NCBI GenBank assembly: GCA_963847655.1
Contig: CAWKAS010000014.1
Span: 29,584-93,583, forward strand
Origin: an uncultured Acidobacteriota bacterium
GTDB lineage: Bacteria > Acidobacteriota > Vicinamibacteria > Fen-336
Length of the DNA stretch: 64,000 nt
Direction: 5' to 3'
In this document: one piece after another, positions 1 through 64,000 of the stretch
Position numbering within the stretch: position 1 is the first letter of the stretch
How the letters are laid out: each line of letters begins with the position of its first letter
Notes under the pieces: generated by a model
The model's input: the letters and a program-made list of their open reading frames with translations, nothing else
Database searches by the model: none
Told to the model about the DNA's origin: nothing
Position numbers and translations under genes: made by a program

Positions 1-1
1 G

Positions 2-760
2 GAGATCCTCGAGGCGATGCGACACAGCCAGGGGTACGCGCTCACCGCGACCTCCAACGGTCCCCGGCTGCAGGCGGAGGTGCTGCTGCGTCTCATCCGT
101 GGTGCCGAGGCCACGGACGCGCAGCGCCGGCCTCTCTACGTCGGCCACCGGGAGTGGTACGAGGCCTTTCTCGAGCGCACCGGTCTTCCCTCCGGGCGCG
201 CCCCGCTCTACGTCCGCAAGGCGTGGGAGAGCCGCCAGGACCTGGTGCTCGACTACCGCCGCGAGCGGGTGATCGACGCGGTGCTGGAGGGCCCTCGCCC
301 CACGACGGTGGCCAACGTCGAGATCTTCTGGCCGGACCTGCCCGGCGCGCCCGAGCAGTTCTCCTACGACGACCTGCAGTCCGACCCCACCCTCCGTGTC
401 ACCCAGAAGCGCCTGATCCGCTACCGCCTGATCGACTACCCCGACCGTCGGTGGTACGCGGAGGTGAGCGGTCTCCACGGACGTCCGACCTCGGGGGCGC
501 TCGGGCTTCTCTTCAAGGTGCTGGGCGAGGCACGCGTGGTGGAGACCCGCACCGCCCTCTCCCCGGACGGCCTGGTCATCGTCCGCGGCCGCGGCCGCAA
601 GCTGGGTCTCACCCGCGTGGGCACGGTCACGGTCTGGCCCGACGGGCACGCGCGCAAGGGCGTGCCAAGGGATCGGCCCGACCTCCGGGCGTTGGCCCGG
701 CGCCTGAAGGAACCGCTGCAGATCCGCTTTCGGCCGTTCGAGCGCCTCGCGCCCCGGTGA
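2..760 (+). CDS. Hypothetical protein, 5' partial (reading frame continues upstream of the window; first in-window Met at 17)
   Basis: 247-aa ORF with high GC3 coding bias and no stops; the frame is open back to position 2. No recognisable motif. Confidence 0.5.
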   Translation, partial: EILEAMRHSQGYALTATSNGPRLQAEVLLRLIRGAEATDAQRRPLYVGHREWYEAFLERTGLPSGRAPLYVRKAWESRQDLVLDYRRERVIDAVLEGPRPTTVANVEIFWPDLPGAPEQFSYDDLQSDPTLRVTQKRLIRYRLIDYPDRRWYAEVSGLHGRPTSGALGLLFKVLGEARVVETRTALSPDGLVIVRGRGRKLGLTRVGTVTVWPDGHARKGVPRDRPDLRALARRLKEPLQIRFRPFERLAPR

Positions 761-767
761 GGCGAGG

Positions 768-1649
768 CTACTGAGCGGGAGCCGGTATCGGCCTCTCCAC
801 CGGCGCCGCCAGCGCGGCCTTGAGCTCGCGCAGCTTGGCCTGGACGACCTTAACGTTGCGCGGGCCCATCCTCAGGAACTGCTTCTGGGCCGGAGTCAGC
901 TGCTCGTAGCGGGAGTCGCGGTAGCGGAAGGTCGTCGCGTGCGGCACGAGCTCGACCGCGTCGTCGAGGACCGGGACCGCCAGCAGGTTGTCGAGGGCGC
1001 GGTGGAGAATGGTCCGGAATCGCACGTCCGGCATCCCGAAGTCCTGGAAGGCGACCTCGAAGAGCGGCTCGACGGAGCGGTAGGTACGCGCCGTGGCCTC
1101 GGCATCGAGAGAGGCGATGGCGTCCGCCATCACGTCGTAGCCCTCGAAGCCCGCCGGGTCGGGGACCAGCGAGCGCCCCACCCGCTTCGTAACGAAGCGC
1201 GTCTTCGGCTCGAGGAACCTCAGGTGGGGCCTGGGGGACTCGCCGGTGGCCACGTTCACCGTGACCGCGGTGGCCGTTCGGACGAGCTGGCTCTGGGCGA
1301 GCCAGCGAGCCAGCTCGGGGTTGGAGGACAGCGCGGCCATCAGCTCCCGGACGAGACCGTCGCTCTCGTCGAGGGACGGCAGGACCAGGGGGCTCGCGCT
1401 GGGGGCCGGGGCGGGGGTGGGAGGGGCGGTGGCGATCGGAGGCGGGGTGGACTCGACGTCCGGCTCCGCCGGGGTCCGGAAGAGGAGGTAGAGCGCGGCC
1501 AGGAGGCCGACGGCGACGATCGCGACGAGGGCCAGCAGGGCGGGAAAGAGGAGCCCACCCTCCTTCTTCTCCGGATCGGGGCGGTATGGTGGGGGGGGCT
1601 CGTCCGGCGACGCGGTGCGTTCCAGCTCGTATTCCTCGAGATCGGACAT
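768..1649 (-). CDS. DUF3014-like single-pass membrane protein
   Basis: Likely start at MSDLEEYELERT. It has an N-terminal TM helix (LLFPALLALVAIVAVGLLAALYLLF), a Pro/Ala/Thr-rich linker, then a conserved C-terminal domain. The upstream part of the 343-aa ORF looks like a non-coding extension. Confidence 0.5.
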   Translation of the reverse strand: MSDLEEYELERTASPDEPPPPYRPDPEKKEGGLLFPALLALVAIVAVGLLAALYLLFRTPAEPDVESTPPPIATAPPTPAPAPSASPLVLPSLDESDGLVRELMAALSSNPELARWLAQSQLVRTATAVTVNVATGESPRPHLRFLEPKTRFVTKRVGRSLVPDPAGFEGYDVMADAIASLDAEATARTYRSVEPLFEVAFQDFGMPDVRFRTILHRALDNLLAVPVLDDAVELVPHATTFRYRDSRYEQLTPAQKQFLRMGPRNVKVVQAKLRELKAALAAPVERPIPAPAQ

Positions 1650-1911
1650 GTCTGCCTCTCCTGTCGAGACTACGCCAAACCGCCCGCCGGCCGCCAGGAT
1701 GGCCTCTTCACAGGGGTGAACGGCCCGGCCGGCCCGGGAGTTCCCTGCCTCCTCCGGGGGGCCAGGGGGACGGACCGAGAGGAGGAGGACCAGCGTCACC
1801 CCCGGGGCGCAGGTGCCAGGCCGTCGCGCGAGGAGCTTCTCCGTGGGCAGAGAAGCAGGCTAGAATCATGGTTTCGGACTCAACCGATCACGGACGCGGA
1901 GGACAGACGGG

Positions 1912-2244
1912 ATGGCTCACACCTACGAGGAGCTGCACAAGAAGACGGTCGCGGAGCTGCGGGACATCGCCAAGGACATCGACCACGAGGCGGTCCAGGG
2001 TTACACCCAGCTGAACAAGGAGCACCTGCTCCCCGCGATCTGCGACGCCCTGGGCATCAAGATCGAGAAGCACCACCGCCACGAGCCGACGGGCATCGAC
2101 AAGGGGAAGGTCAAGGAGCAGCTGAAGCAGCTGAGGGCCGACCGGCAGAAGGCGCTCGAGGCCGGCGACCGCGCCGAGCTCAAGGCAATCCGCCGGAAGT
2201 ACCACCGCCTGAACCACCGGATTCGCGCGGCCACCGTCGCGTAG
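1912..2244 (+). CDS. Rho termination factor N-terminal (Rho_N) domain-containing small protein
   Basis: 110 aa; KTVAELRDIAKDI...GYTQLNKEHLLPAI matches the Rho_N helix-turn-helix fold, followed by a basic helical tail. Confidence 0.55.
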   Translation: MAHTYEELHKKTVAELRDIAKDIDHEAVQGYTQLNKEHLLPAICDALGIKIEKHHRHEPTGIDKGKVKEQLKQLRADRQKALEAGDRAELKAIRRKYHRLNHRIRAATVA

Positions 2245-2250
2245 GGGACT

Positions 2251-4101
2251 CTAGGGCCACTCCTCCCCGCAGAGGCAGTGGCCGTAGAGCCCCTTCGGGT
2301 CGTTCCACAGGGCGAGGCGTCCGAGCTCGGCCTCGATCGAGCGGAGGCCCACCGCCACCGGGCCGGCGGACCCGGTCGAGAGGGGCCGCTCTCCGGCCGC
2401 GTCCAGGAGGCGCCGGATGAGCCGCTCGCGCAGGCTCGGCTCCTCCTCCACGTAGAAGACCCGGTAGCCCTCGTCGAGATCGGCCCGCCTTGCCGCGGAC
2501 TCGATGGCCTCCGGCAGGTCCCCCAGCCGGTCCACGAGACCCAGCTCCAGGGCGGCGGTGCCGGTCCACACCCGCCCCCGGGCGATGCGGTCCACCTCGT
2601 CCCAGCTCTGGCCCCGCGCCTCGGCGACGCGCCCCACGAAATCCCGGTAGGCGTCGTCGATCCAGAGCTGCATCGCCTCGCCCACACGCGGGTCGAGGGG
2701 GCGGCCCGGGTTGAAGGCGCCGGTGTAGCTCGTGGTGCCCACGCCGTCGAGGTGGACGCCGAGGTACCGGGCCAGGGCCTCGTCCACGGTGGGGAAGAGG
2801 GCGAAGATCCCGATGGAGCCGGTGACGGTGGAGGGGTGGGCCCAGATCTCGTCGGCGGCGCTGGAGATGAAGTAGGCGGCGGAGGCCGCGGTGCTGCCCA
2901 TGGACACCACCAGGGGCTTGCCCTCCGCGCGCACGAGCTCGCATTCCCGGCGGATCAGCTCGGAGGCGAAGACGCTCCCTCCGGGGCTGTCGATGCGGAG
3001 CACGATGGCCTTCGCGTTCTCGTCGCGCCGGGCACGACGAATGAGGCGGGAGGTCGAGTCGCCGCCGATGCGGCCCGGGGGTTGGGATCCGTCGAGGACG
3101 TCGCCGGCGGCCACCACGACGGCCACCCCCTCGCCTCGGCCCCCGTGCCGACGGTCGCCCTCGCGCGCGGCGAGATAGGTGCGCCACGAGACCTGGTCGA
3201 AGGTCTCGCCCTCGTCGTCTTCTCCGACGAGCTCGATCATGCGCTGGCGCACCTCGTCACGCCGGGCGAGGCGGTCGACGAAGCCGGCGTCGAGGGCCGC
3301 CTTCGCCAGGTCCCCTCTCGCGCTCCGGAGCTGCTCCAGGGTGGTGTCGATCCACCCCTGGATCTCCTCGGGGCGTCGCCCCCGGGCCGAGGCCACGTCC
3401 GCCAGCCAGGTCGCCCACAGGTCGCCGTAGACCTCGAGGGCGGCCTCGCGGGCTTCGGGAGACATGTCGTTCCGCAGGTAGGGCTCCACCGCCGACTTGT
3501 ACTCGCCCACGCGGAAGACGTGGACGTCGATCCCGTAGCGGTCGAGCCCCTCCCGGTAGTAGGGCCGGTACCCCCCGAAGCCCTCCAGGACGAGCAGCCC
3601 CTCGGGGTGCAGGACGGCCTCGTCGGCGTGGGCGAGCAGGTAGTAGGGACGCTGGGTCAGGATCTCGGAGTAGGCGAGCACCGTCTTGCCGCTGGCCTCG
3701 AAGTCGAGCAGGGCCTCGCGCACGGCGCGGAGCTTGCTCATGCCGCCGCCCCGGAAGTCGTCGAGGTCGAGGTAGAGGGCGGCGATGCGCTCGTCGTCCT
3801 TCGCCAGGCGAAGCGCGTCCAGCACGTCGCGCAGGAGGATCTCCGCCGGACCGGGGGGCAGGCCCAGCAGCGGCTCGGCGAGGCTTCGCGACGTCCGACC
3901 CGAGAGCTGCTCCACCAGGACACCCTGCGGGTTCAGGACGAGGGCCGCCCGGTCCGGGACGCGGGGTCGCGAACGGTAGGCCGTCACCGCGAGGGCGACG
4001 AGCGCGACGAGCAGCCCGAGGAGGAGCACGCCGGCGGCGAGACGCTGGAGGGCCTCGAGGGCCCGGCCGAGGCGCTGCAGGACGGACGGTCGGTCGCTCA
4101 T
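2251..4101 (-). CDS. sppA: Signal peptide peptidase SppA (protease IV, 67K type)
   Basis: 616 aa with an N-terminal TM anchor and two tandem ClpP/crotonase-like halves (LDIDSPGGSV.. and SMGSTAASAAYFIS.. serine-protease motifs). Confidence 0.85.
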   Translation of the reverse strand: MSDRPSVLQRLGRALEALQRLAAGVLLLGLLVALVALAVTAYRSRPRVPDRAALVLNPQGVLVEQLSGRTSRSLAEPLLGLPPGPAEILLRDVLDALRLAKDDERIAALYLDLDDFRGGGMSKLRAVREALLDFEASGKTVLAYSEILTQRPYYLLAHADEAVLHPEGLLVLEGFGGYRPYYREGLDRYGIDVHVFRVGEYKSAVEPYLRNDMSPEAREAALEVYGDLWATWLADVASARGRRPEEIQGWIDTTLEQLRSARGDLAKAALDAGFVDRLARRDEVRQRMIELVGEDDEGETFDQVSWRTYLAAREGDRRHGGRGEGVAVVVAAGDVLDGSQPPGRIGGDSTSRLIRRARRDENAKAIVLRIDSPGGSVFASELIRRECELVRAEGKPLVVSMGSTAASAAYFISSAADEIWAHPSTVTGSIGIFALFPTVDEALARYLGVHLDGVGTTSYTGAFNPGRPLDPRVGEAMQLWIDDAYRDFVGRVAEARGQSWDEVDRIARGRVWTGTAALELGLVDRLGDLPEAIESAARRADLDEGYRVFYVEEEPSLRERLIRRLLDAAGERPLSTGSAGPVAVGLRSIEAELGRLALWNDPKGLYGHCLCGEEWP

Positions 4102-4114
4102 CGTCGTCTCCCGG

Positions 4115-4525
4115 TCAGTTGCCCGAGTCCTCCGCCTCGGCCAGGCGATCGAAGATCAGGCCGTGGAAGCGGCTGTCGCCGGAGCGGAAGAGCCAGCCCA
4201 GGTGCTCCCCGCAGCCGAGGCAGACCGCGATCTGCCAGGCGTAGCCGGGGAACCAGGTGTGGCGCAGGCTCGCCTCGCTGACCGCGCCGCAGCCCGGGGC
4301 GACGGCAAAGCAGCCGATGTGGAAGAGGATGCCGTGGGGATTGGAGAAGGAGTGGGCGTGGCTCCCCGACATCTCGATCCGGGCGCTCGTGGTGGTGACG
4401 CTCCGGAGGCACGCGGCGCACACCAGGACGCGGCCGTCGTCGTCGTCCGCCGCGTCGCGCCGTTCGGGCTGGCGGACGTCGGCCGGCTGGTCCGGGGCGC
4501 GCTGGAGCAGGTGTGCGGTCGACAT
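4115..4525 (-). CDS. Cereblon-family CULT domain protein (bacterial cereblon isoform)
   Basis: 137 aa from MSTAHLL. It has two CxxC pairs (CAAC...CLGC) and the three Trp cage residues (WFPGYAW..GWLF). It aligns along its full length with Magnetospirillum MsCI4-type single-domain cereblon. It ends 13 nt upstream of the sppA start. Confidence 0.8.
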   Translation of the reverse strand: MSTAHLLQRAPDQPADVRQPERRDAADDDDGRVLVCAACLRSVTTTSARIEMSGSHAHSFSNPHGILFHIGCFAVAPGCGAVSEASLRHTWFPGYAWQIAVCLGCGEHLGWLFRSGDSRFHGLIFDRLAEAEDSGN

Positions 4526-4569
4526 GATCGCCGGGCCCTCTCCCCGGATGTTACCCCCGCACGGCCTCT

Positions 4570-4668
4570 CGGGGTCAGGTCTTGCATCTCGCATCGCGAC
4601 CGCCGGTCCCGACGCGACGCCGGAATGCGGGCCTGACCGCATTCACGCATCGGGCAAGACCTGACCCC
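4570..4668. repeat. Perfect 15-bp inverted repeat (GGGGTCAGGTCTTGC / GCAAGACCTGACCCC) enclosing ~70 nt, in the divergent cereblon/radical-SAM intergenic region
   Basis: Read directly from the sequence. Internal direct repeats GCATC(T)CGCATCG lie inside it. Confidence 0.6.
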
Positions 4669-4758
4669 CCAACCCGTGTGGATCATCCGTACTAGAGCGT
4701 TTGGTGACACAGCCGTGACAGTCGCCGATGGATCGAGTCGCTACAGTTGCTGGTCACT

Positions 4759-6517
4759 ATGCGTCTTTCAAGCGACGGCCACCCCCTCCACCCCAAGGGC
4801 TCACGGGCCCGCGTCCTCCTGTGCAGCGTCTTCGGGCCCTACGCCCGGGACGACGAGTACGGGAGCCGCTCCGTGAACCCCATGGAGCTCTACCAGAACC
4901 AGGTCACGCGGATGCAGGGCCCCTTCTCCCTGCGGATGTTCCACCGCTCCTGGGGATTGATGCTCATCCAGGCCAACATCGAGGCCCCGTGCACGCTCCT
5001 GGACTTCCCGGACCTGGAGCGCTTCGAGGCCGAGCTGCGGGAGCACGAGTACGACGTCGTCGGCATCGGCGCCATCATCCCGAACGTCGGCAAGGTCGCG
5101 AAGATGTGCGCGGTCATCCGCGAGCTCCAGCCGAACGCGACGATCGTCGTCGGCGGGCACGTGGCCAACCACGACCGGATCGACGAGCTGGTCGACGCCG
5201 ACCACGTGGTGCGGGGCGAGGGCGTGCAGTGGTTCCGGCGCTTCCTCGGGGAGGACGCGACGCAGCCGTTCCGTCACCCGCTCATCCAGTCCGGCTTCGG
5301 CACGCGCATCCTGGGGGTGAACGGCTCGGACGAGTTGGCGGACACCGCGGCCACCGTCATCCCCTCGGTCGGGTGCCCGCTCGGCTGCGACTTCTGCGCC
5401 ACCTCGGCCATGTTCGGAGGCAAGGGGCGCTCGTTCGACTTCTACTCCTCGGGCGACGAGCTCTACGACCTGATGGCCGGGCTCGAGGAGAGAGATGGGC
5501 GTCTCCGCCGTTCTTCGTCATGGACGAGAACTTCCTCCTGCACCGCAGGCGGGCGATGCGCCTGCTGGAGCTGATGAGGGAGAACGGGAAGGCCTGGTCG
5601 TTCATGGTCTTCAGCTCCGCCAACGCGCTGCGGCTCTACGCCATGGAGGATCTCGTCGCGCTGGGCATCTCGTGGGTGTGGATGGGCCTCGAGGGCGACG
5701 GGGCCGCGTACCGCAAGCTGAAGAACGCCGACACCCGGGCGCTGGTGCGGGAGCTGCAGTCGCAACGGGATCCGCGTCCTCGGCTCGAGCATCGTCGGCC
5801 TGCGCGAGCACACCCCGGAGAACATCGACGCCGCCATCGACTACGCGGTCAGCCACGACACCGACTTCCACCAGTTCATGCTGTACACGCCGGTCCCCGG
5901 GACGCCCCTGTGGAAGAAGCACAAGGAGGAGGCGACGCTGCTCGACGAGAGCGAGTGCCCGACCGCCGACGTGCACGGCCAGACCCGCTTCAACTACCGC
6001 CACCCCCACATCCAGGACGGCCAGGAAGGGGAGATGCTGATCCGGGCCTTCCGGCGCGACTTCGAGGTGAACGGGCCCAGCATCGTCCGCATGCTGGGGA
6101 CGCTGCTGAAGGGGTATCTCCGCCACCGCGAGCACCCCGACCCGCGGGTGCGCGCACGCTTCTGGTGGGAGACCCGGGACCTCCGAAAGCACCTACGCGG
6201 GGATCGTCTGGGCGTCGGAGCGCTGGTTCCGCTCGAGCCCGGCCGTCCGCGCGAAGATCCGCGCGGTGCGCGACGATCTCCGGGCCGCCTTCGGATGGCG
6301 CAGCGCGGTCTGGGGAGCCGCGGTCGGCCCGGTCCTCCTGGCCGCCCTCTGGCTCGAGCAGCGCCGCCTGGACCGCGGGTGGACGTACGAGCCCCCCACC
6401 TTCTACGAGACCAACAGTCCCCTGGCCGACGCCGGCCGCGGGCGGGGCCCCGTCCCCGTGCCGGTGCGCTGGGTGGAACCCACGGTCGTCCCCCATGCCG
6501 AGGCCCAGACCGCCTAG
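4759..6517 (+). pseudogene. B12-binding radical SAM protein (DUF4070-type C-terminus), disrupted by three frameshifts
   Basis: N-terminal B12-binding domain, then the CPLGCDFC (CxxxCxxC) motif. The frame shifts 1->3 near 5500, 3->1 near 5760 and 1->2 near 6185, and each segment reads as good radical-SAM sequence (FFVMDENFLL...; NGIRVLGSSIVGL...; STYAGIVWASERWF...). The TAG stop at 6515-6517 lies inside a MITE terminus. An alternative TTG start sits at 4747. Confidence 0.75.
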
Positions 6518-6700
6518 GCGCGTCTCGTCACTGAAGTCGAGCACACAAGGCTCTCAGCGCGGCCAAGGGACTCGGCGGGCGGGGACCCCGGCGAGGACCC
6601 TGCTTCACTTCGTAGCTTGCGGGCCCGCAGCTGGGGTGCCCGCCGAGCCCCCGAGGCGACACGGGCCGTGAAGTAGACCCGACTTCGGTGACAGAACTAG
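6514..6700. mobile_element. MITE-like non-autonomous repeat element, copy A (187 bp, CTAG termini, imperfect ~23-bp TIRs, central palindrome)
   Basis: About 90% identical to the reverse complement of 34473-34658. The termini are CTAGGCGCGTCTCGTCACTGAAGTCG ... CGACTTCGGTGACAGAACTAG. The central palindrome is CTGCGGGCCCGCAG. Confidence 0.6.
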
Positions 6701-6706
6701 GCGCCT

Positions 6707-8292
6707 TCAGGCCCCATAGCCCTTGGGGGGGCGGAAGCCCCCGACGACGTCGGCCATCCCTCGGGCGACGTCGATGGGCGTCGCGTCCTCGAGGTAGGGG
6801 CCGAGGATCTGGATCCCGCACGGGAGCCCGTCGCGGGTCTGCCCCACGGGAGCGGTCGTGGCGGGCAGGCCGGTCAGCGTCGCGAACGAGATCCAGAACA
6901 TGCAGGTCCAGGTACGGTCGTGGGCCCTCGGGGGTGGCGAGCCGTCGGTCTTCCCGGGGCATCCGGTGGTCGTGGGGAAAGGCGGCCACGAAGGCGGTGG
7001 GCATCAGGAAGGCGTCGTGCGTGCGGAAGTACTCCTGCCAGATCGCCCGGGCGACCATCCTCCGGCTGCTCGCGGCCTGGAAGTGCCGGTGGGGGTCCAC
7101 CCGCGCCTGGGCTCGGAGGGCCTGAAGTCCTCCCGTCGGGTCCGCCGCGCGGGCCCGCTCCCGCTCCAGGTCCTCGTCCTCGAGGTCGAAGGCGAAGAAG
7201 GCGCTGAGCAGGTACCAGTAGGTCTCGAACTGCTCCCGTGGCACCACGCCCTCGGGCCAGCCCTCCTCGAGCCTGAGCCCGTCCCGGCGAAGGGCGTCGA
7301 TCGCGCCCGCCAGTGTCTCCCGCACGTCGGAGGAAAGCGGGCACTGCGGGTCGTCGAGGACGTAGCCGATGCGGTAGTCGTCCAGGCGAGCCTGGCGCGC
7401 CGGAGGCAGGGTCCAGCGGTAGGCGATGGCGTCGTCGCCCACCGGCCCGCCGAGCACGCCGAGCGACGTCGCCAGGTCCTCCGCGTGCCGCGCCATGGGG
7501 CCAGCCACCGGCAGGTCGGTGGGAGGCTGGGGGAGGCTGCCCGGAAGAGGCGGGATCTGGCCCCGTCGCGGGACGACGTTCAGGGTGGGCTTGTGACCGT
7601 AGACCCCGCAGAAGTGCGCGGGGGTGCGGATGGAGCCCCCGATGTCACTGCCCAGGGCCACGAATCCGAGCCCCGCGGCCAGCGCGGCGGCGTTGCCCCC
7701 GCTCGAGCCGCCGGGGGTGCGCGCGAGGTCCCAGGGGTTGTTGGTGGTGCCGTAGACCTCGTTGTAGCTCTGCAGGTCCCCGAGCAGGAGGGGCACGTTG
7801 GTGTTCCCCACGACGACCGCCCCGCCGGCACGCAGGCGGGCGACCGCCTCGGAGTCCTCGGCGGCCCGGTGATCGGCCAGGGAGGGCACCCCGACGGTCT
7901 GGGGCACGCCCGCGATGCCGAATGACTCCTTGATGGCCACCGGCACCCCGTGGAGGGGTCCCCAGCGCTCGCCCCGCGCCGAGCGCCTCGTCGGCGGCGC
8001 GGGCCCGGGAGAGGGCGGAGTCCGACAGGACGTTCACGTAGGCGTTCAGGGCCGGGTTGTAGCGGGCGACACGGTCGAGGACCTCCCGAGTGAGCTCGAC
8101 GGACGAGAGCTGCCGCCTGGCGATCGCCCGAGCGGCCTCGCTCGCGGAGGCGAAGGCCAGCCCTGGCGGGCGGGCCCCGCCGCGGGCCCAGGGGGCGCTT
8201 CGACCCAGGACGGCGGCGGCTCCGGCGCCCAGGGCACCGGAGACGAAGGCGCGCCGCGTGGAGACACGGCGCGGTGGTGCGGCCCACGGCAT
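6707..8292 (-). pseudogene. Amidase (amidase-signature family) with Tat signal peptide, disrupted by two frameshifts
   Basis: Tat signal RRAFVSGALGAGAAAVLG; GGSSGG motif; K...S..S catalytic region; C-terminus GLPCGIQILGPYLEDAT. The frame shifts near 7965 (a GGGG run) and near 6900. Confidence 0.8.
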
Positions 8293-8368
8293 GGGGGTCC
8301 TCCTCGGGGAACGACCGGGAGGTTAGCACGTGTCCTGGCGCCTCGTGGGGGCCCGGGTCTCGTTTGGA

Positions 8369-9206
8369 TCAGTCGGTGCCGGGCTCGTCCGCCTCGGCGG
8401 GCCGGGCGCCCAGGCCCGCCACCACGTCGATGCCGCCGTTGACCGTCTCGAGGTCGAAGCTCCCGCTTGCCGGGGCCGAGGCGGCCCTCGAGGCGGCGCT
8501 TCTTCCTGGTGGTGACCTCCAGGGGCAGGTCGCACCCGATCCCGCCGTTCACCGTCGTGGCCTTCAGGCGGCCGCCGGTGCCCTCGGGGAGGGACAGGTC
8601 GATGCCGCCGTTGACCGTCTCGAGCTCGTACCGCCCGCCCTCCGGGACCCGGGAGAACCCGGCGCGGATGCCGCCGTTGACGGTCTGGGCCCGCAGCTCG
8701 CCCTCGAGGTCGGCGAGCTCGAGGCCGCCGTTGACGGACTCGACGCGCAGGCTTCCGGCCAGCCCCTCGACGTCCACCGGGCCGTTGACGGTCTTGAGCC
8801 GCACGTCGGCGCCCCGGGGAACGGTGAGGTCGTAGTCGACCTTCCCCCGGTGGCCGCCCGCGAACCAGCTCCCCTTCGGGTACCGGGTCTTCACCCGGAC
8901 CTCGCGGCCTTCTCCTTCGATCACGACCTCGATGTCCTCGAGAGCCGCCTCGCTGGTGGCGGCTCGCGTCGCCTCGATCCTCACCTCGTCTCGCGACCAC
9001 GTGCGGAGCGTGATGCGGCCGTTCACGTTCTCGAGCTCGAAGCGCCCGTCCGGCTCCAGGGCGCGCGTCTCGTCGACGACGTCGCGAGCGTTCAGCGGCG
9101 CGCTCGGGAAGCCCGTGCAGGAGGCCAGGACGAGAGCCGCGACGACCGCGGCGGTCAGGGTCGAAAAGCGGTGCATTGACATGGGCTTGCCCTCCAACAT
9201 GAGCAA
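8369..9206 (-). pseudogene. DUF4097 (putative adhesin, VNG-repeat) lipoprotein, one frameshift near the 3' end
   Basis: Lipobox LVLASC; repeated VNGxI/V beta-strand motifs. The C-terminal ...GSFDLETVNGGIDVVAGLG... is found in another frame, with a shift near 8460. An alternative start is at 9182. It lies 77 nt upstream of the amidase on the same strand. Confidence 0.7.
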
Positions 9207-9345
9207 CGAAGCGGGCCCGCCTCGGGTTCCACGAATCCCCCGACTTTGCCCCCTTCAGGCCGCGGCGGGCTAGAATGCGCCGATTCGTCGCCGCCGGGCG
9301 AGCCGGAAACCCCCGTCGAGCGCCAGCGGCATATCGAGGAGCCGA

Positions 9346-10635
9346 ATGAGCGAGACGAGATCGTCCTTCCCGCCGGTCTTCTGGGTCGCCAACCTCATCG
9401 AGGTGATGGAGCGGTTCGCCTACTACGGGATCTACTTCGGCTTCGGGATCTACATGAAGTCCCTCGGCTTCTCCCCGGACCAGCTCGGGTGGGTGCAGTT
9501 CATCTTCCTGCTCCTCTCGTACACCATCCCGGTGATCTCGGGGACCTTCGCCGACAGGTTCGGCTTCAAGAAGACCCTGCTCGTCGCGTACATGGCGTAT
9601 CTGCCCGCCATCCTCCTGCTGATCTTCAACAAGACCTTCTCCGGGATCGCCCTCACGATGCTCACGATCGGCTTCGCCGCGGGCATCTTCAAGCCCCTGA
9701 TCGCGGGGACGGTCCGGGCGGTCACCGACAAGTCGAACAAGACCCTCGGCTTCGGCATCTTCTACGCCATGGTCAACGTGGGGGGGTCCTTCGGCCCCAT
9801 CGTGGCCGGGAAGCTCCGGGCGATCTCCTGGGACCACGCCTTCTACACCGCCGCGGGGATGATCGTGTTGATGTTCCTCGTGACGGTCTTCTTCTACAAG
9901 GAGCCACCCCGGCAGATCGAGGGGCTGACGCTCAAGCAGAAGTTCCGGGACCTGCGCACGGCGCTGTCCGACCTGAAGTTCACGAGCTTCCTGATCGTGC
10001 TCGGCGTCATGTGGTGGGTCCCCTTCTGGGCGTTCTTCAACCTCTGCGCCCTCTACGTCGACTCCAACGTGGACACCGCCCAGCTCTACCTCGACATCCG
10101 CAGCGTCCTCGGCTCGGGGATCGCCGGCTTCCTCTCCCACGTGGACGAGGACGGCACGAGGCGGGTGCTCGGAGAGTCCATCTCCAACACCGGCTACATC
10201 ATCGTGCTCCTGCAGGTGTTGGTCTCCAAGACCATCGAGAAGTGGAGGGCCCTGCCCACCTTCATGAGCGGTCTGGGGCTGTCGGCCGCCGGCTTCGTCA
10301 TCCTCGGCTACGCGCGGATGTCGGTCGCCTCGATGATCTTCGTGGGCATCTTCTTCTTCGCCCTCGGCGAGATGATGGCCTCCCCGCGGATCCAGGAGTA
10401 CATCACCTGGATCGCCCCGAAGGAGAAGGCGGGTCTGTACATGGGCGCCAACTTCCTGGCCACCGCCATCGGCGCGTTCAGCGGTCCCATCTACACCGGG
10501 CTGTACGGTCGCTTCGACGCCATGGGGCGCCCCGAGTACGTGTGGTACACCCTGGCCGCCCACGTGCTGCTGGCCATCGTGGTCATCAACCTGTTCGTGA
10601 AGCTCTTCGGCGCCTTCGAGGAGCGGGAGGCCTGA
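9346..10635 (+). CDS. POT/PTR2 family proton-dependent oligopeptide transporter (MFS)
   Basis: 429 aa with the ERFAYYG PTR2 signature and 12+ predicted TM helices. Intact. Confidence 0.9.
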   Translation: MSETRSSFPPVFWVANLIEVMERFAYYGIYFGFGIYMKSLGFSPDQLGWVQFIFLLLSYTIPVISGTFADRFGFKKTLLVAYMAYLPAILLLIFNKTFSGIALTMLTIGFAAGIFKPLIAGTVRAVTDKSNKTLGFGIFYAMVNVGGSFGPIVAGKLRAISWDHAFYTAAGMIVLMFLVTVFFYKEPPRQIEGLTLKQKFRDLRTALSDLKFTSFLIVLGVMWWVPFWAFFNLCALYVDSNVDTAQLYLDIRSVLGSGIAGFLSHVDEDGTRRVLGESISNTGYIIVLLQVLVSKTIEKWRALPTFMSGLGLSAAGFVILGYARMSVASMIFVGIFFFALGEMMASPRIQEYITWIAPKEKAGLYMGANFLATAIGAFSGPIYTGLYGRFDAMGRPEYVWYTLAAHVLLAIVVINLFVKLFGAFEEREA

Positions 10636-10639
10636 CCCG

Positions 10640-12445
10640 TCAGCGGCAGGAGCCGCGGTACATCTCGGCGGCGCGGACGGCGTAGACGACCTCGTAGTCG
10701 CCGGCGTCCATGAAGCGTACCAGGCTCAGGCCGCTGGGCAGCATCAGGACGTGGTTGCCGCCGTAGCCGGACATGAGGGGCACGTCGACGGTGCAGCGCC
10801 CGGTGTCGGTGCGGACCGTCCAGACGGAGTGGAGGTAGCGCTCGCTCGCGGCCGGGGTCTGGTAGGCGGCCCGTCCCGCCCGGCGCATGGCCTCCCGGAC
10901 CTTGGTCCGGCTGACGAGCTGCCGGCCCCCGGCAGAGCCCTCGTCCTGGAGGAGCTGGGCCACCTTGGCCGCCGCGTCGACGTCGGGGTAGCTGCCCCAG
11001 CCCATGATGGGCGTCCCGCGGGCGCCGTCCGGCTCGATCGACCGCGAGAGCGGCAGGTGGGGGACGCCGATGGGCTCGAGAACGTCCTGTCGCACCATCG
11101 TCCAGTAGTCCGCGGCCGGCCCCTCGCGCATCTTGACGTAGCTGTTCATGGCCTGCGAGAGCACGAACGAGTGCGTGGAGTAGTACGCGAACTCCGTTCC
11201 GGGGGCCGGGGGAGCGTCCGGGAGAGCGGCGATGGCGGCGATCTTGGAAGCCGCGGAGCGAGCCTGGATGTAGGGCCCGATCGCGGCGCCCCGCTCGCCG
11301 CCCACGGTGCCGGTGACCATGTTCAAGGTGTGGTGGAAGGTGACGCCCTGCCAGCCCGGGTGACCGGCGAGCTCAGGCACGTGGTCGATGATCCGCTCGT
11401 CGAAGATCCCGTCTCCGTAGCGCTGGGCCAGGTAGAACATCGACAGGCCCAGGCCCATCGTCTTCGTCACCGAGAAGACGCCATGACGCATCCACTCTGG
11501 CCAGGGATGCGGGCCCGAACGAGTGGCCACCTCCTGCTGGTAGAGCTGGCCGTCCACGAGGAGAGCCACCGCGCTCAGGTCGGTGTCCGCGAAGCCGTTC
11601 CGGGACGTGGCCTGAGTGGTCTCCGCGTCCGGCAGCGCGGACCAGGGACGCAAGGGCAGGCGGGAGGCGCGCTCCCGGCCGAAGGCGGCGGCGGCGGCCT
11701 CGGCTCCGCCGGGACACACCGGGTCCCAGGTGGCCGGCACCAGGGCGGAGAAGTCCGTGCGGAGGTACTCCTCGTTGGGCGCCGTCTCCTGGGTGATCTG
11801 GATCGCGACCCGGGAGACCTCGACGCCGTTGAAGACGAAGGTGGCCAGGCCGTTGCGGGCCTGTCCGACGTAGTTGTCGGTGAGGGTGAAGAGAAACGTC
11901 GCTCGGGAGTAGCCCGCGTCCGCGGCTTCCTCCCAGACCCGGCCCGGGTTGGCGATGACGTTCCAGAGGCTGCGACCCCTCCCTCCGGCGCCGTGCCCCG
12001 ACAGGATCAGGTCACGCTCCAGGGGAACGAGCCAGCCGCCGCGGGTGACCAGGGGCAGGGAGAACGCGGGGAACAGGGTCTGGCCCCCGCCCCTCCAGTC
12101 GGAGTCCGGGTGCGTCGTGGACATGGGCGTCTCGGAGAAACGGAGCGTTCCGCAGAGCACGTGGGAGGCAGCCCCCGCGTCTCCGAGCGGCTGAAAGTAG
12201 GCGTTGTGAACCACCCCGGGCGGCGTCGCTCCGAAGAGCTCGTCCACCGTCAAGGCGTCGCGGATGCCGGCGGGCGGTGGTGGGGTCGCGGTGGGTGGCG
12301 GGGGGGCGGTCGGGCTGGTGTCGTCGCCGCCGCAGGCGGCGAGAAGGCAGAGGGCCGTCAGGGTGAGAAGAGCCAACGACCACGACGTGTCCCGGCGAAC
12401 CCTTCCGAGGCGAAATGCTGGGTCGAGATGGCAGTGCGCCGGCAT
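10640..12445 (-). CDS. Beta-lactamase-family serine hydrolase lipoprotein
   Basis: S-x-x-K active-site motif (SVTKTMG); signal peptide with lipobox LLAAC. The start is chosen at MPAHC to avoid overlap with the upstream gene (a longer ORF extends to 12676). Confidence 0.75.
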   Translation of the reverse strand: MPAHCHLDPAFRLGRVRRDTSWSLALLTLTALCLLAACGGDDTSPTAPPPPTATPPPPAGIRDALTVDELFGATPPGVVHNAYFQPLGDAGAASHVLCGTLRFSETPMSTTHPDSDWRGGGQTLFPAFSLPLVTRGGWLVPLERDLILSGHGAGGRGRSLWNVIANPGRVWEEAADAGYSRATFLFTLTDNYVGQARNGLATFVFNGVEVSRVAIQITQETAPNEEYLRTDFSALVPATWDPVCPGGAEAAAAAFGRERASRLPLRPWSALPDAETTQATSRNGFADTDLSAVALLVDGQLYQQEVATRSGPHPWPEWMRHGVFSVTKTMGLGLSMFYLAQRYGDGIFDERIIDHVPELAGHPGWQGVTFHHTLNMVTGTVGGERGAAIGPYIQARSAASKIAAIAALPDAPPAPGTEFAYYSTHSFVLSQAMNSYVKMREGPAADYWTMVRQDVLEPIGVPHLPLSRSIEPDGARGTPIMGWGSYPDVDAAAKVAQLLQDEGSAGGRQLVSRTKVREAMRRAGRAAYQTPAASERYLHSVWTVRTDTGRCTVDVPLMSGYGGNHVLMLPSGLSLVRFMDAGDYEVVYAVRAAEMYRGSCR

Positions 12446-12522
12446 CGGGTTCGACGGGCTCTCCCTGAAGAGAGACACGCAACCCCGCGTCATTTGTTCC
12501 CGACGCCGGCTCCGCGGGCGAA

Positions 12523-13605
12523 TCAGGCGCCGTCGGGATCCTCGCGCGGGGTGTGGAATTCGCTCCGCCCCGTCGCGGGTGGGGCCTCCGCGGGTGGGCG
12601 GGGCGCGGCCTCGGTTGACGGAGCTCCGTCGCTCTCCGCGTCGCCGGCCTCCGGAGCCGGTCGGGGAGGAGGCCATCCGCCCTCGGGGGGCGCAGTCTCC
12701 TCGATGTTCACGACGCTGAAGGCCCCCTCGAGGACGACGTCGTAGCCCGGCGTGTCCTTCTCGATGGTGTCCCGGGCCGGGCCCTTGTCCAGCCAGACCA
12801 GGGGGAAGCCGGGGCCCTCATAGCGCACCGGAGTTCCCTCGGGGACCTTCACGTCGAACGCGCTGAAGGCCCCCTGGAAGTGGATCCTGACCCGCTGCGA
12901 GGGCGGGGGCAGACGGAACGTCCAGGAGTTGAAGGCCCCGCTCACCTTGGCGCCGGTCACCCACCCCCGACGCAGGTCGAGACCACCCCGGATGAAGACC
13001 CCGCTGAGCTCGAGCTCCAACGGGAGGTTGTCGGCGACCCCCAGCTCCCAGACCTCGCGGGGCGTCCCGGCCACGATGAACCCGCCGTCCCGTCCCTCGA
13101 GCCGGAGGTTGGCCCCGCCCTTCTGGCCGTCGACGTCCAGGCGGGGCGTGCTCTCACGGGACGCGGCCCGGCCCTCCGCCAGGAGGGCGGGCGCGAGGGA
13201 GCGGGCCTCGAGGCCGACCCGGACGCCGGCGAGCTCGGCCTCGATGCGCGCGCGATCGGCGCCCTCTGGCCTCTCCGCGGCGACCTCGTGCCACTCCCCG
13301 GGAGGCCGGGGCTGCGGCGGGTCGCCCCAGGCCAGCCAGAACAGCGTGCCCACGACCACGACCGGTCCGAGCACCATTCCCGCGGCGAGTGGCGTCTTCT
13401 CGAAGACGATGCGGATCCCGGCGGAGACGAGGAGCACCGGCCAGAAGGACACGGCCTCCATCCAGAACCCGTCCGGCAGGCCCCGCGTGGTGGCGACGAG
13501 GAAGAAGACACCCAGGCCGGCCAGACCCACACCGTCGGCCACCCGACCCCAGTCCGTGCGGGGACGGGGGGTTTCGTCGTCGGCGTCGCGGGAGCTCGCG
13601 GACAT
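12523..13605 (-). CDS. Membrane protein with LiaF-like/DUF-type C-terminal beta domain
   Basis: The start at MSASSRD is preceded by an AGGAGAAAG RBS. It has 3 TM helices near the N-terminus, a C-terminal repeat-like beta region and an acidic tail. Confidence 0.5.
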   Translation of the reverse strand: MSASSRDADDETPRPRTDWGRVADGVGLAGLGVFFLVATTRGLPDGFWMEAVSFWPVLLVSAGIRIVFEKTPLAAGMVLGPVVVVGTLFWLAWGDPPQPRPPGEWHEVAAERPEGADRARIEAELAGVRVGLEARSLAPALLAEGRAASRESTPRLDVDGQKGGANLRLEGRDGGFIVAGTPREVWELGVADNLPLELELSGVFIRGGLDLRRGWVTGAKVSGAFNSWTFRLPPPSQRVRIHFQGAFSAFDVKVPEGTPVRYEGPGFPLVWLDKGPARDTIEKDTPGYDVVLEGAFSVVNIEETAPPEGGWPPPRPAPEAGDAESDGAPSTEAAPRPPAEAPPATGRSEFHTPREDPDGA

Positions 13606-13724
13606 CGATCTTTCTCCTACGTTCACGATAGCTTACGCGACGCGGCCCCGCGCCGTTCCGTCACTCGCCGACGCCCACCGTGCGTCCGCCGAAACGCTCG
13701 GCGGGATTGAATCCCGCGGTGTGC

Positions 13725-15629
<1,905 letters not shown>

Positions 15630-15667
15630 CGCCCGACGTTAGCACGGGGAGCGGGTGCGGTTCAGCC

Positions 15668-16564
15668 TCACTCGGGTACGCCGTACATCTGGTCCGGGGT
15701 CAGCACTCCCGGAAAGCGGAAGCGCAGAGCGCGGCGCGACTCGTCGCAGAGGTGGCAGGCGTCGGCGTACGCCGGACGCGGGCGCAGCTCGTACAGGCGG
15801 GCCAGCTCCGCCGGCCCGCCCGCCAGCAGCGGGCCGCAGATGGGGTGCGAGGACGGCTCGTAGCGCTCGCAGATCTCGCGCAGGCTCTCGGTCAGGACGT
15901 TGCCCAGGGCGATCCCCTGGCAGACGTGCGCGAAGCCGAGGGGATCGACGTGGAGGCGCCCGGGGTCCTCGAGGTCCTCGTGGGGACACGCGGTGAGCTC
16001 GGTCCAGGGGTGGTGAGGGGCCCGGGACGCCAGCGCCTCGGCGGCGCGTCCGCGGAACATCACCCCGCTCTCGCCGTGGGGCAGCTGACCGGTGCCGCCG
16101 CGGGCGCCGTCCTCCGGTTGCGCGATGGAGACGACGTCGACCGGGATCCCCAGATCTTCCGCCGCGGCGCGGGCGTTCCGGACATCCTGGCTGACGCGCT
16201 CGCTCGCGTGGTAGAGGTCGCTGCTGAGCGACAGGTCCGAGATCGCGTCGGCCAGGGGCTCGAGCCAGGTCTCCGCGTCCTCTCGGCTCGTGGCCCAGTA
16301 GGCGTTCGAGACCAGACCCACGCGGAACCCGCTCTCCGCCGCTTCGAGAACACCCCGAACCAAGACGGGATAGAAGAGGAGCGGCTCGCCCCCCTCGAAG
16401 TAGACCCACTCCACCGTGCCCAGCTCGCGCGCCTGCGCGAGGATGCGACGGACGGTCTCCAGGGTCATGGTGCCCTCCTGGCGCGGGCTGCCCCAGACGA
16501 AGCAGTGGTCGCACTCGAAGGTGCACTGGTAGGTGAGGAGAAGGTGGACGCCGGTGAGCTTCAT
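15668..16564 (-). CDS. Radical SAM protein with Cys-rich (twitch/SPASM-like) C-terminal region
   Basis: CTFECDHC = CxxxCxxC near the N-terminus; GGEP motif; C-terminal cysteines (CPHE, VCQG, ICER, ICGP, CHLCDE). It ends 38 nt upstream of malQ on the same strand. Confidence 0.8.
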   Translation of the reverse strand: MKLTGVHLLLTYQCTFECDHCFVWGSPRQEGTMTLETVRRILAQARELGTVEWVYFEGGEPLLFYPVLVRGVLEAAESGFRVGLVSNAYWATSREDAETWLEPLADAISDLSLSSDLYHASERVSQDVRNARAAAEDLGIPVDVVSIAQPEDGARGGTGQLPHGESGVMFRGRAAEALASRAPHHPWTELTACPHEDLEDPGRLHVDPLGFAHVCQGIALGNVLTESLREICERYEPSSHPICGPLLAGGPAELARLYELRPRPAYADACHLCDESRRALRFRFPGVLTPDQMYGVPE

Positions 16565-16859
16565 GGTTGGTCCTCTCTTCCCGCGAGGTGTCGTCCGGAC
16601 CGCATGCCGATGGCGACGGAGGCACGCTGAGGGAGGAGCCGCGGCATTCGGTTCGACGGCCCGTTGGTGAGCCTATACCGGGCACGGGGGACGGCACCAG
16701 ACAAATCACTCCCGCGCGGTGGGCGGGGAGCCCCCGAAAGCGCGACCTGAGCCGGTCCCCTTCGCCCGTGTCGTCCGGAGGGACCCCAGCTCGGAGGAGT
16801 TCGAATCGTGCTCTGCCACCGGAGAGGCTGATCGCTTCGAGCACGTTCGACGCAAACGC

Positions 16860-17621
16860 CGACTACTCTCCAGATGGTCGAAGAATCGCGTTCTGTTCCT
16901 TTCTTGGCGGGGACGCCAGCAGCATCTGGATCAGCGAGAGCGATGGGGCGAACCCGGTCCAGCTCACCCGCTTCGAGAGGGCCGCTGGGACGCCACGGTG
17001 GTCTCCCGACAGCCGGAGGATCGTCTTCGACAGCGACGAGGCAGGGGATCAGAACCTCTACGTGGTCGATGCCGATGGCGGGGCGGCACGGCGGCCGACG
17101 CCCGGGACCTCCTCCGACGTCACGGGCACGTGGTCGCGAGACGGTCGTTGGATCTACTTCGAATCCGACCGGGCGGCACCTCCCAGATCTGGAAGATCCC
17201 GGCCGAGGGAGGAGAAGCGGTCCAGGTGACAAGGGGCGGTGGAAGCTATGCCGTGGAGTCGTGGGACGGTCGCCACCTGTACTACTCCAAGGCCGGGTCC
17301 ATGCGCAGCATCCGGCGGGTTCCAGTCGCCGGCGGTGAAGAGGCCCTGGTAGCCGAGGCACCCGACTTGATGCTCCGGAGACTGTGCTCCTCTCGAACCG
17401 GGCTCTACTTCCCCAGGCGACGGGCCTCTGGTCCTCTCGGGGTCACGGAGCACTCGATTCACTTCCTCGACTCCGCTACCGGGCACGTGAGCACGCTTCT
17501 CGAGGAGGAGGACCACTTCGCCTGGCCCGACATCTCGGTCTCTCCCGACGAGGAGTGGGTCCTCTACGCGAAGCAGCCCACACCACTGTCCGAGCTGATG
17601 CTGGTGGAGAACTTCCGCTAG
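16860..17621 (+). pseudogene. TolB-like PD40 beta-propeller repeat protein, N-terminally truncated and frameshifted
   Basis: PD40 repeats (YSPDGRRIAF, WSPDSRRIVFDSD, WSRDGRWIYFESDR). The frame shifts near 17175 (SQIWKIPAEGGEAVQVT continues in another frame). No convincing N-terminus or start was found. Confidence 0.45.
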
Positions 17622-17923
17622 ATCCGCTGGCTCGCGGCGCGTCCCCGGCTCACGGCCCAGGTACAACGACCGGCGCCCCCCGGGGCAGCCTTCCACCGTT
17701 CGGCCCTCGGCTATCACTCTCCCTCGATGAGCGCCCGGTGCCCCGGCATCCGTTGACCTTCACTCGCCGGGCGGGGTCAGCTCTTCCCGAGTCACCGGAC
17801 CTCCTGTGGCAGTCCGGGAACGTAGACTGTCCTCGAATCACACGTCGCCCGGATGCTGCGCCGCTGAGTCGCACCTCTCCCCGGCCGGCCGGTCTCGCGG
17901 GCTCTCTCTCCCAGGGAGTCGCC

Positions 17924-19018
17924 ATGCAGAGCGTGAGGAACGTCCGGGATGACGATCTTCTCCGTCGGCTGTCGGACCTCGTGAAACGGTCGCGCGGCGT
18001 CGAAGCCGACGTCGTGGCTCACATCGGCGAGGTGGAGCTGAGACGCCTCTACGCCCACGAGGCCTGCTCGTCGATGTTCGAGTACTGCCGCCGGGTCCTC
18101 GGCCTCAGGGAGAACGAGGCCTACCTGCGCCTCACCGTGGCCCGGGCCGCTCGGGAGCTCCCGGAGCTTTTGCCCATGCTCCGGGACGGTCGGCTCCACC
18201 TGAGCGGGATCGCCCGACTGGCGCCGCAGCTGACCCGCCAGAACGCCGACGAGGTCCTGAAGCGAGCCTCGGGGATGTCCCATCGGGAGATCCGGGAGCT
18301 CGTCAGCGAGCTGGAGCCGAAGCCCGCGGTCGCACCGACGATCCGGAGGCTCCCCGTCCGTCCGGCGCCCACGAGTGGGGCTTCTGGGCAACTCGGGGGG
18401 GCCCGAGTTGAGTCGGAACGACTCAGCTCGGACACGGGGCCCGTCGCACCGCGCGCCGCGGTGGTGGAGCCCCTGGCGCAGGACCGCCACCTGGTCCGCT
18501 TCACGGCCAATACGGAGCTTCGTGACAAGCTCGAGCGCCTCCAGGCCCTCATGCGGTCCTCGGTCCCCGACGGCGACCTGGCCCGCATCATCGACATCGC
18601 CGTCACCGAGAAGCTGGAGCGGGTCGAAGCCAGGCGCTTCGGCAAGACCCGGGCGCCCCGCAAGACGCTCGCGGAGACCGACACCACCCCCAGCTCACGG
18701 CGCATCCCAGCCGCGGTTCGCCGCGCCGTCCACGCCCGCGACGGCGGTCGGTGTGCCTACCGGGACACACATGGCCGACGGTGCGCGAAGCGCCACGACC
18801 TCGAGTTCCACCACAAGAAGCCCTTCGGCCGCGGCGGAGACCACAGCCCCTCCAACCTGACCCTCATGTGCCGTCCTCACAACACCCTCATGGCCGAGCT
18901 GGACTACGGCAAGGACGTCGTCGCCCGGTTTCGCGCCTCGAGCAGTCGCTGTGTCGTGCCGGTGGATGTCTACGGCAACCGTATCGCCGTTCAGGCGCCG
19001 TCGACCGGACCGGGATGA
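17924..19018 (+). CDS. HNH endonuclease (DUF222 N-terminal domain + HNH nuclease)
   Basis: Start at MQSVRNV. The DUF222-like helical domain is followed by an HNH motif (C..C...HH..P...GG...N....C..HN). This is a typical selfish/mobile HNH family. The upstream part of the 544-aa ORF is non-coding-like. Confidence 0.8.
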   Translation: MQSVRNVRDDDLLRRLSDLVKRSRGVEADVVAHIGEVELRRLYAHEACSSMFEYCRRVLGLRENEAYLRLTVARAARELPELLPMLRDGRLHLSGIARLAPQLTRQNADEVLKRASGMSHREIRELVSELEPKPAVAPTIRRLPVRPAPTSGASGQLGGARVESERLSSDTGPVAPRAAVVEPLAQDRHLVRFTANTELRDKLERLQALMRSSVPDGDLARIIDIAVTEKLERVEARRFGKTRAPRKTLAETDTTPSSRRIPAAVRRAVHARDGGRCAYRDTHGRRCAKRHDLEFHHKKPFGRGGDHSPSNLTLMCRPHNTLMAELDYGKDVVARFRASSSRCVVPVDVYGNRIAVQAPSTGPG

Positions 19019-19134
19019 TCAGGAGGAGAAACTGAAGTCATGGCTGCAAACCCCCTGGGGCCCGGTCGGAGTCACCCTCGTCTGCGACTTCGAGTTGTCG
19101 GCAACGCATAGAATGACGAGCCAGGAGGGCTTCC

Positions 19135-20238
19135 ATGCCGCGCTTTGCCGCCGTCTTCACGACACGTCTCGCCGTGAGGCCGAGCCACGCCGCGTCCGCC
19201 CGCCTGGTCGTGGCCCTGGTCCTCCTGGCGAGCGCGGCCGCCCCCCCGACCGGCAGGGCGGCTGGGCCGCCGCCGGTCAAGATCCTCTTCGACTCCGACA
19301 TGGGATCCGATTGCGACGACGCCGGCGCCCTGGCTCTCCTCCACACCCTGGCCGACGAGGGGAAGGCCGAGATCGTGGCCTGCGTCTACAGCTCGGGGCG
19401 GGTCCCCTACGGGGCCGCCGTCATGGAGGCCATCAACGTCTACTACGGGCGACCGGAGATCCCCGTGGGCGCGGCCCACGACGACGTCGTGGGCGATCCC
19501 GTGGACAAGATGACCGCCGAGAAGCTGGCCCGTGACCAGGCCGCCTTCGGGAACCGCATCGTTCACAACAGTGACGCCACCGAGCAGACACGCTTGTGCC
19601 GACGGCTCCTGGCCGATGAGCGCGACCGCTCGGTGACCTATCTGACAGTGGGACACACGAAGGGCCTCCACGACCTCCTCCTCTCGGCCCCCGACGAGAT
19701 CTCACCCCTGAGCGGCTCGGAGCTGATCGAGCGCAAGGTCCTGCGCTGGGTGGCTCTGGGGGCCCTGGGGGCCGCCAACGACGAGGGACGCCGCACGAAG
19801 GACTGGAACTTCTTCTTCAACGACACGGCTCCCTTCACGGAGGTGCTGGTCGAGCGCTTTCCTCGGCCCGTCGTCTTCGTCGACGCCGGACAGGACGTCC
19901 TCACCGGCGCGAGCCTCGCCCACACTCCTCCGGGAAGCATCGTCCGCACCGCGTACCGCGAGTGGCTCTGGAGCTACGAGCAGAAGACCCTCGAGGACCA
20001 GCGTCCCTCCTGGGACCTCGTGGCCGCTCTCTTCGCCGTCGAAGGTCTCGGAGCGTTCCTGGAAGACGCCGGCGAGGGGCACCTGGACGTCGACGCCAAG
20101 GCCGGCTGCCGCTGGGAGGCGGGTCCGGGACCGGCCGACCACGCCTTCGTGCGACAGAAGCCCGGCGTGGCCGAGGCGCTGGCCGCCTATCTCAACGAGA
20201 GGATCGCGCGCCCGCCGGCGGTGCCCGGAAGCCCCTGA
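19135..20238 (+). CDS. Inosine-uridine preferring nucleoside hydrolase family protein (secreted)
   Basis: Signal peptide; DSDMGSDCDD aspartate cluster (the DxDxxxDD Ca-binding motif of nucleoside hydrolases). Confidence 0.7.
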   Translation: MPRFAAVFTTRLAVRPSHAASARLVVALVLLASAAAPPTGRAAGPPPVKILFDSDMGSDCDDAGALALLHTLADEGKAEIVACVYSSGRVPYGAAVMEAINVYYGRPEIPVGAAHDDVVGDPVDKMTAEKLARDQAAFGNRIVHNSDATEQTRLCRRLLADERDRSVTYLTVGHTKGLHDLLLSAPDEISPLSGSELIERKVLRWVALGALGAANDEGRRTKDWNFFFNDTAPFTEVLVERFPRPVVFVDAGQDVLTGASLAHTPPGSIVRTAYREWLWSYEQKTLEDQRPSWDLVAALFAVEGLGAFLEDAGEGHLDVDAKAGCRWEAGPGPADHAFVRQKPGVAEALAAYLNERIARPPAVPGSP

Positions 20239-20435
20239 CGCTCCGGACGGGAGCCGCCTTCAAGAGAGGGCCGAGACCCTGCTCGACTGGCGGCTCGGTC
20301 TCGTCACCGAGCCCGCTCCGGAGGGGTCCGTGGCGTGCGCCCTTCCGTCGACGCGCCTATGCTTGCCGGGGTCGGCCCCCACACACGCTGGGTGAACCTC
20401 GGCTGAGCTCTTGCGAGCCGGCGGAAGGAGGATCC

Positions 20436-20963
20436 ATGAGACGCGTCTGCTACTCGGTGGCCATGAGCCTCGACGGCTCCATCGCCGGCCCGAAGGACGA
20501 GATCGACTGGATCGTCGCCGATCCGGAGATCGAGTTCGAGGCGCTCTTCGGCGGATTCGACACCGTCCTGGTGGGCCGCAGGTCCTACGAGGCCGCACGG
20601 CAGATGGGGAGCGGGGTAGGGATGCCCGGCATGGAGGTCCACGTCTTCTCGCGGACCCTGCGACCCGCCGACTGCCCCGACGGGTCGGTCTCCGACGACC
20701 CGGGGACCACCGTGCGCCTGCTGAAGGGGAGGGCGGGGAAGGACATCTGGCTGTTCGGGGGAGGCGAGCTGTTCCGGAGTCTGCTGGAGCAGGACCTGGT
20801 CGACCGCGTTCAGGTCGCGGTCATCCCGGTGCTTCTGGGTGGCGGCGTACCCCTGCTCCCGCCTGCGGCGCGGCAGGCTCGGCTGAGGCTCACCGGACAC
20901 AGGGTCTACGAGAAGACGGGCATCGTCCTGCTCGAATACGACGTCACGCGAGACGCGGCTTGA
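20436..20963 (+). CDS. Dihydrofolate reductase family protein (RibD C-terminal domain)
   Basis: 175 aa; MRRVCYSVAMSLDGSIAG...DWIV...VLVGRRSYE...WLFGGGELF matches the RibD_C/DHFR-like fold. Confidence 0.8.
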   Translation: MRRVCYSVAMSLDGSIAGPKDEIDWIVADPEIEFEALFGGFDTVLVGRRSYEAARQMGSGVGMPGMEVHVFSRTLRPADCPDGSVSDDPGTTVRLLKGRAGKDIWLFGGGELFRSLLEQDLVDRVQVAVIPVLLGGGVPLLPPAARQARLRLTGHRVYEKTGIVLLEYDVTRDAA

Positions 20964-20973
20964 GGGACAGGGC

Positions 20974-21405
20974 GTGAAGATCCGGGCATTCGCGGAGGCG
21001 GACGAGGACCGAGCCGTCAACCTCTGGGACCGCTGTGGACTTCTGCGGCCCTGGAACGATCCCCGAAGGGACATCGCGAGAAAGCTCCAGGTCCAGCGCG
21101 AGCTCTTCCTGGTGGGCGAGATCGACGGACGGATCGTGGCCGTGGTCATGGCCGGATACGAGGGCCACCGTGGCTGGGTGGACTACCTGGCCGTCGAGCC
21201 GGAGCTCCAGGGCAAGGGGCTCGGGCGTCAGATGCTGGCCGCGGTCGAGCGGGGGTTGGCCGAGCGAGGCTGCCCCAAGGTGCAGCTCCAGATCCGCCGG
21301 GGAAACCTCGGCGTCGTGAGGTTCTATCGCGAGCTCGGCTACGCCGAGGACGAGGTCATCAGCATGGGCAAGCGACTGGAGCTCGACGAGGGTGATACGG
21401 GCTGA
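20974..21405 (+). CDS. GNAT family N-acetyltransferase
   Basis: GTG start; 143 aa with the acetyl-CoA binding motif (QGKGLGRQML). Confidence 0.85.
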   Translation: MKIRAFAEADEDRAVNLWDRCGLLRPWNDPRRDIARKLQVQRELFLVGEIDGRIVAVVMAGYEGHRGWVDYLAVEPELQGKGLGRQMLAAVERGLAERGCPKVQLQIRRGNLGVVRFYRELGYAEDEVISMGKRLELDEGDTG

Positions 21406-21424
21406 GGCCCGGTGCTCCGACTCG

Positions 21425-21512
21425 GGCGGCTGCGTTCGGCCACCCGTCTGCGGGCCCGCAGGCTTCGAAGTGGAGCAGGGTCCTCGCCGGGTCCCGGCCG
21501 CCGCAGCCTCGA
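21425..21512. repeat. Internal fragment (~88 bp) of the MITE-like repeat (central palindrome region only, no TIRs)
   Basis: CTGCGGGCCCGCAGGCTTCGAAGTGGAGCAGGGTCCTCGCCGGG matches the core of copies A and B. It lies in the GNAT/MoxR intergenic region. Confidence 0.45.
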
Positions 21513-21592
21513 CGGTCTGGCTTCGGGGGAGCTCCGCGTCTCCTGAGGACCGGCTGCGATATAGTCCGGCCGAGAGGCGGGGGAGACCCTCG

Positions 21593-22531
21593 ATGAACGA
21601 CGACCTGCAGCGGCGATTGCCGGCCTTGAAGGCCCAGCTCGGCCGGGTGATCCTGGGCAAGGGGGAAGCCCTCGATCACGTGCTCGTGGCGCTCTTGAGC
21701 GGCCACCACCTCCTGCTGGAGGACGTGCCGGGGGTGGGCAAGACGACCCTCGCCAAGGCCTTGGCCCGCTCCTTCGACGGCCGCTTCCGTCGGGTGCAGT
21801 TCACGCCCGACCTCCTGCCCACGGACATCCTCGGCTCCGCCGTCTACAACCCCCGTGACGGGAGCTTCAGCTTCCAGGAGGGGCCGGTCTTCACCCACGT
21901 CCTCCTCGCCGACGAGATCAACCGCGCCTCACCCCGCACGCAGTCGGCACTGCTCGAGGCGATGAGCGAAGGGCAGGTCTCCGCCGACGGCGCCACCCGG
22001 CCGCTGCCCTCTCCCTTCCTGGTGGTCGCGACCCAGAACCCGGTGGAGTACCACGGGACGTACCCCCTGCCCGAGGCCCAGCTCGACCGGTTCGGGCTGC
22101 GCCTGAGCCTCGGGTACCCGGGGGCGGAGGAGGAGGTCGACGTCATCTTCAGCCAGGCGGAGAGCCACCCCGTCGACTCCCTCGAGCCGGTCCTGAGCGC
22201 CGAGCACGTCCTGGCCCTGCAGGCCCGCGTGCGCAAGGTGCGGGTCGAGCGTCGGCTGGGGCGCTACGTGGTGTCCCTGGCCGAGGCCACGCGACGCCAC
22301 CCCTCCGTCCAGCTCGGCTGCTCGCCCCGGGGAACCCTGATGCTCGTGCACGCGGCCCAGGCCCGGGCCTTCGTGGAGGGGCGCGACTACGCGACCCCCG
22401 AGGACGTCAAGGCCGAGGCGGTTCCCGTCTTCGCCCACCGCCTGGGCCTGGAGACGAAGGCCCGCTACTCGGGGGTGTCGAAGGAGGACACCGTGCGCGA
22501 GATCCTGGCCTCCGTGCCGATCGGCCTCTGA
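21593..22531 (+). CDS. MoxR-like AAA+ ATPase
   Basis: Walker A GVGKTT, Walker B/sensor motifs and an AAA lid. The start at MNDDLQ is preceded by GGGGGAG. Confidence 0.9.
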   Translation: MNDDLQRRLPALKAQLGRVILGKGEALDHVLVALLSGHHLLLEDVPGVGKTTLAKALARSFDGRFRRVQFTPDLLPTDILGSAVYNPRDGSFSFQEGPVFTHVLLADEINRASPRTQSALLEAMSEGQVSADGATRPLPSPFLVVATQNPVEYHGTYPLPEAQLDRFGLRLSLGYPGAEEEVDVIFSQAESHPVDSLEPVLSAEHVLALQARVRKVRVERRLGRYVVSLAEATRRHPSVQLGCSPRGTLMLVHAAQARAFVEGRDYATPEDVKAEAVPVFAHRLGLETKARYSGVSKEDTVREILASVPIGL

Positions 22532-23883
22532 TGGCCTCGGCCGCACCCGGGGTGGGCCGACGCGTCGGGGCCTCCGTCGTGGACGCCCTCGCAGGCGTGG
22601 GGGACGGCCTCGCCGCGCTCTGGCGGCGGTCGCTCGACTCCTCCTTCCTCTACCGCCGGCTGCACCGCCTGTGGCACGAGCGCTTCACCGCCCGGGGCCG
22701 CTTCGTCTTCCTGCTCTGCGTCGTCCTGGGGTTCGCGGGCGTCGACACCCGGCAGGCCCTGCTCTACCAGCTCTTCGCCCTCGCCGTCGGGCCCCTCCTG
22801 GTGGCCGGACTCCTGGCCCTGCGCCGTCCGCCCCGGGTGCGACTGGTCGGCCAGCTGCCCCGGCGGCTGACCGCCGGCCGCCCCGTGGCCGTGAGCGTCG
22901 AAACCGAGACGATGGGGCAACGGGAGAGCGGCAACCTCGTGGTCTCCTGGACCGGCCCCTCCCACAGGAGCGGCGGGGTGAGCGTGGAGCCGACCGACTC
23001 CTTCCTGGACTGTGGTGCCGGGAGGGCCGGCCACACGCGGATCGAGATCGCGGCCACGCACCGGGGACGCTACGTGGTTCCGGGGCTGGGCGTGAGCGGG
23101 ACCGACCCCCTGGGCCTGCTGGCCACGCGGCGCTCGGTCCGCCAGCCGGACCAGACCGTCCTCGTCTCCCCCCGTTTCTTCACCCTCGACGACCTTCATC
23201 TCCCCCTCGGTCGGCGCTATCAGCCGGGGGGCATCCCCCTGGCCGCGAGCCTGGGCGACTCCAACGAGTTCGTGGGCGCCCGCGAGTACCGGGAGGGCGA
23301 CCCCCTGCGCAAGATCCACTGGCGCTCGTGGGCGCGGCGGGGAGCGCCCGTCGTCAAGGAGTACCAGGAGGAGTACTTCTCGCGCATCGCCCTCGTCTTC
23401 GACACCTTTCTTCCCCGGCGGCCGCGGGCGGTCGAGAGGCGGGCCTTCGAGGCCGGCGTCTCCCTGGTCGCGTCGATTGCCGATCACTTCAGCCGCAGCG
23501 AGGAGATCGTGGACCTCTTCGCGGCGGGGCCGGACATCTACCAGCTGAGCGCGGGGAGGAGCCTGGCCTATCTGGAGAACGTCCTGGACGTGCTGGCCTG
23601 CCTCGAGCCCTGCCACGAGCCCCCTTTCGACGAGGTGGGGCCGCACCTGCACGAGAGCCTCGCGCAGCTCACCACGGTGGTGGCGGTGGTCCTCGACTGG
23701 GACGAGGGGCGCGAGGCCTTCCTGCACGGGCTCCGCGAGAAGGGGGTCGCCGTGCGCACCTTCATCGTGCACCCCGGGCCGACCCGGCGGCCCTGGGAGG
23801 GGGCAACCCGCGAGCTGGGGGAGATCACCCTGGTCGCCCCCGCCGAGGTGGAGCGGCGGCTCCGCGCGGGAGAGCAGGCGTGA
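22531..23883 (+). CDS. DUF58 domain-containing protein (MoxR partner, vWA-like)
   Basis: Its ATG overlaps the MoxR TGA (ATGA). It has N-terminal TM helices and the DUF58 core (EFVGAREYREGDPLRKIHWRSWAR). Confidence 0.85.
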   Translation: MASAAPGVGRRVGASVVDALAGVGDGLAALWRRSLDSSFLYRRLHRLWHERFTARGRFVFLLCVVLGFAGVDTRQALLYQLFALAVGPLLVAGLLALRRPPRVRLVGQLPRRLTAGRPVAVSVETETMGQRESGNLVVSWTGPSHRSGGVSVEPTDSFLDCGAGRAGHTRIEIAATHRGRYVVPGLGVSGTDPLGLLATRRSVRQPDQTVLVSPRFFTLDDLHLPLGRRYQPGGIPLAASLGDSNEFVGAREYREGDPLRKIHWRSWARRGAPVVKEYQEEYFSRIALVFDTFLPRRPRAVERRAFEAGVSLVASIADHFSRSEEIVDLFAAGPDIYQLSAGRSLAYLENVLDVLACLEPCHEPPFDEVGPHLHESLAQLTTVVAVVLDWDEGREAFLHGLREKGVAVRTFIVHPGPTRRPWEGATRELGEITLVAPAEVERRLRAGEQA

Positions 23884-25988
23884 GCCGGGAGCGGGCCCCC
23901 GCCCCCGCGGCGCCTCCCGCGGAGACCGGGGTCCTGTCCCGCTGGGCGCTGCACTTCGCCCTGATCGCCGCCCTGGGGGCGTTCGTCGTCGCCCGGGACG
24001 ACCGTTCGGTCCTCCTCCTTCTCATCCCCCTCGCCCTCGCGCCCGCGCTGCGGTGGCACCGGGCCCCGGCCTGGACGGTCTCGCTCCTCCCCGCGGTCGC
24101 GCGCGTGACCCTGCTGGTGGCCTTCGCCCTCGCCGTGCTGTCGAGGCAGCTGCTCTTCATCCGACCCGAGGTGGGCCATGCCTGGGCCGGGGGCCTGGGC
24201 TGGGTGCTGGCGATCCTCGCGGTCGTGTTCATCCTGGGACACCGCCTCTGGCCGGTGACCGCCACCCTCGTGCCGGTCGTGGTCGGCCTTCTCGCGGTGA
24301 GCGGGCTTGACCCGGGGGTGCGGCTGTTCACCTCCTTCGCGGTGGTGGGGGCCCTCGCCCTCTGGGCCTTCGCGTTCATGTCCGGGGGACCGCGCCGTCT
24401 CGGGTGGCCCCTGGCCGCCTTCCTGGGGGTCTCCGCGGCGGCGGCCGGGGGGACGATGCGCTTCCTGCCCTGGGCCCAGCCCCACGTCGAGCGGGCGGTG
24501 GCTCGGACGTTCGCCGAGGGGACCACCGGCCTCTCCGAAGAGTCACGTCTGGGCGAGTTCGGGGAGCTGGCGGTGTCGAGCCGCGTGGTCCTGCGCGTGT
24601 GGACCGCCGAGCCCCGCCTGCTCCGGGCCTATGTCCACTCGCAGTTCGACGGCCGCGAGTGGTCCTCGCCGCGGCACCTGGACATGCCCGACCCGCCACC
24701 GCTGCGCCCGGCGACGGGCGAGACGGGTCGCTCCTGGTTGACCGAGGTGCCGGGCCCGCGGTTCGTGATCCCGCCCGAGGACGATCTGCCCACGGGAACG
24801 CCGGGTGTCGTCGAGACGAGGGTCCTCCAGAGCGAGATCCGCGACTGGCCTCTCCTGGTCCCGGCCGCCACCCGACTGGTGCGGGCCCCGACCTCGCAGC
24901 TCACCCGGAGCCGGGAAGGGGTGCTGCGCTGGCCCCCGTACGAGCCGGCGCGGCTCTACGGGGCGGTCCACGACGCGGCCCGCGCCGCTCCCTCGCGGGG
25001 AGCGGACGAGACGTACACGGCGCGAGCGGTGGCCCTGGGGCTCCCGGGCCGCCTCGACCCCCGGGTCCGGGTGCTGGCCCGCGTCCTGGAGAGCGACGCG
25101 ACCTCCGACCGGGGGCGGCTCAGGAACACCGTGGAATGGTTGCGGTCCGGCTACACCTACAGCCTCGACGTGGGCGCGTTCGAGACCGAGGATCCTCTGG
25201 CGGAGTTCCTCTTCGACAAGAAGGAGGGGTACTGCGAGTACTTCGCCACCGCGGCCGCGGTGCTGCTGCGTCTGCAGGGGGTTCCCGCGCGCTACGTGAA
25301 GGGATTCAGCGTGGGGCCGCAGAACTTCGTGTCGGGCCGCTTCGGCGTCGGCGATCACTACCTCGTCCGGGAGTCGGACGCCCACGCCTGGATCGAGGCC
25401 TACATCGCGGGCGAGGGCTGGGTCGAGGCCGACCCCACGCCTCCGGCGGACCTCTCCCTCCTGCACGAGCCGGCTGCCGGATGGCTCGCCACGCTCCTCG
25501 AGGGCCTTCGAGTGCACGCCGCCCAGGTCTGGGCGCGCCTGCGGCACGAGGGGCTCGGCGGCGTCTGGAACGCCCTCACCCGGACCGCCGGCGCCCTCCT
25601 GGCCGGCCTCGGGCACCACCCCCTGGCGACGGGCGGTCTCGTGGCCGCTCTTCTCCTCGCGGCCTCGTGGCCGTGGTGGCGTGCGCTCCTGCTGCGGCTT
25701 CGCTCCCAGCGCCGGGCGCGCCTCGATCGACGAGCGGCCCTGCCCGGCGAGCTGGCGACGCTGCTCTCCACGGTGGAGCGCCACTGGGCGCGGCAGGGGC
25801 GCGCGCGCCCGCCGTCGCGGGGGCTGCGCGAGCACCTCGACGGCCTGCCCGAGGGGGTCCTCACCCCCTCGGCCCGGGAAGCGAGCGCCGCGGTCGTCGA
25901 CGCGTGCTACCGCTCGGCCTTCGCCGGGCGGCCTCCCTCGCCGGAGACGGTTGACGACTTGCGTTCGGCGGTCGCACGAATGAGCTGA
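23880..25988 (+). CDS. Transglutaminase-like domain membrane protein (TgpA-like)
   Basis: Its GTG overlaps the DUF58 stop (GTGA). There are about 6 N-terminal TM helices. The transglutaminase core carries the Cys-His-Asp triad (GYCEYFATAAAVLLR...DAHAWIEAY). Confidence 0.8.
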   Translation: MSRERAPAPAAPPAETGVLSRWALHFALIAALGAFVVARDDRSVLLLLIPLALAPALRWHRAPAWTVSLLPAVARVTLLVAFALAVLSRQLLFIRPEVGHAWAGGLGWVLAILAVVFILGHRLWPVTATLVPVVVGLLAVSGLDPGVRLFTSFAVVGALALWAFAFMSGGPRRLGWPLAAFLGVSAAAAGGTMRFLPWAQPHVERAVARTFAEGTTGLSEESRLGEFGELAVSSRVVLRVWTAEPRLLRAYVHSQFDGREWSSPRHLDMPDPPPLRPATGETGRSWLTEVPGPRFVIPPEDDLPTGTPGVVETRVLQSEIRDWPLLVPAATRLVRAPTSQLTRSREGVLRWPPYEPARLYGAVHDAARAAPSRGADETYTARAVALGLPGRLDPRVRVLARVLESDATSDRGRLRNTVEWLRSGYTYSLDVGAFETEDPLAEFLFDKKEGYCEYFATAAAVLLRLQGVPARYVKGFSVGPQNFVSGRFGVGDHYLVRESDAHAWIEAYIAGEGWVEADPTPPADLSLLHEPAAGWLATLLEGLRVHAAQVWARLRHEGLGGVWNALTRTAGALLAGLGHHPLATGGLVAALLLAASWPWWRALLLRLRSQRRARLDRRAALPGELATLLSTVERHWARQGRARPPSRGLREHLDGLPEGVLTPSAREASAAVVDACYRSAFAGRPPSPETVDDLRSAVARMS

Positions 25989-25995
25989 GGACCCC

Positions 25996-27537
25996 ATGCT
26001 GCTCGCCCGCGTGGTCGAACGGGTCGCCCAGGTCCGGGCCACCTCCCGCAAGACCGAGAAGATCGCGCTCATCGCCGAGCTCCTCGCCCAGACGAGCGGG
26101 CGCGAGACCGAGCTCGTGGCGCTGTACCTCACCGGGCGTCTTCCCCAGGGCCGGGTGGGCGTGGGCGGGCGCACGATCGAGGCGGCGATGGCGGAAGGGC
26201 CTCCGGTGGGCGACGCGCCGACCCTGGCCGCGGTCGACAGTGTCCTCGACGAGGTCGCGCGGGATCGGGGGGCAGGCTCGACCGAGCGCGGGCGCGCGGC
26301 CCTCCACGCCCTGCTCGCCCGGGTCGACCCGCCGGGGCGGCGCTTCCTGGCCGAGCTGCTCCTCGGTGAGGTGAGGCAGGGAGCGCTCGACGGGCTCGTT
26401 CGCGACGCCATCGCCCGCGCCGCGGGGCTCCCGGCCCCGTCCGTCCGGCAGGCGGCGATGTTCGCGGAGGACCTGGGGCAGCTGGCGCGGGTCGCGCTCA
26501 CGGAGGGGGCCGCCGGCCTCGCGCGCTTCTCCCTGCGGCTCCTCTCGCCGGTCGCTCCGATGCTCGCGAGCCCCGCCGACGACGTGAGCGCCGCCCTGGA
26601 GCGCCTGGGCCAGGCCGCCTTCGAGTACAAGCTGGACGGGGCACGTCTCCAGGTGCACCGAGCAGGCGAGGAGGTGCGGGTCTTCACCCGCCAGCTCCAG
26701 GACGTGACCGAGCGTGTCCCCGAGGTGGTGGAGTGGGCGCGCGCGCTCCCGGTGCGCGAGCTGGTCCTGGAGGGAGAGGCCCTGGCCCTGCGCGACGACG
26801 GCCGACCCCAGCCCTTCCAGGTGACCATGCGTCGGCTCGGACGCTCGAAGGACGTGGCGGAGGCCCGGCGCGTGCTGCCGCTCTCCGCCTTCTTCTTCGA
26901 CTGCCTCTTTCTCGAGGGGGACGGCTCCCTCGTCTCAGTGCCCTACGCGGAGCGGGCGGAGCGCCTGGTCCGTCTCGTCTCGGAGGGGAGGCGCCTGCCC
27001 CGTCTCGTCACCGCGGAGGCGGCGGAGGCGGAGGGCTTCCTCGCCCGGGCGCTCGAGGCGGGCCACGAGGGGCTCATGGCGAAGTCCCTCGCCGCGCCCT
27101 ACGTCGCCGGCCAGCGGGGATTCCACTGGCTCAAGCTCAAGCGGGCCCACACCCTCGACCTGGTCGTCCTCGCCGCGGAATGGGGGAGCGGCCGCCGCAA
27201 GGGCTGGCTGTCCAACCTGCACCTGGGCGCGCGGGACGCCGAGAGCGGCCAGCCGGTGATGCTGGGCAAGACCTTCAAGGGGTTGACCGACGCCATGCTC
27301 CGGTGGCAGACGGAGAGGCTGCTCGAGCTGGAGACCGGGCGCGACCAGTGGACGGTGCGCGTTCGGCCGGAGCTGGTCGTCGAGGTCGCCTTCAGCGACG
27401 TTCAGGAGTCGACCCGGTACCCGGCCGGTCTCGCCCTCCGCTTCGCCCGGGTGAAGCGCCACCGGCTCGACAAGCCCGCCGCCGAGGCCGACACCGTGCA
27501 GGCGGTCCGGGCGATCTTCGAACGACAGCGCGCCTGA
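25996..27537 (+). CDS. ATP-dependent DNA ligase (LigB/archaeal-type, N-terminal DNA-binding + adenylation + OB domains)
   Basis: KxDG adenylation motif (EYKLDGAR) plus motifs III-V. It starts 8 nt downstream of the transglutaminase gene. Confidence 0.9.
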   Translation: MLLARVVERVAQVRATSRKTEKIALIAELLAQTSGRETELVALYLTGRLPQGRVGVGGRTIEAAMAEGPPVGDAPTLAAVDSVLDEVARDRGAGSTERGRAALHALLARVDPPGRRFLAELLLGEVRQGALDGLVRDAIARAAGLPAPSVRQAAMFAEDLGQLARVALTEGAAGLARFSLRLLSPVAPMLASPADDVSAALERLGQAAFEYKLDGARLQVHRAGEEVRVFTRQLQDVTERVPEVVEWARALPVRELVLEGEALALRDDGRPQPFQVTMRRLGRSKDVAEARRVLPLSAFFFDCLFLEGDGSLVSVPYAERAERLVRLVSEGRRLPRLVTAEAAEAEGFLARALEAGHEGLMAKSLAAPYVAGQRGFHWLKLKRAHTLDLVVLAAEWGSGRRKGWLSNLHLGARDAESGQPVMLGKTFKGLTDAMLRWQTERLLELETGRDQWTVRVRPELVVEVAFSDVQESTRYPAGLALRFARVKRHRLDKPAAEADTVQAVRAIFERQRA

Positions 27538-27657
27538 GCCGCGGCTCTCAGAGCCGCGCCTCGATGTCCTGGATCTGCTTCTGCATCGCGGTCCGCCAGA
27601 GGTCCGAGGCAACGATTTCCGGCCCGGGGTCGTCTACAGGAGAAAGAGAAACGCCCT

Positions 27658-27702
27658 CTTGACGGAACTACCAAGGTAGTATTACCGTAGTAGTTGAAGG
27701 AG
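27658..27702 (+). promoter_or_regulatory. blaI-family promoter/operator: TTGACG -35-like hexamer and two tandem 14-bp dyad boxes (ACTACCAAGGTAGT, ATTACCGTAGTAGT), then a GGAGG RBS
   Basis: Read directly: a TAC-N4-GTA dyad is repeated twice immediately upstream of the blaI-like gene. The GGAGG lies 8 nt before the ATG. Confidence 0.55.
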
Positions 27703-27709
27703 GACGAAG

Positions 27710-28096
27710 ATGCCGCGCCAGACCCTGGGCGATCTGCAGCACGCGATCATGGCCGTCCTGTGGGAGCGGGGGGAGGCCACCACCGCCGACGTTCACGAGG
27801 CCCTCTACGCCGAGCGGGGCCTGGCTCTGACCACCATCGCCACCATGCTGCGGAAGATGGAGGACAAGGGCGTCGTCGCCCACCGCTCCGAGGGCCGCCA
27901 GTTCGTCTACCGCCCCACGGTGACCCAGACGGAGGTCCGCGAGTCCATGGTGGGGGAGCTGGTCGAGCGTCTCTTCGGGGGCGACGCGAAGGCCCTGGTG
28001 GCCCACCTCGTCTCCGAGCACGAGATCGACGGGGCCGACCTGGCCGAGCTGCGCCGGCGCGTGGGGGCGGGCCGTGGGAAGGGGGGTCGGCGATGA
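27710..28096 (+). CDS. BlaI/MecI/CopY family transcriptional repressor
   Basis: 128 aa; winged-helix N-terminus (LGDLQHAIMAVLWERGEATTADVHEAL) and a C-terminal dimerisation helix. Confidence 0.9.
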   Translation: MPRQTLGDLQHAIMAVLWERGEATTADVHEALYAERGLALTTIATMLRKMEDKGVVAHRSEGRQFVYRPTVTQTEVRESMVGELVERLFGGDAKALVAHLVSEHEIDGADLAELRRRVGAGRGKGGRR

Positions 28097-30100
28097 GCGG
28101 GCTGACGGGCTGGCTCCTGACCTACCTGCTGCACAGCACGGTCCTGCTCGGTGGGGCGGCGCTCGTGGGTCTCGTCCTCCGGGAGCGCCGGCTCGGCCTC
28201 CAGGAGGCCGTGCTCAGGGCGGCGCTGGTGGGCGGCTTCCTCACCGCGAGCCTGCAGCTGGGTCTGGGCGTGCAACCGCTCGGCGGGGTCTTCACCCTCG
28301 CCGAGGCCCCGCCCGCTCCGCGGACGGTGCCGCTGGCCCCGCCCGCGCCGTCGGTCGTGACGTTGCAGGGGCCCCTTCCCGCCGTGCTCGAGGAGGTTGC
28401 GGAGACGCCCGACACGCGCGAGGCCACTCCTGGCTGGAGCCTTCCCGCACCCGCGGCGTGGGGGCCCGCCCTGGTGGGCCTGTGGGGCACGATCGGCCTC
28501 CTCGCCCTGGCCCGTCTCGGGGTGGCGGCGGTTCGCCTGCGGCGCCTGCTGCGTCCGCGCCATCCCCTGGCCGGCACCGGTCTGGCCTCGAGCGTGGCCG
28601 CCCTCACCGCGGGTCTCGGCCTGCGTCGCCCGGTTCCCGTGAGCACGGCGCCGCGGCTCGACGTCCCCCTCGCCACCGGCGTCGTCCACCCGGAGGTGTG
28701 CCTCCCGCCGCGGACCCTCTCCGAGCTCGAAGGGGACCAGCAGGTCGCCCTGTGCGCGCACGAGCTGGCTCACGTGGCGCGGCGCGATCCGACGTGGATC
28801 CTGCTCGCCCGGCTGGTCGAGGCCGTGGCCCCGCTCCAGCCCCTCAACATCTGGGCGCGACGCCGTCTCCAGGACGTGGCCGAGTGCCTGAGCGACGACC
28901 TCGCGGTGGCGGCCTCCGGGCATCCCGAGGGTCTGGCCCGCTCCCTCGTCGACGTGGCCGCGTGGACCGTGGCCGATGACGTTTACCTCCCCGCGGCGGC
29001 AGGGGCGCTCAGCTCCCGCCACCGCCTGGGGCATCGTGTGGAGAGACTCATGGACCCCCTGCGCTCACTCGAACGTCCCGGTCGTCTTCTTCTGCCGCTG
29101 GCCGGCGCGGCCGTGCTGGCCACGGCACTCGTCACCCCCGCCGTCTCGGGCACGTCGGTCCCGGAGGCGCAGCCGTCTTCGACGACCACCGTACCGAAGG
29201 CGCCCGAGGCGCCCGTGGCCCCGGAAGCTCCCGAGGCTCCCGAGGTGCCGGAGGCTCCCGGAGGCCCCGGAGACTCCGGAGGCCCCCGAAGCCCCCGAAG
29301 CCCCCGAAGCCCCGGAGGCGACGGAGAAGCCCCGCTCGCCGGCAGCGCGGGAGCTCGAGGAGCTGACGCGCCGGATCGAGGCGCGCGCCGAGCAGCACGC
29401 GGCGCAGATGGAGGAGGTCGGCGCCGAGATCGAGCGGATCGTGGAAGCCAGCCTGCCTCCGGAGGAGGAGATGGACCGCCTGGCCAGCGAGATGGAGAGT
29501 GCGGCCGAGGCCCTGGCCGAGGCGCACCGGATGCAGCACGGGCGCGAGGGCGCCTCCACCGAGGAGGAGCGCGCCGAGGCGCGGGCCCGGGCGGAGGCGG
29601 CTCGCGCCCGCATGGCGGAGGCTCGCGAGCAGATGCAGGCGGCCACTCGGGAGCTCGGGATTCCGGACGGCGAGCTGCGGCGCCTGCAGGAGCGGGCCCG
29701 CGACATGGCCAAGGCCGCCGCCCCCACGCCCGAGGAGCGGCGCCGACTCGAGGAGCTGACCCGCGAGATCGTCGAGGAGTCCATGCCCGACCTGGACGAG
29801 CTGCGTGAGGAGATGGAGGAGGTCGGCCGGACGCTCGACCTGGACGAGCTGCGGAAGGAGATGGCGGAGATCAACCGGACGGTGAACCGGGAGAGCAGGG
29901 AGGCGATTCGGGAGAGCATGCGGGTCGTGCGGGAGGCCCTGCGCGAGACCATGCCCCGTGTGCGCGCGGAGGCACGGGCGGCCCGTGAGGCCGCACGGGA
30001 GTCGGCACGCCACCGCCAGCGTGAGGTCGACGGCGACCGGGAGCTGGGCGAAGCGGAGCAGCGGCACGCGGACGAAGCGGCGGAGGCCCCCGAGCTCTAG
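28093..30100 (+). pseudogene. BlaR1-like M56 family metallopeptidase, with a PEAPEA repeat linker and a charged coiled-coil C-terminal domain (one frameshift inside the repeat)
   Basis: Its ATG overlaps the blaI stop (ATGA). It has 4 TM helices and the HExxH motif HELAH. A Pro-Glu-Ala 9-bp tandem repeat follows; an extra G near 29261 shifts the frame. The C-terminal ~270 aa is an E/R/A-rich coiled coil ending at 30100. No penicillin-binding sensor domain is present. Confidence 0.75.
29191..29330. repeat. Tandem 9-bp repeat array (CCCGAGGCT / CCCGAAGCC variants) encoding the (PEA)n linker
   Basis: Read directly from the sequence; about 14 units. Confidence 0.7.
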
Positions 30101-30300
30101 TGGCCTGTACCTCTGGGCCTGGTGGACCTTTGTTCGCTGATGCCGGAACGTGGGCCCCTGAGAGTCTCTCGGGGCGGCGTTGGAGCGAGCAGGTCCCACC
30201 CTACTGGGCCTGCAATGACGAGTGGTCTCCGGGTCGCAGGCGTCCATCAGTGGCCGGTCTTGGGTGTCTCCCAAGGCTCGGCGCCGCCGTGGGCTGGGCG

Positions 30301-30780
30301 TCAGCGTGGGTGCTCAACGGAAACGACGTAGCTGTATTCCGGTCCGGACCATTCGTAAAGGTGGTGGAAGACCACGAGCCGGTATTCACCCGCCGGTGCG
30401 TAGAACGGTGGGGCGAACCCGTACCCGGACGCGAGAGCGTACTGATCCACGAGGATCCCGGCGCTCGAGTTGCCGTAACGGTCGTTTGGGGGCAGGTCCT
30501 CACAGTGCCCCCCGTTCCCCGCGTCGGAGATCCAGTGGCAAACCGAGAGGGTGACCCAGTCGGTATCGAGGTACAGCGACCTGAACTCGAGAACGCCGAT
30601 GGTCACCGGTCCTTCCTGGCCCACTGAGAACGGGTGGTACACCGTGTGACCCGCTGTGAAGGCCCCCTCGAATGTCTCCGTAGTGAGAGGGGGCGGCGGA
30701 GGCGGCGAGGGCGAAGTTGGCGAAGAGGAACAGCCCAGGAGGCCAAGCACGAAGACGGAAGCGCCGACCACCCTCCCCAT
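30301..30780 (-). CDS. Hypothetical lipoprotein
   Basis: Start at MGRVVGASVFVLGLLGCSSS (lipobox LLGC); poly-Pro linker; ~130-aa domain of unknown function. Confidence 0.5.
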   Translation of the reverse strand: MGRVVGASVFVLGLLGCSSSPTSPSPPPPPPLTTETFEGAFTAGHTVYHPFSVGQEGPVTIGVLEFRSLYLDTDWVTLSVCHWISDAGNGGHCEDLPPNDRYGNSSAGILVDQYALASGYGFAPPFYAPAGEYRLVVFHHLYEWSGPEYSYVVSVEHPR

Positions 30781-31032
30781 GAGCCTCCATGGAGAATCAC
30801 AGTCCAAGGAAGGCTCTCCGAGCCGAAGCCATCGCCACCATCTTGCGGGCACGCCTCAACCTCTGAGACTCGAGCATACGCCCGGAAGGCATACGACTGC
30901 CAGCGACTTGCGTCTCCCGCCTCCCGGGCCTTTCCTCTGCGGACTCTCTCGCGTCGCTCGCACGCCTCCCGGCGGGGGCTGCACACGGAGCCCCGGCTGC
31001 GGCTGCAAGTGTGTTTGGCTCTGGGAGGTGTT

Positions 31033-31064
31033 TGGTGACCCGCCAGGGACTCGAACCCCGAACG
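31033..31064 (-). other. tRNA 3'-end-like fragment (T-arm + acceptor 3' strand + ACCA); no complete cloverleaf found
   Basis: The minus strand reads CGGGG-TTCGAGT-CCCTG GCGGGTC A CCA. No complementary 5' acceptor strand or anticodon arm lies within 90 nt. A second palindromic T-loop-like GGTTCGAACC sits at 31076-31085. Confidence 0.4.
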
Positions 31065-31495
31065 CAGAGGCTAGGAGTTCGAACCGGGGGCAACCCACCA
31101 GCACCCAGAAGCATGTAAGCGACGGGAAGCACGGGGAGAGCGACGAGTGAGCGACCTCGTGTGAGCGCGTGGATCGTGATGGGTTGGTGCCAACGTGGTG
31201 CCAAGCGAGCTCGCGGAGCCTGGCCGGCTTGGCGGGGGCGATCAGAACCCCCACCCCCGGGAGACCCTGGAGTGGGCTCGCCGGCATGGACAAACACTCG
31301 CCGCCGAGGTGGACCGTCTGCTGAAGGCCTCGCTTTCGCGGGTGCATCCCCCATCCGCACCGCTTTCGAGGAGATCCGACTCGTGAGACCTCGGGTCGCG
31401 CTCGACGAAGGGCGGCGGCGTCTCGGTCAGAGGTGGTAGTCTCGTGTGGAGCCCGCTCGGTCGGGGTCGCAGTCGACCGAACGAGGAGAGGTCCG

Positions 31496-32797
31496 GTGGC
31501 GAAGCAGACGCTCGCGGTCGTCATGGCTGGTGGCATGGGCGAGCGGCTACGGCCGCTTACCGACGTCAGGACCAAGCCCGCGGTTCCGTTCGGCGGCATC
31601 TATCGAATCATCGACTTCACCCTGAGCAACTGCCTCAACTCCGGTCTGTGGCAGGTATACGTCCTCACACAGTACAAGTCGCATTCGCTCACCAATCACA
31701 TCCAGGCGGGCTTTGGGTTTCTCTCGCGCCGGCTGAACCAGTTCGTCGAGACGATCCCAGCCCAGATGCAGACAGGTAGCCAGTGGTACGCGGGCACCGC
31801 CGACGCCATTCGGCAGAACCGGCTCTTCCTACAGCGCTCGGCGCCCCAGCAGGTCCTCGTTCTCTCGGGAGATCACATCTACAAGATGGACTACCGGATC
31901 ATGATCCACTTCCACCGAGAGCGCCGTGCCCGCGTCAGCGTGGCCTGCATCCGGGTCCCGGCGGAAAGCGCGCGTGGCCGGCTCGGTGTCGTGGAGGTCG
32001 ACGAGGAGGATCAGGTGACGGGGTTCGGGGAGAAGCCCGCCGAGCCCAAGACGATTCCGGGAACTGCCGACTGCCTGGCCTCGATGGGCATCTACCTGTT
32101 CAACTACGACGCCCTCCTCGAGACGCTGGACCTGGACGGGGAGGACTTTGGGCTGCACATCATCCCCAAGATGATCAAGGGCGGAGAACGCGTCTACGCC
32201 TACGACTTCACGAAGCGCAACCGCATCGCCGACTACGTGCACTTGTGGAAAGATGGTCTTCGCATGAAGGAGGTGAGCGATAACGCTCCCGACTCCGGCT
32301 ACTGGCGCGACGTGGGGACGCTCGACAGCTACTGGCGGGCGAACCTCGACCTTGTTTCCGTGGCGCCGCCTTTCAACCTGTACGGAGAGCTCTGGCCCTT
32401 GTTCGGTCGCCCGCAGCACGCCCCGCCGGCCAAGTTCGTGCACGAAGGCGACAGGACCGGTATCGCCATCAACTCCATCGTCTCTGAAGGAGTCATCGTG
32501 AGCGGCGCCCAGGTTCGGCGGAGCGTCCTCGGCCCCGGCACCTACATCCACTCCTACGCGACTATCGACCAATCGGTGCTCATGGGTGCGGCCCGGGAGA
32601 AGGGGACGCGCTACGAGACGACCATCGGCCGCCATTGCAGGATCCGCAACGCCATCATCGACAAGAACGTGCGAATCCAGGAAGGAGCGCACCTCGGCTT
32701 TGACCGAGCTCTCGACGAGCAGCGCGGCCTCACCACACTTTCCATCCCCGGCACGGACGAGTACCTCGTGGTCGTGCCGCGTGATGCCACCGTCTGA
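31496..32797 (+). CDS. glgC: Glucose-1-phosphate adenylyltransferase
   Basis: GTG start after a GAGGAGAG RBS. It has the MAGGMGERLRPLT nucleotidyltransferase motif, PAVPFGG and the left-handed beta-helix C-terminus. Confidence 0.9.
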   Translation: MAKQTLAVVMAGGMGERLRPLTDVRTKPAVPFGGIYRIIDFTLSNCLNSGLWQVYVLTQYKSHSLTNHIQAGFGFLSRRLNQFVETIPAQMQTGSQWYAGTADAIRQNRLFLQRSAPQQVLVLSGDHIYKMDYRIMIHFHRERRARVSVACIRVPAESARGRLGVVEVDEEDQVTGFGEKPAEPKTIPGTADCLASMGIYLFNYDALLETLDLDGEDFGLHIIPKMIKGGERVYAYDFTKRNRIADYVHLWKDGLRMKEVSDNAPDSGYWRDVGTLDSYWRANLDLVSVAPPFNLYGELWPLFGRPQHAPPAKFVHEGDRTGIAINSIVSEGVIVSGAQVRRSVLGPGTYIHSYATIDQSVLMGAAREKGTRYETTIGRHCRIRNAIIDKNVRIQEGAHLGFDRALDEQRGLTTLSIPGTDEYLVVVPRDATV

Positions 32798-32940
32798 CGG
32801 GCGCCTCGTGGAGCCGGCGGCCTGGGACCGCGGCATCGCCGGCCCGCGCCGAGCCGCGGGGCCAGACGGTGTGTTCGTCTACTGCTTCTTCAAGGGCACC
32901 GCCATCCGCTCGGATTGACCCTGGTGTCCGGAGGTGACTC

Positions 32941-33756
32941 ATGCTTGAATCGTGGCCGAGCCTGAGGGGCCTGGTGCTCGTCGTTCCTCTCGTCCTTCTG
33001 CCGGCGTGGTGGACGCTCGCCACCGCCGCGCCCCGGCCCGAGGCGGGAGTCACATTCACGGTCGTCTACGACAACACCGCGGTCGACGAGCGGCTGCAGC
33101 CGGACTGGGGATTCGCCTGCTTCGTCACCGGCAAGGAGCGGACCGTCCTCTTCGACACCGGGACGAAGCCGGACGTCTTATGGGCCAATTTGAGGAAGCT
33201 GCGCCTTCGACCCGAGGGCGTCGACGTCGTCGTGCTCTCCCACGAGCACGGGGACCACACGGGAGGCCTCTGGTCGTTTCTGGAGAGATGTCCGGACGTG
33301 ACGGTGGTGGCTCCCGACGGCTTTTCGTCGAAGTTCTTCGAGAGGGTGAAAACCGCCGGCGCCCGGAACCAGAGGATCGGGGCGCCAACCGTTGTCGGCG
33401 ACGGGCTGTGGGTGACCGGGGCCGTCGGCGGGGACATCGTCGAGCAGGCGCTCGTCGTCGAGACCTCGATGGGCCTCGTGGTCGTGACGGGCTGCAGCCA
33501 CCCCGGCGTCGTGGAGATCGTTCGGAAGGTCCAGGAGTTTCTGGCGCCGCCCATTCACCTGGTGTTCGGAGGCTTCCACCTTCTGAAAGCGTCCCCCGAA
33601 GGGGTGCGCGGTGTGATTCGGGACTTGAAGCAGCTCGGCGTGGAGCACGTCGGACCCACCCACTGCACCGGCGAGGAGGCCATCCGCCTCATCCAGGAGG
33701 GCTTCGGGAGCGACGATGTGAAGGTAGGGGCGGGGCGCATCCTGCGATTTCAGTAG
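32941..33756 (+). CDS. MBL-fold metallo-hydrolase (secreted)
   Basis: Signal peptide and the HxHxDH motif (SHEHGDHTGG). Confidence 0.8.
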   Translation: MLESWPSLRGLVLVVPLVLLPAWWTLATAAPRPEAGVTFTVVYDNTAVDERLQPDWGFACFVTGKERTVLFDTGTKPDVLWANLRKLRLRPEGVDVVVLSHEHGDHTGGLWSFLERCPDVTVVAPDGFSSKFFERVKTAGARNQRIGAPTVVGDGLWVTGAVGGDIVEQALVVETSMGLVVVTGCSHPGVVEIVRKVQEFLAPPIHLVFGGFHLLKASPEGVRGVIRDLKQLGVEHVGPTHCTGEEAIRLIQEGFGSDDVKVGAGRILRFQ

Positions 33757-34065
33757 CCGTTCGTGTGCTGGGCCTGGTCCTCTCTGTGCGCCGCGGGCCG
33801 CAGTGCCGCACGATATCCTGCTCGAAGGTCCGACCCTCGGGGCCGCGCACGAACTGCGTCGAGGCGAGGACCCGGGCGAGGGCGGGGTCGATCGCGGCCC
33901 GAAGGGGCCGGTACCGAGCCTGGAGGCCCATCCTCGGGGGCGGCGCCCGAGACGCCGCCCCCAGGATGCAAGCCCCCAGCGGGGTCTAGCCGCCTAGGAG
34001 TCCACCCCCGTCCGCCGGGGAGGCGTTCACCCGTCGCGCGGCAGGCCGGTTATCATGGGGCACCG

Positions 34066-34476
34066 ATGACCCCTGATCAGGTCGACGTCTTCCGGACGAG
34101 CCTGAACCGCTGTCTGGCCGCCAGCGGCTTCCTCGAGAGCTTCTACCAGAGCTTCGTCGGCTCCTCGGAAGAGGTGCGCGAGAAGTTCAAGAACACCGAC
34201 ATGAAGCGCCAGATCAAGATGCTCGAGGACTCCCTCTACGTCATGGCGGTGGCGGCGCAGGGGGGGCGGGGCAGCCCCGCCCGCGGCGCCCTCCCCGCGA
34301 TCGCCCGAAGACACAGCCGCGAGGACCTCGACATCCGGCCCGCACTCTACGACCTGTGGCTGTCGTCGCTGATCGAGACCGCTCGGCGCTACGACCCGGA
34401 CTTTACCGACGCCACCGAGGCGGCGTGGCGCGGCACCCTCTCCGCGGGCATCGAGTACATGCGCTCACGCTACTAG
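34066..34476 (+). CDS. Globin-like (sensor-globin/protoglobin-type) small protein
   Basis: 136 aa; FLESFYQSFVGSSEEVREKF...KML matches globin helix patterns. The TAG stop is contributed by a MITE terminus. Confidence 0.5.
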   Translation: MTPDQVDVFRTSLNRCLAASGFLESFYQSFVGSSEEVREKFKNTDMKRQIKMLEDSLYVMAVAAQGGRGSPARGALPAIARRHSREDLDIRPALYDLWLSSLIETARRYDPDFTDATEAAWRGTLSAGIEYMRSRY

Positions 34477-34658
34477 TGCTCCGTCGCCGAAGTCGTGTCT
34501 ACTTCACGGCCCGTGTCGCCTCGGGGGCTCGGCGTGCACCCCGGCTGCGGGCCCGCAAGCTTCGAAGGGAAGCAGGGTCCTCGCCGGGGTCCCCGCCCGC
34601 CGAGCCCCTTGGCCGCGCGGGAAGCCTTGTGTACTCGACTTCGGTGACGAGACACTAG
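34473..34658. mobile_element. MITE-like repeat element, copy B (186 bp, inverted relative to copy A)
   Basis: The termini CTAGTGCTCCGTCGCCGAAGTCG ... CGACTTCGGTGACGAGACACTAG are inverted repeats of each other. The central palindrome is CTGCGGGCCCGCAAG. It lies in the convergent globin/csp intergenic region. Confidence 0.6.
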
Positions 34659-34670
34659 CGCCTGCTGGGC

Positions 34671-34710
34671 AGCCAGAATGCAAAACGCCCGGAGCCTTTC
34701 GGCTCCGGGC
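34671..34710 (-). terminator. Rho-independent terminator of the cold-shock gene
   Basis: Perfect 10-bp stem GCCCGGAGCC-TTTC-GGCTCCGGGC, followed on the minus strand by GTTTTGCATTCT. Confidence 0.65.
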
Positions 34711-34734
34711 GCCGGTGTGGTTCGACGAACTCCG

Positions 34735-34935
34735 CTAGAGCGGGGTGACGTTGGCCGCGCGGGGCCCCTTGGGGCTGTCGACGACCTCGAACTGCACCTT
34801 GTCACCTTCGTTCAGAGTCCGGTATCCGTCCGTCCGGATCTCCGTGTGATGCACGAAGACATCCGGCCCGTCTTCACGGGAGAGAAAACCGAAACCCTTC
34901 GACTCGTTGAACCACTTGACGCTACCTTCGATCAT
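34735..34935 (-). CDS. Cold-shock protein (CspA family)
   Basis: 66 aa; [15 protein letters not shown]-1 motif and VFVHH RNP-2 motif. Confidence 0.95.
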
Positions 34936-35193
34936 TTACGGGAGGCCTCCCTGGCCTCGTGCCCGCCGGTCCGCTCCCTGCACGTCCACAAACAAGAAAG
35001 AGCCGCCCACCGCGGGCGACTCTCTGTCCTAACGCCAAAGCAACGCCGACTAGCTGAAGGAAGTGTACAGCCTCGGGGGGGCGCCGTCAAATGGCCCCGA
35101 TCTTCCCTTTGGCCCGGGGGCAGCGTAAGATGCGCCTGACCGTCCCGCACAACTCCCAGGTCGCAGTTCCGGCTTCCGCGGGTGGAGGTGTCC

Positions 35194-35724
35194 ATGGGCG
35201 CGAGCGAGTTCGAAGAGGCCTACGAGGACGAGCCCGGCCAGTATGAGCGGGAGGAGGAGAGCCTCGGCCAGGCCATCCTGGAGGCGACCATCCGCGACCT
35301 GAAGCCCAGGCCGGCGGGCACGCTGCGGGAGGCGGCCACCATCCGCGCCGCGGTCCAGCTGATGCTGGAGGAGAAGCTGGGCGCGGTCATCGTGGAACGA
35401 GAGGGCCAGCCCGTGGGTATCTTCACCGAGCGCGACCTGATGCGGCGCGTGGTGGCGGCGGGGATCGGCCTCGACCGGGCCCTCGAGGAGGTCATGACCC
35501 CCGACCCCGAGACCCTCGGCCTCGACGACGGGATCGCCTACGCCCTGAACCGCATGACGGTGGGGGGCTTCCGGAACATCCCGATCGTGGACGAGAACGA
35601 GGCGCTGGTGGGCATCATCTCCCAGCGCGAGGTCGTCAACTACATCGTCTCGCTCCTGCCCAGCCACGTCATCAACCTCCCCCCGCTCCCGGACCTGGAG
35701 GCCCGCTCCAAGCACGGGGGCTGA
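35194..35724 (+). CDS. CBS domain pair protein
   Basis: Two CBS motifs (VIVEREGQPVGIFTERDLMRRV; IPIVDENEALVGIISQREV). A GGTGGAGGTG RBS precedes the ATG. Confidence 0.8.
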   Translation: MGASEFEEAYEDEPGQYEREEESLGQAILEATIRDLKPRPAGTLREAATIRAAVQLMLEEKLGAVIVEREGQPVGIFTERDLMRRVVAAGIGLDRALEEVMTPDPETLGLDDGIAYALNRMTVGGFRNIPIVDENEALVGIISQREVVNYIVSLLPSHVINLPPLPDLEARSKHGG

Positions 35725-35755
35725 TCACTGCGGGTCATTGCGGGTCCGCCCTTTC

Positions 35756-35793
35756 ATTGCGGGTCCGCTTCGTCCGATCGTCGGACCCGCAAT
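35756..35793. terminator. Strong stem-loop (12-bp stem ATTGCGGGTCCG / CGGACCCGCAAT) preceded by two further direct copies of the left arm
   Basis: Read directly. It lies between the convergent CBS gene and the large membrane-protein gene and is probably a bidirectional terminator. Confidence 0.45.
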
Positions 35794-35825
35794 CTCCGTC
35801 ACCGCTCCGCTCCCCGTGCCCCGCT

Positions 35826-36050
35826 CGCCTCCCGCCCCGCTCCTGCCTCTCCGTTCTCACCTCCTCCGTCTCTCACCTCCGGCGCCCCTTCGCCCGGCTC
35901 GCCTCCGTCCCCCTCGCCCCCCGCCACCACCCTTCCGCCTACGACCCTTCCTCGCCCCCTTCCGCCTCTCCGTCCTCACCTCCCCCGTCTCTTACCCCCG
36001 CCGTCCCTCCGCCCGGCTCGCCTCCGTCCCTCGACTCCACCGCCCCCGCC
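35826..36050. repeat. Degenerate tandem duplication (~105 bp x2) straddling the stop codon of the 1428-aa gene
   Basis: The unit at 35943-36045 encodes the C-terminal ...GVRDGGGEDGEAEGGEEGS. A diverged copy lies immediately downstream of the stop at 35835-35935. Confidence 0.5.
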
Positions 36051-39000
36051 CGCCTCCGCGTCAGCCTCCTCCACACCCCTCCGCTCCCGAACGCGCTCCA
36101 CCCCCACCCAACGGCCCGCACCAGGCTCGCTGCGAGCCACAGCGCCCACACCAGCATCCCCACCCGGTAGACCCACAGCGGCAGGCTGAGCACTCCCGCG
36201 CTCGGGGTCTCGCCGCCCACCCGATCCGCGTACCAGCGCAGGACGGTGTCGGTGCTGCCGTTCCCGGCCACCTGCATGTCGGGTCGGAAGAGGAGCCCGG
36301 TGTGGATCGCGATGTAGAGGAGCGCGAGGCTCACCACGGCCCACAGGACGAGGCCCATCTGCATGAGGTCGTGGGCCGCGGCTCCCTCGGGCCGCCGCTC
36401 CCGTCGCATGGCGAGGGCGAACACGAAGCCCGCCACCACGAGGGCGCCGAGTGCCGGGATCTGGCTGAGTCCCAGCCCGAGCAGGACCCACTGGAGGCTG
36501 GTGAGCGGGCTCCAGGGGAGGCGCCCCAGCGCCCAGGAGACGGCCAGCAGGAAGACGAAGTAGGGCCAGAAGAGAACCGCGGGCCCCCAGGCCGGACCCC
36601 AGGTCAGGATCAGCCACCGCGACGGGGGAAGGGTCAGCTGCTGGGTCACGTTGACCGCGGCCCCGGGCAGGCCCACCCGGGGGAAGGCGTAGACGACGCC
36701 CATGCCCCGGGGCTGCTGCCAGCGCACCTCCACGCGGTGGGAGCCCGCCGGCACCGTCACCCGCAGCTCGCCTCCTTCGGGGCGCAGGGGCCGCTCCATC
36801 CCGTCGAGGGTCACCTGCTGCACCTCGGCCGCCTCGGGGAGGCGCAGGAGGAGCGGCTGCTCGCGGCTGCTGCGCGCCTGCACGGCGAGCTCCACGCGCT
36901 CGAGCCGCGTGCCGGGTGTCGCGTTCAGGTGCACGGAGTCGAGGGTCAGGGTCTGGCCCTCGACTCCGGGCGGGTGGGCCAGGGAGATCTCGAGAGACTC
37001 GCCGGGCCACGGCCGGAACTCCGGCTCGAAGACGCCGCTCTCGATCCGCTGAAGCGGGGGCAGGCCCTCGGTCGTGCACGACCAGACCGCGCTGCACTGC
37101 AGCCGCCAGACCTCCGACCACGCTCGCCCCTCGGGGGCCTCCAGCGCGATTCGCGGCGCCTGCTCCAGCGTGGAGCGCCAGCTCGTCTGCACCTGGTCGC
37201 GGCCCAGGCTCACCGCCGCCTCGCCGTCCTCGACCACGAGGTCGTCCTGCGTCGGCGCCTCCCCGGCCAGGAGCGGGACGCGCACCGCCACCGGGGTCCC
37301 CAGCGGCGTCACCCGACGCACGTGGGTCTCCACCGTCCACGTCACGCCGAAGCCGAGAGTGCGGGTGACCTCGAGCCAGGGAGCGTATCGTCCTTCCGGA
37401 GCCCCACCGCCCGCCCGGGAGCTCAGGCGCCGCGAGACCAGGATGGACGCCTCCGGTGGCCCGTCCGTCCTCAGACCGCTCACCTCCCAGGCCGGCGCGT
37501 CCGCGCGGGCCCGTCGGGGCGGGTCGGCGAACTGGAGGGTGAAGCTGTCGCCCGGGGGCACCGGCCCGGAGGCCTCGATCCGGTGGACACCCGGGGCGAG
37601 GCGGACGTGGAGGAACCCGTCGCGGAGGTGCGCCACCGCCACCGCCGGCGATCCGTCGAGGAGCACCTGGGCCGCGGCCCAGCTCCCCAGCGGACCGGGG
37701 ACCGCCCACGTGCCGGCGGCGGCCGCGTGGACCTCCGCGCCCACCGCGAGGCGGGAGTCGGTGAGCCGGAGGAGCAGGCTCGGCGTCGTCACACACTGCG
37801 GCTCGCAGGGCTCGGGCCGGGTGAGGCGCTGCTTCAGCTCTTCGAGGATCTCGGGGCGGGGGGGGCTCGACCCTTGCGCTCGGGAGACGCCGGGCGCCAG
37901 GAGGAGCAGCGCGCCGAGGGCGGCCGCCACGGGCACGGGTGTGCCTCGGCGGGGCCGGCGCGGCCAGCGACCGGTGAGAAACACGAAGGTGAGGACGCCC
38001 AGGAGGACGAGCCGCACCAGGGTCAGCAGGCGGTTGAGGCCCGGGGAGGCGAGGAACAGGCGCATCCGGTGGTCCGGCCCCACCGGCCCGCTCCAGCTCA
38101 GGGAATACGTCCGCCACGTCCAGCTCGGCACGCCGGGTCCGGTCTGGAGCACGGCCTTGGGATCCTGCTCGAGGGCCACGTTGTAGGAGTAGCGTTCGGA
38201 GAGGGAAGAGACTCCCTTGGTCTCGTCCGCCGTCTGCGGCACGTTCGCCCGCTTCTTCACGCGGTCGACCTCGTCTTCGGCGACACCTTCGACGGCCTGG
38301 ACCTCGGCCGGGGGCGCCTGGGGGACGGGCGCCGGAGCGGTGGCCATCGGCAGCGTGTCCTGCACGCCGCCGACGATGCCGCCCGTCCGTCCGTGGCCCA
38401 TCACGGGCGCCCCGCCGTCCGCGACCTGCGGGAAGAGCGCGTTGCGCACCTGGTCGCGGGCGAAGGGGACGAGGAGCAGCACGAGGACGCCCGCGCTCAC
38501 CAGGAACCAGACCCGGCCGAGAGAGCCCAGGCGTCCCTCGGGCGCCACACGCCGCAGGGCGATGGCGGCCAGGAGGCTGAGCCAGACGAGGAAGGGGGCG
38601 CCCGGCTCCCCGTGGGTGAGGACGAGCGTGACCACGGCCAGCACCGCGTGGCGTGGGCCGAAGAGGCGGTAGGCCCCGAAGGCCACGAGGAGGACGAAGA
38701 AGAACCCGAGGAGGGTCCAGCGGGACGTCCAGGTGCCGGGGAGCGCGTCGACGCCGCGGGCGCCGAGAAGGCTCCAGCCGGGGGGAAGGTGCAGCCGCGC
38801 CTGGAGCTGCTCGACCCCGGTCGACCACCCCACCGCGGGCAGGGCCCCGCCCAGGGTGAGGTGTGAGTCGGCCTCCAGCTGGAGCGCCGAGCGGCGCAGC
38901 TCGACGCCCGCCGTCCCGGTCCCGGGGTTCGCGGTGACGAGCTGGTCCTGGCCGTCCACCGCCACCCGGCCCAGGACGCCGGGCTCGAGAAGGTCGAGGC

Positions 39001-40225
39001 GTGTCGCCCCGTGGAGGGTCCCGCCGAAGGAGTCGCGGACGCTGGCGCCCCCGCCCGCGGGGTCGAGCCAGATCTGGCGGGAGAGACGCACCGCGTCGGG
39101 GGCGGCCTCGGGCTGCCCGCGGCGCACGGTCGGGATGGCGAGCACGCCCCCGGGCTCCACCAGGAAGGCGGGCAGCGTGGTCCACTCCGGGGGCAGCTCG
39201 GTCCGCGAGGGATCGATGGCGGCCGCTCCGGAGAGCTCGACCTGCCGCAGGCGCTCGTCGGCCGCGAACACCCAGACCTCGCGCTCCGGCCAGTCGACGG
39301 CCGCGGGTCCGGCCTCCCGGCCTGACGGGGAAGACGAGGGACGCCCCAGGGACTCGGGGCGACCCTCGACCCGGGCGAGGACGCGGACGGCGTAGCGGCC
39401 GCCACGGACCTGGACACGGAGCGCCCCGTCCTCGACCCGTGCGGGCAGATCACCGCTCACCGCCACCGCGACCGAGCCGGGCAGGAGGGCTGCGGGGAAC
39501 GTCACCTCGCGGGCGCGTCCCGACACCTCGAGCTGGAGTCGCGTCTCCACGAAGAGGGGGATGCCGTCCTCGATGTGGCGGAAGACCTGAAGGCGCAGGC
39601 GCTCGCCCTCTCCCGCGCTCTCGTCGCTCCGCGCGCGCAGCCACAGGAGCCCTCCCTTCTCGCGCCGCGGGCGAGCGACGGGACGGCCGTCCAGGCTCAG
39701 CTCGACGAGGCCGATCGAGGAGGGGATGGAGAGCGACTCGGGAAGGCGCGACCAGGCGAAGCGGCCGCTCACGAGGTGGCGCCCGGGGGTCAGACGCAGG
39801 CGTGGCGTGCCGCCCCTGGCGAACACCGGCTCCGCGCGTCCGTCCACGCGCACGTCCTGGGGCCAGAGCTGGGCGGTCCCCGGCAGGCCCAGGTCCGCCT
39901 CGCGATCGGCGTGGACGGCCAGGGTGAACTGCCCCCCCCCGCCGTCGAGGTTGAGGCGGAGACGCCCCGGCCACACGCAGACCGGGTTCCCGTCCACCCG
40001 AGGACATCCCAGCCCCGGGACGGCGTCGAGGACCCAGGGCACCCAGGGGCGCAGCTCCGGCGGCAGGCTCTGTCGCGAGATCGGCTGCGCGGCGGCGGGA
40101 CGGGGGGTGCCCGCGCTCATCACCAGAGCGAGGGCGGTCAGGGCGAGCGGCAGGGGTCCTCGGCGCACAAGACACCTCCTCGGGGCACAGCCTCCCGGCC
40201 GCCGCCCGGTCAGACGACGCCGCAA
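35939..40225 (-). CDS. Large (1428 aa) secreted/multi-pass membrane protein of unknown function
   Basis: Continuous ORF with a signal peptide (LALTALALVMSAGTPRPAAA). TM clusters lie at ~residues 590-660, 810-830 and 1290-1400, with large beta-rich extracytoplasmic regions and a Gly/Glu-rich tail. No recognisable catalytic motif. Confidence 0.7.
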   Translation of the reverse strand: MRRRLTGRRPGGCAPRRCLVRRGPLPLALTALALVMSAGTPRPAAAQPISRQSLPPELRPWVPWVLDAVPGLGCPRVDGNPVCVWPGRLRLNLDGGGGQFTLAVHADREADLGLPGTAQLWPQDVRVDGRAEPVFARGGTPRLRLTPGRHLVSGRFAWSRLPESLSIPSSIGLVELSLDGRPVARPRREKGGLLWLRARSDESAGEGERLRLQVFRHIEDGIPLFVETRLQLEVSGRAREVTFPAALLPGSVAVAVSGDLPARVEDGALRVQVRGGRYAVRVLARVEGRPESLGRPSSSPSGREAGPAAVDWPEREVWVFAADERLRQVELSGAAAIDPSRTELPPEWTTLPAFLVEPGGVLAIPTVRRGQPEAAPDAVRLSRQIWLDPAGGGASVRDSFGGTLHGATRLDLLEPGVLGRVAVDGQDQLVTANPGTGTAGVELRRSALQLEADSHLTLGGALPAVGWSTGVEQLQARLHLPPGWSLLGARGVDALPGTWTSRWTLLGFFFVLLVAFGAYRLFGPRHAVLAVVTLVLTHGEPGAPFLVWLSLLAAIALRRVAPEGRLGSLGRVWFLVSAGVLVLLLVPFARDQVRNALFPQVADGGAPVMGHGRTGGIVGGVQDTLPMATAPAPVPQAPPAEVQAVEGVAEDEVDRVKKRANVPQTADETKGVSSLSERYSYNVALEQDPKAVLQTGPGVPSWTWRTYSLSWSGPVGPDHRMRLFLASPGLNRLLTLVRLVLLGVLTFVFLTGRWPRRPRRGTPVPVAAALGALLLLAPGVSRAQGSSPPRPEILEELKQRLTRPEPCEPQCVTTPSLLLRLTDSRLAVGAEVHAAAAGTWAVPGPLGSWAAAQVLLDGSPAVAVAHLRDGFLHVRLAPGVHRIEASGPVPPGDSFTLQFADPPRRARADAPAWEVSGLRTDGPPEASILVSRRLSSRAGGGAPEGRYAPWLEVTRTLGFGVTWTVETHVRRVTPLGTPVAVRVPLLAGEAPTQDDLVVEDGEAAVSLGRDQVQTSWRSTLEQAPRIALEAPEGRAWSEVWRLQCSAVWSCTTEGLPPLQRIESGVFEPEFRPWPGESLEISLAHPPGVEGQTLTLDSVHLNATPGTRLERVELAVQARSSREQPLLLRLPEAAEVQQVTLDGMERPLRPEGGELRVTVPAGSHRVEVRWQQPRGMGVVYAFPRVGLPGAAVNVTQQLTLPPSRWLILTWGPAWGPAVLFWPYFVFLLAVSWALGRLPWSPLTSLQWVLLGLGLSQIPALGALVVAGFVFALAMRRERRPEGAAAHDLMQMGLVLWAVVSLALLYIAIHTGLLFRPDMQVAGNGSTDTVLRWYADRVGGETPSAGVLSLPLWVYRVGMLVWALWLAASLVRAVGWGWSAFGSGGVWRRLTRRRAGAVESRDGGEPGGGTAGVRDGGGEDGEAEGGEEGS

Positions 40226-40320
40226 GGATACGGGCTATCCCCGGAGAGTGGGAGTCCCGGCGCCGCGAGGGGTGATAGGCTTCGGCTCGGCTCACGCAGG
40301 GTTCTGCGGAAGGGGGGACC

Positions 40321-41917
40321 ATGGGCAGCGAGGGTCTCACTCGACGGGAGGTGCTCCAGCGGGGCACCGCGCTGGCGCTCCCCGGCGTCCTCGCCGGAAG
40401 GACCGTGGGCGGCGGGGGGCCGGGCCCGGTGGCGGGAGCGCCGGCGGGTGGTCTGCAGCCCGGACCCGGCATCTACGAGTCGATCGGCGTCCGTCCGCTG
40501 ATCAACGCCCGGGGAACGTACACGATCCTCTCCGGATCGCTCATGCTGCCCGAGGTCCGAGAGGCCATGGTGGCCGCGGCCCAGCACTACGTCCACCTCG
40601 ACGAGCTGGCCGAGGGCATCGGCAAGCGCCTCGCCGAGCTGACCGGGGCAGAGTGGGGGATCGTCACCTCGGGGTGCGCGGCGGCGCTCACCCACGCCTC
40701 CGCCGCCTGCGTGGCCGGCGGGCAACCCCGACCTCCACGTGCGCCTGCCCGACCTGCGGGGCTTCCCTCGCGACGAGGCGATCATCCCGAAGCCGTCGCG
40801 CAACGTCTACGACGCGGCGGTGCGCGCGGTGGGCCTGCGGGTGCTCGAGGTGGAGACGGCGGAGGAGCTGGAGGCGGCCTTCGGCCCTCGCACCGCGATG
40901 GTCTACGTCTTCGCCGGGCCCTGGGCCGACGAGGGACCGCTCCGCACCACCGCCGTCGCCGAACGGGCACGCGCCCGGGGTGTCCCGGTTCTCGTCGACG
41001 CCGCCGCGGAGATCCTCACCGTCCCCAACGTCCACCTCGAGGCGGGGGCCGACCTGGTGGGCTACAGCGGCGGGAAGTGCCTGCGCGGCCCGCAGACCGC
41101 GGGCCTCCTCATCGGTCGGCAAGACCTGGTCCGGGCGGCCTGGGTCCAGTCCGCGCCCCACCACGGCTTCGGCCGATCGATGAAGGTGGGGAAGGAAGAG
41201 GCCATGGGCATGCTCATGGCCGTCGAGATGTGGATGAAACGCGACCACGAGGCCGAGTGGGTCCGGTGGACGTCGTGGCTGGAGACCATCGCCGCCCGCG
41301 TCGCCACCGTCGACGGGGTCACCACCTCGGTCGTGGAGCCCGTCGGCCTGTCCAACCGCACGCCCACCCTCGCGGTGAGATGGGATGGGGATCGGCTTGG
41401 GGTGACCGGCCGGGAGGTGTCGGAGCGCCTCTTCGGCGGCGATCCACGCGTGGCGCTGGCTCCGGTGGACGGTGGCGGAGGAGGGGAGACCGGTCTCACG
41501 ATCAACCCCTACATGATGTCGGCGGGTGAAGACCGGATGGTGGCCGACGCCCTCCACGCCGTTCTCTCGAACCCGCCCCCGCGCGGGGAGGGTCCCGCGG
41601 TCCCGCCGGAGACGGACCTCACCGGGGAGTGGGAGGTGGAGATCGCGTACGCCGCGGGCCGCTCGACCCACCGGCTGTTCCTGCGCCAGAGGGGGGAGGT
41701 CCTCGACGGCTCCCACCGGGGCGACTTCGTCGAGAGGCCGTTGAGGGGACGCATCGAAGGCACCGCGGTCGAGATCCGCAGCGTGGTGACCGAGAAGGAG
41801 GACGGCAACGCGCTCTCCTACACCTTCACCGGAGAGGTCGACGGCGACGCGATGGCCGGGCCCCTCGACCTCGGCGAGTACCTCCAGGCCCGCTGGACCG
41901 CCCGGAGGAGAGCATGA
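40321..41917 (+). pseudogene. SelA-like PLP-dependent enzyme family protein with Tat signal (one frameshift)
   Basis: Tat motif RREVLQRGTALALPGVLA. The SelA-like core carries YSGGKCLRGPQTAGLLIG (Lys-PLP site). An extra G in the GGG run near 40722 shifts the frame 1->2. Confidence 0.65.
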
Positions 41918-43212
41918 GCAGTGGCCCTCTCGCTGCCCTTTCCCTTCTTGCCATGATGAGCACATCCGCCGTCTCCGCGTCCGCCGCCGAGCACCGCTAC
42001 GACCTCCTCCTCAAGGGAGGCCACGTCGTCGACTCCCGAAACGACCTGAGCGCCGTCCGCGACGTGGCCGTCGTCGACGGGAGGGTTGCGGCGGTGGAGG
42101 CGACGATCGACCGCGCGGAGGCCCTCAAGGTCGTGGACGTCTCCGGCCTCCACGTGGTCCCCGGTCTCGTCGACATCCACACCCACGTCTATGCCGGCAC
42201 CGGGGAGAAGGGCTCGTACGCCGGCGACAACAGCGTCTATCCGGACGGTCACGCCCTCCGGGTGGGGGTCACCACCGTCGTCGACGCCGGCGGCGCCGGC
42301 TGGCGCAACTTCGAGGACTTCAAGGACCGGGTCATCGACCGCTCGAAGACCCGCGTCCTGGCCTTCCTGAACATCGTGGGGGCGGGCATGCGGGGCCTCG
42401 AGCACGAGCAGGACCTGGCCGACATGGAGCCCGGCCCCGCGGCGGAGATGGCCCGGAAGCACGGGGAGACGATCGTCGGCATCAAGACCGCCCACTACGG
42501 GGGCCGCGACTGGGGCCCGGTCGAGCGTGCGGTGGAGGCGGGCTCCAGTGCCGACATCCCGGTCATGGTGGACTTTGGCGACGACTTCCCCGAGCGCCCC
42601 CTGGCCGAGCTCCTCACCGAGAAGCTCCGACCGGGCGACATCTACACCCACGTGTACTCCGGGCTCCGGGGCGAGCTGGGACCCGACGGCCACGTCAACC
42701 CCGGCCTCGTCGAGGGGCGGAAGCGTGGTGTCATCTTCGACGTGGGGCACGGCGGGGGCAGCTTCTTCTGGCGGGTGGCGGTCCCCATGGTGAAAGACGG
42801 CTTCTGGCCCGACAGCATCTCCACCGACCTCCACGTCAACTCCATGAACTCGGGCATGAAGGATCAGCTCAACGTCATGAGCAAGTTCCTCGCGCTGGGG
42901 ATGACGCTCGACGAGGTCATCGCCCGCTCGACCTGGAACCCGGCCCGCGAGATCGGGCACGAGGAGCTGGGCCACCTCTCGGTGGGGGCCCCGGCCGACG
43001 TGGCCGTGCTGCGGCTGGAGACGGGACGGTTCGGCTTCATCGACGCCTACGGCGCGCGCCTGGACGGGACCCGTAAGCTCGTGTGCGAGCTGACCCTGCG
43101 GGACGGGAGGGTGGCCTACGACCTCAACGGAATCAGCCGGGAGGCCTGGGACAGCCTCCCTCCGGACTACAAGATGACCGGTGATCCCCGCTGGGACGCC
43201 ATCTGGAGGTGA
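41914..43212 (+). CDS. Amidohydrolase family metallo-hydrolase (secreted)
   Basis: Its ATG overlaps the upstream stop (ATGA). It has a signal peptide and the metal-binding VDIHTHVY (HxH) motif plus later His/Asp ligands. Confidence 0.8.
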   Translation: MSSGPLAALSLLAMMSTSAVSASAAEHRYDLLLKGGHVVDSRNDLSAVRDVAVVDGRVAAVEATIDRAEALKVVDVSGLHVVPGLVDIHTHVYAGTGEKGSYAGDNSVYPDGHALRVGVTTVVDAGGAGWRNFEDFKDRVIDRSKTRVLAFLNIVGAGMRGLEHEQDLADMEPGPAAEMARKHGETIVGIKTAHYGGRDWGPVERAVEAGSSADIPVMVDFGDDFPERPLAELLTEKLRPGDIYTHVYSGLRGELGPDGHVNPGLVEGRKRGVIFDVGHGGGSFFWRVAVPMVKDGFWPDSISTDLHVNSMNSGMKDQLNVMSKFLALGMTLDEVIARSTWNPAREIGHEELGHLSVGAPADVAVLRLETGRFGFIDAYGARLDGTRKLVCELTLRDGRVAYDLNGISREAWDSLPPDYKMTGDPRWDAIWR

Positions 43213-43703
43213 CGATGACGAAGCCGAATCGGAGAGGGTTTCTGACCAGTGCCCCGGCGGCGGCGGCGGCGCTGGCGGCCACCGCGGCCGGCTCCCCGGC
43301 GGCGGCCCGGGAGATCAAGTCGACGCCGCCCCAGCCCGTCACCAAGAAGGTGCACTGGCCGGGACGGGAGGCCCCGAAGGAGACGCCGCTCTTCAGCCCC
43401 GTGGTGACCTGGGGGGGCCTGGTCTTCCTCTCCGGCATCGGGGCCCACTTCGAGGGCGACGTCAAGGCGCACACCGCCCACGTCCTCGACGAGATGAAGA
43501 AGAACCTCGAGGCCGTCGGCTCCTCCATGGAGAAGGTTCTCAAGGTCAACGTCTACCTGAACGACCTGAAGGACTACCAGGCGATGAACGAGGTCTTCCG
43601 GGGCCGCTTCGGCGACCAGCCGGGGGTGCGGACCACCATCGCCGCCGCCGGTGGGATCCCCGGGGACTCGCTCGTCGAGATCGACTGCATCGCGCACGTC
43701 TGA
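43209..43703 (+). CDS. RidA/YjgF family protein with Tat signal
   Basis: GTG at 43209 (ATG at 43215). It has the Tat motif RRGFLTSAPAAAAALAA and the RidA core (VVTWGGLVFLSG...KVNVYLND). Confidence 0.8.
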   Translation: MTMTKPNRRGFLTSAPAAAAALAATAAGSPAAAREIKSTPPQPVTKKVHWPGREAPKETPLFSPVVTWGGLVFLSGIGAHFEGDVKAHTAHVLDEMKKNLEAVGSSMEKVLKVNVYLNDLKDYQAMNEVFRGRFGDQPGVRTTIAAAGGIPGDSLVEIDCIAHV

Positions 43704-43871
43704 GCCACCGGGTCGGGCCGGTAGCGTGGGGCGCTCGCGGCCCGCGAGGCGACTCGACGCTTCGACCGTTCGCGGGCGGGGCGTCTGGAACCGTTGGGTC
43801 GCCAGTTGAAATGCCACGCCGATGCTATTCATATGGTGTCTTCAGAACCACTCCAATGGTATTCTAATGGT

Positions 43872-44132
43872 ATGAAGACAACCATCGACAAGGCCGGACG
43901 CGTCGTGCTTCCCGCCCCCGTCCGGAGACGCGCTGGCTTGACGGCGGGGGCGGAGCTGGACGTACAGGTCGACGACGAGGGCTCGGTCCGCCTGGTGAGG
44001 ACGGTGCCCGGACCCCGTCTCGTGCGCAAGGGGGGCCGCCTCGTGGCGAAGCCCAGGGTGGCGACGAGGAAGCTGCCCGAGGTCGACGTGGCGGCGCTGG
44101 TGGACGAGGAGCGCAGCCGGTGGCCGTGGTGA
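43872..44132 (+). CDS. vapB: AbrB/MazE-type antitoxin (VapB-like)
   Basis: 86 aa; MKTTIDKAGRVVLPAPVRRRAGL is a looped-hinge SpoVT/AbrB motif. An AT-rich promoter with a TTGAAA hexamer lies upstream. Confidence 0.75.
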   Translation: MKTTIDKAGRVVLPAPVRRRAGLTAGAELDVQVDDEGSVRLVRTVPGPRLVRKGGRLVAKPRVATRKLPEVDVAALVDEERSRWPW

Positions 44133-44608
44133 AGGACGTCTTCTTCGACACCAGCGTGCTGCTGGCCGGGCTCGTCGATCTCGGGGCTCCCTCGAGAGAC
44201 GCGCTGCCGCTGCTCGACGCGGTGGCGAGGGGCCGGATCCGGAGCCCCCGGACCGCATGGCACTGCTGTCTCGAGCTGTACTCCGTGGCTACCCGGCTGC
44301 CCGAGGAGTTCCGCCTGACTCCGACCGACGCCTTGACCCTGGTCGAGGCGGAGGTCCTCGAGCGGTTCGAGGTGCACGACCTCCCGACGAGGTCCCGGAG
44401 CGGCTTCCTGAAGCTGTGCGCCCGGGAGGGGGTGCGCGGTGGACGCCTCTACGATGCCCACATCGCCGAGATCGCGCGGTCGGCGAGGGCGTCCCTGGTC
44501 GTGACGGAGAACCAGCGGGACTTCGCGGTCCTCGAGCGTCACGGCATCCCGGTCCTCGGGGCTGCGGGCCTGCGGGCACGGCTCCGCGAGCGCCGCCGTC
44601 GAGCGTAG
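44120..44608 (+). CDS. vapC: PIN-domain toxin VapC
   Basis: It overlaps vapB by 13 nt. It has the PIN motifs VFFDTSVLL (Asp) and a distal acidic residue. Confidence 0.8.
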   Translation: MAVVKDVFFDTSVLLAGLVDLGAPSRDALPLLDAVARGRIRSPRTAWHCCLELYSVATRLPEEFRLTPTDALTLVEAEVLERFEVHDLPTRSRSGFLKLCAREGVRGGRLYDAHIAEIARSARASLVVTENQRDFAVLERHGIPVLGAAGLRARLRERRRRA

Positions 44609-44655
44609 CCCGGCGGACCCGGAAAGGCGGCGCCGCGGGTTATGCTTCGACCGCG

Positions 44656-46285
44656 ATGGGCCAGACGCGGGTCGACCTGCGGCACCTGCTCGAGGACCTG
44701 CGCGACGCCTACCCGGGCGAGATCGAGGAGACGATCCTCTCCGAGGTCGTCGCCAACGCGCTGGACTCGGGGGCCACCAGCGTCCGGGTGCTGGCCGACT
44801 CCGGGGAGCGCACTCTCGTCGTGGTGGACGACGGCTCCGGCATGGGGCGCCGGCAGCTGGCCCGCTACCACGACCTCGCGTCGACCACCAAGACGCGGGG
44901 CGAGGGCATCGGGTTCGCCGGCGTCGGCATCAAGCTCGGCCTCCTGATCGCCGAGGCCGTCCTCACCGAGACCCGGCGCGGGCTCCGTCCACGTCGCCAC
45001 CCGCTGGCAACTGGCCTCGCGCCAGAAGGCGCCCTGGCGGTGGGTGCCACCCCCGGGATGGGTCTCGGAGCGGGGAACCGCGGTGGGCCTCCACCTCCGC
45101 AACCCCCTGTCGCCGCTTCTCGATCCCGGCTACCTCGAGGCGACGCTGCGGCTGCACTACGAGCCGTTCTTCGATCCCGCCCTCGACCAGATACTCGCTC
45201 CTCACTACCCGGACGGCGTGCGCTTCGCGGTCAACGGCCGCCCCCTGGAGCGGACCGGCCCGGGTTCGCACGGGGAACGGGCGCCCCTCGTCGTGAAGCT
45301 GCCGCGCAAGCGCAAGGCGTCGGCGGTGGGTTTCCTGGAGCGGGCGACGATGCCGCTGCCCGAGGACCTTCAGGGCATCGCGGTGAGCACGCTCGGCAAG
45401 GTGATCCGGAGGGGCTGGGAGTGGGCCGGCCTGAGCCCGAGCTCGCCGGAGATCATGGGAGGGCTCATCGAGGCCCCGGGCCTCGCCGCGGCGCTCACCT
45501 TGAACAAGGGCGACTTCGTCCGGGCCGGGCGCCGGGGCGTCACCTACCTGGCCTACCGGAAGGCGATCCAGTCCGCGGTGCAGGCCCAGCTCGCGGCGTG
45601 GGGCGAGGCCCGCGAGCGGGAGGACCGGGCCCGCCGTCGGGCCACGCGCCCCATCGAGCGCGACCTCGAGAGCGTCCTCCTCGACCTCGCGGACGAGTTC
45701 CCGGCGCTGGGCGCTCTCGTCGAGCGGCGGGCCGGGGGCCAGCGGCGGCTGCCCACCGGGGAGGACGACCAGGGGGAGGGCACCCTCGGCCGCGAGCCGC
45801 AGGAGGCGGCGCCGGCCGCGCAGCAGGAAGAGACCGGGCTGGCCGCCGCCAGCGAGGCGGCCGCAGAGGCGGGGGAAGAGGGGGAGTCGTCGCCCGGGGA
45901 GGCGGGGCCAACGGCTGGCGGCCTCGCCCCCGTCGCCACGGGGACGCTGCCCCCGCTGGCCTCGGGCGCTGGAGGGCCGAGGCGACCCACCCGCTACGGC
46001 CTCGGCATCGAGTTCGAGGAACGACCCGACTCACCCGACCTGGGCCGGCTCGTGGAGTCGACCGTCCTCGTCAACAGCGCCCACCCCGCCTATCACCGCG
46101 CCGTGGCCTCGCGGTCCGAGGGCTACCACGCGGCCCTCGCGGTGGGGATGGCCCTCGCCGCGGTGGCCGTCGAGCCCGCGAGGGCGCAGACCTTCCTGTC
46201 GACCTTCCTCGCTCGCTGGGGCGAGGCCCTGGGCCGCGACCGTCGCCGAAGGACGAGCCGACCCCGCCGCGGCCGCGGAAGCTGA
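44656..46285 (+). pseudogene. GHKL-superfamily ATPase (HATPase_c_3 / MORC-Hsp90-like ATP-binding protein), one frameshift
   Basis: N-terminal Bergerat fold (EVVANALDSGAT...VVDDGSGMG...GEGIGFAGVGIK). The frame shifts at the GGG run near 44980. It has an acidic low-complexity linker and a conserved C-terminal domain. It starts 48 nt after vapC on the same strand. Confidence 0.6.
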
Positions 46286-46290
46286 CGGCG

Positions 46291-46965
46291 TCAGGGGCCG
46301 ACGCGGCGGACGACGGACCCGCCAGAGACGTCCGTCACCAGGACGGGGTCGCCGAAGTACTCCAGGCTCGAGCCCCCGCTGGCCGTCGCCACCAGGGAGT
46401 CGCTCACGCGGAGCAGGGCCTGGGACGCCCCGGCGAGCGTTGCCGTCACCACTCGACTGTGCAGGTCGGGGGCCTCGAGTCGGCTGGCCCCGGAGAGCAG
46501 GGTGAAGTGGACGTCCGCCGCCCCGCTGGCCTCGAGCGACGAGGCACCCGAGAGGATGGAGGCGAGCTCGGGCGTGTCGAGGCCCCGGGCCTCCACGCGG
46601 CTGGCGCCGGAAGCCTCGATCCCGGTGAGGTCGCGGACGGCCAGCCGGTACCGGACCTGTCGGGTCCCGCTGGCGCTCACCCCCGACGTGAACCCGAGCA
46701 CGAGCCGGTCTCCCACGACCTCGGCCTGGATGTGCGGCAGGAGGTTGTCCTCCGCCGTGATCTCGAGGGACTCGACCCCCGTCTGCTCGATGATCAGGTG
46801 TCCGGCGCCGCGCACCGAGACCGCGCTGAAGCCGGCCACCGGTCGCGATTCGGTCTGGAGGTCCCCGGATCCGGGGCTCGTCCCCGTCGGGTGATGGTGT
46901 TCGATGTCGCAGGCCCCCAGGAGGAGCGTCACCGCCCCCGCTGCCGTCAGCGCCACCCGTCTCAT
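46291..46965 (-). CDS. DUF2807 (head GIN domain) lipoprotein
   Basis: Start at MRRVALTAAGAVTLLLGAC (lipobox). It has repeated beta-helix-like segments (GDRLVLG, SGASRVE). Confidence 0.65.
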   Translation of the reverse strand: MRRVALTAAGAVTLLLGACDIEHHHPTGTSPGSGDLQTESRPVAGFSAVSVRGAGHLIIEQTGVESLEITAEDNLLPHIQAEVVGDRLVLGFTSGVSASGTRQVRYRLAVRDLTGIEASGASRVEARGLDTPELASILSGASSLEASGAADVHFTLLSGASRLEAPDLHSRVVTATLAGASQALLRVSDSLVATASGGSSLEYFGDPVLVTDVSGGSVVRRVGP

Positions 46966-47140
46966 GACCCCTTCTCCTGTCTTCCTCGCCCCCGCATCAC
47001 TGAGACACGCCCCGACAGGCCGAGTGTCACTCGCGGTCCCGGGTTTGCGGGCCGGCGCCGGCGCGCGGTCGGAGGAGTAGGCCTTGTATCCGCCGGCGTC
47101 GTGGGCGTCGGGCACCGACACCATGAGGGTGTGAATCGCC

Positions 47141-49483
47141 TCAGAACAGCGACAGCTGCCGCTCGGTCCCCGCCACCCGGGCGAAGTCGAGGCCCAGCAG
47201 GGCCAGGACCGGCTCCGCCACCGGGCGGACCTGCTTCTCGACGTAGTGGACGTAGTCGAGGGGGCTCCTGCGGTCGTCGGCGGGCTCCGGTCCGGCGGTG
47301 GTGATCACGTAGGCGACGCGCCCGCGCTTCTTGCCGGGGATCTGCCGCGCCGCGGCCACGTGGGGCGGGGTCGTGGCCGTGTACTCCTCGGGAGGCTTGC
47401 GCAGGGTCTTGCGGTAGACCAGCCGCTCGTCGTGGGCGCCGGCGCGCAGCTCGGTCACGACTCGACGCAGGTAGTCGGTCACCGGCTGGTCGGCGAAGAG
47501 GCGGGTGTACAGCTCGCGCTGCACCTCGCGGGCGAGGTCCGTCCAGTCGCCGCGCACCGCCTCCATCCCGGTGAAGACCACGCGCGGACCGCGGGGCCCT
47601 TCCGCGAGCCCGGCGTAGCGCTTGCGGGCCCCGGCGGTGCCGTGGCGGAGGGCGGGCAGACACAGCTTCAGGTAGAGACGCTCGAACTGGAGCTCGAGAC
47701 GGCTCTCCACCCTCCAGCGACGACGGACGTGGGCGGCGAGGTCCCGGGTCAGCGCGTCGGCGAGCCTGGCCCCGAAGTCCCGGGCGTGTCCGGGCGAGCG
47801 TGCCCCCGACTCGACGAAGAGGCTGTCCGTGTCCCCGTAGAGGACCCGGTGGCCTTCCGTCTCGATCCGCTCCTTGCACCACAGCAGCACCTCGCGGCCG
47901 AAGCTGGTGATTGCGTTGGCGAGGCGCGGGTCGTGGAACCGGCAGGCCGGCGTCCCCAGAACCCCGTAGAACGAGTTCATCAGGATCTTCATGGCGTGGC
48001 TCTTCACCGTGTCCCCGGCGCGCCGGGCCTCCTCGCGGCGGGGCATGATCTCGTCGAGCATCTCGGTGAGGATCCCGGTGCGGCGGGCGAAGGCCGCTCC
48101 GTTCGGCGCGACGATCGGATCCTCGTCCGCATCGCCGGGAGCAGTGTCCGGATGGACCAGGTTCAGGGGATCGATCTGGAAGGTCCGGATGAGGCTCGGG
48201 TAGAGGCTCTTGAAGTCGAGGACCACCACGTTCGCGTAGAGCCCGGGGACGGGCTCGAGGACGTGCCCGCCGCCCTGCGGCTCCTCCGCCGTCGGCCCCG
48301 AGCCGACGCTCGGGGCCACGATCCCGCGTCGGCCGAGCTCCGAGAGGTAGAGGAAGTCGAAGGCGGCGATCGAGGAGGACACCCGGTCGAGGGGCAGGCC
48401 GGTGAGCCGGCTCCGCTCGACCGCCAGGTCCACCAGCTGCAGCTTCTGGAGGATCTCGAGGACCAGGCGTGCGTCGGTGCGGTTGTACTCGACGAGGCGC
48501 TCCCGGTCCTCCTCGAACAGGCGGAGGATCTCGTCGGCCCGCCCGTGGCCGGTCAGGGTCTTGCCCTCGCCGAGGACCGCGCGGGCCACCGCGTCGAGGC
48601 TGTAGTCCTCCATCCGCACGAAGGCGCCGCGCAGGAGGGCGAGCCCGTCGAGGACCACCCGGCCGGGGACCGTGGCCTCCCGCAGCCCGCGGGACGAGCC
48701 CGGGGCGCGGAGCCTCACGCCCCCGGGTCCGCGGCCGATCTCGAGGGGAACACCCCACCGCCCCCCGATCCTCTGGAGAACCGCGAGGTCGAAGTCGACC
48801 ACGTTCCAGCCGGTGAGGACGTCGGGGTCGATCTCCCGCACCCGGGAGCAGAAGGCCGCCAGGATCTCCCTCTCGGTGGCGCAGGCCCGTGCTCCCTCGG
48901 GGCAGCTTCGGCCGGGCGGCGTCAGGAGCAGCACCTCGGAGACGCCGCCGCCGTGGAGCGCGATCGAGAGCAGACGCCGCGCCCGCGGGTCGGTCTCGAT
49001 GTCGAAGGAGAGCACGTCCAGGGACGGCGTCCAGTCGGCCGGGGCGATCTCCGGGTCCTCGAAGACGACACCCTGGCCGGGGACGGCGTGGCCCGCGCCC
49101 CGGATCTGGAGCGAGCCGCGGATTCCCCGGTCGATGAGGGGGCGCATGGCGAAGCGCACGTCGGCCTCGTGGGTGCGGATCCCCGCCCGCGACAGACGCT
49201 CGCGGAGCGGGGGAGCGTCGGAGGGCGTGGGGACCTCGACGCGGACGACGGGCCGGCCGGAGAGGGTCGTCCGCTCGGCGGGACGCTGGCTTCGGGCTCC
49301 GAGCTCCCGCGCGCGGGAGGCGTCGTCGGCCTCGACGTAGAAGTGCGGGACCTCACGCGTGTCCCGGACCAGGAAGGGACGGCGGTCCTCGAGTCGCCCG
49401 AAGAGGTGCAGCACCGGTCGCCCCGACTCGACCCGGTAGGTCGGCTGGAGGATGAAGCCGCGGAGGGGGGTGGTCTCGGCCAT
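47141..49483 (-). CDS. polB: DNA polymerase II (family B DNA polymerase)
   Basis: 780 aa; exonuclease motifs (FDIETD) and polymerase motifs (SLYPSLI, K...YG.LG, YGDTDS). Intact. Confidence 0.9.
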   Translation of the reverse strand: MAETTPLRGFILQPTYRVESGRPVLHLFGRLEDRRPFLVRDTREVPHFYVEADDASRARELGARSQRPAERTTLSGRPVVRVEVPTPSDAPPLRERLSRAGIRTHEADVRFAMRPLIDRGIRGSLQIRGAGHAVPGQGVVFEDPEIAPADWTPSLDVLSFDIETDPRARRLLSIALHGGGVSEVLLLTPPGRSCPEGARACATEREILAAFCSRVREIDPDVLTGWNVVDFDLAVLQRIGGRWGVPLEIGRGPGGVRLRAPGSSRGLREATVPGRVVLDGLALLRGAFVRMEDYSLDAVARAVLGEGKTLTGHGRADEILRLFEEDRERLVEYNRTDARLVLEILQKLQLVDLAVERSRLTGLPLDRVSSSIAAFDFLYLSELGRRGIVAPSVGSGPTAEEPQGGGHVLEPVPGLYANVVVLDFKSLYPSLIRTFQIDPLNLVHPDTAPGDADEDPIVAPNGAAFARRTGILTEMLDEIMPRREEARRAGDTVKSHAMKILMNSFYGVLGTPACRFHDPRLANAITSFGREVLLWCKERIETEGHRVLYGDTDSLFVESGARSPGHARDFGARLADALTRDLAAHVRRRWRVESRLELQFERLYLKLCLPALRHGTAGARKRYAGLAEGPRGPRVVFTGMEAVRGDWTDLAREVQRELYTRLFADQPVTDYLRRVVTELRAGAHDERLVYRKTLRKPPEEYTATTPPHVAAARQIPGKKRGRVAYVITTAGPEPADDRRSPLDYVHYVEKQVRPVAEPVLALLGLDFARVAGTERQLSLF

Positions 49484-49594
49484 GGTCGGGGGTGACCCCG
49501 ACCAGTCTAGCCCCACCGCCGTGCCGGACCGGCGCAATTGTCAGCGGTGCCGCGCATCGCTTAGGCTGCGCGGGGCCTCGCGGGGGGGGAGATC

Positions 49595-51082
49595 ATGAGA
49601 GGGACGCTCCGGATACCGGGTGTGCTCCTGATGGCTGCCGCGCTGTCGGCGGCGAGCTGCTCGAAGGAGCCGGCGGCCCCCACGGTGGAGGATCTCCTGG
49701 GGGCGTGGTCCGGCTCGATGCGCCACGAGGGCGAGGAGCAGATGCTGGCCCTGGAGCTCGAGCCGGCCGAGGACGGCCAGGTGTCGCTGCGGTTGACCGT
49801 CCCCGCCGCGAACCTCAACCGGGTCTCGGCCGGGAGCGTGGAGCCGAGGATCGAGGGCCGGCAGGTCACCCTCGGCCCCTTCGTGCTCGCCTACGACCGC
49901 GAAGCGCGATCGCTCGCGGGGACGATGCCCGCGGGCCTGGTGCCGGTGTACGCGATCCCCTTCACCCTCAGGCGTGTCGAGGCGGTGGAGGCGCCGATGC
50001 GACCCGAGCCGAGCGCGCCCTCGGCCGAGCCGTCGTGGACCTTCGACGCTGGCGCCGCCCTCTGGCCGGGCGCCACCTTCGCCGACGGCGTGGTCTACGC
50101 GGGGGACGACGAGGGACGTCTCCACGCCCTGGACGCGAGCACAGGCAGGGAGCGCTGGTCTTTCGCGGCGGGCGGACCGATCCGGACCCGCGCCACCGTC
50201 ACGGACGGCGCCCTCTACTTCCAGGCCGACGACGGGGTTCTCTACTGCCTCGACGGCGCCAGCGGGAAGGCGGTGTGGCAGGTCCGCTTGGTGGAGCGGC
50301 GCGTCGAGCGCCTCCCGCCCGGCGACCCGCAGTCGCGCTACGACGGCTTCGGCTCCGACGTCACCGCGGCCGAGGGACGCCTCTTCCTCGGCACCCACGA
50401 CGGGCGCCTCGTCGCCGTCGATCCCGCGGACGGCACGCTCCTCTGGGAGTTCGCGGCGGGCGGCAGCGTCCTGGCCGCCCCGACCCTCTCCTCCGGGCGC
50501 GTCTTCCTCGGCTGCTTCGACGGCCACGTGCGCGCCCTCGACGCGGCGACGGGGAAACCCCTGTGGAAGACGGACACGAGGGGCGCGGTCCTGTCGACCC
50601 CGGCGTTGGCCGGCGAAGTGCTCGTCGTGGGGAACCGGGCCTACGACCTCCTGGGGCTGAGCGTGCAGACGGGGGAGGTGGTCTGGAAGGACTACATCTG
50701 GTTCTCGTGGGTGGAGTCGTCAGCGACGGTCGAGGACGGCGTGGCCTACGTCGGGTCCTCGGACGCCGCCGCCGTCTTCGCCTTCGAGGCGTCCACGGGG
50801 AAGCGGCTCTGGAAGACGGACGTCTTCGGCTGGGCCTGGGGACAGCCCGCGGTCACCGCCGAGCGCATCTTCGTCGGGACTGCGTCCTTGCGGGGCTACC
50901 TGGGAGATGCCCACCGGGGAGGCGTCATGGCGCTCGAGCGCGGCAGCGGGGAGGCGGTGTGGCGCTACGCGGCCGAGCCGCCGGACGAGGGGGCGTGGGG
51001 CTTCCCCGGCTCTCCGGCCGTCGGCGCGGGCCAGGTGTTCGTGACGGGGATCGACGGGCGGGTTCTCGCGTTCGCACAGTAG
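49595..51082 (+). CDS. PQQ-like beta-propeller repeat lipoprotein (BamB-like fold)
   Basis: Lipobox LSAASC. It has about 8 repeats of the G.L.ALDA.TGK.LW pattern. Confidence 0.8.
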   Translation: MRGTLRIPGVLLMAAALSAASCSKEPAAPTVEDLLGAWSGSMRHEGEEQMLALELEPAEDGQVSLRLTVPAANLNRVSAGSVEPRIEGRQVTLGPFVLAYDREARSLAGTMPAGLVPVYAIPFTLRRVEAVEAPMRPEPSAPSAEPSWTFDAGAALWPGATFADGVVYAGDDEGRLHALDASTGRERWSFAAGGPIRTRATVTDGALYFQADDGVLYCLDGASGKAVWQVRLVERRVERLPPGDPQSRYDGFGSDVTAAEGRLFLGTHDGRLVAVDPADGTLLWEFAAGGSVLAAPTLSSGRVFLGCFDGHVRALDAATGKPLWKTDTRGAVLSTPALAGEVLVVGNRAYDLLGLSVQTGEVVWKDYIWFSWVESSATVEDGVAYVGSSDAAAVFAFEASTGKRLWKTDVFGWAWGQPAVTAERIFVGTASLRGYLGDAHRGGVMALERGSGEAVWRYAAEPPDEGAWGFPGSPAVGAGQVFVTGIDGRVLAFAQ

Positions 51083-51163
51083 CGCACGGGACGACGTCGC
51101 GCGGCGGGGGTGGACCGCGGTCGTCGTCGAGGACTCCGACGGACCGTCAGCGCGGAGCGGACG

Positions 51164-52318
51164 TCAGTCCGCGCGGCCGAGCTGTCGGGCCCGCAGGGCC
51201 AGGAGCGCGACCGCGGCGAAGCCGGTGGCCCCGAGCATCAGGACGACGTGCACCCCGAAGGTCGCGGCCAGATGGCCGGCCGCCCAGGGGACCGACATGG
51301 CGCCGAGCACCGAGAGCGAGAAGAGCACACCGAAGACGGTCCCGGTGCGCGCCGGCAGCGCCGCCGCCGCCACCCCGAGGGTCGTCGGCGTCACGCCGGC
51401 GTAGGCGAAGGCGGCAACGATCAGCAGAGCCGACGCGGAGTAGAAGCCGGGCGCGACGGTGGCAAGGGCGAGCGCCGAGGCGGCGCCACCGGCCAGGAGC
51501 GGCATGAGCGCGAGGGCGGAGACGTGAAGGAGGACGTGACCGAGAAGCAACCGCGCCGCGATGAGCGCGACCCAGAAGCCGACCAGCACCAGGGACGCCG
51601 CCCTCACGCTGGCCCCGGTCGCGCTCGTGAGAAAGGTGGTGAGGTAGCCGGCCAGCAGCATCTCGGTGCCCGCCTGGAAGAAGAGGAGGGCTCCGAGAAT
51701 CGAGACGAGGGGGTGGCGCAGGACGGCGCGCGCGTCGGCGAGGCTCAGGCCCTCGGGCTGCTTGGCCGGAGGGTAGGAGGGCAGGGCCGAGAGCGCCCCG
51801 GTGAGGACGGAGACCGTCGCGGCGCCGAGGAGGAGGGTGGCGAGGCCCAGCCGGTCCAGAAGGGTGCCGATGAGAAGGGGCAGGAACCCGGCGCCGAGGC
51901 CGAAGAAGACCCCGAGGCGGTTCATGGCGGCGGCCTTCACGCGCGGCGCCGGGTGCAGGTCGGCCACCAGCGCGTTGGTGGCGCCGTTCAGCGCGCTGCC
52001 CCCGAAGCCGAGGAGGGCCACCGCCCCGGCCAGCTCCACCGGTGTCCCCGCCCGGGCCACGAGGGCCAGCGCGGTGCCGATGAGGAGAGGGCCGGCACTC
52101 AGTGACCCCCGGTAGCCGAAACGGTCGACCACCATGCCGAAGACGGGGCTGCCGGCGAGGATCCCACCGTTCAAGGCGACGAAGAGGTTGCCGACGGTGT
52201 CGAGGCCCAGGCCCAGCGGCGCCGCCACCAGGGGCAGGACCGCGCCCAAAAGGGCGACCACGATGCCGAAGAGGAACATGCCGCCAAAGGCTGCCGCCTC
52301 GTCGGCCCGGCCCTTCAT
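51164..52318 (-). CDS. MFS transporter
   Basis: 12 TM helices. The start is at MKGRADEAAAFGG (coordinate +/-1). The longer upstream GTG extension looks non-coding. Confidence 0.8.
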   Translation of the reverse strand: MKGRADEAAAFGGMFLFGIVVALLGAVLPLVAAPLGLGLDTVGNLFVALNGGILAGSPVFGMVVDRFGYRGSLSAGPLLIGTALALVARAGTPVELAGAVALLGFGGSALNGATNALVADLHPAPRVKAAAMNRLGVFFGLGAGFLPLLIGTLLDRLGLATLLLGAATVSVLTGALSALPSYPPAKQPEGLSLADARAVLRHPLVSILGALLFFQAGTEMLLAGYLTTFLTSATGASVRAASLVLVGFWVALIAARLLLGHVLLHVSALALMPLLAGGAASALALATVAPGFYSASALLIVAAFAYAGVTPTTLGVAAAALPARTGTVFGVLFSLSVLGAMSVPWAAGHLAATFGVHVVLMLGATGFAAVALLALRARQLGRAD

Positions 52319-52504
52319 GGGAACCCGGCCGACGGACCGGCCGGAGGTAGAGGGACGCTCGACAGACCGAGTGGCACCGACGGAGTGTACACAACCGCCT
52401 GCCCGCTGGCTCCGAGGGCGAGGGCGCGCGGCTCCCACTTGAATCCTGCCCCCAACCGGGCATCATGTGAGGCAAGGCGTCACCGGACAACCAGCGGTCG
52501 TGCC

Positions 52505-53095
52505 ATGAGCGAACCGATCTCCGCGCGCAACGCGATCACCGGGCTTCTCCGGGAGGCCGCCCGTCCCGGGCACCCCGACGGTGCCGAGGAGCGTCTCTAC
52601 GAGGCCGTCTATCCGGAGCTGCGCCGGCTCGCGGCCCGGCTGATGAGGGGGGAGCGGCCGAACCACACCCTCCAGGCCACGGCCCTGGTCAACGAGGCCT
52701 ACCTCCAGCTCGTGGACCGGACACGTGTCGAGTGGGAGTGCCGAGCCCACTTCTTCGGCGCGGCGGCGCGGGCGATGCGGCGCATCCTGGTGGACCACGC
52801 CCGGCGCCGGAAGGCGGAGCGCCGGGGCGGAGGAGCGCGGCCGATCACCCTGGACGAGTCGCAGATGCCGGGCGTGACCTCGGACGAGGGGCTCCTCACG
52901 ATGAACGACGCCCTGGAGCGACTCGCCGCCTTCGACCCCCGGGGGGCGCGCGTCGTCGAGCTCCGTGTCTTCGGGGGCCTCAGCGTTCCGGAGGCGGCCC
53001 AGCTCCTGGGGGTCTCGAAGCGCACCGTGGACGGCGACTGGGCCGTGGCCAAGAGGTACCTGGCCCGGGCCCTCACCGACCAGGCGTCCCCGTGA
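52505..53095 (+). CDS. ECF-type RNA polymerase sigma factor (STK-associated subgroup)
   Basis: Sigma-70 region 2 (LVNEAYLQL) and region 4 HTH (LSVPEAAQLLGVSKRTVDGDW). Confidence 0.8.
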   Translation: MSEPISARNAITGLLREAARPGHPDGAEERLYEAVYPELRRLAARLMRGERPNHTLQATALVNEAYLQLVDRTRVEWECRAHFFGAAARAMRRILVDHARRRKAERRGGGARPITLDESQMPGVTSDEGLLTMNDALERLAAFDPRGARVVELRVFGGLSVPEAAQLLGVSKRTVDGDWAVAKRYLARALTDQASP

Positions 53096-55890
53096 CGGGT
53101 CCCGATTTCGCGCGGGTCAAGGAGGTGCTCCTCCAGGTCATGGAGCTTCCAGAGGTCGAGCGGGCGGCGACCCTGGAGCGGCTCTGTGGCGCCGACCGGG
53201 GGCTGCGTGCCGAGGTCGAGTCGCTCCTGGCCCACGAGGAGCCCCTCACCGCAGACCTGATGCCCACGCACCCGGCGGCCCTGGGCCCACCGGGGCCCCC
53301 TCTCGGAGCGAGCCCGACGGGTCCGGGAGAGACGATCGGCCCCTACCGTCTCGGACCGCCCATTGGCGAGGGAGGGATGGGCGTCGTCTACGCCGCGACG
53401 CAGGAGGCCCCGCTCCGCCGTGCGGTCGCCCTCAAGCTGATCAAGCCGGGGATGGACTCCGCGGGCGTCATCGCGCGCTTCACCGCCGAGCGGCAGGCCC
53501 TGGCGCTCATGGACCACCCGTTCATCGCGCGCGTCTTCGACGCCGGCGCCGCCGACTCCGGCCGCCCGTACTTCGTGATGGAGCTGGTGGAGGGCGAGCC
53601 CCTCACCGCCTTCTGCTCGCGCGAGAACCTGACCGTCCGCGAACGTCTGGAGCTCTTCGGGCTCGTGTGCCAGGCTGTCCAGCACGCCCACCAGAAGGGG
53701 ATCATCCACCGCGACCTCAAGCCCTCGAACATCCTCGTCGCCCGACGGGAGGGTCGGCCCGTCCCCAAGGTCATCGACTTCGGGATCGCGAAGGCCGTGG
53801 CCGAGCCGCTCGGGACCGGTTCCTTCCTCACGCGCGAGGGACTGCCGCTGGGCACCCTCGACTACATGAGCCCGGAGCAGGCCGGCGTCGTCCCAGGGGG
53901 CGTCGACACGCGCAGCGACGTCTACAGCCTGGGGGTGATCCTCTACGAGCTTCTCGTCGGCCGCCTTCCCCTCGTCTTCGGCTCCTCCTCGCCCCAGGAG
54001 GTGCGTCGCGTGCTGGGCGACCAGACGCCCACGCGCCCCAGCCTCGCCGCGCGCACCACGGGCGGGGCCTCCGAGGGGTCGGCCCCGTCCGGCACCACCG
54101 AGCGTGGGCGGCGGCGCCTGGCCCGCGCGCTCTCCGGCGACCTCGACAACGTGGTGATGAAGGCCCTGCACAAGGAGCGGGATCGCCGCTACGCCTCGGT
54201 CGAGCAGCTGGGGGAGGACGTGCGCCGCCATCTCGACTCGCGGCCGGTCCGGGCGCGCCCGGACCGCCTCGGCTACCGGGCCAGCCGGTTCGTCCGGCGG
54301 CACCGGGCGGGCGTGGCGGTGGCCTCGGCGGCGGCCGTCCTCCTCGCGGTCGCCGGCGCGGGTCTCGTCCTTCAGTCGTGGCGGCTCGCCCGTGAGCGGG
54401 AGGCGGCGCGGGCGGCGGAGGCCCAGGCGACGGTCGAAGCGCGGACGGCCGAGGCGACGGCCGGCTTTCTCCGGCGACTCTTCTTCACCGCCGACCCCCG
54501 CGCGCGCGGGGACCAGACGGTGACCGCCCGGGATCTGCTCGACGCGGGGTTGAAGGAGATCGAGGCCGATGCCTCGCTGCCCCTGAAGACTCGCGCGGAG
54601 CTGAACCTGACCCTGGGCCTGGCTCTCAGCCACCTCGGCGAGCACGAGCGGGCCCTTCCCAGCCTCCGCGCCGCCGTCGCCGAGAACGAGAGGCTCTACG
54701 GGCGAGATTCCGTCGAAAGCGCCGAGGCCCTCCACCGATTGGGCGACGTCCTCCGTGAGGCCGATCGGTTCGAAGAGGCCCAGGAGGCGCTCGACGAGGC
54801 GCTCGCCATCCGGCGCCGCCACCTGGCCCCGGAGAGCGACGAGATGGCCGACTCGTACAACAACCTGGCCATCCTGGCGCTGGATCGGGGCGACTTCGCC
54901 GGCTCCGAGCGGCTGCAGACGGAGAGCGTCGCGATGCACGCCCGCCTCTCCGGCGAGGGGTCTCCCGAGCTCGGGACCCCGCTCAACAACCTGGCCATGC
55001 TCAAGCGGCGGCTCGGGAAGCTCGACGAGGCGCTCGCCCTCGCCCGGCGGGCCCAGGTGAGCCTGGCCCGTTCCGACGACCAGGCTGCGATCATGGGGAA
55101 TCGCCTTCTCCGGGCGCGACTGGGTCGGGAGCTGGGCTCGCCGCGCGCGGCCCTGCCCGAGTTCGTCGCGTTGCGCGAGGCGTTCCTCCGCCTGCAGGGC
55201 CGCGACGGCACGACGTCGATCAACCTGCAGCGCGAGATCGGGCAGTGCCACCAGCTCCTGGGCGAGTACGACGCGGCGCGGGAGGCCTACTCCCGCGCCG
55301 AGGCCGACCTGCTGCGCAGCGGCCGTCGTCGCTCGGACTCCTTCGTCGTCCTTCGTCTCCACCAGGGCCTCCTGGCCTGGGAGCGCGGCGACCTGGCCTC
55401 CGCGGAGCGGCTCCTGCGGGAAGCCGTCACCCTGCACGTCAGCGTTCAGGGGCCGAGCCACTTCCGCACCGCGGTGCTTCGGGGGCGTCTCGCCGAGATC
55501 CTCATCGATCGGGGCAAGCTCGACCAGGCGGAGGCCGAGCTGCGCGACGGCCTGTCCCGTCTGCCCCCACCCGAGGAGCGTCCCCACGTCGGTGCCGCGT
55601 TCATCTTGATCCGACTCGCACGGATCGCCCGACTCGGGGGGAAGACCGACGCCGCGCGTGACTCGCTGGATCGGGCCCGCCGTGTGATCCTCGAGACCAG
55701 GGGCGGGGAGAGCGTCGAGATGGGGGAGCTGCTGCTCGAAGAGGCGGCCCTCCGGCTCGCGGGCGGGGACCGGCCCGGCGCCGCGCCGCTCCTCGAGAAG
55801 GCGGCGTCCCTCCTCGAGAGTCGACTCCCGCCCACGCATCCCGACCGGCGCCGCCTGGCGCGAGCTCGGAGCGAAGGCGTGGTGTCCTGA
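53092..55890 (+). CDS. Serine/threonine protein kinase with C-terminal TPR repeats
   Basis: Its GTG overlaps the sigma stop (GTGA). It carries the Hanks kinase motifs (GEGGMGVVY, VALK, HRDLKPSNIL, DFGIAK, SPEQ), a TM helix, and ~400 aa of TPR. Confidence 0.9.
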   Translation: MTGPDFARVKEVLLQVMELPEVERAATLERLCGADRGLRAEVESLLAHEEPLTADLMPTHPAALGPPGPPLGASPTGPGETIGPYRLGPPIGEGGMGVVYAATQEAPLRRAVALKLIKPGMDSAGVIARFTAERQALALMDHPFIARVFDAGAADSGRPYFVMELVEGEPLTAFCSRENLTVRERLELFGLVCQAVQHAHQKGIIHRDLKPSNILVARREGRPVPKVIDFGIAKAVAEPLGTGSFLTREGLPLGTLDYMSPEQAGVVPGGVDTRSDVYSLGVILYELLVGRLPLVFGSSSPQEVRRVLGDQTPTRPSLAARTTGGASEGSAPSGTTERGRRRLARALSGDLDNVVMKALHKERDRRYASVEQLGEDVRRHLDSRPVRARPDRLGYRASRFVRRHRAGVAVASAAAVLLAVAGAGLVLQSWRLAREREAARAAEAQATVEARTAEATAGFLRRLFFTADPRARGDQTVTARDLLDAGLKEIEADASLPLKTRAELNLTLGLALSHLGEHERALPSLRAAVAENERLYGRDSVESAEALHRLGDVLREADRFEEAQEALDEALAIRRRHLAPESDEMADSYNNLAILALDRGDFAGSERLQTESVAMHARLSGEGSPELGTPLNNLAMLKRRLGKLDEALALARRAQVSLARSDDQAAIMGNRLLRARLGRELGSPRAALPEFVALREAFLRLQGRDGTTSINLQREIGQCHQLLGEYDAAREAYSRAEADLLRSGRRRSDSFVVLRLHQGLLAWERGDLASAERLLREAVTLHVSVQGPSHFRTAVLRGRLAEILIDRGKLDQAEAELRDGLSRLPPPEERPHVGAAFILIRLARIARLGGKTDAARDSLDRARRVILETRGGESVEMGELLLEEAALRLAGGDRPGAAPLLEKAASLLESRLPPTHPDRRRLARARSEGVVS

Positions 55891-55905
55891 GGACGGGCCG
55901 CGGGC

Positions 55906-55990
55906 CCCACCCCGGGTCCCGGGGTGAGGCCCCCACCCGCTCGCGGCCGAGCCCCGCCGGCGAGAGTCGCCGGCCTGGCTGGGGAGCCCG
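55906..55990. terminator. Two GC-rich hairpins (CACCCCGGG-TC-CCGGGGTG; GGGGAGCC-CGCAGT-GGCTCCCC) between convergent genes
   Basis: Read directly. They are probably bidirectional terminators. There are no T-runs, which is common at this GC content. Confidence 0.4.
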
Positions 55991-56002
55991 CAGTGGCTCC
56001 CC

Positions 56003-56464
56003 TCAGAGAATCTTGTGCAGCTGCATGACGCCGCCCTGGTTGAGCACGCGGCCGGACACGCAATCCGACGAGAGACGCCGCACTGGGCCGCCCAGCTCAG
56101 AGTTCTGCTCGCTCAACGCCAGGTGGGGGCGATCGGAGTAGTACGCGGTGCACCCGTTCGCCTCGTCGGTGTCCCGGCCACTGAACTCCAGCACGCCGAA
56201 CTCGTCGATCGTGCCGGTGATCTCGTTCTCGTCCCGGCCCACGGTCAGGGTCCCCCGGATCTCGTTCGCGCTCTGGGTCAGGCTGAGGGTGACGGACGGC
56301 CGGCTCGCCGCCGACGCCCACTCGCCGCGCCAGCTTCCGCCGACGCTGGGATAACGCGGACCCGGGCTCGAGCCCGTGACGCCTTCGGAACCCCCACCAC
56401 AGGCCCCCAGCACGAGGGGCGCCAGACCCACCACCGCGACCGCCATCGCTCCGTGCAGCTTCAT
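56003..56464 (-). CDS. Hypothetical lipoprotein
   Basis: Start at MKLHGAMAVAVVGLAPLVLGAC (lipobox); ~130-aa mature domain with two Cys. Confidence 0.5.
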   Translation of the reverse strand: MKLHGAMAVAVVGLAPLVLGACGGGSEGVTGSSPGPRYPSVGGSWRGEWASAASRPSVTLSLTQSANEIRGTLTVGRDENEITGTIDEFGVLEFSGRDTDEANGCTAYYSDRPHLALSEQNSELGGPVRRLSSDCVSGRVLNQGGVMQLHKIL

Positions 56465-56596
56465 GTGCATCCTCCTCACCCTCTCATGCGCATCCCGGGT
56501 CGCGAACGCGCAACGAAGGCCGAAAGACAGGACCTCCGCCCGATTCGGGATGAGGCCCTCACGGGTGGGGGCGGCAGGCGGCTACTCGCCCGGACC

Positions 56597-57442
56597 TCAG
56601 GCCAGGGCTGCGGGGAGGACCTCGGCGCAGTCGGCCTCGATCTTCAGATCGACCTCCGCGTCGGCCCGGGTGCGCCCGAGGTTCACCGCCGCGACCGCGA
56701 GGCCTCGCCCCCGGGCGGCGCGGACGAAGCGGTACCCCGACCACACCATGAGCGAGGAGCCGACCACGAGCAGGGCGTCCGCCTCGTCGAGGGCGCGCTC
56801 CACCGCCACGACGCGCGACCGCGGGACGTTCTCCCCGAAGAACACCACCCCCGGCTTGAGGATCCCGCCGCACTCGGGGCAGTCGGGCACGCGGAAGGCG
56901 TCGAGGGAGCGGGAGACCGGCGTGTCGCCGTCCGGCCGCACCTCGCCGTCGACGCCCTCGCCCGGGTCGTCCCTGGCGCCCCGAAGGGCCGCGAACCGGG
57001 GATTCCAGGAGACGAGGAGGTGCTGCAGGTCGTCGCGCCGCACGCGCGTGCCGCAGCCCAGGCACTCGACCACGTCGAGCCGCCCGTGCAGGTCCAGGAC
57101 GCGCCGGCTCCCGGCCCTCTGATGCAGCCCGTCGACGTTCTGCGTGACCACCTCACGCACGGAGCCCCGTGCCTCGAGGTGGGCGAGGGCGGCGTGGGCG
57201 GGGTTGGGCCGGGCGTCCCGCACGCGGGGCCACCCCCGGAGGCTGCCCGCCCAGTAGCGCCGCCGGGCCGGGGCGCTCCCGGTGAACTGGGCGAAGGTCA
57301 TCGGCCGGTGATGCTTCCAGGCCCCGTCGGGGCCCCGGTAGTCGGGGATCCCGGAGGGCACCGAGCACCCGGCCCCGGTGAGGACCAGCACCCGCCGGTG
57401 GGCCTGCAGGAACGCGCGCAGCGCCTGGGGGGCCTCGCTCAT
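56597..57442 (-). CDS. cobB: NAD-dependent protein deacylase (Sir2/sirtuin family, CobB-like)
   Basis: GAGCSVPSGIPDYRG, TQNVDGLH, and a Zn ribbon (CLGCG...CPECGG). Confidence 0.85.
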   Translation of the reverse strand: MSEAPQALRAFLQAHRRVLVLTGAGCSVPSGIPDYRGPDGAWKHHRPMTFAQFTGSAPARRRYWAGSLRGWPRVRDARPNPAHAALAHLEARGSVREVVTQNVDGLHQRAGSRRVLDLHGRLDVVECLGCGTRVRRDDLQHLLVSWNPRFAALRGARDDPGEGVDGEVRPDGDTPVSRSLDAFRVPDCPECGGILKPGVVFFGENVPRSRVVAVERALDEADALLVVGSSLMVWSGYRFVRAARGRGLAVAAVNLGRTRADAEVDLKIEADCAEVLPAALA

Positions 57443-57504
57443 CCCCGCCAGGGTACGACGGCTTCGCTCCGCGATCCACGCCGGGCCAGGCGCGGACCTG
57501 CTCG

Positions 57505-58239
57505 CTACCCGGGCCGGTGTCGGAGATTGGCGTAGCGCCGTGGCCGTGGGGGAGAGAGCCTCGGGTCTGTCTCCCGCATGAGCGCGGTGGTGGCCCGGTG
57601 GGCCAGGCGCAGCGGCTCGGGGATGCGGAAGCGCCCACCCGCGCGCAGCACCAGGTCGACCGCGGAGTCGACGTCCATCAGGTGACCGGGGGAGACGAAG
57701 ACCGGGGAGACGCCGGCCCGGGTCCGCAGGACCGCGCCCACGACGTCGCCCTCGTGCACCAGGTCCGCGCGTCCCCCGCGCCGGGCGGGGACCGGCCCGT
57801 GCTCCCCGACCAGGCGCGACTTGGCACAGCCCAGGGTGGGGGTCCCGAGCAGCAGGCCGGCGTGGCAGGCGAGACCGAGACGCCGGGGGTGGGCGAGCCC
57901 CTGGCCGTCGAAGAAGACGGCGTCGGGCCGGCTCTTCAGTCGCTGGAAGGCGCGGACGAGGGGCGGCACCTCGCGGAAGCTGAACAGGCCGGGGATGTAG
58001 GGAAAGCGGGCGAGTTGGACCGCGCTCGACGTCTCGACGACCTCGAAGTCGGGAATGCGGACCGCCACCACCGCGGCGTACATGCGGTGGGTCGGCCGGG
58101 AGTAGGCGACGTCCGCCGCCGCCACCAGCCGCACCTCCCGGCGGAGCGGCTCGAGGCAGAGCCGCTTGCGCAGCCCCCGCTGGATCTCCAGCGCCTCCTG
58201 CGTCGAGACCCGCCAGGGGTGGAGCTCGGCGACCTGCAT
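57505..58239 (-). CDS. nfi: Endonuclease V (deoxyinosine 3' endonuclease)
   Basis: AADVAY (catalytic Asp), FREVPPL, FDGQGLAHPRRLGLACHAG. It ends 63 nt upstream of cobB on the same strand. Confidence 0.8.
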   Translation of the reverse strand: MQVAELHPWRVSTQEALEIQRGLRKRLCLEPLRREVRLVAAADVAYSRPTHRMYAAVVAVRIPDFEVVETSSAVQLARFPYIPGLFSFREVPPLVRAFQRLKSRPDAVFFDGQGLAHPRRLGLACHAGLLLGTPTLGCAKSRLVGEHGPVPARRGGRADLVHEGDVVGAVLRTRAGVSPVFVSPGHLMDVDSAVDLVLRAGGRFRIPEPLRLAHRATTALMRETDPRLSPPRPRRYANLRHRPG

Positions 58240-58385
58240 GCCGAGATCATAGATCGTCCGGAGTGGCGCCCAGGAGATCCCCGCTCCTGGGCGGGCGGGC
58301 CTCCGGGCGCCGGGGATGCGATCATCGGGGGGATGCCCGATTCGTGATCGCGCGAGGATTCCGAGAGGGTGCCGGAGTGAGCTCG

Positions 58386-59063
58386 ATGCCAGCGCGTTTC
58401 GACCCCAGCAGCCGTTCGGTGCTCAACCCCCGGGACGTCGGCCGGTTCACGGGCGAGACGCTCTTCGACCGGGTGGCCCGGGCCATCTGCGAGGCCGACT
58501 GTCTCCCGCGCAAGGAGCTCTACGAGTCCTGGGAGCTCGCCCGCCGCGTGCGGCGGAGGATTCGTGGTCGCCGGGTGGTCGAGCTCGCCGCGGGCCACGC
58601 ACTCGTCGCGCACCTCCTCCTGCTGCTCGACGACTCGAGCGAGGGCGCGGTGGCCATCGACACGAAGCCCGTACCCAGCGCGGCCCGCCTCGCGCAGGTC
58701 CTGGTGTCTCGCTGGCCCCGGCTCGACGGTCGGGTCGAAGGTCGCGTGGCGGACCTCGCCACCGTCCACCTCGAGCCCGGGGACCTCGTGGTCTCGGCGC
58801 ACGCCTGTGGGGCGCTCTCCGACACCGTGATCGATCGCGCAGTCCGGGCCCGGGCCGTGGTCGCCCTCCTGCCCTGCTGCCACGACGCCGCCACCTGCGA
58901 CACCGGCGGTCTGACCGGCTTCCTGTCGATCCCCCTCGCCGTTGACGCGACGCGGGTCGCACGCCTGCGCGCGGCCGGCTACGACGTCGTCACCCAGACC
59001 ATCCCCGCGGAGATCACACCCCACAACCGGCTGATCCTTGGAAGCCCGGAAGAACGTCCCTAG
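58386..59063 (+). CDS. Hypothetical protein (weak Rossmann/methyltransferase-like features)
   Basis: Start at MPARFDPSS. It has VVELAAGHALVAHLL and a later acidic beta-strand pattern. No firm assignment. Confidence 0.4.
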   Translation: MPARFDPSSRSVLNPRDVGRFTGETLFDRVARAICEADCLPRKELYESWELARRVRRRIRGRRVVELAAGHALVAHLLLLLDDSSEGAVAIDTKPVPSAARLAQVLVSRWPRLDGRVEGRVADLATVHLEPGDLVVSAHACGALSDTVIDRAVRARAVVALLPCCHDAATCDTGGLTGFLSIPLAVDATRVARLRAAGYDVVTQTIPAEITPHNRLILGSPEERP

Positions 59064-59297
59064 ATCGACCGCCCACTCCTTCCAGGGTGTGCTCGGGGCC
59101 CGCAGCCCTCGGGGTTCGCGAGACGGGTGGCCCGCCTGCCGCCCGCCGAGCTGCACGCGAAGGTGCCGTGGCGCGACGACGACACGCGGCTCATGCCGCT
59201 CGCCGGCGGGGCGCGGGTGCGTCCACGTGTCTTCTGCGCGTCGATGTCGTATGGTGGGCTCGACGTCTGTCCAGAGGTGGAGGGAGGGGGCTCACCC

Positions 59298-59821
59298 ATG
59301 CGTGGTGGGAGTGTCGTGGTGGCGGTGGTGGTGCTGCTGGCGGGTCCGTGGGGGGCGGGGAGGGAAGCCCTCGCGTCGGTATGGAGGACGCGGCGGCGGC
59401 GTCGCCCGCCGATGAGGGGCAACCGGTGGTCGAGGACCTCGCCTGGCTGGCCCGTCGCTGGCGAGGCGAGGGGTTCGGCGGGATCTGCGAGGAGGTCTGG
59501 ACACCTCCGCTCGGCGGCTCGATGGTGGGCCTGTTCCGGCTGGTCCGCGAGGACGAGCTGGTGTTCAGCGAGCACATGATGCTGACCGCCGAGCCTGACG
59601 GGATCGTGCTGAAGGTCAAGCACTTCACGCCGGAGTTCGTCGCGTGGGAGGAGAAGGAGGATGCCGTCCGGTTTCGGCTCGTGGAGCTTCGCCCGAACGA
59701 GGCGGTCTTCGAGGGCCTGAGGATGCGCCGGACGGAGGAGGCCCTCGAGATCGTCCTCCGCATGAAGAACTCCGCGGGGGAGTCGAGGGACGAGACGCTC
59801 ACCCTGCGACCGCAGCCCTGA
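59298..59821 (+). pseudogene. Small secreted hypothetical protein, frameshift in a G-run after the signal peptide
   Basis: GGGAGG RBS; signal MRGGSVVVAVVVLLAGPWGAG in frame 3. The conserved-looking ~145-aa domain (MEDAAAASP...HFTPEFVAWEE...) is in frame 2, with a shift near 59355. Confidence 0.4.
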
Positions 59822-59901
59822 CCCGCGCGGATCACTGCCACGTCCCCGCCGGTGCCGGCGCCCACGCCAGGTGCAGCTTCCGTCGGGCGTGCCGCGGCGC
59901 T

Positions 59902-60834
59902 TCAAGGCGGGGAGAGAGGCCTGGCGCGAGCCTGGGGCTTGCCCTCCGCGACGTTGTCGTAGAAGCGCTGTGTCGGGTAGGCGAAGTCGATGTCCTCCCG
60001 GGCGGCGAACTCGCGGAGGATCTGCTCCCAGATCGCCTGCTCGCTCCCGCGCCGCTTGCGGGGCTCGATCAGATAGCGCAGCGTCAGGAGCACACCGCAA
60101 TCCCGGACCGAGGTGTAGACCGTCGGCGTCAGCTGCCTGTAGAAGATCATGTATCGCTTGCCGGCCTCGCGGATGCGTCGCTCCGCCTCGTGGCTCAGGT
60201 GGGCGGCGTGCTCTTCGCCGACGCGCGCGAGGATCCGCTTGGCCTCCTCCCAGTTGCTCTCGAAGGTGACGAGCACCGGGACCTCGTTCCAGATCATCTC
60301 GAAGCCCTGGGAGTAGTTGGCGATCACGTCGGTCAGGATCAGGCTGTTGGGCAGGTGGATCACGCGGCCGGTGCTCTGATCGGCGTCGACCCAGTTGCCG
60401 ATCTCCAGCAGCGTGAACTTGAACAGCCGGATGTCGATCACGTCCCCGGCGTGGCCGCCGATCGCGATTCGGTCGCCCACCGAGATCGGCCTCCGCCAGA
60501 GGATGAAGATCCAGCCCGCCATGCTCCGCACCAGGTCCTGCAGCGCGATCGCGAGGCCCGCCGTGACCAGACCGAGGAACGTCGCCAGCGACTGGATCCC
60601 GGCGAACCAGATTCTTCCGACCAGCAGCAGACCCACCGCGAAGGCGACGTAGTTGGTGCCCTTGCGCCAGTGGTAGCGGGTCGGGACGTCCTCGGTCCGC
60701 CGCAACACCAGCCGGAGCAGGAGGGTCCGCAGCAGCCAGAGCAGGAGGATGACGGCAACGGAGTGGGCGAGGCGGGACTGGGTCGCCGGGGCGACGCCCG
60801 AAACCTCATACAGCCAGGTCGAAAGCTCTGTCAT
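59902..60834 (-). CDS. Mechanosensitive ion channel family protein (MscS-like)
   Basis: 3 N-terminal TM helices, the MscS beta-domain (VGDRIAIGGHAGDVIDIRLF) and a C-terminal alpha/beta domain. Confidence 0.85.
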   Translation of the reverse strand: MTELSTWLYEVSGVAPATQSRLAHSVAVILLLWLLRTLLLRLVLRRTEDVPTRYHWRKGTNYVAFAVGLLLVGRIWFAGIQSLATFLGLVTAGLAIALQDLVRSMAGWIFILWRRPISVGDRIAIGGHAGDVIDIRLFKFTLLEIGNWVDADQSTGRVIHLPNSLILTDVIANYSQGFEMIWNEVPVLVTFESNWEEAKRILARVGEEHAAHLSHEAERRIREAGKRYMIFYRQLTPTVYTSVRDCGVLLTLRYLIEPRKRRGSEQAIWEQILREFAAREDIDFAYPTQRFYDNVAEGKPQARARPLSPP

Positions 60835-60957
60835 CGCGAGTCTAGGCCGAGCGAGGACCCCCGCCCGGCCGGCCCGGAGTCGGCTCGTCGAGGCAGTATA
60901 GACGAGGCGGTCACCTCACCGGTGAGCCCGTGATCGGTTCTTCGAGGCGACGAGCCC

Positions 60958-62184
60958 TCAGAACTCCCGGGGCAGCTCGACCGGCGTCCCCGACCGCACC
61001 GCCTCCTGGGCCAGGGCATAGGCTTCGTCGTACTGACCGGTGACGACGTCCCAGGAGACGACGGTGTCGAGGTAGCGGCGGAGGTTGTCGCCCAGCTCGT
61101 GGCGAAGGCCCTCGTCGCAGGCGAGGTGGATCAGCTTGCGCCGGAGCATCTCCTTCGTGGTGAAGAGAAAGCCGCCCTCGCTCTCGAGGGTCTGGGCGGT
61201 GAGACCCTCCATGGGGGCGGTCGTGAGGAAGGGCTTGTTGAGGGCGATGATGCGGGCGAGGGTCCCCGACTGCGTCTCGTCGGTCGAGGGGAGAACGATG
61301 AAGTCGCACACCGCCATCGTCTTGTAGTAGATCTCGCCGCGCGGGATGAACTCGTAGTAGTGCGCCAGTCCCTTCTGCTCGAGGAGCTCGACCTCGCTCT
61401 TCCAGCGCTCGTAGTCCTCGCGGTGAGCGGGGTCGCGCACGGTGCCGGCGGCGAGGAGGTCCCAGTCCTCGCCGGTGCGGTCCCGGAGCTCGGTGGCGAT
61501 TCCCTCCCACATCGAGGTCAGGATGTCCCAGCGCTTGTTGGACTGGATCCACCCGATCAGGCCGACGAGGTGAGAGCTGAGGTGGGGGACCCGGTCGAGC
61601 CCCAGCTCCTGCCGGAGGGCGGGGATCTCGTCCGGGCCCCAGTGCCGGTCGGGTCGTGCCCCGTGAGGGACGACGAGGACGTTGCGAGGGGTCTTCCAGT
61701 CCCGACCGGGAAAGGTCCATTCGAGACGCCACTTCTGGTAGTGGCACTTGAAGAGCACCACGTGGGCGCGCTGGCACAGCTGGTAGATGAAGTTCGCCTC
61801 GGCGTCGAGCATCCGACCGTGCACGGTGTGGGGCTCCACCACGATCGGCCAGTCGGAGAGGGCATCCAGGAGGCTCAGGAAGCCCGCGTTGCCGTCGCCG
61901 TGCCCCCGGCTGTCGACGAACTCGTACAGACCGTACTCGTGCTGGATGTGGACCGCGTGCGGGCGCAGCGCGCGGACCTTCTCCGCGACCGGTCTCCACC
62001 AGTGGCTGCTCGTCAGGTTCATGATCGGGAAGACGCCGTCGCCCCGGCCGTCGGTGTGGCTGATCACCAGCACCTCGCGCTCGGGATGCCGCTTCTGGAT
62101 GAACTCCCGGGCCTCCTCGCAGAAGGTCCCGATCCCACACAGCCGCGGCGGATAGCTCGATATCATGACGATGGGATCATTCAT
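60958..62184 (-). CDS. Glycosyltransferase family 4 (GT-B, group 1)
   Basis: 408 aa with the C-terminal EX7E-like sugar-nucleotide binding region (...PSTDETQSGTLARIIALNKP...). Confidence 0.8.
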   Translation of the reverse strand: MNDPIVMISSYPPRLCGIGTFCEEAREFIQKRHPEREVLVISHTDGRGDGVFPIMNLTSSHWWRPVAEKVRALRPHAVHIQHEYGLYEFVDSRGHGDGNAGFLSLLDALSDWPIVVEPHTVHGRMLDAEANFIYQLCQRAHVVLFKCHYQKWRLEWTFPGRDWKTPRNVLVVPHGARPDRHWGPDEIPALRQELGLDRVPHLSSHLVGLIGWIQSNKRWDILTSMWEGIATELRDRTGEDWDLLAAGTVRDPAHREDYERWKSEVELLEQKGLAHYYEFIPRGEIYYKTMAVCDFIVLPSTDETQSGTLARIIALNKPFLTTAPMEGLTAQTLESEGGFLFTTKEMLRRKLIHLACDEGLRHELGDNLRRYLDTVVSWDVVTGQYDEAYALAQEAVRSGTPVELPREF

Positions 62185-63175
62185 CGCGCGCGACCCCTCC
62201 CGGTCGCCCGTGGTCCTTCAGCCAGCCCAGCAGCTCCTGCAGGCTGGCGGTGGCGAGACACATGACGGTGTCCGCCCCTCCATAGTAGAGGCGCAGCGTG
62301 TCTCCGTCAGGGGCCACGGTGGCGCCGCAGGGAAAGACGACGTCGGCCACGTCGCCGACGCGCTCGTAGTCGGCCAGGGGCCCGAAGACCCATTCGTCGC
62401 TGCGCAGGAGCACCTCGGTGGGGGACTCCCGGTCCAGCAGCACGAGGCCGAGCCGGTAGAGGGCCCCGGCCGCCGTCTGGCGGACACCGTGATAGAGGAG
62501 AAGCCACCCCTGCTCGGTCTCGATCGGCTGCGGGGAGAGGCCGATCTTCTGCGCGTCCCACCAGCCCCCACGCCGGGCCTGGATCAGCACGCGGTGATCG
62601 CCCCAGTGAACGAGGTCGGGCGAGTAGGAGATCCACATGTCCGCGGTGCCGTGGATGGGCACGGGGCGGTGGATCAACGCCCAGCGTCCGCCGAAGCGGC
62701 GGGGAAACAGCGCGGCGTCCTTGTCCTCCGGCGGGAGGAGCATTCCGATCCGCTCGAAGCTGCGGAAGTCCTCGGTGAGCGCGAGAGAGACACCTGGTCC
62801 GCCCCGGCCGTAGGCGACGTAGGTCACCGCGTACCGCCCTAGCTCGGGCACCCACGTGATCCGTGGATCCTCCACGCCCCAGAGCTCCTCGGAATGGGTC
62901 TGCGGCTCCCCGGAGAACGTCGGAGCCGGGTCGATCTCCCACCCCCCGGCCCCGTCGTTCGACCGCGCGGCGGTGAGATGGGAGTGGCCTCGGCGGTCCT
63001 CGCACCTCACGAGGAGCAGGGTCTCTCCGCTGGTCTCGAGGCGGACCGCCCCCGCGTTGAACACCGTGTTGACCGGATAGGGCCAGTACCTCGCCGTGAG
63101 TATCGGGTTGCCGGGATGGCGCCGGAAGAGGCCCGTGTCGCGATCCGCCTCTGCTGGGGGCATCGCTGATCTCAT
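62177..63175 (-). CDS. Glycoside hydrolase family 130 protein (glycoside phosphorylase/hydrolase, DUF377)
   Basis: Start at MRSAMPPAE. It has the N-terminal FRRHPGNPIL and 5-bladed propeller motifs (EDPRITW, TYVAYG, ISYSPDLVHW). It overlaps the GT4 start by 8 nt. Confidence 0.85.
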   Translation of the reverse strand: MRSAMPPAEADRDTGLFRRHPGNPILTARYWPYPVNTVFNAGAVRLETSGETLLLVRCEDRRGHSHLTAARSNDGAGGWEIDPAPTFSGEPQTHSEELWGVEDPRITWVPELGRYAVTYVAYGRGGPGVSLALTEDFRSFERIGMLLPPEDKDAALFPRRFGGRWALIHRPVPIHGTADMWISYSPDLVHWGDHRVLIQARRGGWWDAQKIGLSPQPIETEQGWLLLYHGVRQTAAGALYRLGLVLLDRESPTEVLLRSDEWVFGPLADYERVGDVADVVFPCGATVAPDGDTLRLYYGGADTVMCLATASLQELLGWLKDHGRPGGVARDE

Positions 63176-64000
63176 GGGACGGTGTGCGACTGCGCGTCCG
63201 ACCCCGCCGCCACCGCCGGGCGTTCGTCCGGAGGGGCGTGCATCGTGTGGCGGACGCGCGCCTCCTGCAGGGCGATGACCGAGAGCAGCCACGCCACCGT
63301 CGATTCCGCACCCTCGTTCTGGTTCCGACCCACCGAGGTCAGGGCGTCGCAGCACCCGCCCGTCGCCGAGTCGAAGAGGGGCACCTGAAGGTCGTTGCGG
63401 CCGAGGAACCAGTCGAAGCAGAGGCGGGCCTCGTGGTAGCACCGCTCCTCGCCGGTGACCTCCCAGGCCGCGAGCCAGGCCTCGATCATGGCGTGGGCCT
63501 CGACGGGCTGCTGATCGAAGCGCGCCCGCCGCCCGTCCCGACGCAGCCAGCCGTCCTGGCCGATCGGGGAGAAGTGGCCCTCGGCGGCACGCTGGTTGTC
63601 CATCAGGAACTCGAGCACGGTCAGGCCGTTCTCGACCATCTCGTCGCGCCCGAGGGCGTGTCCCGTGATCAGCAGCGCGTGAGGCAGCTTCCCGCTCGCA
63701 TAGGTGACCTCGTCCTCCGGCCACGGCCACGTGTCGGTCGCCGTGCGCGCGAAGGCCTCGAAGAGCCGCTCCGCCAGCTGCTCCCGTATCCGCCGCGCCT
63801 CGCTGTCTCCGCCGAAGCGGCTGAGGTAGGCGTCGAGACCGAGGAGGGTGAAGGCCTGGCTGCGCAGGCCGTCGAACGCCAGAACGGTGGGGAGGCCTCC
63901 CTTGAAGAGTCGGGCGGAGATGCTGCTCTGTCCCGGCTCGGTGAGCGAGGCCGCGGCGATCCCCAGCCCCCAGAGCGCCCGGCCCTGCGCGTCCTCGCTG
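63172..64000 (-). CDS. Six-hairpin glycosidase-like protein (GDE_C/GH63-GH15 superfamily), 5' partial (continues beyond the window end)
   Basis: Open frame from the window edge; the C-terminal (alpha/alpha)6-type motifs include CCDALTSVGRNQNEGAESTVAWL. Its stop overlaps the GH130 ATG (ATGA). Confidence 0.6.
   Translation of the reverse strand, partial: SEDAQGRALWGLGIAAASLTEPGQSSISARLFKGGLPTVLAFDGLRSQAFTLLGLDAYLSRFGGDSEARRIREQLAERLFEAFARTATDTWPWPEDEVTYASGKLPHALLITGHALGRDEMVENGLTVLEFLMDNQRAAEGHFSPIGQDGWLRRDGRRARFDQQPVEAHAMIEAWLAAWEVTGEERCYHEARLCFDWFLGRNDLQVPLFDSATGGCCDALTSVGRNQNEGAESTVAWLLSVIALQEARVRHTMHAPPDERPAVAAGSDAQSHTVP

Follow-up and report, generated by a model that had tools for sequence, protein, structure and literature searches.

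A probable CTAG-inserting MITE with a conserved hairpin core in an uncultured Acidobacteriota bacterium

The ERIC/IRU and Correia (NEMIS) repeats, imperfect palindromes 100-150 bp in length, are found between genes in both orientations, in many cases within 3' UTRs, and their central part is conserved. They are thought to be IS630-type MITEs acting as RNA hairpins, and effects at the RNA level have been documented. Unlike the element described here, they target TA, and we know of no sequence similarity between them and this element; in addition, the core family presented below differs from ERIC and Correia repeats in that the same core sits in several outer shells.

Members of the IS481 family are flanked by an NCTAGN direct repeat and have inverted repeats (TGTTGCGGGTCATGACGTTG and TGTGTTTCTCAGGGACGTTGGT) which start with TGT, and the TAG of their target repeat supplies stop codons (PMC6794481, PMC2516522). 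MITEPsy1 of Pseudomonas syringae, derived from the IS5 family, is a MITE of ~100 nt with 18-nt inverted repeats and a 4-nt duplication of CTAG or YTAA (PMC3189936). A REP unit is 20-40 bp long and is composed of an 8-9-bp stem, a 4-5-nt loop and a terminal tag; like the core described below, REP/REPIN sequences and the repeats linked to TIRs of tyrosine transposases form hairpins, are extragenic, cluster with repeats and lie downstream of genes (PMC3733652).

Here, we analysed a stretch of 64,000 nucleotides from an uncultured Acidobacteriota bacterium (the window), in which an initial annotation had described two full, mutually inverted copies of a repeat, A and B, each with CTAG at both ends (Table 1). 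We found this description to be accurate. The two copies are 92-93% identical: the inverted pair 6522-6695/34480-34653 gives a gap-free alignment of 174 nt with 93% complementarity, and the identity is 91.7% over 181 nt when gaps are allowed. The homology ends exactly at the CTAG tetranucleotides (6514-6517, 6697-6700, 34473-34476 and 34655-34658), and the flanks of A and B share none. The terminal inverted repeats, 26 nt in length, are as initially described in copy B (CTAG TGTCTCGTCACCGAAGTCG and CTAG TGCTCCGTCGCCGAAGTCG, with 20 of 26 positions matching between left and right) and are also kept in A and in the metagenome contigs L022, L023 and L026; the description does not fit copy A, whose tips are irregular, with 3 nt more at the left and 2 nt fewer at the right. 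An 8-nt junction repeat, CTAGGCGC, is present at both ends of A (6514-6521 and 6697-6704). The consensus ends of the element are 5'-TGT...CA-3'. The TGT start is seen in the left repeats of B (TGTCTC) and L026 (TGTCGT) and in the right repeat of L023 (TGTTCC), the right repeat of B begins with TGCTCC, and the tips of A and L022 depart from this start. The element is small and gene-free, no Pfam hit overlapping its body of 178-179 bp.

Table 1. Coordinates of the repeat copies and their parts, counted from the first nucleotide of the window
Feature	Position	Strand	Remarks
Copy A	6514..6700	+	CTAG + 179-nt body (6518-6696) + CTAG
Copy A, left terminal repeat	6518..6546	+	GCGCGTCTCGTCACTGAAGTCGAGCACAC; 3 extra nt at tip
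Copy A, right terminal repeat	6673..6696	-	TTCTGTCACCGAAGTCGGGTCTAC, read on - strand; tip 2 nt shorter than that of B
Copy A, conserved ~100-nt core	6559..6658	+	covariance model 86.9 bits
Copy A, near-invariant apex of core	6593-6630	+	
Copy A, 12-nt palindrome	6618-6629		TGCGGGCCCGCA
Copy F, stand-alone core	21420..21519	-	covariance model 103 bits
Copy B	34473..34658	-	CTAG + 178-nt body (34477-34654) + CTAG
Copy B, left terminal inverted repeat	34629..34654	-	TGTCTCGTCACCGAAGTCGAGTACAC, read on - strand
Copy B, right terminal inverted repeat	34477..34502	+	TGCTCCGTCGCCGAAGTCGTGTCTAC, read on + strand
Copy B, conserved core	34517..34616	-	covariance model 89.6 bits

In IS481, ISLxc2 and ISRe46/TnRErm46, as in the A/B element, the CTAG target is kept on both sides, the repeats are of the TGT type, the TAG of the target repeat supplies stop codons and the target genes stay intact. 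However, members of the IS481 family are 1-7 kb long and carry a transposase gene, whereas the A/B element has 180 bp and none; their 6-bp NCTAGN contrasts with a duplication of 4-5 bp (8 in A), and the interior of A and B is an unrelated palindromic core. MITEPsy1 resembles the A/B element as a small MITE with a 4-nt CTAG/YTAA duplication, but it has GGAAGG-type termini, no long central palindrome and no sequence similarity to A and B. In comparison to REP/REPIN sequences, the A/B unit is three times larger, its termini are true inverted repeats and its target is duplicated; it lacks a GTAG tag, and its surroundings showed no RAYT/TIRYT gene.

The mobility of the element was assessed by comparison with the orthologous Logan SRR22808089 contigs L032 and L038, which show 92-97% nucleotide identity to the window. 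Both copies are absent from such a relative, A from L038 and B from L032, and the site of A is also empty in L042 and in L039 (a MAG). The empty B site of L032 reads ...CAGCAGGCG CTAG TAGCGTGAGC..., with a single CTAG, while the filled site of the window reads ...GGCG CTAG (178 nt) CTAG TAGCG... Since one CTAG is present in the empty allele and two in the filled one, the target site has been duplicated at B, which is what the initial annotation had proposed to look for. At the empty A site, positions 1749 and 1751 of L038 align to window positions 6697 and 6517, respectively, so that 179 nt are missing, and the gap between the amidase and radical-SAM genes amounts to 189 nt in the window versus 11 (L038), 15 (L042) and 73 nt (L039). 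The L038 site holds 5 extra nucleotides (CCTAG CCTAG); these look like an excision footprint, which would suit cut-and-paste transposition over the copy-paste mode assumed for IS481. At either end of the element, CTAG is followed by an identical base in A (G/G), B (T/T) and L023 (C/C). In B, different bases stand before the two CTAGs (G at the left, A at the right), and an A precedes the right CTAG in all four copies; this base thus belongs to the element, and the duplication comprises CTAG or CTAGN.

The metagenome contigs L022 and L023 contain full-length copies that share the inverted repeats, have CTAG on both sides and lie in unrelated flanks, and degenerate copies occur in L015, L016 and L026; in all five contigs the element is the only part that aligns with the window. 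BLAST of the 186-bp unit gave no match in the plasmid collection. In viral contigs, the inverted-repeat pattern gave 0 matches, and 3 matches to a loose apex pattern were judged to be due to chance. The comparison of L005 (empty) with L015 (filled) is only suggestive, as synteny is lost at the CTAG.

Insertion at CTAG, presence or absence between genomes of 92-97% identity and unrelated flanks are thus all observed. We conclude that A and B are probably copies of a non-autonomous DNA transposon (MITE) of 178-182 bp, presumably mobilised by a DDE transposase encoded elsewhere. A non-autonomous MITE is also what the initial annotation had proposed, and the finding that both full copies are insertion polymorphisms relative to orthologs, with a duplication at B, speaks in its favour. 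At the sequence level, this is a clean example of a recent transposition, from an uncultured lineage of Acidobacteria with 72% GC. That A and B are instead the two ends of a segmental or inverted duplication, which would have been indicated by extended flanking homology, has a negligible probability: the similarity stops exactly at the CTAGs, and relatives lack A and B independently of each other, with the flanks intact.

A transposase domain was detected neither in the window ORFs tested, as had been noted before, nor in the gene tables of syntenic MAGs or the fetched loci; a DDE transposase encoded elsewhere would mobilise the A/B element. The IS481 family is its most likely source, a reading to which we give a roughly even chance. 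The A/B repeat, TGT-CTCG-TCA-CC-GAAGTCG, has the layout TGT...TCA..GAMGTYG in common with IS481 repeats, although with three sequences only this is to be taken as a lead. Both ends of the element show a CTAG-centred target and, with the deviations in A and L022, inverted repeats beginning with 5'-TGT, but B shows a duplication of 4 bp, or possibly 5, in place of a 6-bp NCTAGN. When the element ends were translated in the frame set by the terminal TAG, the frames were open but offered nothing usable for a search.

It is possible, rather than probable, that the same MITE was moved by a transposase of the IS5 family or of the IS630/Tc1-mariner family, in the latter case by cut-and-paste with a TA duplication inside CTAG. 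The 4-bp duplication at B suits IS5, of the CTAG/YTAR type, better than the 6 bp of IS481, and MITEPsy1 duplicates the 4 nt CTAG or YTAA (PMC3189936); against IS5, the TGT...CA termini are unlike GG/GA-type repeats and the GGAAGG-type, IS5-like ends of MITEPsy1. As for IS630, it is reported to transpose with a preference for TA within 5'-CTAG-3' (Tenzen & Ohtsubo 1991, in the references of PMC2170065). Because TA forms the middle of the duplicated CTAG, duplications of TA and of CTAG look alike, and the CTAG-C-CTAG of the empty A site in L038, with its 3-nt insert between two TAs, resembles a Tc1/mariner excision footprint (TA, 3 nt, TA). A 3.9-kb segment at 30101-33985 was considered as an autonomous partner of the MITE and rejected, as it has no transposase and no terminal inverted repeats. 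This segment is absent from L032, is bounded by CTAG and carries glgC-like and metallo-beta-lactamase-fold genes.

The coordinates of the flanking genes agree with the earlier statement that all three copies in the window are intergenic. Copy A lies between the stop codons of a radical-SAM/B12 gene and an amidase gene (6707-6709), copy B between a globin-like gene and a cold-shock gene (stop at 34735-34737), and copy F between a GNAT gene (end at 21405) and MoxR (start at 21593). The left CTAG of A holds the stop codon of the radical-SAM/B12 gene (TAG, 6515-6517) and the CTAG of B at 34473-34476 that of the globin-like gene (TAG, 34474-34476); both genes end on the same TAG in the empty alleles. 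CTAG is depleted about 4-fold in the window (19 sites versus 84 +/- 8 expected), and 4 of the 19 sites flank A and B. Many of the sites inspected by eye are close to the end of a gene or coincide with it, so that TAG can provide the stop codon. Insertions would land at the 3' ends of genes by means of CTAGs overlapping TAG stop codons, and as the duplicated CTAG would restore the stop codon, they may be nearly neutral, the choice of target rendering the element harmless. This would explain the positions between convergent genes. Some caution is advisable with the annotation of this locus, since the amidase call of the source record (472 aa) runs through copy A.

While the A/B element is ordinary in kind, its conserved hairpin core is the odd feature. 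Copy F is central here. It had been regarded as an internal fragment (21425-21512); the copy is real, but it proved to be a complete member of the core family and not a truncated 186-bp unit. It is 82% identical to A and B (E=1e-15), has neither their arms nor CTAG, and is 91-94% identical to copies from MAGs and metagenomes. The perfect palindrome noted at the centre of the repeats also exists, with a restriction: in A and B only 12 nt are perfect (TGCGGGCCCGCA), and the 14-mer CTGCGGGCCCGCAG is perfect only in F. Copy F is present in the orthologs L025, L036 and L037; the MAG contigs L034 and L046 carry unrelated sequence of similar length at this locus, L043-L045 have a different upstream gene, and none of these provided a clean empty site.

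The core family comprises 22 non-redundant copies in total; contigs of related Acidobacteria, from MAGs and metagenomes, account for about 20 loci. Besides copy F, at least 12 loci carry the core without the A/B repeats, and it is also enclosed by outer arms of at least two further kinds. It is GC-rich, measures ~100 nt and consists of three helices, the two outer ones being kept by compensatory changes (5 pairs changed on both sides, 27 cells), with a covariation score reached by 0 of 500 shuffles. The copies found hardly differ in the 37-nt apex, which is in part a matter of ascertainment, since all copies outside the window were retrieved with the apex pattern; in L036/L037, the apex of the orthologous copy carries 4 substitutions. 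In three orthologous pairs the cores are 96-98% identical versus 86-89% for the flanks, coding sequence included. Such high conservation is without explanation under a plain MITE model. Many stand-alone cores have CGTC directly before them. In at least six MAG-lineage loci, the core has a second repeat family, one with the TIRYT-associated motif GGGGWSAS, at a distance of at most 100 nt.

These features bear on an unlikely alternative, in which a tyrosine (HUH) transposase, for example a RAYT or TIRYT, moves a REP/REPIN-like palindrome in single-stranded form. Insertion would then take place on the 3' side of CTAG with no true duplication, and the element itself would end in the second CTAG. 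A filled CTAG-X-CTAG and an empty CTAG formally fit insertion beside a target tetranucleotide, the whole unit is a long hairpin, CGTC is one of the REP tags (PMC3733652), and the GGGGWSAS repeats are close by. However, REPs of 20-40 bp with 8-9-bp stems (PMC3733652) stand against a core of ~100 nt, A and B carry true 26-bp inverted terminal repeats, target duplication is indicated by the identical bases that follow the two CTAGs of A, B and L023, and a Y1 gene was present in none of the loci looked at. Membership of the core in the CGTC-tagged REPs was rejected on size and geometry (~100 nt, three helices).

In the folding check proposed initially, both strands fold better than shuffled sequences (z = -3.5 and -5.0). 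The terminator or regulatory-RNA role suggested along with it found no support: a sigma-70-like promoter or an intrinsic (U-tract) terminator was not found at the core, Rfam gave 0 matches in the window at the gathering score and only chance hairpin matches at E<10, and there is no clear strand preference (summed folding -1555 versus -1605 kcal/mol; 38 versus 66 G-U pairs, much of the latter difference coming from one shared ancestral position). It is quite improbable, even more so than the tyrosine-transposase route, that the core acts as a structured RNA, be it an sRNA or a cis-regulatory element of 3' UTRs, with the repeats being gene copies of it and not mobile DNA. The compensatory changes in two helices, the near-invariant apex and the greater identity of orthologous cores than of their flanks would suit this, as would the sense-strand position of the core downstream of a gene in about 11 of 15 loci; but in 4 of 15 it is antisense to both neighbours, the neighbouring genes are unrelated in function, no Rfam family emerged even at E<10, promoter and terminator are missing, folding energies and G-U counts do not single out a strand, and insertion with target duplication was seen for A and B.

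Within the MITE interpretation, the core is most likely, by analogy with ERIC, Correia and REP elements, a cis-acting hairpin: either DNA that would be needed for mobilisation, or a stable RNA hairpin that may be tolerated or useful in 3' UTRs. More tentatively, and with some doubt on our side, it could be a functional module in itself (a hairpin acting either as protein-binding DNA or as RNA), kept by selection or concerted evolution and carried or captured by at least three mobile shells. The candidate shells, proposed with the same reserve, are the CTAG/TGT repeats of A and B, GGCTGCCGCT...AGCGGCAGCC in the MAG, and the bare form. Such a module would explain why apex and stem pairing are conserved while linkers and arms vary, why orthologous cores of 96-98% identity lie within flanks of 86-89%, and why the core clusters with the TIRYT-like repeat family. 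The sharing of one core by several kinds of repeats is the only part of the present data that may lead somewhere new; if the core is under selection, it would represent an undescribed cis-acting element of this Acidobacteria lineage. In the window, its stand-alone copy, F, is located ~30 nt upstream of a likely MoxR promoter (TATAGT at ~21555).

The window (72% G+C) carries the repeat as two full copies, A and B, and a shorter third copy. A repeat finder returned one long inverted pair, 6522-6695 / 34480-34653, of 174 nt and 93% complementarity, and by gapped BLAST A and B are 91.7% identical over 181 nt. As the initial annotation had stated, CTAG is present at either end of both copies, and the likeness ends at these flanking CTAGs, which argues against a segmental duplication with extended flanking homology. 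The window holds 19 CTAG sites in comparison to 84 ± 8 expected from dinucleotide-preserving shuffles, and four of them are the junctions of A and B. This roughly 4-fold depletion is window-wide; several remaining sites lie at gene ends, where the TAG is a possible stop according to a quick, not systematic, check of the ORF list. When folded, as had been proposed, copy A was better than shuffles on both strands (z = -3.5 and -5.0). Gene context was read from codon-position G+C and Pfam; the cold-shock gene near B has its own hairpin, then GTTTTG, before the element is reached.

Coordinates of the repeats and neighbouring features in the window and in related contigs (L-numbers)
Feature	Sequence	Position	Neighbours or content
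Copy A (+)	window	6514-6700	B12-binding radical-SAM gene, TAG stop 6515-6517; convergent amidase, TGA stop 6707-6709
Copy B (-)	window	34473-34658	globin-like gene, 136 aa, TAG stop 34474-34476; convergent cold-shock gene
Third copy (-)	window	21420-21519	GNAT gene on one side, MoxR on other
Third-copy ortholog	L036; L037	1-76; 261-360	
Site orthologous to A	L038	1744-1754	CCTAG CCTAG
B-locus allele	L033	978-1141	unrelated ~150-nt insert
Single-base insertions	window	5762, 6190	radical-SAM gene
Single-base insertions	window	6903, 7983	amidase
Amidase P0130, 472 aa	window	6528-7946	
Lower-G+C segment	window	30101-33985	CTAG at 30097-30100 and 33986-33989
Direct-repeat region	window	35757-36051	repeats 35836-35932 and 35955-36051
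Second repeat family	window	4571-4668	
Second repeat family	L001; L002; L005	3305-3375; 4831-4936; 3631-3737	
Second repeat family	L007	113-216, 433-537, 3117-3221	
Second repeat family	L008; L017	7590-7695; 367-436	
AACGGAAG motif	L008; L020	893-960, 1090-1149; 60-180	
AACGGAAG motif	L028		

Comparison with relatives revealed alleles devoid of the element. The Logan contig L032 is 92-95% identical to window positions 29284-36360 and encodes an identical cold-shock protein near B. Its B locus reads ...CAGCAGGCG CTAG TAGCGTGAGC..., whereas the window has ...GGCG CTAG (178 nt) CTAG TAGCG.... L032 is thus a clean empty site with a single CTAG, which is duplicated in the filled allele, and the globin-like gene ends at this TAG in both. 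A further allele without the element, in L033, has its insert between the cold-shock hairpin and CTAG. Relatives of the A site were reached via amidase homologs (L038, L042 and the MAG contig L039); in these, the amidase to radical-SAM spacing is 11-73 nt vs 189 nt in the window. L038, which comes from the same sample as L032 and is 96-97% identical to the window, lacks exactly 6518-6696. Its junction, CCGC CTAG C CTAG GCGCC, is 5 nt longer than a simple empty site, and the extra nucleotides may be an excision footprint or a product of replication slippage; a 5-nt tandem repeat occupies the exact element site. L022 and L023 likewise contain full copies bordered left and right by CTAG, in flanks unrelated to the window's. 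The CTAG duplication at B, the presence or absence of A and B among relatives and the copies in unrelated flanks bear out the proposed MITE: A and B are such an element, with demonstrated target duplication and insertion polymorphism. This kind of element is already known, and the papers searched hold no description for this lineage.

The tips of both arms (the sequence outside the shared core) consist of six nucleotides followed by GTCACCGAAGTCG, and the consensus ends are 5'-TGT...CA-3'. IS481-family elements duplicate NCTAGN, their inverted repeats start with TGT, and the TAG of the repeat serves as stop for transposase and target genes (PMC6794481; PMC2516522). Two IS481-family repeats, TGTTGCGGGTCATGACGTTG and TGTGTTTCTCAGGGACGTTGGT, and the present one, TGTCTCGTCACCGAAGTCG, have the common layout TGT...TCA..GAMGTYG, a resemblance among three sequences and not a test. 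What speaks against membership is the length of the present duplication, 4 bp or perhaps 5 instead of the 6 bp of NCTAGN; in A, B and L023 the base following CTAG is the same at either junction. Mobilisation by an IS5 or IS630 transposase is possible, since the IS5-derived MITEPsy1 also duplicates CTAG/YTAA (PMC3189936) and IS630 targets TA within CTAG, according to an entry in the reference list of PMC2170065. Of these families, IS481 is inferred to be the likeliest mobiliser. No transposase domain was found among the window ORFs tested, in agreement with the earlier remark, or in the syntenic gene tables of the MAG.

The third copy had been regarded as an internal fragment. BLAST within the window matched it at 21418-21508 (82% identity, E about 1e-15). 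A scan of one representative genome per species with a pattern from the core's near-invariant middle, the apex, matched 8 contigs, every one from a single MAG, Acidobacteria bacterium ALSabin.143; 20 metagenome contigs matched the same pattern, several of them being loci already in this MAG. Alignment showed a core of ~100 nt common to all copies. Arms of the A/B type surround it in L015, L016, L022, L023 and L026, five MAG copies have different arms ending GGCTGCCGCT...AGCGGCAGCC, and the remainder, the third copy included, have no recognisable arms. With the armless cores the third copy shares 91-94% identity, and its score with a covariance model of the core (103 bits) exceeds those of B (90) and A (87), so it is a stand-alone core rather than a fragment. 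Within the window the model detected no copies beyond these three, and 67 kb of syntenic DNA from relatives gave no match. In L020, two cores lie in tandem, 113 nt apart.

RNAalifold predicts three helices in the core. In the two outer ones five pairs have changed on both sides (27 cells), a score reached by 0 of 500 shuffles, and slid controls went down to about 40% paired. The alignment of A/B-type with stand-alone cores also shows a C-G pair exchanged for G-C and an inserted pair, both of them compensated. The apex, GAGGACCCTGCT..CTTCGAAGC.TGCGGGCCCGCAG, does not vary in the set, 24 of its invariant bases being preset by the search pattern. The ortholog of the third copy has four apex substitutions (GCCCGCAG to GCCCCGAG, CTTCGAAG to CTGCGAAG, CAGGGTC to CAGAGTC), with the rest of the element unchanged. 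Three ortholog pairs from the MAG lineage have 96-98% identity in the core and 86-89% in the flanks; in the two pairs that include the third copy, core identity is 90% and 95%. The suggested terminator or regulatory-RNA role gained no support, as the repeat has no Rfam match, promoter or U-tract terminator, and its core no clear strand asymmetry. In about 11 of the 15 loci the core follows a gene and has the same orientation as that gene, and many loci lie between convergent genes; for A/B-type copies, a CTAG target at stop codons would itself yield such placement. The feature left unexplained is the conserved palindromic core, found also alone and in other shells.

The closest named relatives of the source are Acidobacteria MAGs, and the first ~27 kb of the window is syntenic with MAG contig JAJDNS010000061 (82-90% identity). 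Relative to L038, the window has four single-base insertions. Since each shifts the frame, both genes flanking A look like pseudogenes, or the stretch is locally misassembled; the other window stretches compared have no such insertions. The amidase of the source record reads through copy A. A 3.9-kb segment of lower G+C (61-69%), missing from L032, encodes a glgC-like nucleotidyltransferase and a metallo-beta-lactamase-fold protein; it is edged by CTAG direct repeats and has neither transposase nor terminal inverted repeats. A C-rich stretch located at, or close to, the start of an ORF of 1431 codons contains two direct repeats of ~97 nt, 81% identical; compared with L032, the region differs by several indels, each 9-25 nt long.

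A second repeat family consists of inverted pairs GGGGTCAGGTC(T)...GACCTGACCCC, 70-105 nt apart. At six or more MAG-lineage loci it is found no further than about 100 nt from the core; L039 and L042 lack the window copy at the corresponding position. The tip of this repeat fits the GGGGWSAS motif reported for repeats beside genes of tyrosine transposases (TIRYT), which are well represented among Acidobacteria (PMC3733652). Another motif, AACGGAAG(N)TYCCGAGTCCG, flanks the core with hairpins in three orthologous loci.

What the first reader, a model, noticed from the sequence alone, without database searches (positions are those of the whole stretch)
4759..59821. Unusually high density of single-base frameshifts, mostly in G/C homopolymer runs
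At least nine genes need one to three frame changes to read through: B12-rSAM (3), amidase (2), DUF4097, the PD40 fragment, the BlaR1-like M56 peptidase, the SelA-like enzyme, the GHKL ATPase and a small secreted protein. Where the shift could be pinpointed it sits in a GGG/GGGG/CCCC run (for example ggcgGgcaac at 40722, cccgGaggcc at 29261, gcgcgGGc at 44980). Neighbouring long genes (the 4.3 kb membrane protein, polB, the STK) are intact. The pattern fits homopolymer indel errors from the sequencing platform better than genuine mass pseudogenisation, but a real decaying accessory region cannot be excluded.
Basis: partly seen in the sequence, partly recalled or inferred. Interest (0 to 1): 0.5.

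Follow-up and report, generated by a model that had tools for sequence, protein, structure and literature searches.

The report
Assembly insertion errors breaking eight genes
Eight genes in this 64-kb stretch of an uncultured high-GC acidobacterial genome are split by twelve single-base frame shifts, and these are almost certainly consensus errors of the assembly rather than real gene decay, so the finding is a data-quality flag and not biology.

Summary
Eight genes need 12 frame changes. These are B12-rSAM (4, not 3), amidase (2), DUF4097, a PD40 ORF, BlaR1-like M56 peptidase, SelA-like PLP enzyme, GHKL ATPase and a DUF6265 secreted protein.

Removing or adding one base at each site restores full-length proteins in seven of them. 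These start at ATG and match single-ORF orthologues end to end. The orthologues are intact in short-read assemblies of close relatives (82-96% nt identity).

Ten of the 12 shifts are +1 insertions and two are -1 deletions. The insertions show no homopolymer preference: 3 of 10 end in a run of 3 or more, against 22% expected by chance, and several clearly sit outside any run. There are no in-frame stops. dN/dS downstream of the shifts equals that of intact neighbours.

Seven coding shifts plus five intergenic insertion events fall in one 3.9-kb tract (4554-8468). Two related assemblies with Flye-style "contig_N" names carry the same +1-only, clustered signature in different genes.

Verdict: assembly or consensus artefact (about 0.88). 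Interest is low.

The parts
4759..6517 (+). B12-binding radical SAM gene, broken by four +1 insertions at about 5491 (gaggagAgag), 5507-5510, 5762-5764 and 6186-6190. When corrected it gives 584 aa.
   Evidence: Pfam B12-binding plus the start of Radical_SAM in the first frame only. The four-frame reconstruction matches 584-aa homologues at 90% identity and 100% coverage. Protein-to-DNA and DNA alignments to L084 and L086 show four extra bases in the window.
4554..4752 (.). Intergenic start of the insertion-rich tract. Window-specific extra bases lie at 4554, 4624, 4665 (2 nt) and 4744-4752.
   Evidence: blastn against the 96.5%-identical short-read contig L091. Three-way alignment with L084 and L086.
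6707..8292 (-). Amidase gene (PF01425), broken by two +1 insertions at 7980-7983 and 6902 (gacctgCatgttc on the - strand).
   Evidence: Pfam model split over three frames. Dozens of intact metagenomic homologues align in frames -2, -3 and -1. Exact sites. The L084 orthologue is an intact 527 aa.
8369..9182 (-). DUF4097 gene, broken by one +1 insertion at 8466-8468 about 30 codons before its stop.
   Evidence: Pfam DUF4097. The L084 272-aa orthologue aligns over residues 1-270 with one F1 shift. The DNA alignment shows an extra base.
16567..17621 (+). PD40 beta-propeller ORF with one -1 deletion at about 17170-17180 (gaccgggcggcacc). No recognisable N-terminus or start. It lies at the break of synteny next to an HNH ORF.
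   Evidence: PD40 Pfam hits in the first frame. The repeat continues in the next frame. The low-penalty Viterbi switches at 17169/17170. The L087 253-aa PD40 protein aligns with an F2 shift at 17170.
28093..30100 (+). BlaR1-like M56 peptidase gene downstream of blaI. One +1 insertion at 29256-29261 makes a 10-bp unit (gctcccggag) inside the 9-bp (A/V/T)PE tandem-repeat linker.
   Evidence: Pfam Peptidase_M56. The L001 orthologue is a single frame of 695 codons, and the window switches from frame 1 to frame 2. Repeat array with 1% indels. Sequence read directly.
40321..41917 (+). SelA-like / class-V aminotransferase-fold PLP enzyme. One +1 insertion at 40720-40722 (gccggcGggcaac, GG to GGG).
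   Evidence: Homologues P0121-P0124 (526-532 aa, 79-85% identity) align end to end with a single F1 shift and no residue lost. The source assembly's own call is the 392-aa C-terminal fragment P0126.
44656..46285 (+). GHKL (HATPase_c_3) ATPase gene. One +1 insertion at about 44980-44982 (cggcgcGggctcc, GG to GGG).
   Evidence: The HATPase_c_3 hit stops at the junction. Full-length homologues P0242, P0251 and P0255 align across it with one consistent F1 shift, T-R-R|G-S-V-H-V.
59298..59821 (+). DUF6265 small secreted protein. The signal peptide MRGGSVVVAVVVLLAGPWG is in one frame and the domain in another. One -1 deletion at 59356 (gtgggggg-cgggg).
   Evidence: Pfam DUF6265. 171-176-aa homologues cover the reconstructed N-terminus. 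The 96%-identical short-read contig L089 has the intact 174-aa gene with one more base, a T, at that spot.

Best explanation
The frame shifts are consensus errors in the deposited assembly, not mutations in the organism.

Shown: the window comes from a 216-kb metagenomic contig of an uncultured, 72%-GC acidobacterium.

Inferred: the contig is a long-read style assembly, and its consensus was left with stray single bases. These are mostly spurious +1 insertions placed without regard to homopolymers, plus two -1 deletions at G runs.

Shown: the errors are concentrated in a poorly supported tract of about 4 kb (4554-8468), with isolated errors about every 10 kb elsewhere. Each error splits an otherwise perfectly conserved gene, so gene callers emit truncated fragments. 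Two such fragments are already in the protein databases.

Inferred: the error source is low local read depth, failed polishing, or collapse of co-occurring strains. The sequencing platform could not be identified.
For: 1. Orthologues are intact in independent short-read assemblies.
- The MEGAHIT MAG ALSabin.143 (L084, L001; 82-90% nt identity, fully syntenic over window 1-16566) has rSAM at 584 aa, amidase at 527 aa, DUF4097 at 272 aa and M56 in one frame.
- JGI homologues of the SelA-like gene are 526-530 aa.
- Logan contig L089 (about 95% nt identity overall, 96% across this gene) has DUF6265 intact at 174 aa.

2. Editing a single base per site restores full-length proteins with ATG starts that align end to end with no residue lost: 584/584, 522/527, 270/272, 694/695, 530/530, 536/539 and 173-174/174.

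3. There is no sign of decay. The orthologous CDS have 0 internal in-frame stops. dN/dS of segments downstream of shifts is 0.08-0.38, against 0.09-0.36 for intact neighbours.

4. The direction is biased: 10 of 12 events are +1 (one-sided P = 0.019). The extra base is window-specific in three-way DNA alignments.

5. The same signature appears in related organisms from two ENA assemblies with 'contig_N' names, but in different genes.
- L086 has 8 or more +1 insertions, in DUF3014, S49, amidase, MFS and GH77.
- L087 has 8 +1 insertions within 600 bp of an MFS gene, and a 166-aa GroEL fragment.
- Pooled, 26 of 28 events are +1 (P about 1.5e-6).

6. The events cluster in one tract that includes intergenic DNA: 12 window-specific insertion events lie in 4554-8468. 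The flanking 4.5 kb, compared with a 96.5%-identical relative, has no coding indel.

7. Literature: long-read MAGs carry excess frameshift 'pseudogenes', worst at low coverage (PMC8103633). Collapsing nearby allelic variants introduces INDEL errors (PMC8445201).
Against: - No reads and no second assembly of the same strain were available. The closest DNA covering a shift site is 96% identical (one site only); the rest is 82-90%. Very recent real mutations therefore cannot be formally excluded.
- The sequencing technology of the source contig is not known to me. Its long-read origin is inferred from the 216-kb contig length and from the related assemblies.
- An insertion-only, non-homopolymer error mode is not the textbook residual error. 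For PacBio assemblies of high-GC genomes, a published comparison reports mainly G/C homopolymer deletions (PMC8574707); that the same holds for Nanopore is my recollection.
- The PD40 ORF lacks an N-terminus and has atypical codon usage. It could be a real relic.
Confidence: 0.88

Rival explanations
1. Genuine, very recent pseudogenisation: real +1/-1 mutations have inactivated eight genes in a decaying accessory region of this lineage.
For: - The shifts are present in the deposited assembly itself. Its own gene calls, P0126 and P0391, are the truncated fragments.
- The shifts cluster in one 4-kb tract.
- The PD40 ORF lies at a synteny break beside an HNH gene and lacks an N-terminus.
Against: - All orthologues in relatives are intact.
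- There are no nonsense codons, deletions or IS insertions, and dN/dS is not relaxed downstream of the shifts.
- Four independent hits in one 1.75-kb gene make no sense once the first has killed it.
- The +1 bias runs opposite to the deletion bias I recall for bacterial mutation.
- The same signature occurs at different genes in related assemblies, including 8 hits in 600 bp.
- Intergenic DNA in the tract is hit as well.
Confidence: 0.05
2. One reading: classical homopolymer-length miscalls of the platform (454, Ion Torrent or Nanopore type) in G/C runs account for the shifts.
For: - Sites 29257 (CC to CCC), 40720 and 44980 (GG to GGG), and the intergenic site 8306 (GGG to GGGG), extend short runs.
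- Both deletions lie in or beside G runs.
Against: - Sites 5491, 5762 and 6902, and probably 6190, are insertions between unlike bases.
- Across 26 insertions in the three assemblies, 54% abut an identical base, against 50.5% expected for random insertion.
- A final run of 3 or more occurs in 3 of 10 insertions, against 22% expected (P = 0.38).
- The affected runs are only 2-3 nt long. Published PacBio homopolymer errors in high-GC bacteria are deletions in 4-6-nt runs (PMC8574707).
Confidence: 0.05
3. Biological recoding: programmed ribosomal frameshifting or transcriptional slippage lets the cell read through the shifts.
For: None specific. The idea is raised only because full-length proteins would be restored by a one-base change of reading frame at each site.
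Against: - Twelve sites lie in eight unrelated genes, with no shared slippery motif (contexts).
- Orthologues encode the same residues in a single frame.
- Two shifts in one gene are only 19 nt apart.
- Intergenic insertions are also present.
Confidence: 0.005

Closest known systems
Indel-induced false pseudogenes in long-read (meta)genome assemblies (described for Nanopore MAGs in PMC8103633; correction tool Kastor, PMC12007338; Watson & Warr 2019 from memory)
   Same: - Single-base indels fragment otherwise conserved ORFs.
- Short-read assemblies of relatives are intact.
- The effect is worse in local tracts, which suggests low coverage.
- Truncated proteins propagate into databases.
   Different: Here the residual errors are overwhelmingly +1 insertions outside homopolymers. 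The commonly described mode is homopolymer deletion. The platform of the source contig is unverified.
Systematic PacBio homopolymer indels in high-GC genomes (ARAMIS study, PMC8574707)
   Same: The genome is high-GC, and the events are single-base G/C indels that break genes. The two -1 deletions at G runs (about 17170, 59356) fit this mode.
   Different: That study found more than 70% of errors in homopolymers and mainly G/C deletions in 4-6-nt runs in the high-GC bacteria it examined. Ten of the 12 events here are insertions with chance-level homopolymer association.
INDEL artefacts from collapsing co-existing alleles or strains into one consensus (PMC8445201)
   Same: Apparent frameshifts disappear when haplotypes are resolved. 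Errors arise where nearby variants disturb read alignment. This could explain the clustering in a tract and the non-homopolymer insertions in a metagenome with several about 96%-identical strains.
   Different: This was not demonstrated here. I tested whether the inserted base equals a relative's wobble base. It did in 7 of 11 informative cases, against about 5 expected, which is inconclusive.
Reductive genome decay with mass pseudogenisation (for example Mycobacterium leprae or recent host-restricted pathogens; from general knowledge)
   Same: A high fraction of genes have disrupted frames.
   Different: Decay gives mixed lesions (stops, deletions, IS elements), relaxed dN/dS and lesions shared among relatives. 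None of these is seen here.

Membership tests
Assembly/consensus indel artefact | The same gene is uninterrupted in independent assemblies of close relatives | tested here: met
   L084 and L001 (MEGAHIT MAG), JGI homologues and Logan L089 all have single ORFs. The limit is that relatives are 82-96% identical, not the same strain.
Assembly/consensus indel artefact | Editing one base restores a full-length, end-to-end conserved protein, with no relaxation of constraint after the shift | tested here: met
   Full-length alignments. dN/dS downstream is 0.08-0.38, as for intact neighbours, and there are 0 internal stops.
Assembly/consensus indel artefact | The error signature (type bias, clustering) is shared by other assemblies of similar provenance but at unrelated sites | tested here: met
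   L086 and L087 (ENA 'contig_N' assemblies) carry +1-only insertions in other genes, 8 of them within 600 bp. Shared provenance with the window is inferred, not shown.
Assembly/consensus indel artefact | Raw reads disagree with the consensus at the sites, or coverage drops there | not testable with these tools
   No read data. The source record could not be retrieved.
   3 of 10 insertions give a run of 3 or more, against 22% expected (P = 0.38). 14 of 26 abut an identical base, against 50.5% expected. Three or more are unambiguous non-run insertions. Only the 2 deletions fit.
Genuine pseudogenes / genome decay | Mixed lesion spectrum (nonsense codons, larger deletions, IS insertions) | tested here: not met
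   Only 1-nt indels were found. There are 0 internal in-frame stops in the aligned CDS. No truncations except possibly the PD40 ORF.
Genuine pseudogenes / genome decay | Relaxed selection (dN/dS rising towards 1) in the disabled part | tested here: not met
   The pairwise test has limited power for very recent events.
Programmed frameshift / transcriptional slippage | A conserved slippery site, with the shift conserved in orthologues | tested here: not met
   Orthologues are in a single frame at every site. The sequence contexts are heterogeneous.

The most novel reading that the evidence does not exclude
The shifts are real. Under this reading the lineage, or a sub-population captured by the assembly, carries a burst of very recent +1 insertion mutations concentrated in a 4-kb tract. 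That would point to a localised error-prone repair or synthesis event, for example by the neighbouring family-B polymerase or ligase systems, inactivating rSAM, amidase and DUF4097 together.
Probability: 0.04. Interest if true: 0.5.

Novelty: not a real feature. Interest (0 to 1): 0.1.

Why it matters
The value is practical. The eight genes should be treated as intact when inferring this organism's metabolism. The truncated products already sitting in protein collections (for example the 392-aa SelA-like and 146-aa DUF6265 fragments) are artefacts.

The error mode is worth knowing for anyone polishing or quality-checking similar assemblies. It consists of clustered +1 insertions outside homopolymers and is shared by related ENA assemblies. 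Homopolymer-focused correction would miss most of it, whereas frameshift-aware, protein-guided correction would catch it. No new biology is implied.

Tried and rejected
1. Looking up the window's own record failed. Exact-protein look-ups returned nothing or were not on record. Cluster look-ups gave only 'NCBI, ENA, 216,141-bp contig' without accessions.

2. A full-text search for the related assemblies' ENA analysis accessions found nothing, so platform and project stay unknown.

3. tblastx of the window against the loci was too noisy in this 72%-GC DNA. I replaced it with my own protein-to-DNA aligner.

4. Many Viterbi frame switches were checked and rejected as ordinary gene boundaries:
- RibD_C/GNAT
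- MoxR/DUF58/TgpA/ligase
- BlaI/M56
- SelA/amidohydrolase
- MazE/PIN/GHKL
- ECF sigma/STK
- SIR2/EndoV
- the lipoprotein gene at 30304-30855

5. Extra 'shifts' that distant GHKL or PD40 homologues produced in low-complexity parts were judged to be alignment noise.

6. I fetched same-species short-read contigs to test the sites directly. L090 ends 12 codons before the GHKL site and starts after the SelA site. L091 ends at window 4749, 10 nt before the rSAM ATG. L088 covers only blaI. Only the DUF6265 site was covered.

7. The strain-collapse hypothesis was tested by asking whether the inserted base equals a relative's wobble base. It did in 7 of 11 cases against about 5 expected, which is inconclusive.

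8. There are no tRNA or Rfam hits in the window.


Full report
**What the window is**

The window is 64 kb at about 72% GC with very strong GC3 codon bias. I segmented it with a codon-usage Viterbi model over six frames plus non-coding. I then scanned every segment against Pfam.

Most same-strand frame switches are ordinary gene junctions:
- RibD_C/GNAT
- MoxR/DUF58/TgpA/ligase
- BlaI/M56
- MazE/PIN
- ECF sigma/Ser-Thr kinase
- SIR2/EndoV

A subset are switches inside one gene. The clearest case is the amidase. Pfam PF01425 positions 1-39, 39-388 and 392-442 lie in three different frames of the minus strand.

**Relatives used as references**

- A scan of species-representative genomes with the large membrane protein (1,431-codon open frame) found a MEGAHIT-assembled MAG, 'Acidobacteria bacterium ALSabin.143' (locus L001; 82% aa identity over the best segment).
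- A protein search with the reconstructed rSAM led to a second contig of the same MAG (L084). It is collinear with window 1-16566 at 82-90% nt identity.
- Two further syntenic loci come from ENA assemblies whose contigs are named 'contig_N': L086 and L087.
- The window's own gene calls are in the protein collection as truncated products on a 216,141-bp contig held by NCBI and ENA. They are P0126, 392 aa, equal to 40739-41917, and P0391, 146 aa. The shifts are therefore in the deposited assembly itself.

**Pinpointing the shifts**

I wrote a protein-to-DNA aligner that allows 1- or 2-base skips and ran intact orthologues against the window.

| Gene | Shifts |
|---|---|
| rSAM | four +1 insertions: about 5491, 5507-5510, 5762-5764, 6186-6190 |
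| amidase | two +1: 7980-7983, 6902 |
| DUF4097 | one +1: 8466-8468 |
| M56 peptidase | one +1 at 29256-29261, inside a 9-bp (A/V/T)PE tandem repeat, creating a 10-bp unit |
| SelA-like | one +1: 40720-40722 |
| GHKL ATPase | one +1: about 44980 |
| PD40 ORF | one -1: about 17170 |
| DUF6265 | one -1 at 59356; the signal peptide is in the upstream frame |

The total is 12 coding shifts in 8 genes: 10 insertions and 2 deletions.

In every case except PD40 the corrected gene starts at ATG and aligns end to end with the orthologue without losing a residue (and the calls above). DNA three-way alignments show the extra bases are specific to the window.

**Homopolymer claim**

- 17% of window bases lie in G/C runs of 3 or more, and 41% of positions are within +-3 nt of one. 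A random insertion would extend a run 50.5% of the time and give a run of 3 or more 22% of the time.
- Observed: 3 of 10 insertions give a run of 3 or more (P = 0.38). Across the 26 insertions seen in the window, L086 and L087, 14 abut an identical base, which is 54%.
- Sites 5491, 5762 and 6902 are unambiguous insertions between unlike bases.
- Only the two deletions sit at G runs.

**Real or artefact**

- Orthologues are intact in all short-read assemblies of relatives.
- The broken genes have no internal stop codons. Segments downstream of shifts evolve under the same constraint as intact neighbours, with dN/dS of 0.08-0.38 against 0.09-0.36.
- The rSAM carries four independent hits, two of them 19 nt apart. 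That is pointless as biology once the first has disabled the gene.
- Events are directionally biased, with 10 of 12 being +1 (P = 0.019).
- Events are spatially clustered. Seven coding shifts plus five intergenic insertion events (4554, 4624, 4665, 4752, 8306) lie in 4554-8468. The preceding 4.5 kb shows no coding indel against a 96.5%-identical relative.
- L086 and L087 show the same +1-only, clustered signature in other genes. L086 has it in DUF3014 (x2), S49, amidase, MFS (x2) and GH77 (x2). L087 has eight within 600 bp of an MFS gene, plus a 166-aa GroEL fragment. Pooled, 26 of 28 events are +1 (P about 1.5e-6).

This is the behaviour of a consensus process, not of selection or mutation in three different organisms.

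Published work describes exactly this consequence for long-read MAGs, worst at low coverage (PMC8103633). It also shows that collapsing nearby variants of co-existing haplotypes creates INDEL errors (PMC8445201).

The signature is not the classical one. For high-GC bacteria, PacBio residual errors are reported as G/C deletions in 4-6-nt runs (PMC8574707). I therefore do not assign a platform. A quick test of the strain-collapse idea was inconclusive.

**Limits**

- I had no reads and no second assembly of the same strain.
- The same-species short-read contigs I could fetch cover only one of the 12 sites (DUF6265). They narrowly miss the GHKL and rSAM sites.
- The PD40 ORF has no recognisable N-terminus and atypical codon usage, and it lies where synteny with relatives ends, next to an HNH gene. 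It may be a genuine relic whatever the status of its -1 shift.

**Verdict**

The interpretation as error is supported at about 0.88. The homopolymer mechanism is not supported. It is not a biological feature, and interest is low apart from its value as a quality flag.

Noticed in passing
window 9346-10635 (+): This MFS transporter gene is 97.7% aa identical to its ALSabin.143 orthologue, with dS 0.15. Every neighbouring gene is 73-86% identical with dS about 0.45. GC3 is 0.97 (open frame 9274-10632). This suggests recent exchange or unusually strong constraint.
   Followed up: partly
window about 10640-12400 (-): A beta-lactamase-family gene is present in the window and in L086 (where it is itself frameshifted) but absent from the otherwise collinear L084. 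This is a presence/absence polymorphism between MFS and the 368-aa LiaF-like gene.
   Followed up: partly
window 16567-19018: Synteny with L084 and L086 ends exactly at 16566. The island holds the PD40 ORF and a 544-aa ORF with an HNH motif, and it has lower GC3 than the rest. It could be a mobile or foreign insert.
   Followed up: partly
window 29198-29319: A 9-bp tandem repeat of 13.4 copies encodes an (A/V/T)PE linker in the BlaR1-like protein. Copy number differs from L001 and L002.
   Followed up: partly
window 35840-36084: A C/T-rich 119-bp tandem repeat (2.1 copies, 78% match) overlaps the 3' end of the membrane-protein open frame (35942-40234, minus strand) and runs into the intergenic DNA towards the CBS gene. 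Its function is unknown.
   Followed up: no
window 30100-34017: In L001 the M56 gene is directly followed by the globin-like gene. The window has about 3.9 kb extra here, holding a lipoprotein gene (30304-30855), a GlgC-like nucleotidyltransferase and a metallo-beta-lactamase-fold gene.
   Followed up: no
window 58255-59297 versus L089 2378-4288: The 95%-identical relative L089 carries ABATE/zf-CGNR and DinB genes between the methyltransferase and DUF6265. The window lacks both. The flanks, especially 58255-58360, show many small indels.
   Followed up: no
L086 (whole locus) and L087 7800-9000, 16409-16909: These related ENA assemblies (ERZ25039514 contig_54493, ERZ25039600 contig_71884) are themselves riddled with +1 insertions. 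L087 has eight within 600 bp of an MFS gene, and its GroEL is called as 166 aa. Their predicted proteomes are unreliable.
   Followed up: yes
window 43879-49540: A gene cluster reads MazE/PIN toxin-antitoxin, GHKL (HATPase_c_3) ATPase, DUF2807 and a family-B DNA polymerase. It could be a defence or mobile-element neighbourhood. I did not examine it further.
   Followed up: no
window 40739-41917 and 59381-59821: The assembly's truncated gene calls are already in public protein collections as if they were real proteins: P0126 at 392 aa and P0391 at 146 aa.
   Followed up: yes

Follow-up and report, generated by a model that had tools for sequence, protein, structure and literature searches.

The window is a stretch of 64,000 nucleotides from an uncultured acidobacterium. 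It carries on its forward strand a blaI repressor gene followed by a gene for a membrane protease of the M56 family, two candidate operator dyads ahead of the pair and a globin-fold gene further downstream. The features are listed below.

27659..27664, + strand: candidate −35 hexamer TTGACG of the blaI promoter, conserved as TTGAC(A/G); the promoter role is putative
27667..27680, + strand: operator dyad 1, ACTACCAAGGTAGT, candidate BlaI binding site, an exact match to ACTACCNNGGTAGT
27681..27694, + strand: operator dyad 2, ATTACCGTAGTAGT, degenerate copy (YTACCTTGGTAGT in relatives)
27683-27688, + strand: candidate −10 element TACCGT, overlapped by dyad 2; placed by its 18-bp spacing to the −35 hexamer
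27696..27703, + strand: ribosome-binding site GAAGGAGG, 6 nt ahead of the blaI ATG, read directly from the sequence
27710..28096, + strand: blaI, winged-helix repressor of the BlaI/MecI/CopY family, 128 aa (PF03965)
28093..29259, + strand: M56 gene, part 1, frame 1, encoding TM1-TM4, the gluzincin domain (cytoplasmic) and the PEA linker's first half (PF05569)
29198..29319, + strand: 9-nt tandem repeat encoding a (P-E-A)n spacer (TRF period 9, 13.4 copies)
29254..29263, + strand: frameshift site, a repeat unit GCTCCCGGAG of 10 nt instead of the expected 9, with one surplus C or G (sequence; tblastn)
29264..30100, + strand: M56 gene, part 2, frame 2, with the remaining linker and a helical C-terminal domain of roughly 250 aa (homology, AF2)
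29788..29881, + strand: 48-nt direct duplication within the helical domain, DLDELREEMEEVGRTL / DLDELRKEMAEINRTV (TRF period 48, 2.0 copies, 86% matches)
32941-33756, + strand: ORF of the MBL superfamily with a signal-peptide-like start, 2.8 kb downstream (PF00753, E 8.9e-14)
34066..34476, + strand: globin-fold gene of the PA3967 type, 136 aa, 90% identical to the gene after M56 in locus L001

The blaI product belongs to the BlaI/MecI/CopY repressor family, its residues 6-118 matching the Penicillinase_R model (PF03965) with an E-value of 4.6e-32 and 111 bits against a cut-off of 22.6. It is 80-85% identical to the blaI products of related loci. The NCBIfam models CopY_TcrY and BlaI_of_BCL both scored it under their cut-offs; its top NCBIfam match was TIGR02698, with 73 bits against the 122 required. 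A metal-sensing repressor of the CopY type is ruled out by that score and by the lack of any cysteine in the 128 residues, hence of the CxCxxxxCxC motif. CopY and TcrY share the PF03965 fold with the window repressor but carry a CxC...CxC metal site, and CopY has no M56 partner. The cleavage pair of S. aureus BlaI is Asn101-Phe102, in the dimerisation domain (PMC9834060). These residues are not kept in the window BlaI, where a by-eye alignment places His-Leu (LVAHLVSEH).

The blaI promoter is overlapped by two adjacent candidate dyads (ACTACCnnGGTAGT), which are the only TAC-N4-GTA sites in the whole 64 kb. The pair was found upstream of blaI in 15 of the 16 distinct related loci that include this region, and it is kept at the blaI promoter across phyla. 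It occupies the same place upstream of blaI in related loci, and no dyads are present elsewhere in the window or in those loci. In the Acidobacteriota loci, TTGAC(A/G) is kept 2-3 nt upstream of dyad 1. The bla and mec operators of S. aureus are TACA/TGTA dyads, and the TAC...GTA core is thus common to the BlaI-BlaR1 and MecI-MecR1 systems and the window. Literature look-ups yielded nothing usable on a published BlaI operator consensus. Judged from sequence, the TAC...GTA-type dyads are candidate sites for autoregulation of BlaI through its own promoter.

The M56 protease

The start codon of the M56 gene (ATG, 28093) overlaps the blaI stop as ATGA, which bears out the translational coupling claimed in an earlier sequence-only reading of this DNA. 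The gene order is conserved, blaI lying directly upstream of the M56 gene in all the related loci fetched that include this region. The window protein scored 51 bits with PF05569 (cut-off 31). Its HELAH motif occupies residues 223-227 (28759-28773) and its EXXXD motif, ECLSD, residues 264-268 (28882-28896); Asp232 lies five residues past the second His. The distance from the His of HELAH to the Glu of ECLSD is 41 residues, equal to that between the gluzincin residues H201 and E242 of S. aureus BlaR1 (PMC9834060). In 72 homologues, conservation of the catalytic residues is complete or at least 90%, and the Asp at +5 is invariant. Hydropathy analysis gave hydrophobic segments at residues 7-30, 40-58, 121-147 and 329-354, in agreement with the helices at 2-29, 34-57, 117-150 and 331-345 in the AF2 model of the homologue P0001. 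The protein thus combines four TM helices with HEXXH, EXXXD and the Asp at +5 between TM3 and TM4, as is characteristic of the M56 family. The same reading had described a BlaI next to a four-TM protease with HELAH, and PF03965, PF05569, hydropathy and the homologue's model all support this.

Part 1 of the window protein is 77-79% identical to P0001. When the P0001 model was searched with Foldseek, S. aureus BlaR1 entries took places 1-5 and 7 with probability 1.00, the top matches being the cryo-EM structures 8EXQ, 8EXP and 8EXR; with 8exr_A the TM-score was 0.59. Identity to S. aureus BlaR1 was 13%, with a Foldseek E-value of about 1e-3. By sequence, the A1 profile did not reach S. aureus BlaR1 at E <= 0.01, so the relationship is remote. 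The topology of the M56 protein is predicted from homology to BlaR1 and from the positive-inside rule, and the protein presumably cleaves its cognate BlaI.

No transpeptidase domain (PF00905, SXXK) was matched in the frame-corrected window protein or in any of the 72 homologues, and the NCBIfam model blaR1_generic gave the window protein 20 bits against a cut-off of 400. The lack of a penicillin-binding sensor that had been read from the sequence is therefore confirmed, and correcting the frame brings no transpeptidase-like sensor to light.

PEA repeat and surplus base

In the window, the protease and its tail do not form a single ORF. The M56 domain is encoded in frame 1 and the helical region in frame 2 (+1), and frame 1 past the shift encodes G/R/P-rich junk as far as the stop at 29808. 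In tblastn, the matches to P0001 jump from frame 1 to frame 2 at 29254-29263. Removing any one base of 29256-29261 restores an ORF of 668 aa with perfect PEA periodicity, and the corrected protein has 70% full-length identity with a protein of 665 aa that an Acidobacteria MAG encodes without interruption. Uninterrupted relatives number over 200 and come mostly from Vicinamibacteria. The sequence-only reading had described one continuous protein with a PEA repeat and an E/R/A-rich tail ending in AEAPEL. The parts are present and are fused in relatives; in the window, two frames had been silently joined and the gene is broken by the frameshift.

The difference in frame between the M56 domain and the helical region could suggest that the latter is a separate gene, for example for a secreted coiled-coil protein, apart from the protease. 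A stand-alone relative with a signal-peptide-like start (P0132) does exist elsewhere. However, the sole start listed in frame 2, ATG 28976, leads into R/P-rich junk of about 100 residues that has no signal peptide, and the M56 frame remains open until 29808, which would require an overlap of about 830 nt. Moreover, the PEA repeat runs unbroken across the shift and relatives have a single uninterrupted protein. A separate gene is extremely improbable on these grounds and was rejected for the continuous repeat and the fused relatives, in which the C-terminal region is not a gene of its own.

The surplus base may stem from the assembly or from a genuine, recent mutation. As written, the gene would yield a protease with a junk tail and without the sensor, the uncorrected product consisting of about 388 genuine residues and an out-of-frame tail of about 183 aa. 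With the M56 gene interrupted, the module may be non-functional in the window. If the frameshift is real, it has made the M56 gene a pseudogene or a truncated form, and the module would be locked, being either permanently repressed or mis-regulated. The surplus base is present in the sequence as given. Comparison with the proteins of relatives revealed no frame breaks in the ligase, blaI, globin, CSD and CBS genes or in the large gene at 36-39.8 kb, so the assembly is not generally indel-ridden; this check was made by tblastn with the relatives' ORFs over roughly 14 kb, and no other break was found. On the other hand, the downstream frame is still a clean ORF of 258 codons, 62-69% identical to relatives up to a shared stop, and any inactivation must accordingly be very recent. 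Local errors of assembly or polishing are typical at GC-rich 9-nt tandem repeats, and other MAG copies have visibly been frameshifted by assembly (L007, P0107, P0114). No independent contig across the site was found by an exact-protein look-up and two metagenome scans: the look-up of BlaI returned a 619-nt contig that ends in the first M56 codons and a 1452-nt contig, and the scans with 32-mer and 20-mer anchors for the frameshift site gave nothing or unrelated contigs. A real frameshift is a serious possibility that falls somewhat short of being probable.

A codon-position GC phase plot of the window, drawn as a count of frameshifts, was too noisy.

The two frames could also be joined by programmed +1 ribosomal frameshifting, with the P-site tRNA-Pro moving from CCC onto CCG in front of a GGA codon that is assumed to be rare in a GC-rich genome. 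The context at 29250-29262 is GGAGG-CT-CCC-GGA, with the Shine-Dalgarno-like GGAGG 2 nt upstream, and the +1 product is the exact consensus ...EAPEAPE... This arrangement may resemble that of prfB. However, GGAGG arises automatically from CCG-GAG-GCx in each repeat unit, and such a stimulator is therefore not specific. None of the relatives examined needs the shift, and the lack of conservation leaves no evidence of selection. Programmed frameshifting is thus very unlikely.

The helical C-terminal domain

Past TM4, the protein continues into a Pro/Ala-rich linker, which is common to all homologues with variable length and is disordered in the AF2 model (pLDDT about 50). The 260 aa of the tail that follows include 69 D+E, 47 R+K and 47 A, and the last residues, AEAPEL, precede the stop TAG at 30098-30100; part 2 shares 62-69% identity with the C-terminal parts of P0001 and P0002. 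AF2 models the C-terminal domain as seven helices with breaks at conserved prolines (pLDDT 91.7), and its sequence core is conserved in the alignment. BlaR1 dimerises with a domain swap, and the last helix of the tail domain, 80 residues long, may pair between two chains. The tail had previously been described as a coiled coil. It is helical indeed, but the confident seven-helix model and the conserved core distinguish it from a plain low-complexity coil. The segment duplicated within the domain is limited to the closest relatives (alignment columns about 155-200).

The search for M56 proteins with such tails that the sequence-only reading had called for found 234 homologues; the related loci that were compared have blaI upstream and often a globin downstream. 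The full-length homologues have 560-700 aa, M56 was present in 72 of 72, and all relatives derive from MAGs. The domain profile found only 68 cluster representatives among 1.84 billion, the strong ones all being located behind M56. The helical domain occurs almost only behind M56, and its distribution is restricted to some uncultured soil bacteria. The stand-alone P0132 (167 aa) opens with a segment resembling a signal peptide, in keeping with a domain located in the periplasm.

Pfam and NCBIfam searches of the C-terminal region by itself, and of this region in sets of 72 and 30 homologues, produced only sub-threshold coiled-coil noise. A PDB sequence search with the domain profile matched only designed bundles, GCN4 and tropomyosin, and no specific fold relative of the domain was found in these searches. 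A distant relationship to Spy/CpxP/ZraP (LTXXQ, Metal_resist), with sensing of unfolded envelope proteins or metals, could be suggested by the homologue P0048, which matches PF13801 with an E-value of 7.2e-6, and by the recurrent helix starts (R)P(T/S)xEE(L/M)xx(L/I) of the domain, which presumably resemble the LTxxQ helix starts. PF13801 was, however, matched by only one of the 72 members, and the list of 25 families obtained at E <= 1 for 30 domains taken in isolation includes neither this family nor PF07813. Such a relationship is improbable, and with 1/72 the idea of membership by a PF07813 or PF13801 match was dropped.

Globin gene, proposed mechanism and known systems

A globin gene is the usual third gene after M56 in most close relatives. 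It follows on the same strand after a gap of 19-83 nt in seven loci and after 77 nt in that of P0002. Of the 12 distinct loci with the helical domain, 4 lack it in the flanks that were fetched. The window globin matches PDB 1TU9 (E 3.8e-23) and scores 19.9 bits with PF00042, under the cut-off of 22; it is displaced by a 3.9-kb insert. This segment contains the MBL-superfamily ORF, on the same strand as the pair and with its signal-peptide-like start. The pair could be β-lactam-responsive after all if it sensed cell-wall damage indirectly and controlled this MBL-fold gene. Yet the segment is missing between M56 and globin in the two closest relatives compared, the MBL gene has no operator dyad, and it is separated from the M56 gene by an ORF on the minus strand. 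Its scores are also far under all β-lactamase cut-offs (for bla_subclass_B3, 24 against 240 bits). Control by β-lactams is very improbable, and the link of the pair to the MBL-fold gene was rejected for the absent segment, the lacking dyad and the low β-lactamase scores.

The window pair is probably a non-canonical regulatory module of the BlaIR family in Acidobacteriota (Vicinamibacteria-type). A BlaI dimer would bind the two adjacent dyads over a sigma-70-type promoter and repress its own operon, which in most relatives would be blaI-M56-globin. Its partner would be an inner-membrane M56 gluzincin with the active site on the cytoplasmic side and a periplasmic C-terminus, composed of a PEA spacer of about 55 aa and the lineage-specific, all-helical domain of about 250 aa. 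A periplasmic or outer-envelope cue, the existence and nature of which are supposed and which would not be a β-lactam, may act on the helical domain and switch the protease on. The protease would then cleave BlaI, and the operon would be derepressed. The envelope-stress role earlier proposed for the pair is a guess.

In the BlaI-BlaR1 systems of S. aureus and B. licheniformis and in MecI-MecR1, the repressor and protease genes are likewise found in one operon. BlaR1 and MecR1 share with the window protein the four-TM M56 gluzincin with HEXXH...EXXXD at the 41-residue spacing and Asp five residues after the second His, the extracytoplasmic TM2-TM3 loop and a C-terminal domain past TM4. Unlike BlaR1, the window protein has a Pro-rich spacer and a helical domain in place of the transpeptidase/SXXK sensor. 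The window host is a diderm, and its system includes neither a β-lactamase nor a PBP2a target gene.

The lack of a β-lactam sensor is nothing unusual. A transpeptidase sensor is found in only about 6% of about 15,000 M56 proteins (InterPro, 2026 survey), the commonest architecture being M56 with an unannotated C-terminus (PMC13492132). Pairs without a penicillin sensor are thus already known as the majority, and the window system is a new sensor variant of a common kind. CenIR is a BlaIR pair without a β-lactam sensor that has been tied experimentally to a non-antibiotic role (PMC13492132), and experiments have assigned non-antibiotic roles to PvmSR and to the BlaIR of M. tuberculosis and M. 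abscessus, which also lack this sensor (bioRxiv 10.64898/2026.08.03.742534). The window pair, an M56 protein without a transpeptidase adjoining a BlaI homologue, falls in the CenIR-like class of PMC13492132. Like C. difficile CenIR, mycobacterial BlaIR and P. aeruginosa PvmSR, it combines an M56 protein without a β-lactam domain with a BlaI-family repressor, and like the CenIR-type systems it belongs to the commonest InterPro class, M56 with an unannotated C-terminus. The CenR tail is shorter and mostly disordered, and the mycobacterial and PvmS proteins are essentially without a sensor, whereas the window protein ends in a long and conserved helical domain with a confident fold, carried by a repeat spacer. 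The phylum also differs, and the likely target of the window system is a globin.

TonB has a Pro-rich (EP/KP) spacer. The M56-TonB_C fusion is the second most common M56 architecture and resembles the window protein in the proline-rich spacer past M56, which is probably extended in the periplasm and could bring the end domain closer to the outer membrane. TonB_C (PF03544) was matched neither in the window protein nor among the families listed for relatives, and the end domain is helical throughout. The PEA spacer and the PxxEE-repeat helices could form an undescribed family of periplasm-spanning sensors which report the outer-envelope or redox state to M56, with a BlaI-controlled globin of the PA3967 type as the output, though this is rather doubtful. 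If this holds, sensing of the envelope would be tied in Vicinamibacteria to the physiology of haem, O2 or NO.

These results overturn nothing and concern mainly those working on envelope signalling and on the physiology of soil Acidobacteriota. BlaIR-type pairs are emerging as a broad class of one-step transmembrane signalling systems of which few inputs are known. Compared with disordered CenR-like tails, the window system offers a folded and conserved candidate sensor domain. Its sharply defined candidate operator, the tandem dyads, could serve for a regulon readout in any Vicinamibacteria genome, and the globin is a recurrent candidate target gene.

The blaI-M56 gene pair and its frameshift

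The pair lies in DNA of about 72% GC (whole window) and is laid out as follows.

27710-28096: blaI, 128 aa, PF03965 (E 4.6e-32)
from 28093: M56 peptidase gene, PF05569 (51 bits versus a cut-off of 31)
29198-29319: 9-nt tandem repeat, 13.4 copies, encoding (P-E-A)n after TM4
3' of the PEA repeat: E/R/A-rich region ending AEAPEL, stop codon at 30098-30100
29788-29881: 48-nt direct duplication, DLDELREEMEEVGRTL / DLDELRKEMAEINRTV, inside the helical domain

The blaI product is free of cysteines and matches the NCBIfam models CopY_TcrY and BlaI, both under their cut-offs; its stop codon overlaps the ATG of the M56 gene in the ATGA at 28093-28096. Hydrophobic segments of the M56 protein occupy residues 7-30, 40-58, 121-147 and 329-354, and its catalytic motifs are HELAH (223-227) and ECLSD (EXXXD, 264-268), with Asp232 five residues past the second His. 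His and Glu are 41 residues apart, just as in S. aureus BlaR1 (H201...E242), whose signature motifs have been described (PMC9834060). All the parts listed by the sequence-only reading are present, but they do not form one ORF, the M56 gene being frameshifted as written. Its frame stays open across G/R/P-rich sequence until a stop at 29808, and the helical region is in the next frame. At 29254-29263 the repeat unit GCTCCCGGAG is 10 nt long, one more than the expected 9, and removal of any single base within 29256-29261 leads to a protein of 668 aa in which the PEA period is never broken.

After this repair, the protein shares 70% identity with the uninterrupted reference homologue P0001 (665 aa, encoded in an Acidobacteria MAG), the alignment covering 100% of its length. 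Searches turned up 233 more homologues, mostly of 560-700 aa where full-length, and the M56 ORF is continuous in the related loci. The M56 domain fused to the helical region as one protein is therefore the real architecture. A reading in which the helical region is a separate gene was rejected, as frame 2 has no credible start or signal peptide, the two ORFs needed would overlap by about 830 nt, and relatives carry a continuous ORF. A programmed +1 shift at GGAGG-CT-CCC-GGA bridging the two frames is conceivable and unsupported, since no relative needs a shift and GGAGG is an automatic by-product of the repeat codons.

Given the continuous ORFs in relatives, the surplus base of the window copy is either an assembly error or a recent mutation. 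A real mutation is favored by the lack of frame breaks in neighboring window genes compared with the proteins of relatives, while an error is favored by the proneness of short GC-rich tandem repeats to errors and by other MAG copies of the M56 gene that are visibly frameshifted (the related locus L007 and the homologues P0107 and P0114). A search for an independent contig spanning the site recovered none. The long contig L007 (CAVOYO010000024.1, 4001-5980 and flanks) has several frame breaks at places where the window is intact, in both the M56 gene and a large gene downstream; it illustrates that some MAG assemblies of the lineage commonly contain indel errors.

Protease fold and helical C-terminal domain

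The AF2 model of full-length P0001, built from 72 aligned sequences, has a mean pLDDT of 81.9; its membrane and protease part is confident, the linker (356-420) is disordered and the C-terminus is helical. Foldseek against the PDB places the cryo-EM entries of S. aureus BlaR1 first (8EXQ, 8EXP, 8EXS, 8EXT, 8EXR; probability 1.00), with a TM-score of 0.59 to the BlaR1 TM and protease construct, followed by ZMPSTE24 and BepA. The kinship to BlaR1 is remote (13% identity), and the sequence search with the family profile did not reach BlaR1 at E <= 0.01. Homology with BlaR1 would put the N-terminus and the post-TM4 domain outside, with the active site in the cytosol (PMC9834060). The window protein has charged stretches after TM1 (RERR), after TM3 (RLRRLLRPR) and before TM4 (RSLERPGR). 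The C-terminal region is therefore placed in the periplasm by inference, BlaR1 homology and the positive-inside rule being in agreement.

The sequence-only reading took this region for a coiled coil. It is indeed E/R/A-rich and helical, but not merely low-complexity, having a conserved core and a confident fold. The core in 30 aligned homologous domains reads LEELxRRIEERA..HEAEM..LEAEIEA....P..AE.ERL ... AARRMAEL..QLR....R.P.EE.RAL.EKARALAE.ARPT.EEL.E.RRLS., with prolines recurring at helix starts. AF2 models the window domain at pLDDT 91.7 with helices at 8-45, 49-75, 82-113, 117-134, 138-155, 159-172 and 175-255, the last being long and E/R-rich. Pfam searches gave nothing but sub-threshold coiled-coil noise, PF13801 being touched by one of 72 homologues, and PDB sequence matches were limited to designed bundles and to chimeras of GCN4 or tropomyosin; none of these searches revealed a known relative. 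Searched with the domain profile, 1.84 billion cluster representatives gave only 68 proteins at E <= 1e-3. In the strong full-length matches the domain stands at about residues 420-680, behind the M56 HEXXH, and shorter strong ones look like fragments. The domain is thus narrow in distribution, a lineage-specific module belonging to this M56 subfamily. A single stand-alone relative (167 aa) starts with a signal-peptide-like segment. Outside the window, the duplicated 48-nt segment is present in the nearest relatives alone, showing that the helical domain grows by internal repeat expansion.

Candidate operator, globin gene and neighborhood

Upstream of blaI the order is TTGACG-GA-ACTACCAAGGTAGT-ATTACCGTAGTAGT-T-GAAGGAGG-N6-ATG. 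The 64-kb window has just two TAC-N4-GTA sites, at 27669 and 27683, and a window scan for ACTACCNNGGTAGT with <=2 mismatches returned these two dyad sites and one poor site, versus 0.47 expected by chance. Of the 16 distinct related loci covering the region, 15 have the dyad pair, with centres 14 bp apart and a TTGAC(A/G) hexamer immediately 5' of it, some 35-90 bp ahead of the blaI start; no further copies occur elsewhere in these 6-14 kb loci. Two Planctomycetota loci with the pair have TTGAC, not TTGACA or TTGACG, as the -35, and one Verrucomicrobiota locus retains a single dyad. This strong comparative evidence makes the pair a candidate autoregulatory operator overlapping the blaI promoter, to which BlaI presumably binds.

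Downstream of the pair, the following genes are found.

30301-30852 (minus strand): lipoprotein-like ORF without family match
31433-32797: glucose-1-phosphate adenylyltransferase-like gene
32941-33756 (+): secreted MBL-fold hydrolase gene, MBL superfamily, signal-peptide-like start
34066-34476 (+): globin-fold gene, 136 aa; also at 2173-2583 in locus L001 and 7795-8205 in locus L002

The globin-fold protein has a homologue in PA3967, a structural-genomics protein from P. aeruginosa (PDB 1TU9, E 3.8e-23); it scores slightly under the PF00042 cut-off, and its gene is 90% identical to the L001 counterpart. It is conserved immediately 3' of the M56 gene in many Vicinamibacteria-type loci. In seven loci the globin gene begins 19-83 nt after the M56 stop, on the same strand, and in the locus of the homologue P0002 the gap is 77 nt, so blaI-M56-globin likely form one operon in relatives. 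P0107 is called as an M56::globin fusion, probably a frameshift artefact.

In the window, about 3.9 kb (30101-34065) of GC 0.66-0.67, versus 0.72-0.76 on either side, separates the two genes. The two closest relatives lack the segment at this position, their M56 and globin genes being 77-83 nt apart; it could be an insertion in the window, a deletion in relatives or a mis-join. Its MBL-fold gene could mislead as a "bla" target: it is far under every beta-lactamase model (subclass B3: 24 bits versus 240), carries no operator dyad and is part of the segment that the closest relatives lack at this position.

Upstream synteny (22671-27537; DUF58, TgpA-like transglutaminase, ATP-dependent DNA ligase, then blaI) is common to the window and the P0002 contig. 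The listed 1105-aa ORF at 22671-25988 is an artefact of a far-upstream GTG start, from which it overruns the preceding gene out of frame; the TgpA-like gene really starts at about 24.0-24.1 kb. Convergent to the blaI-M56 cluster, loci L002 (9204-13770, minus) and L004 (8087-14076, minus) carry a giant gene whose single product of >2200 aa combines TamB, POTRA and Omp85 domains. Such a TamB-BamA/TamA-type fusion is unusual.

Place among non-canonical BlaIR pairs

About 15,000 M56 proteins with 254 architectures were counted in InterPro, the commonest being M56 with an unannotated C-terminus and the second M56 with TonB_C; true transpeptidase sensors make up about 6% of the proteins surveyed (PMC13492132). 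The non-canonical pairs studied, C. difficile CenIR (PMC13492132) and those of M. tuberculosis, M. abscessus and P. aeruginosa PvmSR (bioRxiv 10.64898/2026.08.03.742534), have none of them been linked to beta-lactams. The proposal of a BlaIR-type pair with a non-beta-lactam input stands, but the absence of a penicillin-binding sensor, which the sequence-only reading took as the interesting point, is the common case (PMC13492132). The window pair belongs to this broad class. Its novelty lies in the particular sensor, which joins a repeat spacer to a folded, conserved helical domain, and in the defined candidate operator and the globin linkage. The most likely mechanism would be an autoregulated repressor/protease switch set off by a periplasmic cue, with the globin as a probable extra output in relatives; envelope stress as its function is a guess. 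The family, known from related loci that all come from MAGs, is distributed in Acidobacteriota, mainly Vicinamibacteria and some Thermoanaerobaculia, and more distant blaI-M56 pairs with the same operator occur in Planctomycetota and Verrucomicrobiota.
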